From Myxococcota bacterium (GTDB lineage: Bacteria; Myxococcota_A; SURF-8): a stretch of DNA of 64,000 nt. Below, piece by piece: positions 1 through 64,000 of the stretch (the first letter of the stretch is position 1; every line of letters starts with the position of its first letter). The stretch spans positions 512,001 through 576,000 of the forward strand of contig CAXXQS010000001.1 of the NCBI GenBank assembly GCA_963674735.2, given 5' to 3'. The notes below the pieces were generated by a model, which saw only the letters and a program-made list of their open reading frames with translations, made no database searches and was not told where the DNA came from. The position numbers were made by a program, and so were the translations under genes.

Positions 1-346
1 TAGTTGAATTGAGCTTACCACACACTTAGCCGGAAAGATAACGCCCGGCGATACTCCGTGACTTCGTCATCGTCGCTGATGCCGTCCTCGTTTGTGATAC
101 TACACTTGTCGTCCGGCTCCATTATTGGAAGCATCAGGTCATAGAGGACTTGGATATTTTGCTTGAAGTGCCTATTCGAATAAATTATAGTCGAGATAAC
201 AATGTACAAACAGCAGTGGTCATCATCGACATATCTATGTGAGATTAAATCATTTCATGGAGACGTGTATGCTGAAACTTAGTACGAAAAAAACCTTGGG
301 TATCTGGGTGGCCATTTCATTATTGATACTGAGCGCTTGCTCTTCC

Positions 347-1550
347 GGTGCTTCACTGATTAAGTGTTGTTAATGTACTCCAACCCATTCTGCCGGTCAA
401 TTTTTTCCGCTGAATCTCGCGCCGAATCAGCATCCAAATAATCAGGCATAAAAAGAGAACTTCACTGCTCGTGAAAATGTCCCGGAAGCTCAACTTCTTC
501 GAGACTATTCCGGCTTGCATCGCCGGTGTCCTGATCTCTTTACCAAACTTCAATGCCAGATGTGGACGGATGAAATTGTAATGGCACATCAGCAAGGCCA
601 TATGGCCGTCGAGGTATTCCGGATTCCTGGCATGGCACGCGGTTCGGCGGCCCAAATACGAACTTCCCTGGCGAATCGTCAGGTTATGTCGCTCAACAAA
701 CGACGTGTTGATGGTCCAGGAATCCTCGGAATTCAGCAAGGCTTCTTCAAGCTGTTCCTGCGTTCCGGAAATCAGTTTCCGAGTCACTTGGGTCACACGG
801 TTCTTGCGCCGTTTCTTGATCACCTGAGCGTAGACACAAACCAGAGAAAGCTTGGACGCCGCCACCCAGGCGTAGGGCTCGAAACCATCAGTGGTAAACA
901 GGAAGCGACCGTTGAATTTACCACGTGCAATCGCTGTCTCGATGACCTCCTTCACGTTACGGTAGCTGCGCCGCCCAACAACGTAGGACACCCACAGCCG
1001 CGACCAGACCTCAAGTAGGGTGAGAATCCATATAGGCCTCAATTTCGTGTCCACGAAGCTTCGAATCTCATCGGCCTGGAACTCGATCAAGTCAAAGCCT
1101 TCAAGCCTTTTGTCATTGAAGCGCCGGGATTGTTCTGCTGCCGACTCCCTCCAGCGCGCTACTGTGTCCGGAGCAAGTTTCTTGATCCTCGCTGTTGCCG
1201 AAATGCCAACGCCCTCCACGGCCATCGTGGCTACCTCGTCGAAAGAGGATCTTGCTTTGTGCAATCGGTAATACGGTGTACCAGCCGTTGAGGCGAAGGT
1301 CTTCTTGCAAGCCTTGCAAAGATAACGACGTCGTCGACCCTGGCTGGTTTTGTAGAACAAATGGCGGATGATATTGTCGTTTCCGAACGTGCCACGCAGT
1401 GGACAATCCGGGTTCATGCAGCAGCGATCTTTTACAGGCTTACGCTTCATCAAACATGTCTCCAGCGTTGACAATCGGAGAATTGCTTGTAAGATTCATA
1501 GCCTGGATGGATAATAAGGGCAAGTAACAACACTTGGGTAGGGAAGCACC
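347..1550 (-). mobile_element. IS1-family insertion sequence (~1.2 kb)
   Basis: Imperfect 26-bp terminal inverted repeats GGTGCTTCACTGATTAAGTGTTGTTA (347-372) and GGTGCTTCCCTACCCAAGTGTTGTTA (reverse complement of 1525-1550) enclose the transposase. No target-site duplication is visible. Confidence 0.75.
353..1474 (-). CDS. IS1-family transposase (Zn-ribbon + HTH + DDE in one ORF)
   Basis: CMNPDC...CKAC Zn finger; QADE, TTDG, VERHN and YNFIRPH...TPAMQAG motifs. Confidence 0.8.
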   Translation of the reverse strand: MSTLETCLMKRKPVKDRCCMNPDCPLRGTFGNDNIIRHLFYKTSQGRRRRYLCKACKKTFASTAGTPYYRLHKARSSFDEVATMAVEGVGISATARIKKLAPDTVARWRESAAEQSRRFNDKRLEGFDLIEFQADEIRSFVDTKLRPIWILTLLEVWSRLWVSYVVGRRSYRNVKEVIETAIARGKFNGRFLFTTDGFEPYAWVAASKLSLVCVYAQVIKKRRKNRVTQVTRKLISGTQEQLEEALLNSEDSWTINTSFVERHNLTIRQGSSYLGRRTACHARNPEYLDGHMALLMCHYNFIRPHLALKFGKEIRTPAMQAGIVSKKLSFRDIFTSSEVLFLCLIIWMLIRREIQRKKLTGRMGWSTLTTLNQ

Positions 1551-1599
1551 AGAATTGCGGCACGTACGCAAGATCCAATTCCGCCAGTGTCCAGATGTC

Positions 1600-1787
1600 A
1601 TACTCCGGGTCGATGGCTGTAAAAAGGACGTTGATGCGCCAGCCCTCTCTTCTACATTGTAGGGTATCCCGCAGGCTTCATACGAAGCGTCTTCCCCATT
1701 CTCAAGCGCCACCACCTTGAAATCGGGACGATGACGCTTGGCCTGGCTGGCGGCGGACATACCCGCCGCTACGCCGCCGATTACCAC
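1600..1787 (-). pseudogene. N-terminal remnant of a CoA-disulfide reductase / NADH oxidase family flavoprotein
   Basis: VIGGVAAGMSAASQAKR FAD-binding motif and SYEACGIPY redox-Cys motif; similarity is lost just before the IS1 element. Left boundary approximate. Confidence 0.65.
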
Positions 1788-1933
1788 AAGTCTTCCACTC
1801 TCTTCGGGATGGCCTCAGGCCTCATCGTCATCGTATCCCTCCTTTGCCATCCTTTTCTGCCCGCGAGATCCCTAAAATGTTGAGAGCAATTATTTATACT
1901 CGTTAAGACATTTGTCCCTGATCCACGAGTATG

Positions 1934-4900
1934 CTATTTCGCACCCGGCAACGTGTAATGATGGAAGCGACCGCCCCGTTCTGCCGGATCGCCCTTGTAT
2001 CCCATCGCCTCGAAATCCGAGCGCTTGAGTTTGGCCTTGCTTTCCGGATAGCGAGGGCCGATGAGATGGGCGCTGTCGAAGCCGGGTTCCTGGCCATGGC
2101 AGCGCGAACACGTCACCGCCTGCGACTGATGACAATCGGCGCAGTGCAGCGCCTGCTCGGCTGGAACCACTTCGTGGTTGATCGCCCAGAACATATCCGC
2201 CTTGCCGAATCCGACCTTGCCGGAGAAAGGCTCACCGTATAGCTCCATGCCCTCAGCCAGACTTTTTTGCCAGTCGAAGTCCTTCCAGAATCCCATCCAC
2301 AGATTCGGTACGGCGAACACTTTCCGGTCGGCATCCATCGGGATCACGGCCGAATAGCATTTGAATGGATACAACTTCGCCTGTGGATCTGCCACCGAGC
2401 CGACCGGAGCGTTCAACAGCGTCGGTTCGTCCGGGTTTTCGACGACATCACCCAGCAGGTAACGGGTGTGGGTGCCACCGTACCAAGTGATACAGGGATC
2501 GACGAACATTCCCCATCGGAAATGACCCTTTTTGTTATCGTAGGACGGCATACCATACTCGTCCTTTTCAACCGGCAGATCTTTGCCCGCCGTAGACCAG
2601 TCCCAGAATACCTTGGTCGGCGTTTTCTTCGCGAAGTTCGGAATGTGACAGGTCTGGCAGGCAATGCTTCGGCCGTGCTTGTCGAGATGATATCCGATCT
2701 CATGATTCATAGTGTGCGGCGTACTACCGTGGCATTGTTCGCAACTTACCCGGCCCTCGCTTGCGGGAATGGCGAGACATTGACCGGCAATGCGGTGTTC
2801 TTTCGTCTGATGGCAATCCTGGCAGTCCATTCCGGCCCGTCCCATGTGTACGTCGAAATCGTCCGGCGGGTCCGCAAGCGCGGGCTCCAGATCTCCGTGC
2901 TTGACGTTCGGGCCTCCGCCTCCGTTGAAATGGCACTTTCCGCAGGTCTGTCGGGACGTTTTTCCGACGTGCTGCGCTACCTGGACGGTGTTGACTTCCT
3001 GCTTCGGCATACCGCCATTGGGGGCATCCTTGGCATACGTGCCGGTCGTATCGTGGCAGACCAGGCAATCGATATTGGTTGGATCGTTGAAATCGAATGT
3101 ATCATCCTTCCAGCCGTAACCGATGTGGCACTGGGAGCAGCGGGCCTCGTTCGAACGCACGTGAATACAGTAATTGTTGAGGACGTTCTTCTTTCCAAGA
3201 TCCGTCCGATGCTCGTAACCTTCGGTGTTCGGAGACGGTCCTTCCCATTTCCAGTGTACGGATGTGAGGATATCCTTCCCGACATGCTCGTGGCATTCGA
3301 GGCATCGGGCGGTGATTTCCTGCGGCTCCGGCTTCCCGGCGAAATGAATGAAGACATCGTGATTCGGGGTGCGTTTGGCATGACAACCGGTGCAATCGGT
3401 GGGAGCATTCGCGGAAGATTCCTTTTCGTGACAGCCGATACATTGCGCATGATAGGCACCCTTCAACCCCGGTCGCGTGGGGGCGTCCGCTTCGTTTGGA
3501 TACTGGTGACAGGCTACGCAGGATGCGGGCTTGCGCTTGTCCATGTCGGTGAAGTCGAGTTCTTCGCCTATGCGATCGTCCGAATTGCTTTGAACCCTGT
3601 GGTGACAGACGCTGCAATTTCCATCCAGACGCGAGGCATGCGCCTTGTGCATGAAACGCACCGGATCGTAATCGTTGATACTTTCATTCGTCTGGCGACG
3701 GTCGATCAGAAGACTTTTCGGCATCGTCTCCGCCGAGAAGGAAAGCGGCTCTGGAATTGCGATGGGGTCCGGGCGCATGTCGGGAGTCGAAGCGGCTTCT
3801 GCGTACACGGTTCGCCCAGATCCGACGACGGATGTCTTGATTCCGTATTCGTGAGCCACGACGTATAGAATCACGAAAGAAAGCATGAGCAGAACGGCGA
3901 GTCCGCGCGCTATCCAGGCCAGCACGGGCGCACGTCGCCGACGGGTCTCGCATTCTTCCTCGCGTACGGCAAACTCCTTTTGATCGAAAACGGGGAAATA
4001 ATAGGCGAAGAATCGATACAACAGAACGATGGTTGCTACAAGCCCAATCGTGACTGCGATTTCACCGATGGATGGAAAGTAACCAGCCTCGCCGAAGGGG
4101 GGATGGAACCCTACGATGAATACGTTGATACGGTTTAAGAGAACGCCCAGGATGATCGCCGTCACGGCGATGAACAACCAGAATGGCGAGCGCCGCACGG
4201 ATTTTTGCAACAGCATGACAAAGGGTATCAAAACGCCGATGCCGATTTCGACGAACAGGGCGGCGGTATCGGATGGATGCGCATAGAAGTCGAGTTGTTC
4301 CCATCGCAGGATCAGATCTCCGGTCTTGACCAAGGCATACACGCCGACGAACCATGGAATCATACGTGACAAGGGAGTCAGAAGTTCCATTTCCGGTTTG
4401 CGACCGAAGGATTTGGCGGCGATGATCGATTCGAAAATGACCATGGGAAAGCCAACCATGATGGCCGACAAAAGGAAGAGGATCGGCAGGATCGGCGTCC
4501 ACCACAGGCTGCTCAATTTCGTAGGAGCGATCAACATCAACGAGCCGAGCGAGGACTGGTGCATGAACGACAAAACGACACCGGCGATGATGAAAAGCGG
4601 CAAGACGCGGCAAATCATAAGATGGAGGATCTGTAGCGGTTTTTGAAATCCCTGAGCGAAGCGACCGAGAAAACTTTTCTCCCCGGCGCGCTTGATGATC
4701 CCTTCCAGAATGGTCGGCGAAAATTCGACGGTCAGTACGGTGATATAGAACATCACGCACATGCCGACCTCGAAAAGCACGGAGTTGCCCTGCCAGTATA
4801 TCGCCGGATGCCAGATGTTGTAGTAGCGGCCCAGGTCGAACATCAACCCGACGCCGACGAAGGTATAGCCCAGCCAAGCCGTCAAGAGCGCCGGTCGTTC

Positions 4901-5152
4901 GAGGGCATGGTATTTTTTCCGTCCGAAGATATTGATCAGCGCCGCCGTTGTGAAGCCTCCGGCGGCCAGAGCGACACCCGATGCTACATCGATGCCGATC
5001 CAGATGCCCCACGGGTACTGGTCGGACAGGTTGGTGACGGGACCGAGGCCGGTAATGAGACGCGCCAACCCGAACAGGTATCCCACGGCCATGACGGCCA
5101 GCAAAACAAACGCACCCGGCGTCCAGAATCGAAGCGTTTTTATATTCTGCAT
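1934..5152 (-). CDS. Fusion of NrfD/HybB(HmcC)-type membrane quinol-oxidising subunit, tetraheme cytochrome c3 and octaheme tetrathionate-reductase-like cytochrome c (13 CxxCH)
   Basis: N-terminal YPWGIWIGIDV...DLGRYYNIW...HQSSLG (NrfD/HybB); MHKAH/CxxCHH/AYHxxCxxCH (c3); HWKW...NNYC...CGKCHFNGGG...WDWSTAG (OTR). Confidence 0.85.
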   Translation of the reverse strand: MQNIKTLRFWTPGAFVLLAVMAVGYLFGLARLITGLGPVTNLSDQYPWGIWIGIDVASGVALAAGGFTTAALINIFGRKKYHALERPALLTAWLGYTFVGVGLMFDLGRYYNIWHPAIYWQGNSVLFEVGMCVMFYITVLTVEFSPTILEGIIKRAGEKSFLGRFAQGFQKPLQILHLMICRVLPLFIIAGVVLSFMHQSSLGSLMLIAPTKLSSLWWTPILPILFLLSAIMVGFPMVIFESIIAAKSFGRKPEMELLTPLSRMIPWFVGVYALVKTGDLILRWEQLDFYAHPSDTAALFVEIGIGVLIPFVMLLQKSVRRSPFWLFIAVTAIILGVLLNRINVFIVGFHPPFGEAGYFPSIGEIAVTIGLVATIVLLYRFFAYYFPVFDQKEFAVREEECETRRRRAPVLAWIARGLAVLLMLSFVILYVVAHEYGIKTSVVGSGRTVYAEAASTPDMRPDPIAIPEPLSFSAETMPKSLLIDRRQTNESINDYDPVRFMHKAHASRLDGNCSVCHHRVQSNSDDRIGEELDFTDMDKRKPASCVACHQYPNEADAPTRPGLKGAYHAQCIGCHEKESSANAPTDCTGCHAKRTPNHDVFIHFAGKPEPQEITARCLECHEHVGKDILTSVHWKWEGPSPNTEGYEHRTDLGKKNVLNNYCIHVRSNEARCSQCHIGYGWKDDTFDFNDPTNIDCLVCHDTTGTYAKDAPNGGMPKQEVNTVQVAQHVGKTSRQTCGKCHFNGGGGPNVKHGDLEPALADPPDDFDVHMGRAGMDCQDCHQTKEHRIAGQCLAIPASEGRVSCEQCHGSTPHTMNHEIGYHLDKHGRSIACQTCHIPNFAKKTPTKVFWDWSTAGKDLPVEKDEYGMPSYDNKKGHFRWGMFVDPCITWYGGTHTRYLLGDVVENPDEPTLLNAPVGSVADPQAKLYPFKCYSAVIPMDADRKVFAVPNLWMGFWKDFDWQKSLAEGMELYGEPFSGKVGFGKADMFWAINHEVVPAEQALHCADCHQSQAVTCSRCHGQEPGFDSAHLIGPRYPESKAKLKRSDFEAMGYKGDPAERGGRFHHYTLPGAK

Positions 5153-5189
5153 GATCGTTTACTCTTCATGTGTTCGTTTAGGCGTAGGC

Positions 5190-6140
5190 TTATTGCTCGT
5201 TGTCCGATTCAGAAGAAGCCTTGTGGCTTTTCCGATTGCTCATCCACATCACGCCTGCCAGACTTCCGTAAAAAATGAGCGGGATAGCGCCGTAGTTGAA
5301 GATACCGTGTTGAATGGACTCGGACAGCCGGGGCGGGGCCACTTCGGGTAGACGAGGAAGATCGAGTTCTTCGGCCGGTCGACCGGTGAGATACAGCCAA
5401 CTCGTACCGCCGACTTCCTTTTCGCCGTAGATGTGATCTTCATAGCGGTCGGATTCGGCTTCGATTCGCGTGCGCCCCAATTGGAGCAGTTCAGATCGTT
5501 TGCCGAACACGATGGCTTCCATCGGGCATGCAGCTGCACAGGCCGGCGAAGCGCCCGTCTTTTGCTGCTCGTCCACGCAGTACGTGCATTTCATAACCCG
5601 CGGCACGGTGGGATTGTTGTATTCATAGGCCGGAATTTCGAACGGACAGGCCACCATGCAGTAGCGACAACCGATGCATTTGTCCGCATCATACATCACC
5701 GGGCCGGTTTTCGATTTGGTCAAAGCTCCAACAATGCAGGCGGATACGCAGGCCGGATCCAGGCAATGCATGCACTGAACCTTGATATTGGTCCGATCGC
5801 GATCCTGCTGGACCGGCGAGGGTTTCCCCGGATAACTGTTCACGACCGTGAAGCGAGTTGCATCCGGCCGGCGGCGCTCGCGCAACACCCAAAGATCGTC
5901 AAACAGCTTGTCGGGCATGGGCAACCGGTTCGCCCGGTTACAGGCTTCCTCGCACTTGCGGCAACCGATACATTTCGTGGTATCGACTAGGCAGCCGACA
6001 TGGTCAGGATCAGGTGCTCTCGACTCATCGGCTTGCGCCGATCGTGATGGCAGACTCGCCGCAACCGTCGCCCCGGTGACTTTCAGAAATGTCCTCCGAT
6101 TCATTCCCATCGCATTCTCCGCTTCAGTTCTCGATTTCAC
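5190..6140 (-). CDS. TAT-exported 4Fe-4S ferredoxin subunit (HybA/HmcB-like) with C-terminal membrane anchor
   Basis: NRRTFLK twin-arginine signal; CIGCRKCEEAC, CMHCLDPACVSAC, CIGCRYCMVACP and CTYC...CAAACP motifs. Confidence 0.9.
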   Translation of the reverse strand: MKSRTEAENAMGMNRRTFLKVTGATVAASLPSRSAQADESRAPDPDHVGCLVDTTKCIGCRKCEEACNRANRLPMPDKLFDDLWVLRERRRPDATRFTVVNSYPGKPSPVQQDRDRTNIKVQCMHCLDPACVSACIVGALTKSKTGPVMYDADKCIGCRYCMVACPFEIPAYEYNNPTVPRVMKCTYCVDEQQKTGASPACAAACPMEAIVFGKRSELLQLGRTRIEAESDRYEDHIYGEKEVGGTSWLYLTGRPAEELDLPRLPEVAPPRLSESIQHGIFNYGAIPLIFYGSLAGVMWMSNRKSHKASSESDNEQ

Positions 6141-6493
6141 ATGGATTGTGGGGCGAAAGCGGCCTGATTTCTGCTATACAACTGCTCCAGCAGGCCTTCC
6201 CTGATCTTCAAGCATCCCTGAACGAACTTGTCGTTCGAAATGCGGTATAGAATGGTTTTTCCCTCACGGCGATACGTCACGGCGCCGCGGTCGTACATCA
6301 TGCGCAGATGCTGGGAGGTATTCGACAGCGTGAGTCCGAGTTCGTCCGCCAGATCGCCGACGGACCGTTCCCCACCCTGTAGTGACCACATGATGCGCAA
6401 GCGCTTGGGATCGCTGAAGACTTTGCAGAATTCCGCGTGAAGATCGAAGATGTCGTGGGTGGCCAGTTCATCTGTTTGTTTGCGGTCGCCCAT
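6137..6493 (-). CDS. ArsR/SmtB-family transcriptional regulator
   Basis: FSDPKRLRIM...SVGDLA...SQHLRMM...RREGKTILY winged HTH; first gene of the operon. Confidence 0.9.
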   Translation of the reverse strand: MGDRKQTDELATHDIFDLHAEFCKVFSDPKRLRIMWSLQGGERSVGDLADELGLTLSNTSQHLRMMYDRGAVTYRREGKTILYRISNDKFVQGCLKIREGLLEQLYSRNQAAFAPQSM

Positions 6494-6541
6494 GGTTCAC
6501 ATCCTTTTCCAAGAGAAAACGAAGCAATAACGGTCCTACAA

Positions 6542-6566
6542 TCGCACGATCATGCGAGTGTGTCAA
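6542..6566 (-). promoter_or_regulatory. Putative ArsR operator overlapping the operon promoter
   Basis: Imperfect palindrome TCGCACGATCATGCGA (6542-6557) next to a minus-strand TTGACA (6561-6566). Confidence 0.4.
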
Positions 6567-6599
6567 TATCATTTTTCCCGACCGACGCTTTTTTAAGCC

Positions 6600-7965
6600 T
6601 GTGGTTCGCCATAAACCAGTAAGCCAACAATATCTGCTACTTGACGGTTTTTCAAAATTGTGCGTCAATGCTGCGTCATGATGCTGAAACCACTATTTTC
6701 AAGAATAAAAGCGGCCTTCCAAACGATCCGATCTCTCTTTCGGTCTCGTGAAGATCTGGCACTGGAGAATCTGGCTCTTCGTCAGCAGGTTGCCGTGCTG
6801 AAAAGAGAAAATCCAAAGCCGAAGATCCGCTGGTTTGACCGGGCTTTCTGGGTAGGATTACGGAGTTTCTGGTTGAATTGGATCAATGCTCTCATTATCG
6901 TGAAGCCGGAAACCGTGGTCGGCTGGCATAAACAAGGCTACAAACTCTATTGGAATGCCATTTCAAAAAGGGGAAAGCGAAGAGGAAGACCTTGCAAGGA
7001 AAAGGAAATCCGCGATTTGATCCGTAAGATGGCCATGGAGAATAACTGGCGTGCGCCGAAAATACATGCTGAGTTGCTCAAGCTTGGCTTCGATGTCTCC
7101 GAGCGAACGGTTTCACGTCACTTGCCGAGGCGAGAATCGAATCCAGATAACATCGCCAAATGGAAAGCGTTCTGGGAAAACCACAAGAACGAAATCGCCG
7201 CGATGGACTTCTTCACCGTTCCCAACGTAACGTTCAGGCAACTTTACGGATTCTTCATCATTCGCCACGAACGCCGGCAGATCGTTCATTTTGCAGCAAC
7301 CTATCATCCGACCGCCATGTGGGTCGCACAGCAGCTGCGAAACGCTTTTCCGTACGACACCGCACCGAAATATTTGATCTTCGACCGGGATTCGATCTTC
7401 AGTAAATACGTCGTGCATGTCATCAAATCGTTTGGCATCAAACCTGTTCGTACGTCCTACCGCAGCCCCTGGCAGAACGGCATCGCCGAACGCTGGGTGG
7501 GAAATTGCCGGAGAGAATTGCTGGACCATGTGATCGTGTTCAGCGATAGGCATTTACACCAATTGCTGAAAAGCTATGTTGCGTATTACAACAAAGACCG
7601 TTGTCATTGCAGCCTTGGCAAAGATGCGCCTGAGCATCGATTGGTTCAGAACAGGCCGGAAGGAAAAGCCAAGGTGATCGCGATTCCGCGTGTCGGCGGA
7701 TTGCATCATCGCTATGAATGGCGACATGCTGCGTAAGCAACAGGTTGTTGCGGAAACTCGACCTGGAGAAAAAGGATTGATGGATTCGTGTGTCGTTGGC
7801 TGTAGAAATTGCAAAACCCTGCCGCGATTCAGGCGGATTCCCGGCGTCCACAGATGACCGGATGCCCTGTTTTTGATTTTTCAAAGAGCTCGAATCCATG
7901 AAATGGAGATGTCAGATCGCAAAACAATCCGAAAATATCCTGCTTTTTATTTTTGACGAGCGACA
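6600..7965 (+). mobile_element. Insertion sequence with rve integrase-core transposase (IS3/IS481-like)
   Basis: Ends TGTGGTTCGCCATAAA (6600) and TTTTTGACGAGCGACA (to 7965) form an imperfect inverted repeat; the right end abuts the island att site. Confidence 0.7.
6660..7736 (+). CDS. Transposase, integrase core (DDE) domain
   Basis: AMDFFTV, IFDRDSIF, SPWQNGIAERWVG and GGLHHRY motifs. Confidence 0.88.
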   Translation: MRQCCVMMLKPLFSRIKAAFQTIRSLFRSREDLALENLALRQQVAVLKRENPKPKIRWFDRAFWVGLRSFWLNWINALIIVKPETVVGWHKQGYKLYWNAISKRGKRRGRPCKEKEIRDLIRKMAMENNWRAPKIHAELLKLGFDVSERTVSRHLPRRESNPDNIAKWKAFWENHKNEIAAMDFFTVPNVTFRQLYGFFIIRHERRQIVHFAATYHPTAMWVAQQLRNAFPYDTAPKYLIFDRDSIFSKYVVHVIKSFGIKPVRTSYRSPWQNGIAERWVGNCRRELLDHVIVFSDRHLHQLLKSYVAYYNKDRCHCSLGKDAPEHRLVQNRPEGKAKVIAIPRVGGLHHRYEWRHAA

Positions 7966-7987
7966 GGAGGCGGGGGGAATCGAACCC
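7966..7987 (-). repeat. att site (left), fragment of tmRNA/tRNA 3' end
   Basis: Reverse complement is GGGTTCGATTCCCCCCGCCTCC (T-arm plus acceptor strand). Confidence 0.75.
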
Positions 7988-8116
7988 TTACCACCATAAA
8001 ATCAAAATCCAAGCGAAATCGCGATCTTGCACCTTATCCGTTTGATATTGCTCACGTTCTTAGATCCGTTAAGACCCGTCTCGTTCCGTTATGTGCCGCC
8101 TCGTGGTGCAGAGTTA

Positions 8117-8135
8117 CGGCACAATAGCGGCACAA
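8117..8135 (+). repeat. Integrase arm-type binding repeat (CGGCACAA x2)
   Basis: Identical to 63436-63454; near-copy at 8855-8873. Confidence 0.7.
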
Positions 8136-8156
8136 TTTTACGACAGAAAGAGGAGT

Positions 8157-8453
8157 TCAATCTTGCTCGTTTTCCACACGAAATTGGCGATGACCTTCGA
8201 AAATCGTAACTACGATGATCTGGCCTTTTTCCAACCGATAAACGATTCGATAATTTCCTTCAATCACTTCCCGTAGACTTTCGTCGCCTGCCTCAGGGAC
8301 AATTCTTCCAAGCCGAGAATGTTTTTTCAATGTCGCTGCACGCTTCCAAAGGCGAGATACGAAGCGAGTAGCCGCCCTAGGGTCGTCCTCACCTATATAT
8401 TCGCCGATACGTTCCAATTCGTTCAACGCCTTGCCAGACCAGATGAGTTTCAT
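8157..8453 (-). CDS. RelE/ParE-family toxin
   Basis: MKLIWSGKALNEL...YIGEDDPRAA...GRIVPE...REVIEGNYRIVY. Confidence 0.9.
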   Translation of the reverse strand: MKLIWSGKALNELERIGEYIGEDDPRAATRFVSRLWKRAATLKKHSRLGRIVPEAGDESLREVIEGNYRIVYRLEKGQIIVVTIFEGHRQFRVENEQD

Positions 8454-8740
8454 GATTCGAGCGGACCGAATCGTTTCTCAAGTCTCTCCTTTGCCTCTTT
8501 TTCGCTTAAAACCCGTCCGGCCGCGACATCGGCCAGTCCGGCCTCAACCGAGGCGATGAAATGATCCCGCTCCATCATCCGGTCGTATTCATCGGGTGAA
8601 ACAACGACACCGACAGGTGAGCCATTTTGAGTGACGATGACAGGGCGTTTTTCCTCGCGTACACGGCGAAAAAGTCTGGAGGCGTGTTTTTTGAATTCCC
8701 CAATTGGGAAAATATCCTCGGATATGAGTGGGGTTCGCAT
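8450..8740 (-). CDS. Phd/YefM-family antitoxin
   Basis: PIGEFKKHASRLF...PVIVTQNGSPVGVVVSPDEY; overlaps the toxin start by 4 bp. Confidence 0.9.
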   Translation of the reverse strand: MRTPLISEDIFPIGEFKKHASRLFRRVREEKRPVIVTQNGSPVGVVVSPDEYDRMMERDHFIASVEAGLADVAAGRVLSEKEAKERLEKRFGPLES

Positions 8741-8777
8741 GATCAGCTATCCTTTCCAAACTCTTAATACAAAGCTA

Positions 8778-8806
8778 AATATAGATCATAATACCACTGT
8801 TGTCAA
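8778..8806 (-). promoter_or_regulatory. Sigma70-type promoter of the TA operon
   Basis: Minus strand TTGACA-17 bp-TATATT. Confidence 0.55.
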
Positions 8807-8980
8807 CAGGCTTAAATACAGGAGTGGTTGGTCCGCTAAACGTATGCAATTCAACGGCACAATGGCGGCACATCATGGATCTAGTCTATGCGTGACGACG
8901 ATCCGGATACGTGGGGCGACGGAAGGGGCATAAGTGAGCACTTCCGCGATGGCACGGGCACGCACTGGGGCACGAAGACT

Positions 8981-10444
8981 TACCCAGTCTGACTGACCAT
9001 AGCTGTGACTCGCCGCCGCCGTGGCCGCCGTACCTTCAGCCAAGTTTCCATACCCAGTCTGACTGACCATAGCTGTGACAACATCAGTACCAATGAAAAT
9101 CTGCATGGCTGCGAATCGTTTCCATACCCAGTCTGACTGACCATAGCTGTGTCGGTCAGGACGGCACCGACGGTGTCAGCTGCAACGGCGTTTCCATACC
9201 CAGTCTGACTGACCATAGCTGTGACGGTAAGGTGTGCTCATTCGGTGAGTGGTGCTCATTCGGTGTTTCCATACCCAGTCTGACTGACCATAGCTGTGAC
9301 TCGCCGCCGCCGTGGCCGCCGTACCTTCAGCCAAGTTTCCATACCCAGTCTGACTGACCACAGCTGTGACTCCGGTGGACGACGGCTGCTTCGAGGGCTA
9401 CAAAAGTTTCCATACCCAGTCTGACTGACCATAGCTGTGACCGAATCCGTATTCCACCGCTTCGAGGGGTATGAGTTTCCATACCCAGTCTGACTGACCA
9501 TAGCTGTGACCCTGCCCGTTCTACAGCCGTTCGCAACTGCGCTGGCCTTCGGGTTTCCATACCCAGTCTGACTGACCATAGCTGTGACTTTACCACCCGA
9601 TTATCAAATCGGCCTAGCCGCTGTGTTTCCATACCCAGTCTGACTGACCACAGCTGTGACGGAGTCTGATAATCAAACAGGTAACTTAGGATAGTTTCCA
9701 TACCCAGTCTGACTGACCATAGCTGTGACAGTGATGAAGGCCGTTGCATATCGGATTGCTTGCAAGGTTTCCATACCCAGTCTGACTGACCATAGCTGTG
9801 ACGATTTTCATGTTTCACCCGCTCGGACAAGGATTCGCGTTTCCATACCCAGTCTGACTGACCATAGCTGTGACGAGTACAATCAGGTTCAGATGTGGGC
9901 CTGTATGTTTCCATACCCAGTCTGACTGACCATAGCTGTGACCATAAACCACATGGTGTGGGAGGAATACCCGTAGTTTCCATACCCAGTCTGACTGACC
10001 CCATAGCTGTGACAATTTCTTCGGTTACGGCCCACATGACGATGACTGGTTTCCATACCCAGTCTGACTGACCATAGCTGTGACAAAATCCCTGCCGAAC
10101 TCTTGGAGTCCCAAGCGGGATTGTTTCCATACCCAGTCTGACTGACCATAGCTGTGACGTATGCTCCAGGTGTGGAGCAATGATGGCGGAGGCAAGTTTC
10201 CATACCCAGTCTGACTGACCATAGCTGTGACTTCTTCGCCTCCGATTGCCGGTGAAGTCGTGTTGAGTTTCCATACCCAGTCTGACTGACCATAGCTGTG
10301 ACACCAGAATATGGTCACTATCATCAACAAGGTCCGTTTCCATACCCAGTCTGACTGACCATAGCTGTGACGAAAACGCTAGTTTGCCAGTGGATAAAAG
10401 GGAGGAGGGTTTCCATACCCAGTCTGACTGACCATAGCTGTGAC
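8981..10444 (-). CRISPR. CRISPR array 1: 21 repeats (trailer one truncated), 20 spacers; repeat GTCACAGCTATGGTCAGTCAGACTGGGTATGGAAAC
   Basis: 36-bp repeats with 32-42 bp spacers; the GGAAAC 3' end, the leader on the right and the degenerate left end give minus orientation. Confidence 0.98.
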
Positions 10445-10811
10445 TCTGGCCTTGTAAAGACTGGGAACCGTTGGGCTTTCAGACCGGGTTTGACAAGTCA
10501 CCCCTCAAAATCCACTCACTATAGCCGTCAGACCGGAAAAAATGGGGTGCAGCAAAACTTTGGCACAAGCTAATCTCTTGTTTTCAAAGAGCTTTTCCAA
10601 TTTGACAAGTCTCCAGCATGAAAACGAGCCGCCAAAGATGCTTTATCTAGTGAAGATTATAGGAGATTATGCCTGTTGCACGACTTTTGCAAGCGAAATA
10701 TTCCGCAGACTTGTCAAATTATTAGCGAATATTTTATAATCCTGAATGATATCAATGGGTCGCACGACAGCTTATAGTCATTCTACATCAGAGCTATTTC
10801 TGTTGCACCCC
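10445..10811 (-). promoter_or_regulatory. CRISPR leader copy 1 (367 bp)
   Basis: Near-identical to 15082-15448 and 26264-26630. Confidence 0.85.
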
Positions 10812-10844
10812 CCCTTGGCATGTCCTGTTTTTTGAGATGATAAA

Positions 10845-11135
10845 CTAAATGATAATGGCTGTCGGTGGTCCGGGAAGCTGCGTATCTCCGAATAAACTCG
10901 TATTCTCGCGACAATCCTGACAGAGGCGATAGACCTTGACCGTGTCCGTCTCATCCAAAATGAACGACAACTCATCCAGCAGGCGCTTCAGGTTTGCGGA
11001 TGAACAAACAAGCTCATACACGCAGTCCTGGACCCGATTGCCTTTGAATTTCAAGGTCTCACGAATCATCCTTTGACGTGCATGGCTTTTCACGTCGTAC
11101 ACCACCACCCAAAGGAAAAACTTGGAATCAGGCAT
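10845..11135 (-). CDS. cas2: CRISPR-associated Cas2
   Basis: VVYDV...GNRVQDCVYE...DTVKVYRLC. Confidence 0.92.
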   Translation of the reverse strand: MPDSKFFLWVVVYDVKSHARQRMIRETLKFKGNRVQDCVYELVCSSANLKRLLDELSFILDETDTVKVYRLCQDCRENTSLFGDTQLPGPPTAIII

Positions 11136-11144
11136 CTCATACTC

Positions 11145-14033
11145 CTACCATTTCATTTGAAAAGCATCGAAGGACAGCTCCGAACCATCGATATACCGCC
11201 GCAGCGACATGGCCTGTCGATAGAGGTGGCCTCGCAAGGTATCTGTTTTGTTCGTGGTATCCGAAACCTCGCGGGCTAGCTGATCCTCGAAGCGAAGCAG
11301 CAATAGTTTAACCGTTTTCGCGGTCATCATCACTCTGTATGGGCCTTTTTGCTTCCTGACAAAATCCGAATTTTTGACTTCACCATGATTGACCGCATTG
11401 ATTGCAACCCTGTCAACGACAAAGCGAAACGGCTCCATCAGGTCGGCCGCCAAGGCGGCGTAGCGGCCTTTGCCCTGGTGCAGTACGCCAAGGTACGGGT
11501 CCAGACCGACCGAAAATATTGTGGTGTGCGTAAGTCTGAACAATTGCGTATACAGGAAATTCAGCATCACATTGACTGGATCTTCAGCACCGCGCGTGGT
11601 TCGTCCAGTAAAAGCGGGTAGGTTGCCTTTGAGCCATTGCGGCCATTGGGAGAAATAGGCGTGCGCAGCTTGCCCTTCGATGCCTCTTAGCATGTCCGGA
11701 TCGGCAGCCTTTTCGGCGCGTGAAATCATCGCGCTCAATTGTTCCAACAATCTCGGAACATTATCTTCCTTGCGGCGACGAGCCAGCATGCGCGTGTTGC
11801 GTATTTTGGCGGACACGAGCTTTCTCGACACATTTAAACTCCCCGCTGAATCCTCCGACCATTTCCATTGCAGCAAAGTAATCGGCGATGGCGAGCGCAC
11901 CTTGTCGGGCAAAACCAGTCCGAGAGGCGTTCCGTCCCATTTGTGCAAGGCTATCGGAATTCGGTGACGCAAGGCTCTCTGCATGACGGAACTACCGATG
12001 TATTTACCACCAAGCAGAACCAGTTCCGAGATTTCGGACCAGGCGACCATAAGCGGCGGATTGTCCTTGCGTTCGATATAAAGCCCGCGCTTTTTACCGA
12101 TCAGTTTTGCGTCTCCGCTGACCACGTAGATGGGCTTGCGCTCGATGCTCGGAGGAGCGATGGGCGCGTGCCAGCGATGATGTGATGCACGGTCTTCTTC
12201 TTTACGCTCCGGATCCTTACCCTTGCTTTCCACAAAATCAGACAACCACCCCGACAGTTTGACGGAATCGCCTGTCTGCATCGCATTGACCGGCATACTC
12301 TTCAACACTTCGCTGGTCTTGCCTGATTTCTCCACGTCCAACACCACGCTTCGGCAAAACAGGGAACCCAGAAATCGAAACCCCCTGTCGAATGCCGTCT
12401 CGGCTGTTTTATCATCATTCAAAGCCAAGCCGAGCTTGTGCAATTCCTCGGTCACCGTCTTTCTTGCAAGCTCAAGGTCGGATTCGTTTTTGCCCATGAT
12501 AATAAAGTCGTCGGCAAATCGAACCAGCCGAAACCCCTTGGCCTCGATGACTTCGTCGAACCGGTCGAGATAAAGATTGGCCAGGATAGGAGCGATGACC
12601 GCACCTTGAGGCAGTCCTTTGATACGCTCGATGTTTCGGCCTTCAAACGCCACGGGCGCTTTGCACCAGCAAAGCAGAGCCGCGACAACCGGATCGTCTC
12701 CGAAATAAGCTTCGAGGCGCAGCAGGAGTTTGTCCCAATCCACCTCGTCGAAAAAAGCTCGGATGTCGGCATCGAGAATATACTTATATCCCTGCTCACG
12801 AGCTTGTAGAACGCTGCGCTTGGCGTGGCGATGGCTCAACCCCTTGCGATAGGCGAAGCTCGAATCTTCCAACAGTTGCTCGATGGCGGGCTGCATTTCC
12901 TGCAAAACGGCACGCTGCAAAAAACGGTCGCGCATGGTGGGAATGGCCAAGGGGCGCAGTTTAACCTTACCGGTTTCCTCCTGTTGCTCGCGAATGACGA
13001 GACCCCGCAAGGGATTCGGGGCTACCTTGTTTTTTCGCAGAGCCGAGGTCAGCTTCGGCATGTCGGTGGTCAGGCTGTCCAGAAATTCTTCACGGCCGAC
13101 ATCGTCGATGCCCGGAGCGGGACCGGCTTCGGTCAGCGCCTGGCGTGCCAAGACGATATTGTCCATATCCGCCGAGCGCTCCAGGATCGTTCGTGCCGGT
13201 TTGGGCGGCCAGTCGCCGTGCGGCGCGTGACCGGCAACCTCGAAACGCCCCTGTCCCATATTGCGGCCTTTGCCGATACCGACGATACCCGCCAGCAGAA
13301 TCGGCAAGGCCCATTCGCCTACAGCCCGGTCGAAGTGCAACGTTATCGATCCCGATGAGCCCAGCAGCCGTTTTTTGGGATAGGCCACGTCCGTGCGGAT
13401 CAAGCGATTTTCGGTCAGCAGCACCGAATAACTTGCGGGCACCTGCAAATTTTTGGAGAAGAGCGCAGGCCACCACTCACGAACCCTTTGGGCGACCCGC
13501 TCGAAAAATTTGCCCGGTAAGAAGACATCCCCATCCATGAGAAACGTCTTGCTCGCAACCGGTGAACGCAGAATCAGCAAGGGGGAGAGAAAGCGGATGG
13601 TGATGTCCCGCTTTTTCGAGAGCGCATCGGCTTTGTCCTGAACCATGTTCAATGTCAGGGATTGGGGATGCGACTTGGATAGAGGGCGATTCGCGATGAT
13701 GTCGGTGACGCGTTCCACTTCGTAGTTGTTGCTAAAGGGAGCTTTGTCCGTTCGCCCGAAATCGGAGCTTGGCGGCGACGCGATCAGCCGCGCGAACCTC
13801 TGCGGTGAGATCGGCCCGCCGGGCGCAAGCGCGACGCCCAGATGATAAGGCTCGTTTCGCCGATAAACAACACGGCCCCGCTCGGGCGTATAGATGGCGA
13901 CACCCGAAGGGAAGTCTCTGGGCGTACCGAGACGATCCATCAAGGCGGCATAGAGCGCCGGATGGTGAAAGAAATGCAACTGTGTTTCGCGCGTAAAGCG
14001 CAAACGCAGCTTAAGGAGATGGAGAAGCTCCAT
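11145..14033 (-). CDS. cas1: Cas6-reverse transcriptase-Cas1 triple fusion
   Basis: Cas6 Gly-rich loop GIVGIGKGRNMGQGRF; RT motifs RPLAIPTMRDRFLQ, DIRAFFD, GLPQG and RFADD; Cas1 motifs GIEGQAAHAYF, NVMLNFLY, GVLH and DLMEPFR. Start placed at ATG 14033 behind a GAAAGGAG RBS (ORF track gives TTG 14039). Confidence 0.93.
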   Translation of the reverse strand: MELLHLLKLRLRFTRETQLHFFHHPALYAALMDRLGTPRDFPSGVAIYTPERGRVVYRRNEPYHLGVALAPGGPISPQRFARLIASPPSSDFGRTDKAPFSNNYEVERVTDIIANRPLSKSHPQSLTLNMVQDKADALSKKRDITIRFLSPLLILRSPVASKTFLMDGDVFLPGKFFERVAQRVREWWPALFSKNLQVPASYSVLLTENRLIRTDVAYPKKRLLGSSGSITLHFDRAVGEWALPILLAGIVGIGKGRNMGQGRFEVAGHAPHGDWPPKPARTILERSADMDNIVLARQALTEAGPAPGIDDVGREEFLDSLTTDMPKLTSALRKNKVAPNPLRGLVIREQQEETGKVKLRPLAIPTMRDRFLQRAVLQEMQPAIEQLLEDSSFAYRKGLSHRHAKRSVLQAREQGYKYILDADIRAFFDEVDWDKLLLRLEAYFGDDPVVAALLCWCKAPVAFEGRNIERIKGLPQGAVIAPILANLYLDRFDEVIEAKGFRLVRFADDFIIMGKNESDLELARKTVTEELHKLGLALNDDKTAETAFDRGFRFLGSLFCRSVVLDVEKSGKTSEVLKSMPVNAMQTGDSVKLSGWLSDFVESKGKDPERKEEDRASHHRWHAPIAPPSIERKPIYVVSGDAKLIGKKRGLYIERKDNPPLMVAWSEISELVLLGGKYIGSSVMQRALRHRIPIALHKWDGTPLGLVLPDKVRSPSPITLLQWKWSEDSAGSLNVSRKLVSAKIRNTRMLARRRKEDNVPRLLEQLSAMISRAEKAADPDMLRGIEGQAAHAYFSQWPQWLKGNLPAFTGRTTRGAEDPVNVMLNFLYTQLFRLTHTTIFSVGLDPYLGVLHQGKGRYAALAADLMEPFRFVVDRVAINAVNHGEVKNSDFVRKQKGPYRVMMTAKTVKLLLLRFEDQLAREVSDTTNKTDTLRGHLYRQAMSLRRYIDGSELSFDAFQMKW

Positions 14034-14069
14034 ACCCAACTCCTTTCAGCGGTTCAAGAGATCAGTGGG

Positions 14070-15081
14070 CAGTCTGACTGACCATAGCTGTGACGATCAA
14101 CCCCCAGTGGGTGATAACGGTCGGAACGAGAGTTTCCATACCCAGTCTGACTGACCATAGCTGTGACTTTGAAGAGCTGGTTTACGCTCCTCCTCAGCAG
14201 GTTGTGTTTCCATACCCAGTCTGACTGACCATAGCTGTGACCTCTGGTGGTTTGGCCTAATTGTGCTGGTACTGTTTCCATACCCAGTCTGACTGACCAT
14301 AGCTGTGACATGGTCATCTTGTTGCTGCTGTGCGCCACGTAGTTTCCATACCCAGTCTGACTGACCATAGCTGTGACTCTGGCCGATGAGGACAAAAGCA
14401 CCCTGTCGAAGTTTCCATACCCAGTCTGACTGACCATAGCTGTGACAGATCACAACTACGATATCGTCAAGCGTGAATTGTTTCCATACCCAGTCTGACT
14501 GACCATAGCTGTGACGCGGCAAGGGACTTTTTACTCACACCGGCGACATGAGTTTCCATACCCAGTCTGACTGACCATAGCTGTGACCATAAACCACATG
14601 GTGTGGGAGGAATACCCGTAGTTTCCATACCCAGTCTGACTGACCCCATAGCTGTGACAATTTCTTCGGTTACGGCCCACATGACGATGACTGGTTTCCA
14701 TACCCAGTCTGACTGACCATAGCTGTGACCTCTGAAGCCGAAACCACCTAAAAGGAGGTGAAGTTTCCATACCCAGTCTGACCGACCATAGCTGTGACGA
14801 GGAATGCCAGATCGAAGAATGGGGGGTGGAAGTTTCCATACCCAGTCTGACTGACCATAGCTGTGACTAGGAGTAGGACTTGGACTTTTGGCACTTGGTG
14901 GGTTTCCATACCCAGTCTGACTGACCATAGCTGTGACTTGATTGTATATCTAGCATCTTCTAGTATGATAATGTTTCCATACCCAGTCTGACTGACCATA
15001 GCTGTGACGCTGGACGGCTCGAACACCTTGTGTGTTCCGGACTATGTTTCCATACCCAGTCTGACTGACCATAGCTGTGAC
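14070..15081 (-). CRISPR. CRISPR array 2: 15 repeats (trailer one partial), 14 spacers
   Basis: Same 36-bp repeat as array 1. Confidence 0.98.
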
Positions 15082-15448
15082 TCTGGCCTTGTAAAGACTG
15101 GGAACCGTTGGGCTTTCAGACCGGGTTTGACAAGTCACCCTTCAAAATCCATTCACTATAGCCGTCAGACCGGAAAAAATGGGGTGCAGCAAAACTTTGG
15201 CACAAGCTAATCTCTTGTTTTCAAAGAGCTTTTCCAATTTGACAAGTCTCCAGCATGAAAACGAGCCGCCAAAGATGCTTTATCTAGTGAAGATTATAGG
15301 AGATTATGCCTGTTGCACGACTTTTGCAAGCGAAATATTCCGCAGACTTGTCAAATAATTATCGAACATTCAATTATTCTCAATGATATCATGGGGTCGC
15401 ACGACAATTTATAGTCATTCCACATCAGAGCTATTTCTGTTGCACCCC
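15082..15448 (-). promoter_or_regulatory. CRISPR leader copy 2 (367 bp)
   Basis: Near-identical to the other two leaders. Confidence 0.85.
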
Positions 15449-15483
15449 CTTTAAAACAGAGAATCGGTGTAGATGGTGAAGCC

Positions 15484-17247
15484 CTAATTCTTGGGTAGCA
15501 ATCCTTTCTCGGTCTTGCATTTATCGTGGCAACTGACGATGCCGGAAATGCAATCGATGATGTCCGATCCTGTCCATATCAAGAACAAGGTAAGAGCTGA
15601 GAAAATGGGAATGCTGTATAATCCGATCGTCAGCAATAATTCTCCTTCGCTGCCTTCTCCCATTATCTCTTTGAGGTTCATGCCGAAGATCGAGGCGATC
15701 AGCGCCGGACCGGCCAGACCCAACATCGCAATATTCAGATAAGCGATGGAACCGAGCCTTCGCCCAACGGTTGCGTTGCTGAAATCGTGCAGGGCTTTGA
15801 TTTCTTTTTCGACCTCATCGAACAGCCGTTTGTTGCCCAAGTTGCGGCTCCACAGGTCAAACATTTCGATTCCCTGCTCCTGGCCGGTGACTTCGGAAAA
15901 CCAATATTTGTTGTGGAACTTCAGGAAGTCGGATCGCAAATCTTCCAATTCTCGGTGCAGCTTTTTGTTCTCCAACTTCCCTGGAGAGGTTGCTTGTTGC
16001 GCCAGTCGTGCCGCTCGATGGGAAAGATTCAGCAAAATCGCCCGCTGACCGATCAACAGATTTGCCATCTGGAAATACATCGAGTTGAAATGCTCCGGGA
16101 TCAATGTGCAGTTTGCATAACCGTTGCCGTGCAGCAAATACGTCCCGCTGTATCTTGTAAATCCATAATACGATCCCCAATCTCGAAAACGCAGATACAA
16201 GGACTGTTCCAGGCAATGGTCCCTGAATTCAGGATTAGAGGTATATTCCGTTGTGGAAGGATCGATAAAAATATATTGATAGAGCCGTTTTCTGAATTTT
16301 TCGCTTTGTGTCGTCAATTCGCCGAGGGGATTTCGAGTTTCACCGAACCGACACGGTCTGAACTCGCGTTCCCCAAAACCGGTGTCTGCATCATCAACAA
16401 TGGCTAACGAGCATACGAAGTTTCGCTCATCGAGGATCGGATTGAGGTTTTCGACCCTCAACGACTTTTTCAAATCCTTTGACTCTCCCGCACCGACAAG
16501 ATCTGCAAACAATTTTTCAATCCAGAATGTATAATGCTCGCCGATATAAGAGTTGGATTGCAGATCGTCTTCCTTGTCGGAATCGGGCTTTTGAGTGATG
16601 AATTCATCGAAATGCCTGCCAAACATTTCGGTACTGGCCGAATTTCCATCGGCCTTGACAATCTTGATCGAGAGAGGCAGTTCGTTTGCCCCTTTCTGCG
16701 CTTCGGACCAGTCTTTAACGGGATGTCCGGATACGTGGTCATAAACCTGATCGTATCCAATAAACGAAGGCCCTGAACGGCGTAATAGATTATTGATATC
16801 CAGAGCATCATCCAAACTCAATTGATTCGGGCTAGTGGCGTCATCACGAACATAAGATACGCCAAAGATAAGTGCGCCTACATCGAGATCGTAAAAATAG
16901 CCCATCACCCAATCGAGATTGACGAAGCGCGTTTTCTCTTTTTGAGATCTGCGCCACGATATTTCTATTTTCCAATTCTTGATTTTCTCTTCATAAACCT
17001 CGAAAGCCATCAGGCAAGGTCGATCCGACATACCGGTGCCAAACAATAGTTCTCTGGTATGAGGATGGAAATACTGATACTCGGCGAAAGTTTCAGGGTT
17101 ATGCGGTGAGATTTCAGGGGTGCGGAAAAACCACTCCCCCACAAAGTCTTTACGGCTAGTGGGATTATTTGAATCTTTCAGGGCGTTAAACGTACCCTGC
17201 TTCAATGAAAACGGAAAGTAGAACTGGGCTTTATAGAGGTGTAGCAT
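15484..17247 (-). CDS. corA: CRISPR-associated CorA-family membrane effector
   Basis: Large soluble N-terminus, YFQMANLLIGQRA...WFSEVTGQEQGIEMF, then two C-terminal TM helices with the GMN signature (IFGMNL); directly after cmr6. Confidence 0.82.
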   Translation of the reverse strand: MLHLYKAQFYFPFSLKQGTFNALKDSNNPTSRKDFVGEWFFRTPEISPHNPETFAEYQYFHPHTRELLFGTGMSDRPCLMAFEVYEEKIKNWKIEISWRRSQKEKTRFVNLDWVMGYFYDLDVGALIFGVSYVRDDATSPNQLSLDDALDINNLLRRSGPSFIGYDQVYDHVSGHPVKDWSEAQKGANELPLSIKIVKADGNSASTEMFGRHFDEFITQKPDSDKEDDLQSNSYIGEHYTFWIEKLFADLVGAGESKDLKKSLRVENLNPILDERNFVCSLAIVDDADTGFGEREFRPCRFGETRNPLGELTTQSEKFRKRLYQYIFIDPSTTEYTSNPEFRDHCLEQSLYLRFRDWGSYYGFTRYSGTYLLHGNGYANCTLIPEHFNSMYFQMANLLIGQRAILLNLSHRAARLAQQATSPGKLENKKLHRELEDLRSDFLKFHNKYWFSEVTGQEQGIEMFDLWSRNLGNKRLFDEVEKEIKALHDFSNATVGRRLGSIAYLNIAMLGLAGPALIASIFGMNLKEIMGEGSEGELLLTIGLYSIPIFSALTLFLIWTGSDIIDCISGIVSCHDKCKTEKGLLPKN

Positions 17248-17271
17248 ATTCCGATATCCCGATAATGAGAA

Positions 17272-18507
17272 TCACGAGTCCAGCTTCGACCATTGTTTCA
17301 AATTGCTGATGCAATCTTTGTATCGCTTGGATATGCGTTTAAGCACGCTATTTTTCTTAAGCAGCCTTGATGAAAGAACACTTCTAAATTCAGCTCGATC
17401 CGGGTCGGTCATGTTCAATATGGCTTCGTATACCTCGGCATTGCTTAACTCTTTCTCGAAAGCCTGAGCCTCTAGAGCCAGTTTGTCGGACTGTGCCTTT
17501 TGAGCCGGATCGGAAGTTAGGATACGCCTGACAGCGTCGTTGTTTTTCCACTCATTCGTTGGTAATTCCCGCATACGTCCATAACCAATGGCTGTTTTCG
17601 CTCCGATACCTTCTTTCTCCAAAGCCATACAAAGAATATCTTTCGCCCAGGAGCGCCAACCGGGTGCACCTTCCAATGCAACAAAGAAGCAGACATCGCT
17701 CCCCAAAGTGATGAACGGTATCGGATTTGGGCTGTCGTAGTCGGCGGGCGGAGGGACATCGCCTTTTGTCGCATCCGCCTGATAGTAATCCTGATGATGA
17801 ACGGTCATGACATCCGGCAAAAAGGGGCTTTTGTCGGTCGGGATCCACCATGCGTCATGAAAGACGATGCACCCGGCAGCATCCTGTCTGCCGAAAAGAT
17901 TGTCATAATACGTATACCCGTTTGAATCCACAAACCCCATATTTTCGTATTTCTTGATTTCCTTTTCGGTCTTTTCCTTATCCGGTCCAGATTTGTGCTT
18001 CGCTTCGTGCCAGCTTTCAGGACTCGGCAGAAAAGCGGATCGATTATCATCGGGCTCTAAATCGGTACACACGTTGATTGCGTCTTGCCCTTTGCCTTCA
18101 GCCTGCCAGCCTCCATAATACGTTTTACAGAAGTGCGACGCCAGCCCCTTTAGGGCGGAGCCGGGAATCATCGGTGCGCCGTAGGTACGGTTCAAGGTGA
18201 TACTGTTTTCCAAAACGCTATCCGCTCCAAGGCCGACAGCAGCCCTGGATTTGGATTCGATAATGACAACATCGGTATCATTCTTCAGTGAACGGCAATG
18301 ACGCATAAGCGCTAAGTTATAACAATCTGGTGCGCCGTAGCTATTCATAAGAAACTCGTACAGTTTCTTCTCAGCTGCATGCTCGTCTTTGAAAGCTTCA
18401 ACATACTTATCCAACAACAAACCTGCGTTGATACCTTCTTTCGGTTTTGGGTACCTAAGCTTGCTTAGAGCATCGCGTCTGGCATTCAGTCCGTTTTTCA
18501 TGGCCAA
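17272..18507 (-). CDS. cmr6: Type III-B RAMP Cmr6
   Basis: VGLG...ENSITL...YGAPMIPGSALKG; DVMTVHHQDYY; PNPIPF; GIGAKTAIGYG. Confidence 0.93.
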   Translation of the reverse strand: MAMKNGLNARRDALSKLRYPKPKEGINAGLLLDKYVEAFKDEHAAEKKLYEFLMNSYGAPDCYNLALMRHCRSLKNDTDVVIIESKSRAAVGLGADSVLENSITLNRTYGAPMIPGSALKGLASHFCKTYYGGWQAEGKGQDAINVCTDLEPDDNRSAFLPSPESWHEAKHKSGPDKEKTEKEIKKYENMGFVDSNGYTYYDNLFGRQDAAGCIVFHDAWWIPTDKSPFLPDVMTVHHQDYYQADATKGDVPPPADYDSPNPIPFITLGSDVCFFVALEGAPGWRSWAKDILCMALEKEGIGAKTAIGYGRMRELPTNEWKNNDAVRRILTSDPAQKAQSDKLALEAQAFEKELSNAEVYEAILNMTDPDRAEFRSVLSSRLLKKNSVLKRISKRYKDCISNLKQWSKLDS

Positions 18508-18511
18508 CTCT

Positions 18512-18913
18512 CTAATCCGTGATCAGAATTTCCGCATAGCGTTTGTACCAAAGTCCGACATCCAAAGCTTTTTTTGTAAGCAGCATGTAATTCTCGCTTG
18601 AACAGTCATTACTGCTTAAATAACCATGAATAGTGTCGGTCGAAGACGCATTTGGCAATTCCAGGACCTCTTTAAGCTTTTCCAGGAAAACTTCGAAAGC
18701 TTTCGATTGCTCGGATTTCTTGTCGCTGGAGCCGCTGGCTTTGCTGTGGAAGAAGGCTACGGTCTGCATCAGGCCATTGGTTTTGACCAATATAGGAAAG
18801 CGCTTGCATACTCGGGAAAACTCGCCTTTCGGAAAGCCGCTCTTTTTGAGTAACTGGGTAAACTGGCCGTATATTTTCTGCGCATATACTTGGGATCGAA
18901 TCGTAAAAGCCAT
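18512..18913 (-). CDS. cmr5: Type III-B small subunit Cmr5
   Basis: FPILVKTNGLMQTVAF...WYKRYAE. Confidence 0.9.
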   Translation of the reverse strand: MAFTIRSQVYAQKIYGQFTQLLKKSGFPKGEFSRVCKRFPILVKTNGLMQTVAFFHSKASGSSDKKSEQSKAFEVFLEKLKEVLELPNASSTDTIHGYLSSNDCSSENYMLLTKKALDVGLWYKRYAEILITD

Positions 18914-18918
18914 GTCCG

Positions 18919-19845
18919 TTATCCTTTCGAAACCAGCCGCACACGACCGCGTCCTACTGTCGCTTTGCCACCCAATTGAATAGGGCGATCAGTAACAGTG
19001 GAATCGAATACGTAATCCAGTATTTGTTCGGGGCTATTCATGTCATTCAAGGGAGAGCCACCATCTTTGCCGCGCTCGAAGGAGTTGAAATGGGATCTTC
19101 CGGCAAGAGCCAGTCCCCATAATATACTCTCCGCCGGAAGCGCTTCTTCATACCAGAGAGCGCCTTTTTCCACGGTTTTCTTTTCGTCATCGATACGAAT
19201 ACGCGCGGCCACTTCTACGGCGTTTTGATAGAAGAATGAAAACACGTCATCACCGACAATAATGAACCGTTGTTTGAAATGATCCTGATATTCCTGGTCA
19301 TCCGGAAAAACAGAGGCTGCTATCGCCGCCGCCCAGTTGTCAACCAGTTCACAATATTGCGATCCGGTATCCACGCTCAGATCTAAATCCTCCAAATACA
19401 CCACCTCATTTCGGCAAGCGGCATTTTGATCGCCAACAAGGGCTTGCTTGCTTTCTGGAATTTTAGGAATTTCGAGGCTTGCATGATTAGAATCCCGTTT
19501 GTATCTTTGCAAGACTATCGGAGAAGATACCCAGGTAAAAACTCCATAGAATGAACGTACGGGAAGACATAGCAATCGTGCATCTCCGAATACTGTTGCA
19601 CCTGCATAGTCGGAGGCATTATCCGTGTCCGGGCCAAAGGCATTCATCACCCTATCCTTGACTCCGCCGTTCTTCTCCTTAGCCCAATGGCAATCTCGAA
19701 GTGCGCCCTTGATGGAGCTTCCAGGTACTATGGGTAAAGCCGTCGCCACCTCTCTTGCTATCGGGAGATCGAGGACACCCGATCCTTGCCCCGTTCCTGC
19801 GTGAAGAGCGGACAAAGCGTGTATATAATAAACGCGTTCAACCAT
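18919..19845 (-). CDS. cmr4: Type III-B RAMP Cmr4 (target RNase)
   Basis: LHAGTGQGSGVLDLPIARE with the catalytic Asp; PGSSIKG; LWYEEALP; QLGGKATVGRG. Start placed at ATG 19845. Confidence 0.95.
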   Translation of the reverse strand: MVERVYYIHALSALHAGTGQGSGVLDLPIAREVATALPIVPGSSIKGALRDCHWAKEKNGGVKDRVMNAFGPDTDNASDYAGATVFGDARLLCLPVRSFYGVFTWVSSPIVLQRYKRDSNHASLEIPKIPESKQALVGDQNAACRNEVVYLEDLDLSVDTGSQYCELVDNWAAAIAASVFPDDQEYQDHFKQRFIIVGDDVFSFFYQNAVEVAARIRIDDEKKTVEKGALWYEEALPAESILWGLALAGRSHFNSFERGKDGGSPLNDMNSPEQILDYVFDSTVTDRPIQLGGKATVGRGRVRLVSKG

Positions 19846-19862
19846 AATTCGTTCTCCCGTTT

Positions 19863-20978
19863 CTAAGACCAAATTCCCCAAAGCGCAAGACCGAAACCAT
19901 TCTTACGATCCATCTCATTGTCGCTGATTGGCTTCATCCAGGCCTTGTTCAGAATCTTTTCGCAATCAGCTTCGTTTTCCATTTCGAGAAAGTAAATGCT
20001 TCCGGCAGGAACTAGCCGTCGAAGCGGCTTCTGACCGGTCTGCATATCCCAACCGGCTATGGGTGTCCATCTTGGAACAGCAGCGGATACAAGGCGAAGA
20101 GAAACGCCGACTACATCCCAGTGGACATATACTGATTTATCCTTGCCGGTAAAAACTTTAGGTAGGAAACCACCATTAAACAGGGCGGGGGTTACAAGTT
20201 GAAGCTTGATTTTTAACGACTCCCTCGCCTTGACTAAAAGCTCATCAGGAGAATCGCTTGGCCAGCTATCTGAATTCAGTTCTGTAAAACCCGCAAAGCC
20301 GCCTTCTCCTCCTATACGGTGAAAGATAGGTCCGGAAAACGCATTCAAGTCGGAGGCTGATACCGAAACCAGATACCCTCCTTCGAGTAGTTCATCTCCC
20401 CGCATTACTTGAGGATAAATGGATTCGCTCTGGAATAAGTGACTATCCTTGGCAGTATTGTTGTCGCCAATCGTGACATGCGTACGGTGTTCTGTTTCGG
20501 GTGAGTAGCCGTTTTCAAGAACATCCGACAAGGAAACTTGCTCACAGGCCAGCCACTTATATAGCTCCTTATCTCTCCAAAATAACGGAGGGTCACTCAT
20601 CGGCTTTCCGCCAGTCTGATTACTGCCTATTGGCAGTAACCCATCCGGCAAATTCATGCCTTCGCCATCTTTCAGCTCGAAGGGAGAAAGCCTCTTTATA
20701 GCAGTAGCCGGTAATATGGCATCAGCAGGTGCGGGAAAATAGTTGTGATCGCCGAGACGCAACACCGGGCCGTAAATCGACCAGTCCAGTACTCGTGCGA
20801 CTTCTACATCTGTGAACGAATAACCGAGCTGTTTTCCAAGCAAGGTTCTGATCGTACCGGTGGTAACGGAAGGATGAGGAAAAAGCTGAGTGCGCGCCGC
20901 GTCTCCAGTGTTGAAAGGTCGCGTATCCCTGAAAAGAAGTGGGCCGTTGGGTTGAATATGCAGGATAGCGTCCATCAT
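19863..20978 (-). CDS. cmr3: Type III-B Cmr3
   Basis: PLLFRDTRPF...IGGEG...LVTPALF...GWDM...PAGSIYF...NGFG. Confidence 0.92.
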   Translation of the reverse strand: MMDAILHIQPNGPLLFRDTRPFNTGDAARTQLFPHPSVTTGTIRTLLGKQLGYSFTDVEVARVLDWSIYGPVLRLGDHNYFPAPADAILPATAIKRLSPFELKDGEGMNLPDGLLPIGSNQTGGKPMSDPPLFWRDKELYKWLACEQVSLSDVLENGYSPETEHRTHVTIGDNNTAKDSHLFQSESIYPQVMRGDELLEGGYLVSVSASDLNAFSGPIFHRIGGEGGFAGFTELNSDSWPSDSPDELLVKARESLKIKLQLVTPALFNGGFLPKVFTGKDKSVYVHWDVVGVSLRLVSAAVPRWTPIAGWDMQTGQKPLRRLVPAGSIYFLEMENEADCEKILNKAWMKPISDNEMDRKNGFGLALWGIWS

Positions 20979-22696
20979 CAGTCTCCCTGCGCACTTTTTA
21001 TTGCTGCGTTTATTTGTGAAGCAATCTGTAAACTGCTGGATAGCTGATATAGATCCTCCACATTGTTTATCCGAGATAGAAACTTACGAGCCACCTCTTC
21101 TCGAAAATCTTTTTCAATGACTTTCATCTCCAGCAGCCTTACAACCTCCTTGTGTAACAAATCAGATGTCACCCATGGCAGTTGCTCGTGCTTGACCGGA
21201 TCCACGTATGTATGAGCAAGATTCTTAAACCCATAGAGGGTACGGTGAGAAATGAGACCCTTTCCGATCCATTCCAGTTGCTTTTTCATCTGCGCGGCGG
21301 GATCGTTCGTCCACGGGCATGTCCAGATCGTAGGTGCTCCGGAACGCTTGTAAAGAGCAACTGTTATTTTCCCTCTTTTGGCTGTTCGCTCGGCATCGTG
21401 GGCGAGCCGCAACATATCTCCAGCCATGGGCGTGAGGGCGTGCACAATGGCGATGCCAACCGACAATGTTGCTCCCGATAGATGCTTCTCGAATTCTGCT
21501 TGAAGTTGTTTCGCACAGTCAAAGGCGTAATCGAGGGGCAGGTAAGCGACCACATCATCACCACCGGCGTATATCAGACTACCCAGGCAATTGGTTTCAA
21601 CGATAGTTCTTGCTTCGGCGGCAAACCTTGACAGGGCGATTGAGAAATCACGATGCTCTTTCAGCGACATGTTCTGCGCTCGTGCAGTCATGTTGTCGCC
21701 ATCGCAGGCGAGAAAGGCAAGATAAGGAGAGGGCTCTTGCCCAAGCTTTATTAACTCACTTTTGATTTTATCGAAAACACCATCAACCGGAATTTCCTTG
21801 TTAATCGTATCAAGTCGCTGCTTCATCAAGAGTTCGCCATCGAATGGAAATGCCTCAAAACGCGGTTTAAGTTGATCCGAAACCTCGACAAGCGATTTCC
21901 ACTTCGAGAGCTTATCATCAAGGTTGCTTTTTATTATGCTGGCGATCTTTTCCCGTGTTTTTTTTCGCTTATCGTTGTCCCTGCTTCCTCTAACCCAAGG
22001 ATCGACGGCAATGCGCGAAACCGATGGGTAACGCGTCTGCTCTCCTGCTCCAAGGCGCTTCACGACACCGGGCATATCCAAGTGCTCCCCCGGTTTGATG
22101 CCCCGCCAAAGTCTGTTGTTGATGATTTTTTTGTTACCCTTTTCAAGCACTGTCTCCCGGCATCCATCGAGCGAAGACTTCTGAACCTTGGATGGACCGA
22201 ACCATTGCTCGAACTCACTGGTGGCTTCACGCGCATTCAAAAGGCGCTCCACTTTTGCACGAGCAACCGGGTAGGCGGCAATATCGCCGTTACCGTCGAA
22301 TCGAACCCATGCAGAAAAAAACTCAACGAGGTTTTCGTCTTCGAGTTGTTTCTTCCATGTTTCCTGTTTGATGCCGATTGAATCACCATGCTTCTGTAGG
22401 ATATTCCTTGCGAATTCACGCCAACAGGTAACGGCGACATTGCAGCCGATAGCAGAAGCATCGGCGGGGTCGACACCATCGTTGAGATGCAGTAATATTC
22501 TATCGGAAACCGGTGAGTCATCTTCGAAGCTGGCAGGCACAACGGGCTCAGCCCCTAAATCGATGATGGCTTTGGCCGCCTTGCGCGCCATTTGTGCCAC
22601 GAACCATGAACTGAAATGCAAATCGCGCGTACGCCTGGAGGCCTTGATAAAATCGAACACGGGACCCACAGAAAACATGAAAAGGTGACGGCTCAT
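20978..22696 (-). CDS. cas10: Type III-B Cas10/Cmr2, no HD domain, intact GGDD palm
   Basis: Begins directly at SVGPVFDFIKASRRTRDL; ACDGDNM and IYAGGDDV motifs; only 572 aa. Confidence 0.93.
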   Translation of the reverse strand: MSRHLFMFSVGPVFDFIKASRRTRDLHFSSWFVAQMARKAAKAIIDLGAEPVVPASFEDDSPVSDRILLHLNDGVDPADASAIGCNVAVTCWREFARNILQKHGDSIGIKQETWKKQLEDENLVEFFSAWVRFDGNGDIAAYPVARAKVERLLNAREATSEFEQWFGPSKVQKSSLDGCRETVLEKGNKKIINNRLWRGIKPGEHLDMPGVVKRLGAGEQTRYPSVSRIAVDPWVRGSRDNDKRKKTREKIASIIKSNLDDKLSKWKSLVEVSDQLKPRFEAFPFDGELLMKQRLDTINKEIPVDGVFDKIKSELIKLGQEPSPYLAFLACDGDNMTARAQNMSLKEHRDFSIALSRFAAEARTIVETNCLGSLIYAGGDDVVAYLPLDYAFDCAKQLQAEFEKHLSGATLSVGIAIVHALTPMAGDMLRLAHDAERTAKRGKITVALYKRSGAPTIWTCPWTNDPAAQMKKQLEWIGKGLISHRTLYGFKNLAHTYVDPVKHEQLPWVTSDLLHKEVVRLLEMKVIEKDFREEVARKFLSRINNVEDLYQLSSSLQIASQINAAIKSAQGD

Positions 22697-24114
22697 AACG
22701 ACACCTTCTTACCATCTGTTTTTGATTTGAAATAATGGCAGAATGCCTCGGAAGCGGTCAATGCCTTCTGTTCATTCATCAATATTATTTTTTCTGCGGA
22801 ATCGGCATTCTCCATTTCTCGCCTTTTCAATGTATAATCGTGTCGATCATCGAATTCAAGTTTGACCGATCCGGGAAGATTCCAAACATGCGAAACATTA
22901 AGATTCAAGACAATGGGCAAATATGTTTGTTTGCCACCGATTTTGATGCTCATTACTTTGATTATCAATCGTGAGGCATATCGGTCTGTACCTGCAAAAG
23001 TCAGCTTTGCATTTGCTAGTTCATCCGGTCTGCCGATAAAGCGAAATTGAATAGGCAAGCCGAAATCCGCCCTAGGAAAATAGATGCGACCTGGATGGCT
23101 CGGTGTATGTCTTCCCCAATTCACCGTTGAAAATCCTTGTCGAATTTCTCTCAGTGAATCAGGTTCTGGCCAGCGGCTTCTACCCAATTTAAACCTGTTA
23201 CGCGGGTCGCTTCCCTTGTTGCGACCAACTTCTTCCCCCTGCCTGAATTCTTGAAAGAGATTGATCGCCTTTTTCCAGGCATCCTTGGCGGAATTGCAGG
23301 ATGCGCCGACATACAGATGGCTTCCGCTCAGTCGGGGCCATGGGCTTGTTTCTGAGTTGTCCGGTTTTGTAAATGCTTCGGATAGCTGATCGCAATTTTC
23401 TACGGAAAGTGCATCAAGAATTCCAGGAGGTTCGATGGATTCGAGTTCCAAGCTCCCCAATCCTCGGCGCGTTCTCGACCCATATCCTCCAAATAGAATC
23501 CATGCCTTGAGTGCTTGCGAGATCTGCTCACTCAGCCCGCTCTCGTTCGGAAAGGAAATGATCAATTTAAATCGAGCATCCTTGCGCACAAATTTCGTAG
23601 CCAACTCGTTGCCTAAATTGTCAGCCTTTCCGCGTTCTTCATTGGGTTGCTGTAATGTCCATAATGCGTAGGCCGGCCCTTCTTCAAACCTTGCAAACGC
23701 CTTGGGCGGCCCGCCACTATAATTTTGCGGATGAACGCCCGACCTTACGTATTCTCCCTCGGAAAGTACTTCCGTTTGCACGATAACTTTCGACGGCTCT
23801 CCTTCATCGTCGCCACTCGCACCGCCGAAAAGCTCACGTTCACGCACCAACAGCGCCTTATCATCTTTTTGGGTCGCTCCTGCCGTGGCGCGCCACCAAA
23901 ACCGAAGATGGCCTTTAACGGTTGAAGAACGAATCTCCGCAATCTCGGGTGTTGATCCCGCTTCGAACCCGCCGCCGAATATCGGAGTGATGACCTTAAG
24001 GTTGGCCGCGATTTCATGGTGCTTCCCGGAATATCGCTGGTCCACGTCATTGGCAATTGCGCTAGGATCCAACTGTAGGCCGGGACCGTTGACCGGAGTT
24101 CGGAAAGGCGACAT
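22693..24114 (-). CDS. cmr1: Type III-B RAMP Cmr1
   Basis: ITPIFGGG...KGHLRFWWRA...GGYGSRTRRGLGS...FGLPI. Start placed at ATG 24114. Confidence 0.93.
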   Translation of the reverse strand: MSPFRTPVNGPGLQLDPSAIANDVDQRYSGKHHEIAANLKVITPIFGGGFEAGSTPEIAEIRSSTVKGHLRFWWRATAGATQKDDKALLVRERELFGGASGDDEGEPSKVIVQTEVLSEGEYVRSGVHPQNYSGGPPKAFARFEEGPAYALWTLQQPNEERGKADNLGNELATKFVRKDARFKLIISFPNESGLSEQISQALKAWILFGGYGSRTRRGLGSLELESIEPPGILDALSVENCDQLSEAFTKPDNSETSPWPRLSGSHLYVGASCNSAKDAWKKAINLFQEFRQGEEVGRNKGSDPRNRFKLGRSRWPEPDSLREIRQGFSTVNWGRHTPSHPGRIYFPRADFGLPIQFRFIGRPDELANAKLTFAGTDRYASRLIIKVMSIKIGGKQTYLPIVLNLNVSHVWNLPGSVKLEFDDRHDYTLKRREMENADSAEKIILMNEQKALTASEAFCHYFKSKTDGKKVSL

Positions 24115-24292
24115 AACTAACCCCAACGATAGGTTTTGGAAAGCTGGAATTGATTGACTTCTCAACTGTACATTCTATTTATCATATTCAAAATGGCGTT
24201 TGCAAGATTATTCTTATGCATTTTAATCCAATTGCTTTAGTCTGCAAAACAACAAACCACTAGAGTCACGCAACAAGTCACCTACCGGGCGA

Positions 24293-25825
24293 TTAAATAT
24301 CATCATTTTTCAATATCATTCCCGCTTCTCTCGGATCGAAATCTTCAGGAAAGATTGTAGCACGAATTTCAGATTCGGTGTTTGGGTATATGATTTCAGA
24401 GTTATAAATCGCACCCTTTAGTTGAGCAGACTTAAAGTGCACCACACCTGAAAGATTTGCACCCCTTAAGTCCGCTTTCTCCAGATACGAATTGGTGAGT
24501 TCCGCCCCTTCCATATTGGCGTCTGATAAATCAGCACCATTCAGTAGCGCTCTCTGTAATTTACAGCCTTTCATGATGGCTCCTTGCAGAATGGCATTCT
24601 CAAGTTGAGCCTCTTGTAGGTTCGCCCTATCCAAACAAGACCCGCTAAGATCAGTATTCATTAGTTTGGCATTTACCAGCTTCGCATCTTCGAGGTGTAT
24701 GCGCTCCAGTTTCGCACTTTGGAGGTCTTTTCCCGAGAGATCAACACCTTTGAAATGAGCATCACGAAAATCTACCTCTTTAAATACAGCTTCTTTTAAA
24801 TCTACATTTTCCAGGGTTGCCTTGTTAAAGAAAGCATTTTCTAAGTTAGCTCCTCTGAAATCTACGTTTTTAAACTTTGCCCCAATTAGTTCGGCTCTTT
24901 GCAAGTGTGTTTTTTGCAATTCTACGTTTTCTAAAACAGCATTTATAAAAAACGCCCTTTCCAAGTGGGCATCATTCATTGTTGACTCTCTCACGTTCGC
25001 ATTATTGAATGAAGCACTTTCTAAACGGGCACGGTCCAAATACGATTTGTGCAAACAAGCCGAATGAAAACTTGCTCCTCCAAGGTTGGAATCTCCAAAA
25101 TCAACGCTACTGAAACTTGAATTTGATAAGTTAGCATTTCGTAAATAAGTACCGCGCAAGTCAACAATTTGCTTGTTTCTATCAGCAAATTTTAAACTCT
25201 TATCTCCAAGAAGAGTCAAAGCCGCTTGCACCTCTGCTTTAGGCGGCATACTTGATTCTTCATCTATTAAGCCAGACAGTCCATTGATGGCATCTTGCCA
25301 AGGCACAGTCGCTCGGATAAATGCCGATAGATATTCAACGATTATCTTACTATCACCAGGTGAGTCTTTTGCTATTCGCTCAAATTGTAGGATAGCCCCG
25401 ATTTTAGTTATAGGCTCTTGGTCTCCCAATAGCTCAAACGTTTTTGCCAAACGTTCTATAATAAGTCTTTTCTTCTCTTGCTCTACAGTATGCTTGTGCT
25501 TTTCCGCTGCAAGATTTGCGTTCGTTTGGGCGATATCTATTTCTTCATCCTTGTGCTTCACCCTCCAGATCCAAGTCAGAATTAGAGAGGGTGAAGCGGC
25601 AATGCCCGAAATCAGCACCCAAGCTTTCGCGTCAATCAGAAAACAGTACAGTGAGTCAAAGTTGACAACGTAGCTATATACTATGCAAGGAGCAACAACG
25701 AGAATGGCTCCAGTCACAGCCATGCAGATGATCCAACATGTCCTAGATTGTCCATTTCGTGTTTTAGATTCTGAAGATTCTAGATTCTCTTGCATCGTAT
25801 TCTTATCCTTTAGAATATCACCCAA
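24293..25825 (-). CDS. Membrane-anchored pentapeptide-repeat protein
   Basis: Two N-terminal TM segments, helical LLGD...IGAILQFERIA...LSAFIR domain, ~230 aa of A(D/N)Lxx repeats. Confidence 0.85.
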   Translation of the reverse strand: MGDILKDKNTMQENLESSESKTRNGQSRTCWIICMAVTGAILVVAPCIVYSYVVNFDSLYCFLIDAKAWVLISGIAASPSLILTWIWRVKHKDEEIDIAQTNANLAAEKHKHTVEQEKKRLIIERLAKTFELLGDQEPITKIGAILQFERIAKDSPGDSKIIVEYLSAFIRATVPWQDAINGLSGLIDEESSMPPKAEVQAALTLLGDKSLKFADRNKQIVDLRGTYLRNANLSNSSFSSVDFGDSNLGGASFHSACLHKSYLDRARLESASFNNANVRESTMNDAHLERAFFINAVLENVELQKTHLQRAELIGAKFKNVDFRGANLENAFFNKATLENVDLKEAVFKEVDFRDAHFKGVDLSGKDLQSAKLERIHLEDAKLVNAKLMNTDLSGSCLDRANLQEAQLENAILQGAIMKGCKLQRALLNGADLSDANMEGAELTNSYLEKADLRGANLSGVVHFKSAQLKGAIYNSEIIYPNTESEIRATIFPEDFDPREAGMILKNDDI

Positions 25826-25867
25826 TCACATAGTCTGTTACATATGCTTGCTTGGTGCTGTCTTGTT

Positions 25868-26263
25868 ATTTCCATACCCAGTCTGACTGACCATAGCTAT
25901 GACTGCCGAATTTGTTGCTGTATAAGCAGTACTCCTTGGTTTCCATACCCAGTCTGACTGACCATAGCTATGACGATACTCCGCTTGGAGGTACCGACTA
26001 TTCGCGTTGGTTTCCATACCCAGTCTGACTGACCATAGCTATGACACTTCTACGGATAGAGGGTGCGACGGCACCATCGAAGTTTCCATACCCAGTCTGA
26101 CTGACCATAGCTATGACTTTGGTAGTAGTATTAATCGTCATCGGGCTTTAAGAGTTTCCATACCCAGTCTGACTGACCATAGCTATGACGTCTTTGCCGC
26201 TGTTCCTTCCTGGGATGGCGCTACCTGGTTTCCATACCCAGTCTGACTGACCATAGCTATGAC
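25868..26263 (-). CRISPR. CRISPR array 3: 6 repeats, 5 spacers; variant repeat GTCATAGCTATGGTCAGTCAGACTGGGTATGGAAAC
   Basis: All six repeats carry the same single substitution relative to arrays 1 and 2. Confidence 0.97.
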
Positions 26264-26630
26264 TCTGGCTTTGTAAAGACTGGGAACCGTTGGGCTTTCA
26301 GACCGGGTTTGACAAGTCACCCCTCAAAATCCACTCACTATAGCCGTCAGACCGGAAAAAATGGGGTGCAGCAAAACTTTGGCACAAGCTAATCTCTTGT
26401 TTTCAAAGAGCTTTTCCAATTTGACAAGTCTCCAGCATGAAAACGAGCCGCCAAAGATGCTTTATCTAGTGAAGATTATAGGAGATTATGCCTGTTGCAC
26501 GACTTTTGCAAGCGAAATATTCCGCAGACTTGTCAAATAATTATCGAACATTCAATAATGCTCAATGATATCAAGGGGTCGCACGACAGCTTAAAGTTAT
26601 TCCATATAAGATCTATTTCTGTTGCACCCC
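26264..26630 (-). promoter_or_regulatory. CRISPR leader copy 3 (367 bp), overlapping the EamA stop codon
   Basis: Near-identical to the other two leaders. Confidence 0.85.
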
Positions 26631-27539
26631 TAATTTGCTGAGCACCGCGCCAAGTATCAGCAGAGTGCATCCTGTAATCACGGGCCAGGTCAGAGTGACA
26701 TTCAGGTACCATCCCGTAAAAATGGTGGAGCTTGCCGGGAGTAAATAGCTTAGCGCTGCTAAAAGGATGTGGTTGCCTCTGCTCATCCCTCTTTGCCAGA
26801 ACATGTAACCGAGCAGTGTCGGTCCAATCGCGATATAGAGCGTTAGACAGATCGCTTCGATGTTCCATACCGGACACGGGCCGATTCCAAGCTGAACCAG
26901 GAACAACACGCCGCTTGTCAGGAGCATGAACAGCGGCAGACCTCCGAAAAGCCCGTAAACAGGCAGAGCTCTGACAAAATTGGAATACAAGGCCCAAGAA
27001 ATAGCGGCAACGAACATAAGGCCGAAAGCAAGCGGCGCTTGCAAAAAGCCACTAAGTATGCCGGTGCTGTCAACACCTTTCATGGTTGCAAGTGCCGATC
27101 CGGATATACCCAAAATGACCCCGGGCAGCAACAACCGCCATCGCGCCCGGTTGTGTTGGAGAGGAATGGAGAAGAGCAATAGGAGAGAAGGCCAGAGATA
27201 GTTGATCAAACCCAGCAAAACGTCCGTTTCGTGGGAGGGGGAGACGGAAAATGCAAGGTTGAGGAAGGCAAAATAGGTCAGAAAGCAAAGCCCGCCTTTA
27301 AGAAGGAACGATTTCGGGAGCAAAAACGGCTTGGAGAAGGAACGCGTGTAAAAAGCCTCGATTAAAAAGAGAACGATGCCGGATATGCAACACGGGATCG
27401 CTACCGATAAAAAGGGGCCGATTTTTCCAACAAGAGAAGAATTAATCGCTATCGTCGTGGACCAGAGCAGCAATCCGACCAGCCCCCACAAAGTGGCGCT
27501 GATAGAGGGCTTTTTTCCGATTCCCCATTGTTCGGTCAT
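26613..27539 (-). CDS. EamA/DMT-family transporter (YddG-like)
   Basis: About 10 TM helices; ATLWGLVGLLLWST, INYLWP and WALYS motifs. Confidence 0.85.
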   Translation of the reverse strand: MTEQWGIGKKPSISATLWGLVGLLLWSTTIAINSSLVGKIGPFLSVAIPCCISGIVLFLIEAFYTRSFSKPFLLPKSFLLKGGLCFLTYFAFLNLAFSVSPSHETDVLLGLINYLWPSLLLLFSIPLQHNRARWRLLLPGVILGISGSALATMKGVDSTGILSGFLQAPLAFGLMFVAAISWALYSNFVRALPVYGLFGGLPLFMLLTSGVLFLVQLGIGPCPVWNIEAICLTLYIAIGPTLLGYMFWQRGMSRGNHILLAALSYLLPASSTIFTGWYLNVTLTWPVITGCTLLILGAVLSKLGVQQK

Positions 27540-27798
27540 TGCATCCTGCTCAGAACCGTTTTCTCGGACATTGCATGTTTATCCTTCGGCGCAGCATGTT
27601 TCCGTACAAAAGAAAAATAGCCTTCGTTGTCGCTATTATGAGAGAACGTATACTGAATAGCCTGTCGGGATCATTCCGCCATTTGTAAACGATTCTGCCT
27701 ATTTCCTGCCCTGTGATCCTATTTGAGGGAACCTTTTTCGTCAAGCAATCTTCTTTTGGGCGGCTTTCCAACTTCCAAGCTAAAGAGCTTAATCGAGT

Positions 27799-28260
27799 CT
27801 ACAACAACCCATTCCCATCCACCTCCACTCCCGCTGCTCTCAATTCACGAATCAGGTTGATTTTCCACGCCCCTTCAGGCGTGTATTTGGCGAAGAGCAC
27901 GCCCCGATAATTTGATGGTATCTCAACATTTCCCTTGAATAGCGCCACCACCCGGTTTCGCCCGAGTTTGCCGATAAAGTAGCCAAGCTCAAAAAGCACG
28001 TTCTGGCGTGCCCTTGGGAACAGCTCGCCCTCCTGCCCTTTCAAGCAGGCCAGATCGTCAGGCGTCAGCAGGATCACGGCGAAATCGACATCGGCGTGTC
28101 GTTCAAACTTTTCGATGATCGTTTTCCCTTCGTTCGGAAGCTCCTGCAAGATAATCGGCGACAGCTTCATCTTTTCGAGAAAGCGGGCTACGGATTCCAA
28201 AATCTCGTTGTCTTTGCCGTGGGAAATGAAAACGCGGTGGTTTATTTGGGGTTGATTCAT
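27799..28260 (-). CDS. Stand-alone TIR-like domain protein (CAP12/Pycsar-type TIR)
   Basis: VFISHG...IIEKFE...FAVILLTPDD...RARQNVLFELGYFIG. Confidence 0.88.
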   Translation of the reverse strand: MNQPQINHRVFISHGKDNEILESVARFLEKMKLSPIILQELPNEGKTIIEKFERHADVDFAVILLTPDDLACLKGQEGELFPRARQNVLFELGYFIGKLGRNRVVALFKGNVEIPSNYRGVLFAKYTPEGAWKINLIRELRAAGVEVDGNGLL

Positions 28261-28296
28261 TGGCGATGATTGACGATCTCATTTTAGCAGGCGTTC

Positions 28297-29160
28297 TCAA
28301 TCCAGCAAGCCCCGCTTGCTTCCGCTCGGAAGGCTCCAGACTGGATCTGCGAAGAGATTGCCTTCGGCGACTTCCTTCATGGTCGCAAAGTAGAACATTT
28401 TTCGGAATCCCTGCCCCTTGGCGCAGGCGAGCAGGTTGTGCTTGTTTTCCTCGCCTTTTGTTGTAACCACCAGCACGCGGAAGCCTTTGAAGCGGCATTG
28501 GTAGCTTCGTTCGATACTTCGGATGATATGGTGGCCGCGAAAGACCTTCTGAAGCGCTTTGTATTTCGACATTTTGAAGCGAAACGAGCGGGTCACGGAC
28601 TGGGAAGCGAGTGGGTTGATGATCGCCGTGTGGTTCACGATCTCCACGAAGAACAGGTTAGCCTCTCCATCGAAGCGAACGACCTGCGTGTAATCGGGTT
28701 CGATAGCGACGATTTCCAGTCCGTTCGGTCCGTCCACCTGCACCTTGGCTCGGAAATAGCGTGGGCGGATGGGAACCACAACGCGAACACGGTCTTTCAG
28801 TTCTCCGGCGCTTCGCTCGAAATGGCTCATGAAGTCGGAGGTCGCTAGCGTGTGCCAGGGCGATTCGGTAAAGCCGCGAAAGACGGCGCTTCTAGGCGCG
28901 ATCTCGGCGACTTCGGGCAGGATCAGGCGCGCTTTTCGTTTTAGAAAATAGTAATACTGCTTTTGCCCGCGAGTAGTGGACGGAATCGGTTCGCGGTTGA
29001 GGATTCCTCTGCGAAACAGGTCAAGCAGATCTGCCTTTAATTGTGTTGCGTTCGTATAGGGTCTTTCGAAGCTCAGGGACGCGCGCAGGAGTTGCTCCGC
29101 CGTGAGTGGATAGCGGATCAACATGCGGATGATGTCGCGGTCGCGCGTTCCGATTTTCAT
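28297..29160 (-). CDS. Replication-relaxation (Replic_Relax)-like protein
   Basis: N-terminal wHTH RDRDII...LTAEQL; HTLATSDF; PD...FFVE nuclease-like motif. Confidence 0.6.
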   Translation of the reverse strand: MKIGTRDRDIIRMLIRYPLTAEQLLRASLSFERPYTNATQLKADLLDLFRRGILNREPIPSTTRGQKQYYYFLKRKARLILPEVAEIAPRSAVFRGFTESPWHTLATSDFMSHFERSAGELKDRVRVVVPIRPRYFRAKVQVDGPNGLEIVAIEPDYTQVVRFDGEANLFFVEIVNHTAIINPLASQSVTRSFRFKMSKYKALQKVFRGHHIIRSIERSYQCRFKGFRVLVVTTKGEENKHNLLACAKGQGFRKMFYFATMKEVAEGNLFADPVWSLPSGSKRGLLD

Positions 29161-29181
29161 AGGTTCGGATTATGTGCTATA

Positions 29182-30309
29182 GTGCAATCAGTATATCGCT
29201 TTACCCATCCGCCATTCAACAAGAAGAACGAAAACAGCCCCGGCAAAGACTCTCCTTGGCTTGATGTCAACGATATCAAGCAGAGGGTAAGTGTCGAAAT
29301 GGTTTTGAGCCGCTATGGCATTTTGGGGGCATTGAAGCGCAAGGGGCCGCGATTGTCGGGACGCTCGCCGTTTCGGGAGGAGCAGAAGGCGTCGTTTTTC
29401 GTCGATACCGAAAAAGGCATCTGGAACGACTTCGGCGGGCGACCGGAGATCGATGGGAGGGAAGTGCCCGGCAATGTGATCGGTCTCGTGCAGGCGCTGG
29501 AAGTCTGCTCGTTTCGGGAAGCGTTGCTCACGATAAATCGCGATTTCATCGAAAGCCAGAGTCAGCAGGATTCGAAATCGACTGGCGATCAGGAAAAGCC
29601 TTCCGATCCTCAACCGATGGATGAATCGCCAAAGAATTCCGATGCGGAAAAGACTCTACCGACCACCAACGCCCCTTTTGGGAAGGAGCTTGGCGGGCTT
29701 CGGTTTGATGTACCCTACCTGCTAAACAAGGGTATCACGGAGGAGACGGCCAAAGCCTTCGGCGTGGGTTACTGCTCTCGGGGTTTGATGAAGAGCCGAG
29801 TGGTGTTTCCGGTGCGGAATCGCAACGGCGCAATCATGGCCTATGCCGGTCGCTCGCTGAAAGAAGGCGCAGACGACAAGTACCGTTTTCCGGCTGGCTT
29901 CAATAAGAGTCTGGAGCTTTTTAACATCGACCGGATAGCCAATGACGCCGAGGCGAAAAAGGCCACCCGCGACTTCGGGATCATCCTCGTGGAAGGCTTC
30001 ACCGATGCGATGAAGCTCAGTCAGGAGGGGTTTCCGAACGTCGTGGCGCTGATGGGAACGGATTTTCACGAGGCGCAGAAGAATCTATTGCTCGACCCTG
30101 ATATCAACCCTACACGGCGCTTGACGCTGTTTTTGGACGACAATGAAGCGGGACATCGCGGCAAGCGCAAGATCGCGCAGCAGTGCATTCACGATGCCTT
30201 CATTCGCTATGTCGACTATACCCGCGCAGGTGATGCGGCTAAAACCGAGCCGGAGCACTTTATCAAAGACGAATTCACCGCAATATTAGGCTTTCATTTA
30301 TCTCATTAA
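29182..30309 (+). CDS. DnaG-like primase (degenerate Zn finger + TOPRIM)
   Basis: SPFREEQKASF...WNDFG; RVVFPV...YAGR...KY; ILVEGFTDA; VALMGT; LFLDDNEAG. Start uncertain; GTG 29182 chosen to avoid overlap. Confidence 0.8.
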   Translation: MQSVYRFTHPPFNKKNENSPGKDSPWLDVNDIKQRVSVEMVLSRYGILGALKRKGPRLSGRSPFREEQKASFFVDTEKGIWNDFGGRPEIDGREVPGNVIGLVQALEVCSFREALLTINRDFIESQSQQDSKSTGDQEKPSDPQPMDESPKNSDAEKTLPTTNAPFGKELGGLRFDVPYLLNKGITEETAKAFGVGYCSRGLMKSRVVFPVRNRNGAIMAYAGRSLKEGADDKYRFPAGFNKSLELFNIDRIANDAEAKKATRDFGIILVEGFTDAMKLSQEGFPNVVALMGTDFHEAQKNLLLDPDINPTRRLTLFLDDNEAGHRGKRKIAQQCIHDAFIRYVDYTRAGDAAKTEPEHFIKDEFTAILGFHLSH

Positions 30310-30328
30310 CCCCCAAACCCCCAAACCT

Positions 30329-30640
30329 ATGAAAAAACATCTATGCAATTGCGATAAGGGCGACTGTCCGCTCGATTGGGACGGGCAGGAGATCGCCTTC
30401 GACCATCCCGACAGCAACAACTTTTTCGATCCGACGCGGAAAATGTTCGTCGCTACCCGAAACGCTCTGCACGAATTCGAGCGTGACGTCATCATGGCGG
30501 CGCACGTGCTGCTATTCCGCGAGGCGATCACTCACGGCGGTCTCGATTATCTGCAAACCTTCCGCGACAAGGACGGCAGGCGGCTGTGGTTTATTGAGGA
30601 CGGGCAGGCGATCACGGCGCTCCTGCCGGAGGATTATTAG
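30329..30640 (+). CDS. Hypothetical mobile-element protein
   Basis: C-terminal GLDYLQ...TALLPEDY resembles small plasmid/ICE proteins. Confidence 0.6.
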   Translation: MKKHLCNCDKGDCPLDWDGQEIAFDHPDSNNFFDPTRKMFVATRNALHEFERDVIMAAHVLLFREAITHGGLDYLQTFRDKDGRRLWFIEDGQAITALLPEDY

Positions 30641-30875
30641 CGGTCTGACAAGCGTCGAGGTATCGGAGACCTTCAACCAGAATCTCTTGTCCAACCTGTT
30701 TTTTTCAGATCAACGGATTGTTTTTGAAAAACATTGGCGTGAGCGATGTGCCGCGCATGGACTTGATAGATATTTGGGGAATTATCGGGGACTGAAATTG
30801 ATCTTGCCCCCGATGAGGACCAGACGTATGATCCAAGTTTTCAACAAGCATACTAAAAAAACGAAAGGTATGATC

Positions 30876-31403
30876 ATGTCACTTTTGAAAATAGTGAAGC
30901 CTGAAAAAGCCACAGGTGACGTAAAAAATGCGTACGATCAAATGCAGGCAGCGGCAGGCATGGTGCCCTTGCCGTTGCAGATGTACTCCATCAGCCCGCC
31001 ACACTTGAATGGCGTGATGCAGAGCATGGAGTATTACATGAACCACCCCACCTTGAATCCAGTTCTACTTGCGCAGATTCGCTTGATGGCCGCCGACCGC
31101 TGTGATCATCCCTACTGCGTGGAATTCAATTCATCCATGCTTAAAAATTTCGCCGGGTTGAATGAGCAACAGATCGCGGACTTCATGGGCGACCCAACCA
31201 GCATTTCCACGACGGAAAAAGACAAAGCACTTCTGGCTTTCGTGAGCAAAGCCATGAAAGACCCGGATTCCACCGAAGCGGGTGAGATCGAACAACTGAA
31301 GGGTCTCGGATGGACCGACCAGGATATTTACGATGCGATGTCCATGGCGGCGAACATGGTGACCAGCAGCATCCTCTTCCGTGCCTTCAAAATCGGCGAA
31401 TAG
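30876..31403 (+). CDS. AhpD/carboxymuconolactone decarboxylase-family protein
   Basis: PEKATGDVKNAY...CDHPYC...LKGLGWTDQDI; true start placed at MSLL. Confidence 0.7.
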   Translation: MSLLKIVKPEKATGDVKNAYDQMQAAAGMVPLPLQMYSISPPHLNGVMQSMEYYMNHPTLNPVLLAQIRLMAADRCDHPYCVEFNSSMLKNFAGLNEQQIADFMGDPTSISTTEKDKALLAFVSKAMKDPDSTEAGEIEQLKGLGWTDQDIYDAMSMAANMVTSSILFRAFKIGE

Positions 31404-31434
31404 GAAGGACACACTATTCATTCAATCACTCTTC

Positions 31435-31468
31435 CACCGCTCCCGGCGAAATGCTGGGGGCGGTTTTT
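31435..31468 (+). terminator. Probable rho-independent terminator
   Basis: ACCGCTCCCGGC-gaaat-GCTGGGGGCGGT followed by a T run. Confidence 0.5.
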
Positions 31469-31575
31469 GTGTGTTATGGGGACATCCTTCCCGAAAACGC
31501 CATCCAAGTCAATCCGGCGTTGATCGCTCGGTGAGAAGCGACTTCATGAGCTTGGAGAAGATGGAAAATGACGAA

Positions 31576-32757
31576 TCAGGCACCTGCATTCATTCCCTCG
31601 CTTAAGCGGCTTACCGTATCAACGAGATCCAGCCAATCCTTTGTAAGGCTATAATAGCGGATTCGGTTTCCTGCCTTGTAAGGCTGTACGAATTTGTCCG
31701 AGACCCACTCCTTTAGCCAATCGTAGGCGGTCTGCTTGGAAATGTCGAACCAGTCCATGACATCGCCGGGAACGAAGATCAGTTCGTCGTCGGGGGCATT
31801 GGCGCGACGAGCCGTTAAGCGCATGAGCAACTGTTGCTGACGCTTGGACAAGGTCGTCCAGGGGGCGTCATCGGGACGCTGTTTCTGATACAACCCCACC
31901 GCCTTCTCGCGAATCTCCTCGGCAGCTCGTCCGAGGATAGCGATGAAATACTCCAGCCAGGGCGTATGATCCGGATCGTGGCGGCCATCATAGAAATCCA
32001 CAGGAAGATCCATTTGCAGGTTATCGTAATAAGCGTCTCGAGTTTCGTCGTAGAACTCCTCGACGGAAATGAAACCTTGCATGTAGTAGCCGGATCGCCA
32101 CAGTTCCGCCGTGGCCAGGGCGCGGGTGGTTCGACCGTTACCGTCGTCAAACGGATGGATGCTGACGAAGCGATGAGCCAGAAGCGACGCACGCACGGGA
32201 CCGGGTAGCGCAGCTGCCTCTTTCGAATTCAGCCAATCTGTCAGGTTTTTCATCAATTTGGGTACGTCTTCCGGACGAGGTGGAGCGTATTCGATCACTC
32301 GTGTGGCGGTATCCACGATGGGGCATTCGCCCTTACGATACATGCTTTTCTTTCGTCGTCCTCCGCCCGTTCGAACCATAATCAGTCCGTGCAGGGTTTT
32401 GATGAAATCTTCCGTGATGACCGTTGATTCATTGACCTTGTTCTCCAGCCACTCCAAAGCACGCCAGTAATTGCGGACTTCCTGAGCGTGTTCGGTGGGA
32501 GAGCGGTCGCTTCCGGCGACGGCCTTCAAAACTTCACGATGGTTAAGCGGATTGCCTTCGATGGCTACTGACCCCCGTGACGCTTTCTGTCGGGCGACCT
32601 GCTTCAATTCCAGTACACCTGCGGGAGGAAGCGGAAGCACATCCACGACTTTGCGAGCGCCTTCCACTGCCATCAGGCCGGTAACCATGTCATCGGTGTA
32701 GCTGAACCGAGCCTTGAATTTTTGTCTTTCGTTCGTCATTCCGTTCTTATTTTCCAT
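31576..32757 (-). CDS. Fic-domain protein
   Basis: Canonical HPFDDGNGRTTR motif, inhibitory-type SVAIEGN motif, C-terminal HTH-like region. Confidence 0.92.
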   Translation of the reverse strand: MENKNGMTNERQKFKARFSYTDDMVTGLMAVEGARKVVDVLPLPPAGVLELKQVARQKASRGSVAIEGNPLNHREVLKAVAGSDRSPTEHAQEVRNYWRALEWLENKVNESTVITEDFIKTLHGLIMVRTGGGRRKKSMYRKGECPIVDTATRVIEYAPPRPEDVPKLMKNLTDWLNSKEAAALPGPVRASLLAHRFVSIHPFDDGNGRTTRALATAELWRSGYYMQGFISVEEFYDETRDAYYDNLQMDLPVDFYDGRHDPDHTPWLEYFIAILGRAAEEIREKAVGLYQKQRPDDAPWTTLSKRQQQLLMRLTARRANAPDDELIFVPGDVMDWFDISKQTAYDWLKEWVSDKFVQPYKAGNRIRYYSLTKDWLDLVDTVSRLSEGMNAGA

Positions 32758-33083
32758 AATGAAGTAGTCTTATTTAAGGAACAATCGAAGCTTAACATAT
32801 TCGAAAGAACATGTAAATACGACATATTGCAAGATTGCCGCGGCAGCCTCTTCCTTGAGAAAGCACCGAAACACTAGTCTTATTTCACTTGCAATTCTGA
32901 CCTATTCGTCCTACGCCCACGGAAACGATGCGTCCGTTTTCAGGTTTTGGGGCTGAAACAACGTTCCCCCAGTGTAAGGCTTCCAAGAAAAAGCCAAGGA
33001 TTTGCTCCGGTGAATTCCTCCGTGACTTTTTCTCTCTGGGAAGCCCTTTCGAGGGAGGCGTTTAGTTTCTAACCCCCAATACC

Positions 33084-33305
33084 ATGACTACACGAACCGC
33101 AACCGACATCCGCAAGGATATACAGGATGCCAGCGCAAGATACCGCGACATTCGAAAACACGGCGACAACGCCCTCAACTTCGGCGACCGGATGACGGGT
33201 AATACCGCTATAGCCGCTCGCAATTACCTCGACAGCATGATCCGCATGCTTCACGGCGAATACGAGCAGGCCACACGCCACGGCGAGCAACTCTCTCTGT
33301 TCTAG
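33084..33305 (+). CDS. Small helical hypothetical protein ending in QLSLF
   Basis: Paralogous to the next ORF (DIRKDIQDA vs DIRRDLQQA; ATRHGEQL vs ATKYGEQL). Confidence 0.7.
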   Translation: MTTRTATDIRKDIQDASARYRDIRKHGDNALNFGDRMTGNTAIAARNYLDSMIRMLHGEYEQATRHGEQLSLF

Positions 33306-33337
33306 CGCCGCAAATTTACTCTATAATTCAAACAACC

Positions 33338-33565
33338 ATGAAAAAACGTTCAATCGACGACATTCGCAGGGATCTCCAACAGGCCGAAGCCCGACACGAC
33401 CGCATCGAACGGCTTGGAGAAAAGGCAATCAGCGACTACGACCTGATGATGGGCTACGGTGTCGAGTTCAATTTGAAACTTGCGTCCAACCACATCGCCT
33501 ACTACCGAAACGAACTAGAAGAAGCTACTAAATACGGAGAACAGCTGAAACTCTTCGAGTCATGA
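33338..33565 (+). CDS. Small helical hypothetical protein ending in QLKLFES
   Basis: Paralog of 33084-33305. Confidence 0.7.
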   Translation: MKKRSIDDIRRDLQQAEARHDRIERLGEKAISDYDLMMGYGVEFNLKLASNHIAYYRNELEEATKYGEQLKLFES

Positions 33566-34399
33566 GCCTTTCATGGCGTTCACGACCTGGTCGAAGACGG
33601 GTCTCGTTTCCTTCAGGATCATCGTAACCTCCTCCGTTTCAAGCATGGGATCGAGCATAACAGCGGCATTGAGGAAGCGATAGGCAAGGAAGTGGTCATG
33701 CTTTTTGTAGTAGATCATACCGAGGAAGAAGTTGAGCAGTGGATCGTCCTCTCTGCCGGGAAAGAGCTCGGAAAAATGCGTAAGCGCTTCATCATTCTGA
33801 CCGAGTATGAAGAGATTTATGAAGAGATTGACGGCCAGAGTTTGTTTGGTGCCGATATCTGGCTGAAGCTCATAGACCTTGCGATTGTGAGGTAAAGCTT
33901 TTTCCATGTCTATGGGAAATTCATTGATGAGCTGTCCCATATAGAGCAGACCGAGGTTGTTGTGAGCGTCGAGATTATCGGGATCGAGTTCGATAGCTTT
34001 TTCGAAATTGGCGACGGAGGAATCGAGATCGCGTTCATAGAGATTCACCTGACCGGCGAAGGAATAATGCGCCGATTCCTCAGGCGTAAACAACTTGCTG
34101 GCTTCATTGTAGAAACCGGCAGTGACGTTAATTTCCCCCAGTCCTTCATAAGCCATCGCAAGGTTTTTGTAGATGATGGAGCGGGTGAGGATGTCATCAC
34201 TTTCCACCAGCAGGTCGGCTCTATCCAGATTTTTGATTGCTTCTTCGTAATCACCGGAGAGGATCATATAAAGCGCCTCATCGGTCAATGCAACGGCTCT
34301 GTCGTGGTGATAATCCGAAGTTTGATTTTTAAGGACAATCCCAAAAGCCATAGCCAAAATGAGAACAATGATTATGAGCAAGAGATGCTTAGCTTTCAT
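33560..34399 (-). CDS. Membrane-anchored/exported TPR-repeat protein
   Basis: N-terminal hydrophobic helix; FEKAIELDPDNLDAHNNLG TPR motif; start placed at ATG 34399. Confidence 0.8.
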   Translation of the reverse strand: MKAKHLLLIIIVLILAMAFGIVLKNQTSDYHHDRAVALTDEALYMILSGDYEEAIKNLDRADLLVESDDILTRSIIYKNLAMAYEGLGEINVTAGFYNEASKLFTPEESAHYSFAGQVNLYERDLDSSVANFEKAIELDPDNLDAHNNLGLLYMGQLINEFPIDMEKALPHNRKVYELQPDIGTKQTLAVNLFINLFILGQNDEALTHFSELFPGREDDPLLNFFLGMIYYKKHDHFLAYRFLNAAVMLDPMLETEEVTMILKETRPVFDQVVNAMKGS

Positions 34400-35144
34400 G
34401 CTGGTTTCGGTTGTCGGAAAAGAATTCGTCCACGTGCAAGGCGAGGTCGTAGGATTTTGCAACTTTCCTCAGTCTGTGTATGGCATCAGCCTTGGAATAG
34501 AGGATGGTTGCAACAACGATAGTGCCTTCGAAGCTACAGCAGAAAAACGGATACGAATTCACCAGTGTTTTTATACTGGCATGTTCCTTTCGGCTAATCT
34601 CGCTAGGACTGAACAAAAGGTAACCGAAAGTTCTGAAATCGATTTGATGAAGATCGCTCGGAGACAAATCTTTATTCCTTGCGGAAAATATATAATTATT
34701 CCAATTGGCTGAGTGGTCGTAATACTTCTCCAGTAGTTCCTTGTTGCTTCCAATAGAGTAGGTGAAACCATCATTGAAACGATCATCCACCAGCCTGATT
34801 TTATCCTTCTCGAATTCCTCTTTGAGTAAACGTTCATATTTTCTGCGAGCAAAATAAAAAAACGATCCTTCAAGGAAGTTGTCTTTGGTCCTCATCCACG
34901 AATAGCGAAATTCTCCAGTATGGAAATAGATATTGTCGTCTGGTAAAAGAGTGCGGATGCCATCGTACAGCATTTGCACGGATTCATAATAGCCGATTAC
35001 GTAGCTAAGATTGGTTGATGAATTATCATATTCAAGACGGCCATCTTTGCTTGCGACCTTGTCGTATAACGATATAAACAGTATACCATCCCTTTCGGAC
35101 AGTTCTGTGTACCAGTCGATGATTGGTTTTATTGTATTATTCAT
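34389..35144 (-). CDS. Hypothetical protein (AT-rich, possible immunity protein)
   Basis: 251-aa ORF immediately downstream of the secreted protein 35160-36566. Confidence 0.6.
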   Translation of the reverse strand: MNNTIKPIIDWYTELSERDGILFISLYDKVASKDGRLEYDNSSTNLSYVIGYYESVQMLYDGIRTLLPDDNIYFHTGEFRYSWMRTKDNFLEGSFFYFARRKYERLLKEEFEKDKIRLVDDRFNDGFTYSIGSNKELLEKYYDHSANWNNYIFSARNKDLSPSDLHQIDFRTFGYLLFSPSEISRKEHASIKTLVNSYPFFCCSFEGTIVVATILYSKADAIHRLRKVAKSYDLALHVDEFFSDNRNQHES

Positions 35145-35159
35145 AGATGCTTTATTAGG

Positions 35160-36566
35160 TTACCAGAATTTAAAGTTGTTCAGTAGTGCTTTGCCTTGAT
35201 CCAAAATCACCTCTCCCGCTTTCGAGCCTGCAACATATCCGGCAATCCCGCCCGCTACGGCCCCGACCATTCCTCCGGCAATCGCTCCCAGCGGGCCGCC
35301 AACTGCCAATCCTGCACTCGCGAACGCCGAAGCGCCCACATGTGCCACAGCCGCTGCTCCCGCCCATCCTCCGGCGACACGGGCGACTTCCTTTGGTCTA
35401 TCTTCTGCCTTGTAAATATTGTAAGTGTCTGCGGCTGCGCCAACGATGAACCCGGCAATACCAAGATATCTGATAGCCTTTGCAAAATTGAAGGGAAGGC
35501 CTTTGTTCCCTGTATTGGCTAACCAGCGAAGAAATTTGCTCTTTGCAGTGATTTTGACGTTAGTCGATCCAACCGGATCATGGTTGACTCTGAAATTGCC
35601 ATGATTTCCTTTCTGGTTTAGGTGAAAAGCCATCCGGTTTTCTTTCGATATCTCGTGATAATCCAAGGCGATGAATTCTTTCGGATTTTCGCTTTTAAAT
35701 ATCTTTGCGAGGAATGAACTTCGTTTCTTTTCTGAGGTTTCAATCGTATCCATCGTAAACGTGTATTTCTCGCCCATACCATAAACAGGAGCCTTGATCT
35801 TGGTAGCCACACCCGTCCCGACCGCTGTGGCTTCGGGCAAATCGTCGAGGGCAAACTTTTTCACGGTCACGTTCGAAGACGCTGCCTGATTGTCGGAAGT
35901 TCTTTCCATAGCGCTGACCGGTGCCGAAAGGGACGTATCCGTGGAAGTTCGGTCATCACCTGAGGCGTCATCACTGACAGTGGTGTCAGTTTCAAACACA
36001 GGTGTATAGCGATACTTCGTGTTTAACTCCTCGCTTGTAATTGCTCTGCTCTTCACCTCTTCATTTGCCGTGGTTGAATGAGCGGAAGACCCGTTCGCAG
36101 GTGCAGCAATTTGCGAGGTTTCGTCATTGTCTGTAATCGTGTCGAATATTTCATCCGCATCGCCTTCTCTTGCTTCAATGATCCTTTCGATACCGCCTGA
36201 TTGGCGTAATTGCTCCAGCGCTTCAATCTGCAAGGCTTCCAGCGATTCAAGCTCTTTCTGGAGCTGAGTTCTTTTGACTACATCGCTTGTTTTAGTGATC
36301 AATCTTTCGGCATCCGCGATCTGCATACAGAGCTGATCGGCCTTGATCTGATTGAGGATCGCCGTGGATAAGCCGGGATTGGTCGGATCAAGATAATCCG
36401 AAAGGGGCCGATTCGGAACCTGGGTTCGGTCGTAATTGAGGTCTGCTTTGTAGTTTTCGCAGTAACCGCTGGGGGGATATGGAATAGCTGCCAACGTAAG
36501 ATCCGCCGCGTGGGAAACGAGGAAAATAATAGCGAGGGCGCCTGAGATAAGCTTTCTCAAGCACAT
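35160..36566 (-). CDS. Secreted protein with C-terminal glycine-zipper hydrophobic domain
   Basis: Signal peptide, coiled coil, low-complexity linker, C-terminal GGWAGAAA...GAIAGGMVGAVAGGIAG. Confidence 0.7.
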   Translation of the reverse strand: MCLRKLISGALAIIFLVSHAADLTLAAIPYPPSGYCENYKADLNYDRTQVPNRPLSDYLDPTNPGLSTAILNQIKADQLCMQIADAERLITKTSDVVKRTQLQKELESLEALQIEALEQLRQSGGIERIIEAREGDADEIFDTITDNDETSQIAAPANGSSAHSTTANEEVKSRAITSEELNTKYRYTPVFETDTTVSDDASGDDRTSTDTSLSAPVSAMERTSDNQAASSNVTVKKFALDDLPEATAVGTGVATKIKAPVYGMGEKYTFTMDTIETSEKKRSSFLAKIFKSENPKEFIALDYHEISKENRMAFHLNQKGNHGNFRVNHDPVGSTNVKITAKSKFLRWLANTGNKGLPFNFAKAIRYLGIAGFIVGAAADTYNIYKAEDRPKEVARVAGGWAGAAAVAHVGASAFASAGLAVGGPLGAIAGGMVGAVAGGIAGYVAGSKAGEVILDQGKALLNNFKFW

Positions 36567-36726
36567 AAGAGTAGAAGATTAAAGCCTTGAACGGCTCGCG
36601 ATTATCGGGCGGAATCAAAGGCATTATAAAGGATGCTACAATTCTTGAAAAGAGGAACGTATCGTTGCAGTTGACTAGTTCAATGCAAAATGCGTATGAT
36701 AGGGCTGTCTGTAAAACAAAAATCCC

Positions 36727-39663
36727 ATGAAAAACAAAACCATTAAAAGCGGCTTCAGTCTTATGGAGCTGATCGTCGTCGTTGCAATCATCGGCGCGCT
36801 CTCCGGTGCGGCGTATCTTGGCGTGCAGGGCGCGAAGCGAAGCAGCATGAACAATAAGATGTTGGCCGATCTGGTTGCGATTGCCAACGGTCTAGACCAG
36901 TACAGGCGTGATCACAACAATTCCTATCCCATCCCCGAACCGGGCACGAACATGAATGTGAACTGCTACTATGCCGATGCCACCTATGCCCATGACTGCG
37001 AGGAAGCCTCTTTCATTCAAGGCATGATCGACAACAGTCTGCTCGGCGTGAAGTATCTTCAGGAAGTTCCTACCGATCCCCGCACCGGTAGCCGCTACGC
37101 TTACGGGGTGAGCAAAGACGGAAAATACTTTCAGGTCGCCGGAGTGTGGGATGATGGAGGTTCGTATGAAGCCCGGACTGCCGAAAATATTGCGAAGGGG
37201 TTTCATTTGCCAAGCCTGATCCGCTCTTACGACAGCCCCAACTTCGTAGTCGATAAAGGCGAGTATCTGCCGTATAGCCCCGATCATCTGGTGTTTACGG
37301 CCAAACTACAGCGTTTCGAGGGAGTGACGATCATCAGTGACGGTTCGGAGATTACCGATCCTGACAAGATTAGAGAACTCGTTCTTGCCACTGGCGATAC
37401 GGTCGAAACCGGCGATACAGGTTTTGCTGATATCTATTTCGGTGACGGGTCCGTATCTCATCTGGATGGCGAAAGCTCACTCGTATTATCAGACATGATC
37501 GTGGGGCAGAATGATGAGAAAAATCTTATCACCAGAATCAAGTTGTTTCTCAGTCGGGGAAAGGTATGGAACAAGGTGGTTCGTCTGGCCAGTGATTCCG
37601 AGTTCAACATCGAAACCAGTGAAGCAATAGCAGGTGTAAGAGGAACGGAGTTCAAAGTGGATGCCGATCATGTAGAGATGATCGTGCGATCAGGCAAGGT
37701 GGGTGTCTATGAAAAACCGGAATCAGAATCGGAAAAGAGTGTTGGAATTCTTATTGCAATGATCGCCGATGGCACACAAGGTGATTACATCGACATCACC
37801 CCGGATGCTCCTAAGAAGGTCACCGGATTGAGCGTGGTTACAACTCCAGATTCTGCCGAGGTCGAAGAAGATTACCACTCCGCCTTTCCGAAAGTGCTCA
37901 ACAATACTGTCGTTCCGCGTATTTTGAAGGCGGGCGGAAGTACCGTCACGCTTGAAAAGATAGAAATGCCCTTCACCCAAGTCTACTCGACTCTTTCCGA
38001 CAACACGCCCCTTTCTTTTACAACGGATAGCGTAACCGGGAATTATACGGTTTCCTATATACCTTCCGCAGATCCTGTACGATTCTATTTTCAGGATGTA
38101 TCCGGCAATCGTTCGGGCTTGAGCATTCAAACCGTCTTGAACGATCTGAGCGAGGAAATCAGTTTCGAGGATGCTGTGGATACCCCCGGTGACAAGCCTA
38201 AGGCGAAATGGGATCTTCCAACTCCTCCATCACGGCTGGTGGCGGGAACCACGGATAACAATTTCAGTTTTACGGCGGCGGTACTGAACCAACAGGAACT
38301 TGAGGAAGAATTGGAAGAAGGAGAGTTTTTGTCTTACAAGCTCATTATCTACACTCCTTCGATTTGCCTGAATCGGGATACAAACACCGACTTCAGCATG
38401 GAAGGCGAGTTTGCCATCAATCCCTTGACCGTGGGCAAATGCGTTTATGCCGTCGAGGTCGGTGCAGGCGAGCTCTATCCCGATCATTTCGATTATTCCT
38501 TCGGTACCTCCACACCGGCAAAAAGTGTGGAAGTGATTACCAAAGATGCCTTTGATATTTCCTTTGCGGTAAAGACCGGCGCGGATTGCGCCACGGGTCA
38601 GATGCTGGAAAGCTGGGATAAGAAGAATCTGTCGGGCGGAACGCACGCGGCCTTCGGAGACATCAAACTTCTTCTCTGTGCCGATCCTTCCAGTGAGGAT
38701 GGTGAAGTCAGCTATCAATGGGGCAGTGGTTACGGCATGATCGAAGATGAAACGGCAAAGGAAACTTTCATCACCGTTCCAAAAGGCGATATTGCTGGAA
38801 GCGAAGATGGTCTTGTTTTCGACATTAGCCTTACGGCGAGCAACGAAAGCCATACAGTTGACACGAAAACCCAAAGCTATCATCTGATACCGCCAACGGT
38901 ATCGTCTGTATCTCTTTCTGTCGTGGGACAGAGCATGGTCAGACAGAAGGAAAACCTTAACCTTAAAGCGGAAATCAGCGACAGTGCATTTGACGCTCTG
39001 ACTCCTGAAGAGAAAAATGTAACCAATAACTGCACTTGGGAAGTATCCGGTAGTTCATCGTGGAATGTGGCTGCTTATACGGATACACTTCAAATTCCTG
39101 AAGATGCAGCAAGCGGTGAGTACACAATCACTTGCACGATTCCATACCTGCTGTATTTCAATGTGGCCGAATCCCCACTGATTGCCACTACAACCTTTAC
39201 GATACCCGCACCGGAAAATCCTTTCCTTGTGGCCTGTGTGGGTGACGCCACCGACACCGACAGGAGTGGTGATGAAGCTAGCGGCTACAAAAACTCGAAC
39301 AAGAACACCTACTATACCCCTGGCGGAGAATGCTGGGCTCTAGGAAATGCAAAAGCCAGCGTTGGCGAAAATTGTACAACTACTTGTGGGAATATCGGTT
39401 TGGGTTGTGAAGATGGAAGCTGGAATGATACCAGCAATATCTGTCGAACCTTGGTCGGAGACGAGACTGGTACATCGCCAGATGGCGGAACGGTTGCCAA
39501 AAATTATGCTCCGGTATGGGTGCTCAACGATTCAATCACTCCTGCTGCAAACGAATGTAGAACTAGAAGCACAACTCTTCCGTTTGGAATCGCTACTGCC
39601 TCCTGTTCATCCCCAACATTCGATCAATATGAAAGAAGAATCTGCAAATGTGTCTCGCAATAA
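36727..39663 (+). CDS. Large type IV prepilin-like protein with FecR domain and Cys-rich C-terminus
   Basis: GFSLMELIVV N-methylation motif; VPTDP pilin motif; GKVW...FNIETSEAIAGVRGTEF (FecR). Confidence 0.85.
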   Translation: MKNKTIKSGFSLMELIVVVAIIGALSGAAYLGVQGAKRSSMNNKMLADLVAIANGLDQYRRDHNNSYPIPEPGTNMNVNCYYADATYAHDCEEASFIQGMIDNSLLGVKYLQEVPTDPRTGSRYAYGVSKDGKYFQVAGVWDDGGSYEARTAENIAKGFHLPSLIRSYDSPNFVVDKGEYLPYSPDHLVFTAKLQRFEGVTIISDGSEITDPDKIRELVLATGDTVETGDTGFADIYFGDGSVSHLDGESSLVLSDMIVGQNDEKNLITRIKLFLSRGKVWNKVVRLASDSEFNIETSEAIAGVRGTEFKVDADHVEMIVRSGKVGVYEKPESESEKSVGILIAMIADGTQGDYIDITPDAPKKVTGLSVVTTPDSAEVEEDYHSAFPKVLNNTVVPRILKAGGSTVTLEKIEMPFTQVYSTLSDNTPLSFTTDSVTGNYTVSYIPSADPVRFYFQDVSGNRSGLSIQTVLNDLSEEISFEDAVDTPGDKPKAKWDLPTPPSRLVAGTTDNNFSFTAAVLNQQELEEELEEGEFLSYKLIIYTPSICLNRDTNTDFSMEGEFAINPLTVGKCVYAVEVGAGELYPDHFDYSFGTSTPAKSVEVITKDAFDISFAVKTGADCATGQMLESWDKKNLSGGTHAAFGDIKLLLCADPSSEDGEVSYQWGSGYGMIEDETAKETFITVPKGDIAGSEDGLVFDISLTASNESHTVDTKTQSYHLIPPTVSSVSLSVVGQSMVRQKENLNLKAEISDSAFDALTPEEKNVTNNCTWEVSGSSSWNVAAYTDTLQIPEDAASGEYTITCTIPYLLYFNVAESPLIATTTFTIPAPENPFLVACVGDATDTDRSGDEASGYKNSNKNTYYTPGGECWALGNAKASVGENCTTTCGNIGLGCEDGSWNDTSNICRTLVGDETGTSPDGGTVAKNYAPVWVLNDSITPAANECRTRSTTLPFGIATASCSSPTFDQYERRICKCVSQ

Positions 39664-40049
39664 GTCCTCTATTCGTAAACTTCATATTCTCTCCGATGAA
39701 AATTCTGCTGCGACGATATGATTGTCGGCTGCAATGAATATGTATAGACTGACAGTGCTTTCACGTTATCCTCTTCGCTCTCCGCAACCGAAAGATAACG
39801 GGGAGTTTTCTATTACAAGTTAAATTCGGACCTCATGCCATTCATTGACGAAGTTCAGCCATTCAAAAAGGCCAAAAAGAAAAAGGTGCCAGAATCTCAG
39901 TCACGCTTTAAAAGAATTCCGTCCAGCCGCCTCCACAATCAGCAAAGACGGAAAGCTCAAAATAGCTGACAGGGATTCCTAGACTATTCGCTGTACCAGG
40001 GGGGAACACTTAAAATGAATTAACCCAATATCGGAATCTTTCTGATTAT

Positions 40050-42044
40050 TTAGTGTATAAAAATCACCTCGGTTTCTTCGTTATCCGTTCCATCTTCGTT
40101 AGAACAGGCTACAGCCAAAACAGCCTCGCCGCCTCCAACATCTGGAGCCGTCCAGTTGCAGGAGATTCTGTTGCCCTCCATAACAAGCGGAGTCAATGTG
40201 CCGGCACCGTTATACGGATCATCGGGAGTAACTGCCACATAGCCGTTTTCGTATCTGACCGTAACGGTAACAGTACAGTCATCGACATCTTCAATGTTCA
40301 ATACATCGAAGGTGACCGGGTAGGTTCTACCGGCAACGCAGAAGCCTTGAGTATCAACGGATAAATTGCTCACCTCCGGTGGCAATACCTCCTCGCAAGT
40401 TTCACCGTCACCTTTGAAGCCTTCGTTGCATTCACAGCTTGCTCCCGTATCGGGAGCAGGGTTATCGATGCAGGTGGCGTTTTCATCACAGGGATTGTTT
40501 TCGGTACTGCAACCGTCGATTTCATTACACTGATAATTTCCTTCTGTGTTTTCGCAGATTTCCCCTGTCTGGCAAGGATCGTCCTCACATTCGTCGATAT
40601 CGTTACAAGAGTACCCAGTACCGGGCGCTTCAACATCTTCACATTCAAAGCCTTCCTCACATGGATCATCGGCACAGCCGTCGATATCCATGCAAGCCAC
40701 ATCGGCGTTTCCTTCAAAGCCGCTTTCACATTCACAGGAGGCTTGTTCGTTATCGACGATGCAGGAAGCATTGTCACCACAGGTCATGTCTTCACAAAGA
40801 TCTTGAGATTCAATGGTAAAAGAAAAACTCCTTTTGATCTCGCTTTCCGAAATGTCCATGCCCTCAGGCGCTATGGTTACTGTCAGATTATATGTTCCGG
40901 GTTCAAAATCAGCCATGAACTGTCCGGCGATATCAGTTTCGTCTAAATTGTAAACCGTTCCCGTATCGTCATCCTTGAACTCAACCTGCACCGAAGAAAA
41001 GTGGTTCTGATAAGCTTCACTGAATACATCATGCCCATCATCCGTGACATTCAAGTCAACCGTCAGCGTTGAACCATTGACCATTGCGGCCACATTTTCG
41101 ATTTCAGGCAGTTTGTCCCTGAAGTAGGCGATATAATCATCCTCTGTTTCTTCTCTTGCTTTATGGCTGGAACGTACCACTCGAAAATCCGTGGCCAGCG
41201 TGCCGGGCATACCTTGATGTTCAGCAAGTGTAGATGAAAGCTCAATGGGCGTGTCTGTATCGAGATCAATCGTAAAGAGAGAAAGGCTTTCCCCAGGGAA
41301 GAACAAGTCAGTGAAGTTGGCATGCAAGGTGTCATACAGCTCGCCATCTTCTTCGGTCACAACAAAGCGGATTCCGCAGGCCGTAAGCATCTCGTTGAAC
41401 TGGCTATCACAGGCTGGACGAGCCAACACACAGCCACAGCCTTCAAACTGCGTGCTTACCGAAACATTGTTGTAAACCGCATAGGGATCGCTTCCATCCA
41501 GTTCCGCTAAAGTGAAAACGGTCGGCTGTCCATCAGAACAAAGATGAGTAACCGTCAATGCATCTTCTTGGCCGAATTGAGAACAGGGAAGAGGTACTTC
41601 ATCGCCATCGTCTTCTATATCCCCATCGTCTTCCTGATCTCCGTCGGCGTCTCCATCTACAAGATCGCCATCGCCGTTCACTGTGTCTCCGTCAGTTATT
41701 TCTTCATCTCCGTCTGTTTCGGAAGTATCTCCATCAATAGCTTCCTGATCTCCATCGGGGTTTTCTCCGTCTCCATCGGTAATAGGATTGTCCCCGTCCC
41801 TGTCTCCATCCGAATAATCTGAATTACCATCACCACAAGCCGTAATCATCAATGCAGCCAATAGCACCAGTATCAGATTGCGAACCGATACGCTTAAATC
41901 AAGCCTTGGCAGGGCTTCCATAAATGCCTGAAGTTTTCCTCTGCAATTTAGGGTTTCATCCACCAATTCCATGCGACCACTTTCCGAATCCAGCGTTGCA
42001 AGCCGGTCGGCTAACCCTTTGTACTGTGTGTTTGGAAGGTTCAT
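40050..42044 (-). CDS. Lipoprotein-like surface protein with Asp/Gly-rich linker and calcium-binding EGF-like repeats
   Basis: LMITAC lipobox-like motif, DGD repeats, DIDEC...C...C...Y.C EGF repeats; start placed at ATG 42044. Confidence 0.75.
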   Translation of the reverse strand: MNLPNTQYKGLADRLATLDSESGRMELVDETLNCRGKLQAFMEALPRLDLSVSVRNLILVLLAALMITACGDGNSDYSDGDRDGDNPITDGDGENPDGDQEAIDGDTSETDGDEEITDGDTVNGDGDLVDGDADGDQEDDGDIEDDGDEVPLPCSQFGQEDALTVTHLCSDGQPTVFTLAELDGSDPYAVYNNVSVSTQFEGCGCVLARPACDSQFNEMLTACGIRFVVTEEDGELYDTLHANFTDLFFPGESLSLFTIDLDTDTPIELSSTLAEHQGMPGTLATDFRVVRSSHKAREETEDDYIAYFRDKLPEIENVAAMVNGSTLTVDLNVTDDGHDVFSEAYQNHFSSVQVEFKDDDTGTVYNLDETDIAGQFMADFEPGTYNLTVTIAPEGMDISESEIKRSFSFTIESQDLCEDMTCGDNASCIVDNEQASCECESGFEGNADVACMDIDGCADDPCEEGFECEDVEAPGTGYSCNDIDECEDDPCQTGEICENTEGNYQCNEIDGCSTENNPCDENATCIDNPAPDTGASCECNEGFKGDGETCEEVLPPEVSNLSVDTQGFCVAGRTYPVTFDVLNIEDVDDCTVTVTVRYENGYVAVTPDDPYNGAGTLTPLVMEGNRISCNWTAPDVGGGEAVLAVACSNEDGTDNEETEVIFIH

Positions 42045-42352
42045 AAGGCGTGAGATAAATACTACATTGAGTATACACTTTGTTTGTGTTTTTGTCAATA
42101 TAGCCTTGAAGCGATGCGAACCTGTTGCGGCTCTGCCGAAGCCTGTTCTGAATTGACCATTTCGATTCTCGGCAGGTTCTCTTGAAACCATCTTTATTAT
42201 ACTCCGCCAGTCGCCGAACTTTGAAAAATCGGCTTGACAGCCTGCTCAATTGTTATTGCAACTAATAACTTATTTGTTGCACTATTGATGCTGGGCGGGG
42301 TAGGAAGGATTGAAAAGGAATTCAACATTAGAGACTTAACCATGCGAGAATT

Positions 42353-43324
42353 ATGGAAACACAAAAAGCAATAGCCACATTCGCCGAACATTTGCAGACG
42401 CTGAACTACTCGGCAAGGACGATTAGAGGGTATCGGCAGGATCTTGAGCTATTTGCAAAGATCAACCATGCAATGAATCAGGAAGTGCGAAAACTCAGAC
42501 GCTCGAACGTTGAGTCCTTCCTTCGATACAGCACAGAGGCAAATCGTTCTCCATCCCCAGGATATCGGAATCGGCGGCTTTCATGCTTGCGTTCCTTCTT
42601 CTCATTCCTCAAGGATCAAACCCATATTTCGAGCAAGGATGACCCGACAAGAAAATTCAAATTTGCTCGCGTCCCGAATTCAGAACCGACACCGCTCTCC
42701 TATTCGGAATACCTCGCGATTCTTGCATCGATCAAATCAACTGCCAGCACCGTATTGCGAAGCCGGAACTGGGCAATCATCGTCACGCTATACAATACCG
42801 GTCTCCGCCTTTCGGAATTGGTCGGGCTGAATGTGGACCAGATTGACTTCGCTAATTCCCGCATTTTGCGACTCGTCCGCAAAGGTGGGAAAACGGTCGA
42901 TCTGCCTATCAACCAAAATGTCTGCAGCTGCCTCTCCGAGTGGATAGACCACAGCGATGCCAGCGCAGTAGGAGACGCTTTGTTCACAACACAGAGGAAA
43001 ACACGTATTTCGGCGCGGATGGTCGAGCGTCTTGTCGCGAAGTATGCAAAGCTCGCCGGTATTTCGCGTTCGATCACGCCTCATACCTTCCGACACTCAT
43101 ACTGTACCGAAATCCAGAAACGCGGTGTGGGGATGTATGTGGCCCAGGAATTGATGAATCACAGTAGCATCGTTACGACTCGCCGCTATAGCCACGCCAA
43201 TGAGGAAGCCATGCGAAGCGCCGTTGAATCTCTGGACGATCCGAAGCAGTGGCCGGATGCGAAAAAGAGCTTGACGAAGGTTCGTCCAATAAGTTATTGG
43301 GCGAACTTTTCAGACGCAGCCTGA
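42353..43324 (+). CDS. XerC/XerD-like tyrosine recombinase
   Basis: RNRRLSCLRSFF; TGLRLSEL; KGGK; HTFRHS; HSSIVTTRRY. Confidence 0.9.
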   Translation: METQKAIATFAEHLQTLNYSARTIRGYRQDLELFAKINHAMNQEVRKLRRSNVESFLRYSTEANRSPSPGYRNRRLSCLRSFFSFLKDQTHISSKDDPTRKFKFARVPNSEPTPLSYSEYLAILASIKSTASTVLRSRNWAIIVTLYNTGLRLSELVGLNVDQIDFANSRILRLVRKGGKTVDLPINQNVCSCLSEWIDHSDASAVGDALFTTQRKTRISARMVERLVAKYAKLAGISRSITPHTFRHSYCTEIQKRGVGMYVAQELMNHSSIVTTRRYSHANEEAMRSAVESLDDPKQWPDAKKSLTKVRPISYWANFSDAA

Positions 43325-43438
43325 TCGAAATTATGAATCTGCCAACTACATGTAATTACAATGGAAAAAAATATCGGCTTGTTTCGGTGATTGTCGATAT
43401 GGAATGTCGTCATAAATTGGGCGAACTTTTAAGTCACC

Positions 43439-43473
43439 TTGACTTCATACGTATGGATACGTATAATACGTAC
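43439..43473 (+). promoter_or_regulatory. TA operon promoter with overlapping operator repeats
   Basis: TTGACT-17 bp-TATAAT overlapped by three ATACGTA(T/C) palindromes. Confidence 0.65.
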
Positions 43474-43500
43474 AGATCGTATTCCTAATTTCATCGAGGT

Positions 43501-43737
43501 ATGTACGTGCAAAAGAAACTCACCATCAGCATCGAAGAGCAAGTCTATGAAGGGCTGTACAAGATCATCGGGAAGGGGCGGATCAGCAAATTCCTGAATG
43601 ATTTGGCCAAGCCTCACGTCGTCGAGGACGAGCTTGAAGCCGCGTATCGCGAGATGGCGGCGGATGAAGACCGAGAAGTGGAAGCCTTGGAATGGTCTGA
43701 AAACCTTATAACCGATAGTCACCATGAAACGAAGTGA
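43501..43737 (+). CDS. Antitoxin (RHH-like) of a MazF/PemK module
   Basis: KKLTISI...[15 protein letters not shown]; overlaps the toxin gene. Confidence 0.8.
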
Positions 43738-44047
43738 AGTTTGGTGGGTTAATTTCGACCCGTCCATCGGTGGAGAAATCCGGAAAACGCGGCCTGCCGT
43801 TATCGTCAGTGTCGATGCGTCGAACAAGATACTGAACCGTGTTCAAGTGGTGCCTTTGACGAGCAATGTTTCGCGCCTGTTTCCGTGTGAAGCCTATGTT
43901 ACCGTCAAGCGAAAGCGCCATAAGGCCATGGCCGACCAGGTCGCGACCGTCAGCAAAAAGCGCCTCACCAAACATATCGGCACGCTTTCCGCCAAGGACA
44001 TGAAAGCCGTAGACGGTGCAATCAAGGTGCAGTTGGGTCTACGCTGA
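43724..44047 (+). CDS. PemK/MazF-family endoribonuclease toxin
   Basis: [21 protein letters not shown]...VVPLTS...ADQV. Confidence 0.93.
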
Positions 44048-44570
44048 ACCCTCGCGTTGACTCTTTCGCCTTCTTAATCCCGTGTTTTTTCAGATACCGC
44101 GACAGATTGGCTTCGGTTGTGCCGTAGCGACGAGCGATGAAACGTTGCGTGGAGCCGTTTGCCAGAAGCGCTTCGATTTCGGGACGATACGGATCGAGTT
44201 TGCTTTTTCCCGGTCCCTTCGGGCGTCCAAGCGGCTTTCCGGCTGCTTTGCGGGCTCGTAAGGCCCCTTTCGTGCGTTGTGAAATCAGATCCCGCTCGAT
44301 TTCGGCGGCCATCGCGAACACCATCGCCATTATCTTGCTTTGGATCGTGTCGTCGAGTTGCCAGTTGCCTTTCACCGAATGAACGTGAATGCCGCGTTGC
44401 ATGGCGATGGAAAGGATTTCCACGCATTCCAGCATGGAACGCCCCAGGCGGGAAAGTTCGGGCACGATGAGGTGATCGCCATCGAACAAATCGAAGAGAA
44501 GCCGTCCGATCTTGCGCGTTCGCCACGTGACCTTGCCGGAGACCTTCTCCTCGACCCAATCGACTCGACC
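44022..44570 (-). pseudogene. 5'-truncated small serine resolvase
   Basis: EEKVSG...ELSRLGRS...AEIERDLISQRT...LGRP and HTH present; the N-terminal catalytic YxRVS motif is missing. Confidence 0.75.
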
Positions 44571-44662
44571 AAGATTTTCTTTCGTCCACGCGCAGAAGGA
44601 CGGACGGCGGCACTTGACTGCTGCGAAGCAGGAGTTCCAGTGTTTTCGCCATGACGATGTAG

Positions 44663-44709
44663 CCGGTATTCCCCATATCAACTTCGGAAGTTGATATGGG
44701 GAATACCGG
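44663..44709. repeat. 47-bp palindrome (perfect 23-bp arms, 1-nt centre)
   Basis: CCGGTATTCCCCATATCAACTTC-G-GAAGTTGATATGGGGAATACCGG. Confidence 0.9.
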
Positions 44710-44811
44710 TTTCAAGCAGTTTTTAGAAAGTTTTTGACTTTACCTCAAGCGGTGAATACTATTCAGCATAGCTTTCGCCCCAAAATAGAGCTATCCATTT
44801 CGAGGATTTTA

Positions 44812-47109
44812 ATGATGGTTCATAAATTAAAGAGTATTAAAAATATTCGAGATGCAGCCAAACGAGGCTATGCATTTGAGAAATACATTAAAGAATTTTT
44901 CCGTGCTTCTTCTGCAGGTTCCGTTGGCGAGCAAATTGATGGTGTCGCTTCGATAAATGGGATACCATATCTCATTGAAGCTAAGGCAAAATCTAATAGG
45001 ATACGTCGCTATAGCTCTGATTGGGAAGATTTTGAATTGAAGCTTAGGAGAAGAAGAGGAACATGTCACGGCATATTTTGTAGCTTGAACCCTGTAGATG
45101 TTGGAATGATTGAAAGTGCAAAAGAATTAAACAGAAATAACATTCCGATTATAATAATGCATGATGGGATTTGGGACAAATTTCAGTTTTTTCCGATTCC
45201 AATAGACTATTTTTTAAAACTCATGGAATTGCAGATACATATAAAATATGATCCTATTCCGAATTTTGGCAGCATCAAGCGTCAGTATGTAGAGGGAATT
45301 GAGCTAGAGCTGACGAAGTTTTCAAAAAAAGCTAGCAGTCTATTTATTGGCAGACATTATCCTGAAGAATTGAAAGGTGTTTATGTCCATCGAAAAATAG
45401 ATGAGATTACAACACAATTAATACATAATCTTAAGCCAACAAGACTAATAGTACGAGGTGGTGTAAAGAAGGAAAATCGTGGACAGACTGCCCATCGTCG
45501 AGAAGCTCCAACTCAAATCTCTATAATTCGAGATATTTCTGGAGCAGGAAAAACTTCCTTTGTAGCAAACACTGCTACCACAACTAGCAATGCGATTGTA
45601 GTGTGTAGATCAGCATATGAATCCAATATTGACGACTTTTGCCATTTATTCCAAAATGCAGAGGAAGCAAGTATCCTCAATATGATTATCTGTACAGACA
45701 AACCTTTAGTATACATTATTGATGCGCTTGATGAAGCCACATGGATTCGTGGAAAAAGCAGGGAAGTTATCTCGATAGTTAAGAAAATTTCAGAACTGAA
45801 TGATATTGCATTCTCCCGACGAGACATGCCATGTTTCCCGATTGCGATCATATTCTTAATTAGAGATGAGTATTGGCGTGATTGGGAGTCCGTACTAAAG
45901 GAATACAAAACCAAAACATACATCAATCGATTTTCGAGATTTAGCAAAACAGAGTTTATAGAAGCTTTGGACAAGTATTCCTCGTATTATGGATATACTT
46001 TCAATCAAGGGATGGATGAGACCACTTTCCAGACATTGTCAATTCCTTTCTATTTATCGATATTCTCGCACACAAACAGGGGGAATATCAACATAGATCT
46101 TAACAACATATTTGAAGAATATGTTCTCAGGAGATACATTGAATGCATTTACGACAACATTCTCAACAAACGGTCTATTCCGCTGGTAAATAAGGTCATA
46201 TTGCGGAATATATTAATTAATATTGCACTGTTATGCCTAGAAGCTGACGATAATATCATATCTCATAATAACTTCAGAATCATGCTACGCGATCAACATC
46301 CCTCCCTTACTGATTACTATGAAGATATACTGAGGGCATTGTTATCCGAAGGAATTGTAATAGCACATCCAATCAGTAGAAATAGCATTAAGATTCGCCA
46401 CCAGAGAATTATTGAGTATTTGATCGCTTGTAAACTACTATACATCGCAGAAGAAAACAACAATGAGTTCATCGATCAACTGATTGAAGACGCCCTTTCC
46501 AGTCGTATCATTTCCGTCATACAAGTGCATGAATATATCAAATGTTTTGACAACAAAGAACACCAAAATGCAACAATACTGATTCTCGATATTATGACAA
46601 GTAATTTATTATTTATGAGGGAGGCCATGGCATTACTAAGATACAAGTCATCAAGAAAAAGTATTTCAAGGCAAGATGCGTATTTAGTTGAAAGATGTGC
46701 TCTAACTGAAGACAGCGAGGCAATATTTAACTCTTTTTTCGCTTTCGCTGCTAGACATAACCACTCTAAAACAGCTAAGGTAAAAGAACTATTTATCAAT
46801 GCATGGAAGAACACCAAGGAAAGATCGGATAGATGGAAAATGATATTGAAGCTTGGATATTATAAACTTCTGTGCGACGAAGATGTATTTATACTGATCT
46901 TATCATCGTCTACAAGCAAAGAACTCGAAGTCTACCTTGGAAGCATTATTGAATCGAACAACAGAGAAGAATTCTGTACCCTATGGGAACAGAGATGTGG
47001 AGAAAAGTATATTTCCGAAAAGGATAGTAACGAGTTCTATCGTGTTGCACTAAAACTCGTGGATACCATTGTAAACAAGAAACAATATATTCCTGGTGTC
47101 TGGAATTAG
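44812..47109 (+). CDS. PD-(D/E)xK restriction-endonuclease domain fused to a P-loop NTPase (putative defence protein)
   Basis: RGYAFE...EQIDG...LIEAK nuclease motif; DISGAGKT Walker A; IIDALDE Walker B; strongly AT-rich. Confidence 0.7.
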   Translation: MMVHKLKSIKNIRDAAKRGYAFEKYIKEFFRASSAGSVGEQIDGVASINGIPYLIEAKAKSNRIRRYSSDWEDFELKLRRRRGTCHGIFCSLNPVDVGMIESAKELNRNNIPIIIMHDGIWDKFQFFPIPIDYFLKLMELQIHIKYDPIPNFGSIKRQYVEGIELELTKFSKKASSLFIGRHYPEELKGVYVHRKIDEITTQLIHNLKPTRLIVRGGVKKENRGQTAHRREAPTQISIIRDISGAGKTSFVANTATTTSNAIVVCRSAYESNIDDFCHLFQNAEEASILNMIICTDKPLVYIIDALDEATWIRGKSREVISIVKKISELNDIAFSRRDMPCFPIAIIFLIRDEYWRDWESVLKEYKTKTYINRFSRFSKTEFIEALDKYSSYYGYTFNQGMDETTFQTLSIPFYLSIFSHTNRGNINIDLNNIFEEYVLRRYIECIYDNILNKRSIPLVNKVILRNILINIALLCLEADDNIISHNNFRIMLRDQHPSLTDYYEDILRALLSEGIVIAHPISRNSIKIRHQRIIEYLIACKLLYIAEENNNEFIDQLIEDALSSRIISVIQVHEYIKCFDNKEHQNATILILDIMTSNLLFMREAMALLRYKSSRKSISRQDAYLVERCALTEDSEAIFNSFFAFAARHNHSKTAKVKELFINAWKNTKERSDRWKMILKLGYYKLLCDEDVFILILSSSTSKELEVYLGSIIESNNREEFCTLWEQRCGEKYISEKDSNEFYRVALKLVDTIVNKKQYIPGVWN

Positions 47110-47372
47110 AAAGTATCGTCTAAGCATAGTTCATCACAGTGTTCTGCTAAATAGTCCTACTCAATCCAACTATCGTGTGAAGTTCGTCAAGACAGGTCCA
47201 AGCAATAAACCAATCATCATCAATTTCTAACTGATGCTATCTAAGTAACTAGCCATAAAATGACTTAATTCATTTCCATGGCTGTGAAGTATCAGCATTG
47301 GAATAAAATAGTATCTGGCCGAACCGTGCCAAATATAGTATTACACATTAATAGTTCCACTTTCCGGTGCCA

Positions 47373-49123
47373 TTAAGAAGCCTGTTTCAACTCCGTTTTC
47401 CAGTTGCGCCACACCTTCACCCACTGTTTAACCGCCTCGCACAGGGAGTTCCACCGAAATGCCAATGGCCCTACCATTTGGAATTTGCCCTCATGGAAGG
47501 ACTTGGAAAGCGCAAAGACATGCGAAAGTTTCGGAGTTCCATTTCGTAGATCGTCGAGAGTCGGCATTTCATCGAAAACCAGATTGAACAACGCCTCTCT
47601 CAGGCTCCAATCCTCGACCTTCAATAGCAGGTTTTGCGGCTTCTCAACCAGCTTTCTCGCAAATTGGATGAAATCCCGGATGTCGTTTTCCGTGAGTTCG
47701 ATTTGATTTCGCTGCTCCCGCGCATCTATGATCTCTCGCTCGATATTTTCCGCCCGTTTTTCCAACTCGCGACGCACGAGGTCGCTCTCAACGGCAAGAA
47801 TCTTCTCAATCGCGGCCAGCTTCCTAGCTTCCAACTCGGCTACATGACGGTTGATGTCCTCCGCCATTTTGACGATATCCCGCTCGCGTTGGCGGTATTT
47901 ATCCACGAGAAGGTCTTCCAATACTTCAACGAACCCTTCCCGGTATTCGAGGTGCTCAAGGAAACGCTCCAGATCGTTTTCCAGTCGGCGCTTGCTCACA
48001 CCAAAATAGCGATGACCTCGACTGCAATGGTAAAAGGGATAGCGCACCCCGCACTTTCCCTTGGAAATACTTCCCTTGAACGACCCGCCGCATTTGGGGC
48101 AACGCACGATGGATTTGTACGGGAATTCGGGATTGCAGTGCGTGTAGCTACGCTTGCGTGAATCGTTTTTTTAACATCCACGAATTCGAGGCTCCCGTCC
48201 AGCATTCGCTTGATAAAGAGCTCGCCTTCGTTAGCGCTGTTGAAGGTGTTCAAATCCACCAGCCCGTTGAATTTCGCAGGTACAGGCGCGTTGCCACTCC
48301 ACTTCTCGCAGATGACTCCGGCAAATATCGGTCGCCGAATGAAACGCTGCAATTGGCGAGGAGTCAACGGTCTCCCGCCGCTTTTCCCAATCACCCTTGC
48401 GTGCTTGCGATCCCACTTATTTTGTGTTCGCGAGCGGTACCCCATCGCATTGAGACGCTCGCAAATTTGCTTGTCCGTGTATTTTCCGGAAGCCCGCATC
48501 TGAAACATCAGCCGGATGTACTTTGCGCGTTCCGGGTCAGGGACTAGGATGGAGCGCCGTTTGCCGTCGATATAGACCTTCTTGTTCAGATAACCTTCCG
48601 GCGGTTGCCTCAGCCAATAACCCTTTTTAGTGTACTCTATTGAAGCTCCTATAGTGCGTGTAAGGATTCGGCGTACTTCGTCTTGGGCGACATCTGCTTT
48701 CAATTTCTCTGCAATCGCTGTTGGATGCATGACCGACCATTCGTACTCGAAGCCCGTATGGGCCAGCGTATTCACCGGAGGTTGGATAAGTCCAAAGATA
48801 TCAATAAGATCGACACCGTGTTGGCGCACTTCTTCCTTGAAACGCTCGTAAGCGCTCGATCCCTCACGTGTAAGACGGTCGATATCACTGAAAATGATGT
48901 AAGAGAGTTGATGCGAATGATCCGCTACGTACTGCCTCAACTCATTAAAGGCAGGCCGGTTTAGCTTGCGCCCCGAATAGTTGTCCACGAAGACCTTCTC
49001 TATACCGTACCCATTACGCTGGGCAAAGAGCCTACAGTTGCGTTCTTGTGTTTCAACGGACTCGCCGTGACGTCCCTGTTTTTGGGTCGAAACGCGACAA
49101 TAGATGATACAAGTCTTAGTCAT
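47373..49123 (-). pseudogene. Large serine recombinase split by a 1-bp frameshift at an A7 run
   Basis: IYCRVST...DRLTR catalytic domain and recombinase domain in ORF1; CPKC...YHC Zn ribbon and coiled coil in ORF2; one extra A at ~48166-48172 fuses the two. Confidence 0.75.
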
Positions 49124-49177
49124 GGGAAATCGTTATTCTCAGTGTAGTTTACCATTAATCGAGTACCGGTTTTCGTT

Positions 49178-49336
49178 TTATGCTTGCGGTTTTTCGGGTT
49201 TATGGCCTTTGTTGTTTTCTTCCAGCCACAGGTCGAAAATGATGTCGGCGATGCCATCGAGTTGGCGGTAAACCGATGGAATCTCGTCCATCGGAACACC
49301 CATTGCTTTCAGTTTGTCGTAGAGGTCTACTCTCAT
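49178..49336 (-). CDS. Small hypothetical protein upstream of the serine recombinase
   Basis: Short helical ORF (LDGIADIIFDLW), co-oriented with the recombinase. Confidence 0.4.
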   Translation of the reverse strand: MRVDLYDKLKAMGVPMDEIPSVYRQLDGIADIIFDLWLEENNKGHKPEKPQA

Positions 49337-49515
49337 CAGGGAAAGGGTTAAGTCGCGCAAGTACAAAGCGCCTCTCGTTTTAGTAAAGAGAGGGCTTGAT
49401 TAATCTATCCAGATGGAATCTAGAAATCCGGCGGGTGCAACTTGGCTTTCAATTTCATATCTTATACTGAAATGACCGTGCTCGTCCATAATTTTACTTC
49501 GAAAGGGAATTACTG

Positions 49516-50849
49516 GGGCGGGAATTTTCAAAGTGCGCTCAAGCAGCCTTTCTTATGGAATCAAAGACAGCTTTGGCAAACGTCGTCGGTCCCACCGATG
49601 ATCTCAAGGCCCGCAAAGTCGCCATGCGTTGCGCGTTTTTCTTAGACCACATCATTCCAGACAATTTCATTCGTTTTTGCAAGACCGTTTTGTGTGAGCT
49701 TTCGATAGATCCACTGCCTATAGGCCAGCCTCGCTTTAGAAACTCCCGGTAGTTCAGACGATTCCGATTCGATTCCAGATAATCCAGAAAATTCCTGAAA
49801 CTCTGTGCGCGGTGCTTGTCGATTTTCTTGCGCGGTCGATACGGGATATGCTCTTTCACAAGATCGAAAACCGCGTCTTTTTCCTTCCAGATCAACCGAT
49901 GCGTCAGGGCGTTCATGAAGCATGAAGCCGCATCGCTATCCTCACCATAGGCCTGGCTTGCCGCCGCCTCGCCATGTTCTACTACGTGATAGAAATCAAG
50001 CAGTTCGTAGGCTTTGGGACACAAGCGTTCTTTCATCTTCCAAATCCACGGGGCTCCGTCCGCAATCCAGAACACCTCCCGCTTTCTCAATCTGGCGAAG
50101 CCCGGAGACTCTCTCAACTGAGCCTCAAAGCGATCCTTGTCACCGGTATCGGCCAGATAAACACGTTCAGTTTTACCCATTGCCTGTACGCTCATCAGCT
50201 TGGTTTCATGCCAACCATCCGTATGCCGGATCATCGAACCATCGACCTGAATCATTATCGGAGAATGCTCCCGTTTCGTACCGACAGGCAATTCCAGCAC
50301 CGGACACGGGCGTTCACAATCCGCAAACGGTGCGCTCTTGCGCTCGAAAACATGCTTGAGTTTGGTAGCCGACAAACGGATTCCGTGGTGTAGTTCCAGT
50401 CGTTCGCGGGAGGCCTCGAAGGTATCGGTCACCACGAAATCCAATACCTGTTTCAAGACGTCCCGCGACAGATTGTCTTCATCGAAACCCATCTCGATAT
50501 CACGCGGATAAAAACCGTGGCCGCAACGGCAGACATGGTAATTGCGAAAGACAGCAACCTCTCCGAAGCGAGTCACAATCGTTCGCTTTACTCTGTACTT
50601 CTTTACCCACGCATCCATGCCGCACTTCGGACAGGCAACAGCCTCTGCCTTGCCCTCGGAATCCGACCACTTGCGGGAAAGCCGCCCACGTGCCTGCCGA
50701 TGATAATCCAGAAGCTCGTTGACTTCCTCATCATAGCTATCCTCGTAACCCCCACGATCCATATCGTCTGTTTTTCGCCCCATCGTGTCCTCCTTTAAAA
50801 TTCAGGCTTACACGATTGAACAAATCACGCACTAAATTAATTCCCGCCC
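49516..50849 (-). mobile_element. ISKra4-family IS with 9-bp target duplication
   Basis: IRs beginning GGGCGGGAATT at both ends; TSD GAATTACTG at 49507-49515 and 50850-50858. Confidence 0.88.
49539..50783 (-). CDS. ISKra4-family transposase
   Basis: QVDG, ADGAPWIW, LDFYH, WPIGSGSIES and RMKLSGMMW motifs. Confidence 0.88.
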   Translation of the reverse strand: MGRKTDDMDRGGYEDSYDEEVNELLDYHRQARGRLSRKWSDSEGKAEAVACPKCGMDAWVKKYRVKRTIVTRFGEVAVFRNYHVCRCGHGFYPRDIEMGFDEDNLSRDVLKQVLDFVVTDTFEASRERLELHHGIRLSATKLKHVFERKSAPFADCERPCPVLELPVGTKREHSPIMIQVDGSMIRHTDGWHETKLMSVQAMGKTERVYLADTGDKDRFEAQLRESPGFARLRKREVFWIADGAPWIWKMKERLCPKAYELLDFYHVVEHGEAAASQAYGEDSDAASCFMNALTHRLIWKEKDAVFDLVKEHIPYRPRKKIDKHRAQSFRNFLDYLESNRNRLNYREFLKRGWPIGSGSIESSHKTVLQKRMKLSGMMWSKKNAQRMATLRALRSSVGPTTFAKAVFDSIRKAA

Positions 50850-51131
50850 GAATTACTGAATTACTTCTAGCTAGATAACTACGTATTCGAATCCATGATC
50901 GAACACCAATTCGGTGAGACGGGTTTCGGGACGGGTTTTGAATACATGGAATGGATTATACTGTAGCGGAAAACGGTCTCTCGGGTTTACAGAGGCAATC
51001 GTCGCGCATACCCGCGCCACCAAGTGGACGGACGAGCCGCACGCCACTTGGTGGCGCGGCTCCGCCTATACGCCGATTGCCAACGGGTTATATATAAACG
51101 TGTTTAACATATTTTCGAAAGTAGAAATAAG

Positions 51132-52484
51132 TTATTGGTTGTTGCTGTTATTATCATTGTGTTGTTTCCTTCGTGCGATAGAGTCAAGCGTTGATAAGGC
51201 TTGTTTCTCAAGCTTATGTAATTCTCCTGTCAATTCTCTATCACCGTCATCTTTCAGATCAGCTCTGTAGTGAAATACAGCATTAAAATGTTTTTCATAT
51301 AATGCAGCAATGGACTCGGGGCACTCTAAATAGAAATCGAGCATGGCTTGATTGAATCGGTTCACAAATTCTATGTCCTTAGCCATTGCAAAGCATATGG
51401 GATAACGGTGTAAATGTGTTGGATCAATACGAGAGTTGACATTGGAATTGGAACGTAAAATGTATTGTACGGGGTCGTGTTCTTCTAAAAACGTTTTAAT
51501 CTCATCAATCAGAGGTCCATCCGCTACAACGGAGTTTATTTCCCTGGTCCTCAATGCTTTTGCAAATTGTTCTGCATCATAAGCGTCATACAGTTTGATA
51601 ACATTTCCCCCCAAAGCACTCTTTTCGATAAGATTACACGGCAAATTGGTACGTATGAACTCGTGGCCAACTTCAGAACGAACACAACCAATAGGCCAGA
51701 TTCTGCGTAGCACATTCTCGTTTACAATATCTGAGAAATGAATGTCGTTGCTGGAAGATGAATCATAGTTGAGGAAAATCATCGATACGGGGAATCGAAG
51801 TCCAAGGAACGGCAAACTGAATGCTATTTTTTCTTTTCTAGAACGAAGCGGTGTGCAGGTGCCAATCACGAAATCGGGAACATTATCGTTGCGGTTTAAA
51901 GCGAAAAGTGTTTCGTGGTACCCCTCTAGGTCGTTATACTCGTCAGAACTTCCATGTTTGGCTTTTCTACCCACTTCTTTTTTCTTATGAAAGACTATGC
52001 TGAATTTTCCATAGTTTGCTATCTGAAAAAGAAGGTCTACAAGGAATCCTTTTAGTCCTATTGCTTGACCGGTTCTTTCATCTTTTTCAATTTCAGCGAA
52101 TCCTACCTGTGGCAATATGCCAACCGTCAGATAGTCCATAAGCCGTTTAACGTAATTGCTTGGTTCTTTACGATGTGCATCATAAAGATTTTTGCCTGTA
52201 GTCAAATCAAAGTATTTTGAAAAAGCAATCAGGACATCAAAATCATTGTTGCCGGGTAGATTTTGGCAAATTGCATGAATGATCCCTCTAAGTTGCTGTA
52301 GATTGGGAGTATATGTACCTGATCGAATTTTGCTTAGAGTTGATCGATTGATCTCAGAGGCGATAGCCAATTCTCTAAAACTGTTGAATGGCTTTTCTTT
52401 TCCTACATATCGTTCAAATAATGTTTCTAGCTTCATCATCCTCTCCAAACTTACAAAAGTATTTGTCTTGATGCCATCAAGCAA
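51132..52484 (-). CDS. XRE-type HTH fused to a family-3 solute-binding-like domain
   Basis: FRELAIASEINRSTLSKI...P HTH; GLKGFLVDL...TPLRSRKEKIAFSLPF...VVAD...FAMAKD...FNQAM resembles a PBP2 fold. Confidence 0.6.
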   Translation of the reverse strand: MLDGIKTNTFVSLERMMKLETLFERYVGKEKPFNSFRELAIASEINRSTLSKIRSGTYTPNLQQLRGIIHAICQNLPGNNDFDVLIAFSKYFDLTTGKNLYDAHRKEPSNYVKRLMDYLTVGILPQVGFAEIEKDERTGQAIGLKGFLVDLLFQIANYGKFSIVFHKKKEVGRKAKHGSSDEYNDLEGYHETLFALNRNDNVPDFVIGTCTPLRSRKEKIAFSLPFLGLRFPVSMIFLNYDSSSSNDIHFSDIVNENVLRRIWPIGCVRSEVGHEFIRTNLPCNLIEKSALGGNVIKLYDAYDAEQFAKALRTREINSVVADGPLIDEIKTFLEEHDPVQYILRSNSNVNSRIDPTHLHRYPICFAMAKDIEFVNRFNQAMLDFYLECPESIAALYEKHFNAVFHYRADLKDDGDRELTGELHKLEKQALSTLDSIARRKQHNDNNSNNQ

Positions 52485-52877
52485 TTAAATGTTCTAGATA
52501 TTATATCAGAAATTCCATTAAACAGCAAAAAAAACAATAAGATACGTGCAATTAACGGCAAAATACTGCATTGCAGCTTGACGCAGTGTTCATGATATGG
52601 TATCAGAACACTAGTCGCTGATAAGTGGGCCGTCCCTTGCACGAACGGCCCTGACGATTACGCTTTGACAATCAGAGGAAGCGCTCTCGCCGTTGGGTTT
52701 CCAAGTAGTGACGACTGTTGGTTGGCATCAGCGTCACTACAATAACGGATTCCCAGGCAAAGATTACCATGCGACGGATCGGAATTCCAGCCTTTAAAGG
52801 TTGACGTGATCCAAACATGTGGTCTTGGCGCTTCTTCCTAAGTGCCTGTATTACAATGGGAAATGGAGGAGCAAGCC

Positions 52878-53051
52878 ATGAGTCAAAGAATCCTGAAAAC
52901 AGTTGTCCTTTTCTTCTTCCTACTTTTTTTCTCCTTGCAAGCATTCTACGCATATACGGTTCTGCACTTGCCGGAAATCCCGAAAAGCACTCACGCCACG
53001 GCAACTGGTCGTGAATTGGCCGACTGTTGCGCGTATTGCTGCGTCAAATAA
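52878..53051 (+). CDS. Small secreted Cys-rich peptide (57 aa)
   Basis: GGAGGAG RBS; signal-peptide-like N-terminus; C-terminal CCAYCC. Confidence 0.45.
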   Translation: MSQRILKTVVLFFFLLFFSLQAFYAYTVLHLPEIPKSTHATATGRELADCCAYCCVK

Positions 53052-53135
53052 AAAGCGAAATCGACCTTACCAATCGCAATGCAGCAGGCAATGAACAAAA
53101 ATATCGTTCTGTCTATTAAAGAAAGGGGTTGAAAC

Positions 53136-54077
53136 ATGACTTTGGCAATTGACCGGACAAATCGACTGCTCGCTTGGAATGGTGTGGGACCATTCTCCTG
53201 CTGTGAAACCATATCCATCTATCAACTGCCTGACCTTAAGCTATTGAAAAGGCAGCAGATTATGGTTCTATCTGATGCGATGCGAGATCATCTCTGTTTT
53301 TCTCCGAGTGGAAAATTCCTTTTTGCCTTGGGAGGCTGGGCTTACCAATCGGATGGTCTTGACGCTTATGATGTTGATTCCCTCCGGTTTGTCTGGTCGC
53401 ATTTTGCCGATCAGCCCGGCAACCGCCTTGCATTTTCACCTGATGAAAAAAAGGTCGCGATTATAGCTGGCTGTAAACATTATGTGAGTCTCCTTGAAAT
53501 CAACAATGGAACACAGTTAAAGAAAATTCAGTGCTTTCCAGGCGAGCACATGGCCTCCGATTTGGCAGGTTTTTCACAAAACGGCTCGTGTATCCTCACG
53601 GTTGAAGACGGTTTCATTTCAACCATCCAAATTGATAACGAAAAGGAAATCGAACGGAAGCAAATTGGTGCTACCAATGCGTGGATTTTCGACGTGTGGT
53701 TCAGCAATGGCACGTTGAACGGCTTGAGCTTTGACCATGATTCCAGTGGAGCAATCTACTGGAAAGATCATTGTCCCCAGCCCGGTTCATTTCCAATCCC
53801 TTCCGCCCGATGGAGCGGGAATACAGTTTCCCATAATGGACAGTATTTGGCTGTTACAGCGGATTACAGCGTGGAGAAAGAACCGTGGCCGATCTATCTG
53901 TTTGACCTAGAGGCCACACTACCCATTTGGTGTGGAATCGATGAAGAAAATCCTGAGATGGTTATCAGTATGGCGGTAACTGATGATGGTGAGATGCTTT
54001 TCAGCGAATACGCTGGTAACAAGGTCGCAGTTTACAATCCCAAGAGTGATTCACGACCCACACAATGGCTGGAGTAA
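53136..54077 (+). CDS. WD40/beta-propeller-like protein
   Basis: Repeated FSPSGK, FSPDEK, FSQNG, VSHNGQYLAV and VTDDG blade motifs. Confidence 0.7.
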   Translation: MTLAIDRTNRLLAWNGVGPFSCCETISIYQLPDLKLLKRQQIMVLSDAMRDHLCFSPSGKFLFALGGWAYQSDGLDAYDVDSLRFVWSHFADQPGNRLAFSPDEKKVAIIAGCKHYVSLLEINNGTQLKKIQCFPGEHMASDLAGFSQNGSCILTVEDGFISTIQIDNEKEIERKQIGATNAWIFDVWFSNGTLNGLSFDHDSSGAIYWKDHCPQPGSFPIPSARWSGNTVSHNGQYLAVTADYSVEKEPWPIYLFDLEATLPIWCGIDEENPEMVISMAVTDDGEMLFSEYAGNKVAVYNPKSDSRPTQWLE

Positions 54078-54082
54078 ATTCA

Positions 54083-54799
54083 ATGTGCGCGAAATCGACT
54101 ATCGAATGGACGGAAGCGACGTGGAATCCGGTCACGGGTTGCACGAAAATCAGCCCCGGCTGCATCAACTGCTACGCCGTACGAATGGCAAAACGCCTTA
54201 AGGGAATGGGGCAGAAGAACTATGTTAACGGATTTAAGGTAAGCCTACATGACCACATGCTCAATAAGCCGCTAACCTGGAAAAAGCCGCAACGAATCTT
54301 CGTCAACAGCATGAGCGATCTGTTTCATCAAGATGTACCCATGGAGTTCATCCAACGGGTATTCGAAATCATGAACAAAGCGGACTGGCATCAATACCAG
54401 ATTTTGACGAAGCGATCTAGCCGACTCGCCGAGTTGAGTAGTGATCTGCCCTGGTCATCCCATATTTGGATGGGTGTTACGGTTGAAAACGCTGATTGTG
54501 TGCATCGAATTGAGAATCTGCGGAAAACCGGTGCTCATCTAAAATTCTTATCCCTCGAACCTCTGCTTAGCCCGCTTGAACATTTGCCACTTGATGGCAT
54601 TGATTGGGTCATCGTCGGAGGGGAATCGGGGCCGGGAGCTCGCCCAATGGAACGGGAATGGGTGTTGGACGTCCGTAACCAATGCCATGAGGCGCATGTT
54701 CCGTTCTTTTTTAAGCAATGGGGAGGCGTTCACAAGAAAAAGGCTGGTCGAGTCTTGGATGGCCGCACCTATGATGAAATACCATCAGTTATATCGTAA
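54083..54799 (+). CDS. DUF5131 / phage Gp37-Gp68 family (radical-SAM-like) protein
   Basis: IEWTEATWNPVTGCTKISPGCINCYA; FVNSMSDLFH; WVIVGGESG; FFFKQWGG. Confidence 0.92.
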   Translation: MCAKSTIEWTEATWNPVTGCTKISPGCINCYAVRMAKRLKGMGQKNYVNGFKVSLHDHMLNKPLTWKKPQRIFVNSMSDLFHQDVPMEFIQRVFEIMNKADWHQYQILTKRSSRLAELSSDLPWSSHIWMGVTVENADCVHRIENLRKTGAHLKFLSLEPLLSPLEHLPLDGIDWVIVGGESGPGARPMEREWVLDVRNQCHEAHVPFFFKQWGGVHKKKAGRVLDGRTYDEIPSVIS

Positions 54800-55044
54800 C
54801 CATACCAAACAACTGGAGACTTACGATGAAAATATATTCAGAAACATTGTTGTTTAGGAAAATACCGCCAATACTCATTTGGGGAAGCCATGATAAATGG
54901 TTAATCCCCAATCGCCACATCAGACGCGCCTTGGGGATTGAATTCTGCACGGTTCTTTTCGCGACGCCCGCAGATCCTATAAACGGAGACGCGGGCGTCA
55001 TTTATTTTATGACCTTCATACGAAGGAGAAAAAGGAGGTGGGCC

Positions 55045-56466
55045 ATGTCGGCTCAAGGAAACAGAAATGGCGGCTCGAAACCAGGAGGGGGCGAATTTCT
55101 CGGAGTGATTATTGGCGGAGGACTCGTTCTCTTCATTGTCGTCAAGGTAATCGAAGGCGTTGTCCTGATCGTCGTGCCCATCATTGCGATGGCCTATGAA
55201 GGTGTGTTGAGGTTGATCGATATCATTGTGGCCGGAATCTGCCTGACGCTGGCCGTCTCGGTGGCCTCTATCGGTCTTGGGATTCTCATCGATATGCTGA
55301 GGCCTATGCTTAGGAGTTTTTCTTTGCGGCAGCGTGTTCACAATGCCGTCAAAACCTGCGCCTATCCCACAATCAACGCCTTTCGCTCAGGCGAGTCTGC
55401 CTCGGATACGGATCGCTTCATGGCCGAACCTTTGGCCGCGAAATACAAAAAGGATTTCGGACAGTATCCGGATGCAAGCACGTTTTACCGCGATCTGGAT
55501 TCGTTCAATCAGTACAAGCGCCTTCACATGGTATCATTGATGCTGAACGACTGCGCCGGGCAGGTCAATGACTGCTTCATCTCGCCCATGTTCGCCGCGT
55601 ACCTAACGGGCGAAAACAAGGAACTGGTTCGTCAGGTGGACGCCGTCATTAGCGCCGAGCGCATCAGCCATCCCGCCCTGTACACAGCGCGGGTGTTGAA
55701 CACGCTGTCTTTCGGCAAGTTGTTCAGAAAGACCAGCCAGAACGTCCGCTACGCCGATCCGGCGGATCTGCGAAATAACGAGCTTTACCTCAAGCAGCTC
55801 CTGCTGATTTTCTTTTTCCGCGCATTGCCGGACATCGAGCGCTATTTCCATCCGATCATCCATCTGGAGCCGAGAGAGCAGGCTATCGACTCGGAGTGGC
55901 ATGAAGCCGAATCGGAACCTCTCCTTCTTAATTACCAAGCTTCGCATGACCCTTTCGATTCGCGCGGTTATGCACAGGAAACCGATAGCACACAGGAAGG
56001 CGATGTTTTCGACGCCGATTTCGCGGATGTCGCCGAATTGCAACGGCAGTCCACATCTCGCGTGGAGGATATCTTCGCTCCATTTCAGATGGATTCCGAC
56101 CTTTGGAACGATCCCGAAGTGTTACTGTACGGAATGCACGACAGTCTTCAGGCGGAGTTGCCGATTCATCCCGATCCGGACACGATCCATCAACAGCTTG
56201 CGTTTTTGGCAACGGCCATCGAACGGCTTCCGGCATTCGAGGCCGAATTCAACGCACACATGAACCGCGACTACGAAGAGGGCGAAGGCTGGCCGACGAG
56301 CTGGTTGCAGGCGGCTTCGGCGGAACTCGGCGATGATTGGTTTGCGATCAACAGCATGACTCAGTTCAAGCGCATAGCGTTGCGCCATTTTCTGTCGAAT
56401 TGGGTGGCATTGTCCCCTGACGGCAACGACGATCACTCAACCACCGCCGTTGTGGCGGGATTCTAA
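55045..56466 (+). CDS. Hypothetical membrane protein
   Basis: AGGAGGT RBS before ATG 55045; N-terminal TM helices. Confidence 0.65.
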   Translation: MSAQGNRNGGSKPGGGEFLGVIIGGGLVLFIVVKVIEGVVLIVVPIIAMAYEGVLRLIDIIVAGICLTLAVSVASIGLGILIDMLRPMLRSFSLRQRVHNAVKTCAYPTINAFRSGESASDTDRFMAEPLAAKYKKDFGQYPDASTFYRDLDSFNQYKRLHMVSLMLNDCAGQVNDCFISPMFAAYLTGENKELVRQVDAVISAERISHPALYTARVLNTLSFGKLFRKTSQNVRYADPADLRNNELYLKQLLLIFFFRALPDIERYFHPIIHLEPREQAIDSEWHEAESEPLLLNYQASHDPFDSRGYAQETDSTQEGDVFDADFADVAELQRQSTSRVEDIFAPFQMDSDLWNDPEVLLYGMHDSLQAELPIHPDPDTIHQQLAFLATAIERLPAFEAEFNAHMNRDYEEGEGWPTSWLQAASAELGDDWFAINSMTQFKRIALRHFLSNWVALSPDGNDDHSTTAVVAGF

Positions 56467-56480
56467 AAGGAGGGATTCCC

Positions 56481-57716
56481 ATGCCCGGAAATCCGCAAGC
56501 CTATTACAAATGGAACAAGGCCTCTCCGTATGTCGTACTTGCGACACAGATCGCATCCTTCATCTTCGTGATTTTCGCCCTGCTCGGCGACGCCCCATCG
56601 AGCGACTTTGAGAGCAAGGTTCTGATTTTCGTCAAGGCCTTTCTCGCCGCAGCCATCGGTACAGGAGGATGGATTTTCTTCTTCCAGCAATTGCCGCGCT
56701 GCACTTCACCGCAGGAAAAGAAAAAGCTCTGGTTCGGTCTGGTGCTCTATCTTTTCCTCGTTCTTTCGATCTCAAGCACTCTGGGAGGTATTGGGGCCGT
56801 GGGCAATCAGGCCCGCCATTACCTCATCATGAAAACCATCGAGAACGCGGAAGCGGCCTATACGCACCTCATCAAGCAACGCTGGCAACTCGAAACTATT
56901 CTTCCTCCTCTCATCAGCGCGCGAAGCGTATTCGAAAGCGCGGCCAAGCGCGAACGCACGGGCGGCTTGCTTTCCGGTCGTAGCGGACCCGGAAAAATCG
57001 TCGCGGCAGTGCAAGGGCTTGAAGATGGCTATGGCCGTGTGGAAGAGGCGTTGAAGGCCGAGATCAAACAGACGGAACGCCTGCACACCAAGGGCTCGCG
57101 GCTTTTGGACGAGTTGCGTTTGATCGCCAACGACCGCTCACAGACCACAAATGAGAAATACGAGCGCCTTGCTCCGTTGTATTCGACTCTGAAAGGGCTT
57201 TTTCTGGATCTGCAAAAAGATGCAGTATCGCCGATCATCGCCGAAGTCGAACGGATTGACCGCCTGTATCTTCTTAAAAGCGATCCGGAAACCGAAGCAG
57301 TTCTGGCTGCGCTCAAGCAGCCCATGGCAGAAACCAAAGCCATGATTCTGGACGCCGCCGAGAAAATCAGAAGCCTTCCCATTCAAACGCCGAGTTTTCG
57401 CATCGTGGGTAGCTTTGAAGCCGTCATAAGCACATCATACCTTTATTATGCGGTAATATACTCGTTGTCGGTCGACTTCATCATCAATTTCGCCGTTTTG
57501 CTTATCTTGAATTTCCTGGCCTCCGGTATTCGCCAGTCGAGCGGGATTCCGAAGCCGCCGCAAAATTCTTCGGGACATTCGAATAGCCTGTTCCGCATGC
57601 CGGAGCGAGTTCCAATGGCGGCCAAACCGAAACCGCAGGAGAACCATTTACCTGCGGCAAAGCCGAGAAACAGCAATGGTAGTGCAACGAGTGCGGATCA
57701 GCCGATGGGATTTTGA
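56481..57716 (+). CDS. Hypothetical membrane protein (3 TM + coiled coil + TM)
   Basis: Hydrophobicity pattern; SGRSGPG motif; in an operon with the coupling protein. Confidence 0.7.
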   Translation: MPGNPQAYYKWNKASPYVVLATQIASFIFVIFALLGDAPSSDFESKVLIFVKAFLAAAIGTGGWIFFFQQLPRCTSPQEKKKLWFGLVLYLFLVLSISSTLGGIGAVGNQARHYLIMKTIENAEAAYTHLIKQRWQLETILPPLISARSVFESAAKRERTGGLLSGRSGPGKIVAAVQGLEDGYGRVEEALKAEIKQTERLHTKGSRLLDELRLIANDRSQTTNEKYERLAPLYSTLKGLFLDLQKDAVSPIIAEVERIDRLYLLKSDPETEAVLAALKQPMAETKAMILDAAEKIRSLPIQTPSFRIVGSFEAVISTSYLYYAVIYSLSVDFIINFAVLLILNFLASGIRQSSGIPKPPQNSSGHSNSLFRMPERVPMAAKPKPQENHLPAAKPRNSNGSATSADQPMGF

Positions 57717-57725
57717 GGGCAACTC

Positions 57726-60065
57726 ATGAAGAAACGACCGGAATGTAAAACAAAGAACCAGCCGCAGGGCGTTCGCCTGGGTGCACGCATCGACTCAGGC
57801 GAACCTCTGTGGCTATCGTACAAGGCACGCAAGCGCCATGTTTACATTCTCGGAGTGAGTGGATCGGGAAAAAGCTATCTAATGTCCGATATGGCTTGCC
57901 AAGATATAGAGAATAATATTCACGGTTATGCTGCCATAGATTTTATTGAAACATTCGTGCCATACGTTAGGCAATATGTGGCCTCTTTGCGGCGTTTTGC
58001 CGATTTGAAGGCGCGGACGCAATACCGCATTATCAATAAGCGTATCAAGAAACATTATCAGAAGAGACTCGATAAAGTCGAGATCTTGACATTTGAAGAT
58101 CACCAATCGGATCAATCGATTCCCCAATACCATTTCAATCCCATCGAGCGTGTCAACAATATGAGTACCGAAGACTGTACGTCGGATGTTATGAAATGCT
58201 TCGATCTGATCGAGAACACAGGCTCGGGCGATTCCAGCGGCTTGAATCAACAGAAGCTTCGGCAACTAAACTTCAGAACAGGTATAAGTCTGGCCTGCGA
58301 GTTGGGCGCGACAATCCTTGATGTTCCCGCCATGTTCGACATGAATGAAAGCCAGTTGCAGGACTTCATTACACGCCTCGACAATCAGGCGCGTGCGGAA
58401 GGACGTGTTCTGAGGCTGGAATTTGTGCGTGACTATTATCAGAAATTCATCGCTCGGGCCACCGGAAAGGAACTGAGGGATATCCTATTCTCGACCTACA
58501 CCGGCATCGGCCAATTCGAAAATGACCCTATCGTACGCAACTTTCTATCAGCCAGACATAGTAATCTGGATCTTTACAAAATCGTCAACGAAGGCGGCTT
58601 CCTTTTGATCGATCTTAGCCATTGTCATGACTACCAAAGTAAACGTATCCTAGGCGGACTTATATTGAATAGAATCCACACAATATGTGAGCGTCGAACT
58701 CCCGAACAGCGCAAGAATTTGTTCACGGTATACGCAGACGAGTTCCATCATTTGCTAAGCGACTACTATATGACAGCAATATCATACATACGTAACTATG
58801 GCTACTGCATGATCTTAAGCCACCAAGACCAATCCCAATTGAAAAATTTACTCGGCGACAAAATGCTGCGCAGCATTCAGGGAAACGCAGGCACACACCT
58901 CTATTTCCAGTTATCGACCGAAGATTCCTTCGATGCGGCCTATCGCACGTATTTTCCACTTGGGTTAACCCTCAAACAGGAACTCATCGAAGAATCCGAG
59001 ACCATCCAGTTCTCACGTGCATGGTCGCGCTCGAAAGGCATTTCGGACGCCACCGGGCGTGCCCTGGCGAATTCCGAAAGCACGACGCACACGCTCTCCA
59101 ATGGCTTGCAGTTTTCATATACGGAAAACAAGGGGGTCAGCAAAGCCCGATTCGAAAGCCATGGATTGACCATCACCGAGGGTGAAAATTGGACGCGCGC
59201 CGAATCGGATACGGAAGGCGTCAGCATCACGGTTTCCGAAAATGAAACCACCGTCCAAGGCACAGGGACTGGGTTTTCCACCACCGAAGCCAGAGGCGAA
59301 AGCGAATCACGCACGAGCGGACGCTCGACGGGGCGAAGCCAAAACGAGGGTCTTTCGGACATGCTGGTGTTCGATTCGGATGGGCGCGGCATGCGCTTCA
59401 TGCAGAGCAGCGGCGCAAGTGAATCGGTCTCCGACAATCACAGCGTCGGCACGCATCTGTCCAACGCTATTTCGAAAGTCATCGCCGCCAGCCGATCCGT
59501 GGCCAACGGAAAGGGCAAAGCCACTTCGAATTCGCACAGCCACTCTCTTACGAATAGCATCGGAGGAAGCCACAGCGAAAGCCAGAGCCAGAGCGTCAGC
59601 GAGGGGTTGTCCGTCATTCAGGGCGTCAGCAAGAGCGTGGGCAAAAGCCTGACGGAAGGGGTGTCGGAAGGAAAAACCCGAACCGAAACCCGTAGCCGCA
59701 CCCATACGGAATCGGAGACGTTTAGCGAACTGTTTGGCATCTCTTATGGGCGCACCCGAAAGAAGACCCGACAATTCTACTCCATAGACGAAGATGCCAG
59801 GGCCCAGAGTTACAAACTCGCTACCCAAAAAGCCCGCCACGCGACCATGCTCGACAAGGTGACCGGCGCGGTGGCGGAATTCCGCACTGACGACATGCCC
59901 ACCGAGTTCGATCTCATGCTCGGCAAAACCGATTACAAGGCCTTGCTCGAAAAAGAATGTGCGCCGCCTGCGGTGACGCTCGAAGAGAAGCCTGCATTGG
60001 TTGAGCTTTCCGAAAAGGTTCTCGCGGAATTGAAAAAGAAGAAGAAAACCCCGGAGGGATTCTGA
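57726..60065 (+). CDS. VirD4/TraD-like type IV coupling ATPase with long Ser/Thr/Gly-rich insert
   Basis: RHVYILGVSGSGKS Walker A; VYADEFH Walker B; RNYG...SHQDQSQL...GNAGT. Confidence 0.82.
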   Translation: MKKRPECKTKNQPQGVRLGARIDSGEPLWLSYKARKRHVYILGVSGSGKSYLMSDMACQDIENNIHGYAAIDFIETFVPYVRQYVASLRRFADLKARTQYRIINKRIKKHYQKRLDKVEILTFEDHQSDQSIPQYHFNPIERVNNMSTEDCTSDVMKCFDLIENTGSGDSSGLNQQKLRQLNFRTGISLACELGATILDVPAMFDMNESQLQDFITRLDNQARAEGRVLRLEFVRDYYQKFIARATGKELRDILFSTYTGIGQFENDPIVRNFLSARHSNLDLYKIVNEGGFLLIDLSHCHDYQSKRILGGLILNRIHTICERRTPEQRKNLFTVYADEFHHLLSDYYMTAISYIRNYGYCMILSHQDQSQLKNLLGDKMLRSIQGNAGTHLYFQLSTEDSFDAAYRTYFPLGLTLKQELIEESETIQFSRAWSRSKGISDATGRALANSESTTHTLSNGLQFSYTENKGVSKARFESHGLTITEGENWTRAESDTEGVSITVSENETTVQGTGTGFSTTEARGESESRTSGRSTGRSQNEGLSDMLVFDSDGRGMRFMQSSGASESVSDNHSVGTHLSNAISKVIAASRSVANGKGKATSNSHSHSLTNSIGGSHSESQSQSVSEGLSVIQGVSKSVGKSLTEGVSEGKTRTETRSRTHTESETFSELFGISYGRTRKKTRQFYSIDEDARAQSYKLATQKARHATMLDKVTGAVAEFRTDDMPTEFDLMLGKTDYKALLEKECAPPAVTLEEKPALVELSEKVLAELKKKKKTPEGF

Positions 60066-60066
60066 G

Positions 60067-61023
60067 ATGTTTACCGATGGCGATATCCCGATTGTCTGGC
60101 TGTTATTCGAATACCATTTTCTACAAACCGGCCAGCTGGCACGGTTGTTGGAAAGAAGCAGACAGGTCGTGCTTAGACGGCTCAGAGAGTTGGTGCGGCT
60201 GGATTTCGTCAAGCCCTTGAGTACGGGAGTCGCAGAGGAAAACTGTTACGCACTCGGCCCGATGGGCTGGCGATTAATCGCGCACGAACTGAACACCACC
60301 GTCGACAAGCTTCCCTTCTCGAAACGCGGGTCGCGGGCGCTGTCGTTTTTCTGGAAGCACACCCTCCTGACAAACGACATCCGTATTGCATTGGCCAAAA
60401 GCGCCGAGCATCACCCGCACGTAGCGATTCATCGCTACATCCCCGAATGGCAGCAGATCGAGCAGCCGAAACGGCGAGCCAAGCGGGACAAGCATTTGAA
60501 TTATGTCCTTTGGCAGCAGTTGCAGGATGAAAAGACGAAGGCAGTGCATGACCACCGCCCGGATGGCCTTTTTCTCGTCGGCAGACGAAACGATAGTACG
60601 GACGCCCGCGCGGCGCTCTTCATCGAGGCCGATAGAGGCACCGAAAGCATTTCCCACAAAATCAACGCCAAATTCACGGCGTATCGTCTGTACTACGATC
60701 AGAAGCTCTACTTTCAGCAGTTCGACGCAGGCGTCATGCGCGTGCTGTTCTGTCTGTCCAATGTCAAAACGGACCGGCGAATCACAGCCATGCAACACTG
60801 CTTACAGACCATCGCCAAGCAATTGGGCGATCCCGATCCCAAAACGGATGGCACGTCCCCAGCATCCTTCGTTCATGCGTTTCGCTTCACACGTATGGAT
60901 CGCCTTTCCGACACGAGTTCATGGGACTATCCTGTGTTTGAAGACTGGAAAGGTGAAAAGCATGCGCTATTCAAATCACCGGAAAAACAAAACGATCCCG
61001 AAAGTGGGAGCGTGGGAAGATAA
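60067..61023 (+). CDS. Replication-relaxation (Replic_Relax) family protein
   Basis: FLQTGQLARL wHTH; HTLLTND; RPDG...FIEADRGTES...KFTAY. Confidence 0.8.
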   Translation: MFTDGDIPIVWLLFEYHFLQTGQLARLLERSRQVVLRRLRELVRLDFVKPLSTGVAEENCYALGPMGWRLIAHELNTTVDKLPFSKRGSRALSFFWKHTLLTNDIRIALAKSAEHHPHVAIHRYIPEWQQIEQPKRRAKRDKHLNYVLWQQLQDEKTKAVHDHRPDGLFLVGRRNDSTDARAALFIEADRGTESISHKINAKFTAYRLYYDQKLYFQQFDAGVMRVLFCLSNVKTDRRITAMQHCLQTIAKQLGDPDPKTDGTSPASFVHAFRFTRMDRLSDTSSWDYPVFEDWKGEKHALFKSPEKQNDPESGSVGR

Positions 61024-62168
61024 ACGAGAATGCTGTTGATTTCGATCCATCTTCAATCCGTGAAGGCCGCAGCGACCATGACACGCTTCTTAATCGGCAC
61101 AAGCCAATCGCAGGCGTCCGTCATGCCGCAGCGGGTGAAGCGGATCGAGGCTCCACTGGCCGATCCCTTTGGACGGTTATTGGAGCGAGACGACTCGCGC
61201 CGAGTCGACACGGGAGTCACTCTCCCGTCCTAACTCTACGTTGCACATGGGCACGCCCATGATCGCGATAGATTTCGTTCCGTGACAATCCGAAACGAGC
61301 GTGAAAACGTCCACCGATGCAGTCCGATCTGTGGCGGCTCATCGATCTTGCATGCCGGGAGAGAGCCAGGACATGGAAGGTTGATCCGCACAGTGTCGCA
61401 CTGCTCACCGCCTCGGATTCGCGGTCTCGGGCGGGTGACGGTTTCAGGCCGGAACGGGGAAACGGAATGAATGATCCGTGAAAAACGGGTCACGAGACGA
61501 ATCACGGAGCTTCGTGATTTGGGGGGAAGGCGCAAGCCTTCCCCGAACCTTGATGCCGATCAGTGTGTAAAGACGGGTGTAACGACGCCTATAAAGCCGT
61601 CTTTACAGGCTCTGAATGTTCTTTAAAAAGGAAAGCATATGAAATGATTGCGGGTTCGTCGGGCTTACTGAAGCGAGTTCAAAGCCCGACTCCCTCCCTT
61701 TTTCTCAAGCCGCTCACCGCCTCGACGTGTCTCGTTGTTTGCGGGATCTAAAGGGAGGGAGTCGGCCTTCGCAGCCCTCGAACCACTCGCGGTGTCGCTA
61801 ACGCTCCTTGCTCGTGGGAGGTCGCGGGCCCGACGAACCCGCAATCGGCGACCGTGAGTCGCCTTGAAAAAGGGAGCACAGGCAAAGAAAACGCCTCCCC
61901 GTGAGGTGCCCAAAGAAGAGAGGCGTTTTGCTTCGCCAACGTACTTTGAAGGAATGCTTTTCCGAATCCTCTCCGGCGGGAGCGGAGCACCAATCCGATT
62001 GTCCAGCCGTAGAGAATCGAAACGGTGCGCACATCCTCTGCCGATCTTGCCTAAGTTCGGCGAACGATGCGAAGCGTTTTTATTGTAGCAAGAATGCCTG
62101 GAATCGAAAACCCGGCTTGAATTTGGAACGGAGGATAATCCGACGATTCGGACCCGAAGGAGGACGCC

Positions 62169-62396
62169 ATGCAGGAACAATCGACTATCGATCTCGACAA
62201 CTTGCCCGACGTGATGACGGTCGAGGAGGTGGCCAAGTTTCTCCGGGTCAATAAAAAGACTGTTTACGATGCCGCTAAACGAGGAGACATCCCTGCCAAA
62301 AAAATCGGTCGGGTGTATAGATTCAGTAGAATGGCTGTGCTACAATCCTTGCAAGGGCAAGGTCGCGTTTCGCGTTCATCGAGGAGAAGAAGATGA
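62169..62396 (+). CDS. Excisionase-like HTH (Xis)
   Basis: MTVEEVAKFLRVNKKTVY...GDIPAKKIGRVYRF; overlaps the int start. Confidence 0.88.
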   Translation: MQEQSTIDLDNLPDVMTVEEVAKFLRVNKKTVYDAAKRGDIPAKKIGRVYRFSRMAVLQSLQGQGRVSRSSRRRR

Positions 62397-63493
62397 GCGT
62401 CAGAAAACGTGGCAACAAGTGGATTGTGGACATTGATTTTGAACACCCGGACGGCAGCAGAGAGCGTATTCGGAAGGTTTCACCCGTTCAAACCAAACGG
62501 GGTGCCGAGCAGTTTGAGCGAGAACTTCGGCAGGCGCTCTTGTCCGGTTCGGGAACGGACGGAAAGGAGGAGAAAAAGAAGAGTCCGAAGTTTGCAGATT
62601 TTGCAAAGGAGTTTCTGTCTCATTATGCCACGGTCAACAACAAGCCATCGGAGATTCGTTCGAAGGAGAAGAATTTGCGCGTGCACCTGATTCCCGCTTT
62701 TGGTAAGAAGTGGATTCAAGACATTTCAGCTCACGACATCGAGCGGTATAAAGCGAAAAAGGCTGGAGAAGGCCTGTCACCGAAAACGGTCAACAATCAC
62801 CTAACCTGCCTTCGGAAATGTCTTTCAGTCGTACAGGAGTGGGGTTTTGTTGAAAACGTTCCGCCTGTCAAGTGGCTGAAGGTTCCCACGCAGAAATTCG
62901 ACTTCCTGAATTTCGACGAAGCCGACGCGATAGTGGAACATGCCGATCCGGAATGGCGAGTCATGATCCTCACCGCTCAGAAAGCAGGTTTGCGTATGGG
63001 GGAGCTATTGGAGCTTCGCTGGGCGGATGTCAGCTTTCAGACGGGACGCATGATCGTGAGTCGCGCCGTCTATCGCGGCGACATCGGCACGACCAAAGGC
63101 GGGCGCAGCCGGGAACTACCGCTTTGCGACGAACTTCTGATCGCGTTGGAACGGCACTTTCACAAGCGTGGCGAACATGTGTTCTGCGATGCGGACGGAT
63201 TGCCGTTTGCCGAGGGAGCGTGCAAATGGCCGCTGTGGCGAGCCTGCGACCGAGCCGGGATCAGAAGAATCCGCTGGCATGTACTGAGACATACCTTTGC
63301 GAGTCATCTGGTGATGAAGAGCGTGCCGATCACGCACGTTCAGAAACTGATGGGGCATACGGATATCCGAACGACGATGCGCTACGCGCACCTGTCTCCG
63401 AACGTACTCCGGGAGGCGGTTCAAGTGCTCAACAGCGGCACAATAGCGGCACAAAAATCGCCTCGCCTGAGAATTGTGAGCAATATCAATTAG
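62393..63493 (+). CDS. Phage-type tyrosine integrase
   Basis: Arm-binding N-terminus; GLRMGEL; TKGG; HVLRHTFAS; MGH...TMRYAH. Confidence 0.95.
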   Translation: MSVRKRGNKWIVDIDFEHPDGSRERIRKVSPVQTKRGAEQFERELRQALLSGSGTDGKEEKKKSPKFADFAKEFLSHYATVNNKPSEIRSKEKNLRVHLIPAFGKKWIQDISAHDIERYKAKKAGEGLSPKTVNNHLTCLRKCLSVVQEWGFVENVPPVKWLKVPTQKFDFLNFDEADAIVEHADPEWRVMILTAQKAGLRMGELLELRWADVSFQTGRMIVSRAVYRGDIGTTKGGRSRELPLCDELLIALERHFHKRGEHVFCDADGLPFAEGACKWPLWRACDRAGIRRIRWHVLRHTFASHLVMKSVPITHVQKLMGHTDIRTTMRYAHLSPNVLREAVQVLNSGTIAAQKSPRLRIVSNIN

Positions 63494-63497
63494 TTAA

Positions 63498-63520
63498 TGG
63501 TGGAGGCGGGGGGAATCGAA
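63498..63520 (-). repeat. att site (right), tmRNA-like 3' end TTCGATTCCCCCCGCCTCCACCA
   Basis: Starts 4 bp after the int stop codon; the sequence beyond does not continue as a tRNA/tmRNA. Confidence 0.8.
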
Positions 63521-64000
63521 TGCCCCGACGGCCTTTTTGACAACCCTAGGAATATCAGCAAGATAGGTGCTATGTCTTTGATTATACTAAGGTAAGTCTA
63601 TTCCAATCAGTTCCAACTGGAACCATCGAAATCCATCCCGTGGTGCAGAGTCTGGGCACTATTTGGGCATCGCTGGGAAGGCATTCTATTATGATGGGAT
63701 ATCGGATTTAAAAATCCAAGGCCATCATTGCACTGAATTAAGATTTGGTCAAGCATTCAAAAATTGACATCCTGAACCCGTATCGTCCGTTGTGCAATCC
63801 AATTGCAGGTTGGACGATGTAGGGATTTTTCCATATGGATACCGTTGGCTGACTCGGTATGGTCGGTGCCAGTGAGCTTTAGCTTTTTGAAATTGTTCAG
63901 GGACAAGAAGCGAATCAAAAATCACAGTTGCTTTCGTATCATTTGGCTCTTGACAATTGTCAGAATAAACTATATTATTTCTGACAGATGAGAGGAGTAA

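What the first reader, a model, noticed from the sequence alone, without database searches (positions are those of the whole stretch)
8981..26630. Type III-B CRISPR combining RNA spacer acquisition (Cas6-RT-Cas1) with CorA / probable SAM-AMP signalling and no visible off-switch
Seen: one co-oriented locus, leader3-array3-pentapeptide-cmr1-cas10-cmr3-cmr4-cmr5-cmr6-corA-leader2-array2-cas6RTcas1-cas2-leader1-array1. Cas10 has no HD domain, and there is no CARF/SAVED effector and no NrN, DEDD or SAM-lyase gene. Known: Cas6-RT-Cas1 enables RNA-derived spacers (Marinomonas mediterranea III-B). CorA-linked III-B (Bacteroides fragilis) signals with SAM-AMP and is normally paired with a degrading enzyme. 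Inference: this system can learn from RNA and responds by RNA cleavage plus membrane disruption, with an absent or novel signal-removal route. I do not know of this combination being characterised. It is the best candidate for a new system in this window.
Basis: partly seen in the sequence, partly recalled or inferred. Interest (0 to 1): 0.9.

Follow-up and report, generated by a model that had tools for sequence, protein, structure and literature searches.

The report
CorA-linked type III-B CRISPR, no degrader
This is a complete CRISPR immune locus that can probably copy RNA into its memory and probably kills or arrests infected cells through a membrane channel opened by the signal SAM-AMP; the gene mix is already known, but this lineage lacks every known enzyme that removes that signal.

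Summary
On the minus strand, 8974-26627, lie three arrays of one 36-nt repeat with near-identical ~364-nt leaders, cas2, cas6-RT-cas1, a CRISPR-type corA, cmr6-5-4-3, an HD-less cas10, cmr1, and a membrane pentapeptide-repeat gene.

SAM-AMP signalling is supported. Cas10 keeps GGDD and has the two acidic residues (D65, E157) that correspond to B. fragilis D70 and E151. Among its 151 nearest representatives only its own 8-member clade has D/E; 132 have N/K. In context, 5 of 5 D/E loci carry corA and 0 of 15 N/K loci do.

No NrN, DEDD or SAM-AMP lyase was found in the locus or the 5.26-Mb genome. The same holds for all 5 loci and 3 genomes of this corA subfamily.

The novelty claim fails. RT-Cas1 with CorA III-B is in print for B. 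fragilis and recurs in my survey. Loci without a recognisable degrader were also common there (36 of 80 and 24 of 80). III-D CorA systems without known degraders are published too.

What remains new is a distinct Cmr/CorA lineage: corA follows cmr6, CorA has DER instead of DDR, and the Cmr proteins resemble canonical cOA-type ones. Verdict: new variant of a known kind, moderate interest.

The parts
8974..10444 (-). CRISPR array 1: 21 copies of the 36-nt repeat, 20 spacers. Includes a degenerate trailer-end copy at 8974 and a copy with a 2-nt insertion at 9977-10014.
10445..10808 (-). Leader 1, about 364 nt, near-identical to leaders 2 and 3.
10845..11135 (-). cas2 (96 aa).
   Evidence: Pfam CRISPR_Cas2 E 4e-13, TIGR01573
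11145..14039 (-). cas6-RT-cas1 fusion (964 aa). RT motif FADD is present.
   Evidence: PDB 7kft Cas6-RT-Cas1 E 1e-87
14059..15081 (-). CRISPR array 2: 15 repeats including a degenerate terminal copy. It shares a 178-nt block with array 1.
15082..15445 (-). Leader 2.
15484..17247 (-). CRISPR-type corA (587 aa): a soluble N-terminal domain with R156-R157 and D273-E274-R275, a long stalk helix, two C-terminal TM helices and a GMN motif.
   Evidence: PADLOC CorA E 7e-70; A3 columns; TmCorA TM region E 6e-8 with the profile; AF2 pLDDT 87 and Foldseek CorA prob 0.99
17272..18507 (-). cmr6 (411 aa).
   Evidence: TIGR01898 E 6e-39
18512..18913 (-). cmr5 (133 aa).
   Evidence: Pfam Cas_Cmr5 E 4e-21
18919..19881 (-). 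cmr4 (320 aa) with the catalytic-Asp motif VLDLPIARE.
   Evidence: TIGR02580 E 2e-68; aligned with the solved Cmr4 of entry 3x1l
19863..20978 (-). cmr3 (371 aa).
   Evidence: Pfam Cas_Cmr3 E 5e-54
20978..22696 (-). cas10/cmr2 (572 aa), no HD domain. Has the palm motifs DGD and GGDD, and the SAM-type acidic pair D65 and E157.
22693..24165 (-). cmr1 (490 aa).
   Evidence: TIGR01894 E 1e-13
24293..25825 (-). Membrane-anchored pentapeptide-repeat protein (510 aa). Co-oriented, but not conserved in related loci, so its membership in the system is doubtful.
   Evidence: Pfam Pentapeptide E 4e-59; hydrophobic N-terminal helices read; absent from the other 4 subfamily loci
25868..26263 (-). CRISPR array 3: 6 repeats (G>A variant), 5 spacers.
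26264..26627 (-). Leader 3.

Best explanation
This is a complete and probably active type III-B (Cmr) CRISPR-Cas system of the SAM-AMP/CorA kind, with an RT-based adaptation module.

Proposed mechanism, with each step marked as shown or inferred:
1. Cas6-RT-Cas1 and Cas2 insert spacers at the three leader-proximal array ends, and some spacers may come from RNA. Inferred from homology to the solved Cas6-RT-Cas1.
2. The Cas6 domain processes pre-crRNA. Inferred.
3. The Cmr1-6 complex binds complementary RNA and Cmr4 cuts it. The catalytic Asp motif is present.
4. Target binding switches on the HD-less Cas10. Its acceptor pocket has Asp and Glu where cOA-making Cmr2 proteins have Asn and Lys/Arg, so it most likely joins ATP to SAM to make SAM-AMP. 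The residues are shown; the chemistry is inferred.
5. SAM-AMP binds the cytoplasmic domain of CorA at the conserved RR / D(E)R interface and opens or perturbs the membrane channel, arresting or killing the cell. Inferred from B. fragilis.
6. This lineage has no dedicated SAM-AMP-degrading enzyme. The signal is probably ended when target cleavage shuts off Cas10, followed by dilution or a housekeeping enzyme. Inferred, and the weakest step.
For: Gene content and intact motifs.

Mapping of the Cas10 acidic pair:
- A profile of 55 CorA-linked Cas10s aligns to PDB 9lq5_B. Its numbering (D70 in GLFPDR, E151, GGDD at 326-329) matches the published B. fragilis residues, so the window's D65 and E157 fall on D70 and E151.
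- P. furiosus Cmr2 has N at the first position; solved chain 9arw has N and K.
- Across the 55 sequences D is present in 55 and E in 50.
- The D70N/E151R double mutant abolishes SAM-AMP synthesis (PMC13294483, passage citing Chi et al.).

Co-variation with corA:
- Of the 151 nearest 50%-identity representatives, 8 have D/E. These are the 8 best-scoring rows (the window's Cas10 and the 7 best hits) and form a clade with 100* support. 132 have N/K.
- 5 of 5 D/E loci have corA directly after cmr6.
- 0 of 15 related Cas10 loci from 400 other genomes of the same phylum have a CorA within the fetched flanks. 13 of those 15 read N and K, and none has D or E at a readable position. The CorA profile recovered 5 of 5 positive controls.

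CorA:
- R156 and D273 are invariant in 57 of 57 CRISPR CorAs, and RR is present in 55 of 57.
- The fold is CorA-like.

No degrader:
- Nothing in the window's genome.
- G002 and the genome of L004 also lack NrN and the lyase. The lyase model rang in 2 of 2 positive-control genomes.
- The 5 subfamily loci share no gene beyond cmr1-6 and corA, with RT-cas1 in 4 of them.
Against: - No biochemistry has been done on this lineage.
- Its Cas10 and Cmr4 are much closer to canonical cOA-type proteins than to the B. fragilis ones. Cas10 is 33-40% identical to N/K representatives but 14-21% to B. fragilis-type Cas10s. Cmr4 matches 3x1l at E 2e-41 and 9lq5_D at 2.5e-11.
- The D/E clade is a single clade, so the co-variation with CorA may reflect one evolutionary event.
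- In E. coli reconstitutions of B. fragilis CorA, immunity needed NrN or a lyase (PMC10600005, PMC12255297). A system with no degrader therefore departs from the only tested III-B example.
- CorA has DER where the other 47 of 47 CorAs have DDR, so its ligand or affinity could differ.
- No RNA run was available to show expression.
- Genome completeness is 94%, so a gene in an unassembled part cannot be excluded.
Confidence: 0.6

Rival explanations
1. A dedicated signal-removing enzyme exists but belongs to an unrecognised family. Candidates are a gene in trans (the genome has an NrnA-like DHH/DHHA1 protein and a 347-aa DHH protein), the neighbouring Phd-ParE pair by analogy with the VapBC-like module proposed for III-D2, or the pentapeptide membrane protein.
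For: - A degrader was indispensable in the reconstituted B. fragilis system.
- III-D2 authors propose a TA-module enzyme as the off switch.
- A Phd/ParE pair lies about 230 nt from array 1.
- The genome holds 3 DHH proteins: RecJ, a weak NrnA-like one and one unassigned.
- In one other degrader-less locus (L044) an NrN gene sits on another contig of the same genome.
Against: - The five subfamily loci share no extra gene.
- The TA pair and the pentapeptide gene are absent from the other four loci.
- ParE/RelE-fold proteins are not known nucleotide phosphodiesterases (from general knowledge, not from a call).
- The CorA-linked NrN profile does not reach the genome's DHH proteins even at E<=10.
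Confidence: 0.2
2. The Cas10 makes a cyclic oligoadenylate or another nucleotide rather than SAM-AMP, and this CorA subfamily senses that molecule, as proposed for the Actinomyces CorA clade that also lacks degraders.
For: - The Cmr module's nearest relatives are N/K-type, presumably cOA makers.
- Degraders are absent, as in the Actinomyces clade that is suspected to use cA6 (PMC11229360, passage).
- CorA has DER rather than DDR.
Against: - Both SAM-pocket acidic residues are present and clade-specific.
- There is no Csm6-2, CARF or SAVED partner in the locus.
- The RR and first-D ligand-site residues are conserved with the SAM-AMP-type CorAs.
Confidence: 0.12
3. The locus is a decaying or silent remnant carried in a mobile-element-rich island and no longer gives immunity.
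For: - IS/transposase ORFs and integrase, resolvase and conjugation genes flank it.
- Duplicated spacers within and between arrays suggest recombination rather than fresh acquisition.
Against: - All ten ORFs are intact with catalytic motifs.
- Of the 39 repeat copies that one search matched at up to 6 substitutions, 28 are exact.
- Three arrays have leaders at least 99% identical over the first 300 nt from the first repeat.
- 36 distinct spacers among 39, with no self-targets.
- Contigs from runs of another organism carry the same repeat with different spacers (weak).
Confidence: 0.08

Closest known systems
Bacteroides fragilis type III-B Cmr / CorA / NrN SAM-AMP system (Chi et al. 2023, PMC10600005; structures 9lq5-9lq8)
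   Same: - Cmr1-6 with an HD-less Cas10 that carries GGDD and the acidic pair (D70/E151 there, D65/E157 here).
- A CRISPR-type CorA with the RR and D-x-R motifs and two C-terminal TM helices.
- An RT-Cas1 adaptation module.
   Different: - No NrN, and no NYN was found among the ten locus proteins.
- corA follows cmr6 instead of preceding cmr1.
- CorA has DER, not DDR.
- Cas10 is only 14-21% identical to B. fragilis-type Cas10s, and Cmr4 matches the B. fragilis protein far more weakly than canonical Cmr4.
- Cas6 is fused to RT-Cas1.
Type III-D2 CorA system making SAM-AMP and SAM-AMP2 (PMC13294483, 2026)
   Same: - Uses a CorA effector.
- Makes SAM-AMP without NrN, DEDD or lyase in the locus.
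- CorA-dependent growth arrest was seen without the putative off-switch module (passage).
   Different: - The effector complex is a different subtype (III-D2, not Cmr).
- SAM is contacted by other residues (E8/Q186).
- It carries a VapBC-like TA module. Here only an unrelated Phd-ParE pair is nearby, and it is not conserved.
Cas6-RT-Cas1 adaptation modules (Thiomicrospira structure 7kft; Marinomonas mediterranea III-B, recalled)
   Same: Three-domain Cas6-RT-Cas1 with an FADD RT motif, an adjacent Cas2, and variable spacer length (32-42 nt). E 1e-87 to 7kft.
   Different: Here it is linked to a CorA-type effector module. RNA-derived acquisition is untested for this protein.
Actinomyces CorA clade with Csm6-2 (Hoikkala et al. 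2024, PMC11229360)
   Same: CorA loci that lack SAM-AMP-degrading enzymes.
   Different: Those are associated or fused with Csm6-2 and are suspected to use cA6. There is no Csm6-2 here, and Cas10 carries the SAM-type D/E pair.

Membership tests
Type III-B (Cmr) CRISPR-Cas | cas10/cmr2 together with cmr1, cmr3, cmr4, cmr5 and cmr6 | tested here: met
   NCBIfam equivalogs, all above their cut-offs; Pfam
SAM-AMP / CorA type III signalling | CRISPR-type CorA: soluble sensor domain plus a CorA-like two-helix TM domain | tested here: met
   PADLOC CorA E 7e-70; the profile hits the TmCorA TM region at E 6e-8; AF2 model pLDDT 87 with top Foldseek hits to CorA
SAM-AMP / CorA type III signalling | Cas10 with an intact cyclase/palm site (GGDD) | tested here: met
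   The GGDD positions are filled in all 55 aligned CorA-linked Cas10s (G379 and D381 invariant, G378 in 51 and D380 in 50 of 55), and the window has GGDD; D332 and D334 are invariant
SAM-AMP / CorA type III signalling | Two acidic residues in the acceptor pocket (B. fragilis D70 and E151) | tested here: met
   D65 and E157 align to D70 and E151 of 9lq5_B through profile A2; the pair is clade-specific against N/K relatives
SAM-AMP / CorA type III signalling | CorA ligand-site residues (B. fragilis R152/R153 and D219/D220) | tested here: inconclusive
   R156/R157 and D273 are conserved family-wide, but the second position is E274. The mapping to B. fragilis numbering rests on motif conservation only, because no B. 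fragilis CorA sequence was available
SAM-AMP / CorA type III signalling | Locus-encoded SAM-AMP degrader (NrN, DEDD or SAM-AMP lyase), described as typical or obligate for III-B | tested here: not met
   None in the locus or the genome; none in the 5 subfamily loci or in 2 further genomes for NrN and the lyase
SAM-AMP / CorA type III signalling | Synthesis of SAM-AMP and its binding by CorA | not testable with these tools
   Needs biochemistry
RT-Cas1 (Cas6-RT-Cas1) adaptation module | Fused Cas6, group-II-intron-like RT with an F/YADD motif, and Cas1, with an adjacent Cas2 | tested here: met
RT-Cas1 (Cas6-RT-Cas1) adaptation module | RT-dependent acquisition of spacers from RNA | not testable with these tools
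Spacers have no match in the window's genome
cOA / CARF-SAVED signalling | CARF- or SAVED-domain effector or ring nuclease in the locus | tested here: not met
   No such domain in the 10 locus proteins or in the 32 other window ORFs scanned

The most novel reading that the evidence does not exclude
This is a Cmr lineage separate from the B. fragilis-type CorA-1 cluster. It recruited CorA independently and converged on the same Asn-to-Asp and Lys-to-Glu changes in the Cas10 acceptor pocket. It gives SAM-AMP/CorA immunity with no signal-degrading enzyme at all, which would make it a natural counter-example to the rule that a degrader is required. The clade-specific DER variant of the CorA ligand site may be what removes the need, for example through faster ligand release or no desensitisation.
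Probability: 0.2. Interest if true: 0.7.

Novelty: new variant of a known kind. Interest (0 to 1): 0.45.

Why it matters
The field's open puzzle is why B. fragilis CorA immunity needs an enzyme that destroys its own signal. The authors call this requirement 'enigmatic' (PMC12255297, Discussion read).

The 2025 classification paper names loci without SAM-AMP-cleaving enzymes as the exceptions worth studying (PMC12669027, passage).

This lineage is a compact seven-gene III-B module (cmr1-6 plus corA). It has the SAM-type Cas10 pocket, and I found no NrN or SAM-AMP lyase in any of its three genomes; DEDD was tested only in the window's genome. It is therefore a clean test case: does this CorA work alone, and if so, which CorA or Cas10 features make the degrader unnecessary?

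The sharp N/K to D/E switch inside an otherwise canonical Cmr2 family also gives a small, testable set of substitutions for converting a cOA synthase into a SAM-AMP synthase.

The RT-Cas1 part is ordinary for this family.

Tried and rejected
- Independent origin of the D/E clade. The quick ML tree places it among N/K Cmr2s, away from the B. fragilis-type clade. The AU test does not reject one clade of all CorA-linked Cas10s (lnL difference 5.9, p-AU 0.37). Independent origin is therefore not shown.
- A built-in enzyme in CorA. The AF2 model (pLDDT 87.4) matched only CorA, CmaX and Mrs2 (prob 0.87-0.99, low TM). The N-terminal domain had no enzyme-like hit. phmmer against PDB found nothing.
- The pentapeptide protein as an effector. 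There is no PADLOC hit. NCBIfam hits to HetL, Qnr, PipB and HalA fall below their cut-offs and reflect the repeats (the Alr5209 pentapeptide family, 128.2 against 125 bits, just passes its cut-off and is likewise a repeat match). The N-terminal part gave only 'hypothetical' Atlas clusters. It is absent from related loci.
- Searches of the order, class and phylum for the CorA subfamily. Only G002 was found, among 10, 10 and 401 genomes.
- Rfam. No family reached threshold in the window.
- Expression. No RNA holder was listed.
- Read laying on array 2. Only fragmentary contigs were returned, broken at the repeats. Runs of a second organism show the same repeat next to other spacers. No conclusion on acquisition was drawn.
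- A DEDD domain in the 627-aa ORF after cmr6 of L064. No PDB hit. Pfam RNase_T hits in five genomes with degrader-less loci all lie outside the fetched loci as far as coordinates allow.
- My degrader tally uses profiles built from this survey's own loci, so divergent families would be missed.
- Supplementary files of the papers were not seen. Supplementary tables of PMC11229360 and PMC12669027 may already list this lineage or III-B loci without degraders.
- Two literature searches, on 'RT-Cas1' with 'CorA' and on CorA / reverse transcriptase / type III-B / Cas1 / NrN, found no paper on a degrader-less III-B CorA clade. That is no proof that none exists.

Full report
**What is there.**
The locus runs on the minus strand from about 8974 to 26627. 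In transcription order it contains:
- leader 3 and array 3;
- a 510-aa membrane pentapeptide-repeat gene;
- cmr1, cas10, cmr3, cmr4, cmr5, cmr6 and corA;
- leader 2 and array 2;
- cas6-RT-cas1 and cas2;
- leader 1 and array 1.

Every cas gene is an intact ORF and matches its NCBIfam or Pfam family above the cut-off. The exception is corA, which Pfam and NCBIfam miss. PADLOC's CRISPR CorA models match it at E 7e-70 and 3e-64.

One 36-nt repeat is used throughout. Arrays 1, 2 and 3 hold 21, 15 and 6 copies, counting degenerate terminal copies and a copy with a 2-nt insertion. Spacers are 32-42 nt. They have no match elsewhere in the genome apart from a 17-nt chance hit. The repeat occurs nowhere else in the 5.26-Mb genome.

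The leaders are at least 99% identical for the first 300 nt counted from the first repeat. Similarity continues to about 400 nt.

One spacer is duplicated within array 1. A 178-nt block is shared by arrays 1 and 2.

Cas10 begins directly at the Cmr2 N-terminal region, so it has no HD domain, and it keeps DGD and GGDD. The RT has FADD, as in the solved Cas6-RT-Cas1 7kft (E 1e-87). Cmr4 keeps the catalytic Asp motif.

**Which signal.**
I aligned 55 Cas10 proteins encoded next to CRISPR-type corA genes: the window, two close relatives and 52 from the genome contigs survey.

The profile's best solved match is 9lq5_B (E 3e-120). Its numbering reproduces the published B. fragilis residues: D70 in GLFPDR, E151, and GGDD with D328/D329. 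The published values were read in passages of PMC10600005 and PMC13294483.

The window's D65 and E157 fall in those two columns. D is present in 55 of 55 sequences and E in 50 of 55. Canonical Cmr2 proteins differ: P. furiosus has N at the first position, and solved chain 9arw has N and K. The paper gives N300 and R436 for P. furiosus.

An exhaustive HMMER search of 1.84 billion representatives listed the 150 best hits. After alignment with the window's Cas10, the 8 closest sequences (at least 41% identical) carry D/E. Of the rest, 132 carry N/K, 7 carry D/T or D/N, and 4 are gapped or other.

In a quick ML tree the 8 D/E sequences form a clade with 100* support.

For genomic context I used five loci of this clade: the window, G002, L004, L091 and L092. 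All five have corA immediately after cmr6. As a control I fetched the 15 other Cas10 homologues found in 400 other genomes of the same phylum. Of these, 13 read N and K, one was readable only at the second position (K), and one could not be read cleanly (one of its two overlapping frames reads N and R). None has a CorA in the fetched flanks, although the CorA profile recovered 5 of 5 positives.

Because the D/E group is one clade, this may be one evolutionary event rather than 5 independent ones. Even so, the switch coincides exactly with CorA.

**CorA.**
Across 57 CRISPR CorAs the window's R156, D273 and R275 are invariant. R157 is present in 55 of 57. These are the only RR and D-D/E-R pairs conserved across the family, so they most likely correspond to R152/R153 and D219/D220, whose mutation abolished immunity in B. 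fragilis (passage). I could not anchor the numbering, because no B. fragilis CorA sequence or structure was available.

All 10 members of the window's subfamily have DER; the other 47 have DDR.

The AF2 model (pLDDT 87.4, pTM 0.84) shows a mixed alpha/beta N-terminal domain, a very long stalk helix and two C-terminal helices. Foldseek's best hits are T. maritima CorA, CmaX and Mrs2. The N-terminal domain has no enzyme-like match.

**The missing off-switch.**
From the 80 CorA loci of genome contigs I identified the three known degraders:
- an NrN/DHH domain, fused to or beside corA (PADLOC DHH_CorA, E down to 1e-84);
- DEDD (Pfam Rv2179c-like, PADLOC DEDDh);
- a 128-131-aa family (PADLOC Mvol_0529-fam) that is the SAM-AMP lyase (PDB 9gad, E 6e-51).

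Neither the PADLOC models nor HMMs built from these genes find anything convincing in the window's genome. The genome's three Pfam DHH proteins are RecJ, a weak NrnA-like protein and an unassigned 347-aa protein.

G002 and the genome holding L004 also lack NrN and the lyase. The lyase model rang in both control genomes.

The five subfamily loci share nothing beyond cmr1-6 and corA, plus Cas6-RT-Cas1/Cas2 in 4 of 5. G002 has no RT-Cas1 within about 19 kb.

The absence is therefore real and is a trait of the lineage.

**Why this is less novel than proposed.**
RT-Cas1 with CorA III-B is shown in Fig. 1b of Chi et al. and applies to B. fragilis itself. In my survey a fused RT-Cas1 ORF lies near corA in 8 of 80 genome loci and 10 of 80 metagenome loci. 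These are lower bounds, since many contigs are short.

Loci with no recognisable degrader are also frequent in my survey:
- 36 of 80 genome loci, and 11 of the 20 that have a complete cmr operon and at least 3 kb on both sides;
- 24 of 80 metagenome loci.

Spot checks found housekeeping neighbours or small unannotated ORFs beside corA, and no RNase_T domain inside the fetched loci. In one case, L044, an NrN gene lies on another contig of the same genome.

The published picture is that most III-B CorAs have a degrader, while III-D and an Actinomyces clade do not. For III-D2, SAM-AMP synthesis and CorA-dependent growth arrest without the putative off-switch module were reported in 2026.

**What is distinctive.**
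Five features set this lineage apart:
- corA follows cmr6, whereas 62 of the 80 survey loci have a cmr1-family gene and, wherever both genes were recovered, corA lies upstream of cmr1, except in L061, where it also follows cmr6;
- CorA has the DER signature;
- Cas6 is fused to RT-Cas1, which I found only in L091 and L092 by BLAST with the window's Cas6 domain; L004 is cut off at the contig end;
- no NrN or SAM-AMP lyase was found in any of its three genomes (DEDD tested only in the window's genome);
- the Cmr module resembles canonical N/K-type systems far more than B. fragilis-type ones. Cas10 is 33-40% versus 14-21% identical. Cmr4 scores E 2e-41 to 3x1l versus 2.5e-11 to 9lq5_D.

The tree nests the clade among N/K proteins. 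The AU test cannot reject a single origin with the B. fragilis-type clade (p 0.37). Convergence therefore remains a hypothesis.

**Mechanism and odds.**
My estimates are:
- SAM-AMP/CorA abortive-type immunity with RT-assisted adaptation and no dedicated degrader: 0.6;
- an unrecognised degrader: 0.2;
- a different signal: 0.12;
- an inactive remnant: 0.08.

**Verdict.**
This is a new variant of a known kind. Its value is as a compact natural test case for the unexplained degrader requirement of CorA immunity, not as a new kind of system.

Noticed in passing
window 8157-8740 (minus strand): A Phd/YefM antitoxin (8450-8740, Pfam E 3e-17) and a ParE toxin (8157-8453, E 2e-17) overlap by 4 nt, about 230 nt beyond the trailer end of array 1. 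The pair is not present in the other four subfamily loci. III-D2 CorA systems carry a VapBC-like TA module proposed as an off switch.
   Followed up: partly
window 27799-28260 (minus strand): A stand-alone 153-aa CAP12/PCTIR TIR-domain protein (Pfam E 1e-37; weak NCBIfam Cap12 NAD+ hydrolase hits). It lies just past an EamA/YddG-like transporter (26613-27539) next to leader 3 and has no visible sensor partner.
   Followed up: no
window 353-7736 and 28297-63493: The CRISPR locus lies in a mobile-element-rich stretch. It includes IS1-like and rve_3 transposase ORFs, a primase-like protein, a Fic protein, two tyrosine integrases, serine recombinases, a T4SS coupling protein, Replic_Relax proteins and a DUF5131 protein.
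   Followed up: no
proteins P0043, P0079, P0091, P0115, P0139, P0142, P0161 (nearest Cas10 representatives): A starred 7-member clade of HD-less Cmr2 proteins has Asp at the N300-equivalent position but Thr or Asn at the Lys position. This third pocket type has unknown genomic context and unknown product.
   Followed up: no
L011 8762-9850, L020 972-2066, L021 (Campylobacterales CorA loci): A Card1-like CARF-plus-endonuclease gene sits directly upstream of corA in loci that show no NrN, DEDD or lyase. This would pair a cOA-type sensor with a CorA system.
   Followed up: no
L068 9301-9846; L083 14252-14806; L044 17614-18117; L004 11694-12122: Small ORFs of 142-184 aa with no Pfam or NCBIfam match lie directly beside corA or cmr6 in degrader-less III-B CorA loci. 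They are candidates for unrecognised SAM-AMP-handling proteins.
   Followed up: partly
window 9907-10084 and 14552-14729; 9010-9043 and 9301-9334: A 178-nt block (repeat, spacer, a repeat with a CC insertion, spacer, repeat) is 100% identical between arrays 1 and 2. One spacer is duplicated within array 1. Both point to recombination between arrays.
   Followed up: partly
window 13900-15500 laid with runs X4 and X6: Contigs from runs labelled as a second organism carry the same 36-nt repeat flanked by different spacers, and a leader variant with about 9 differences. A related array therefore exists elsewhere with other spacer content.
   Followed up: partly
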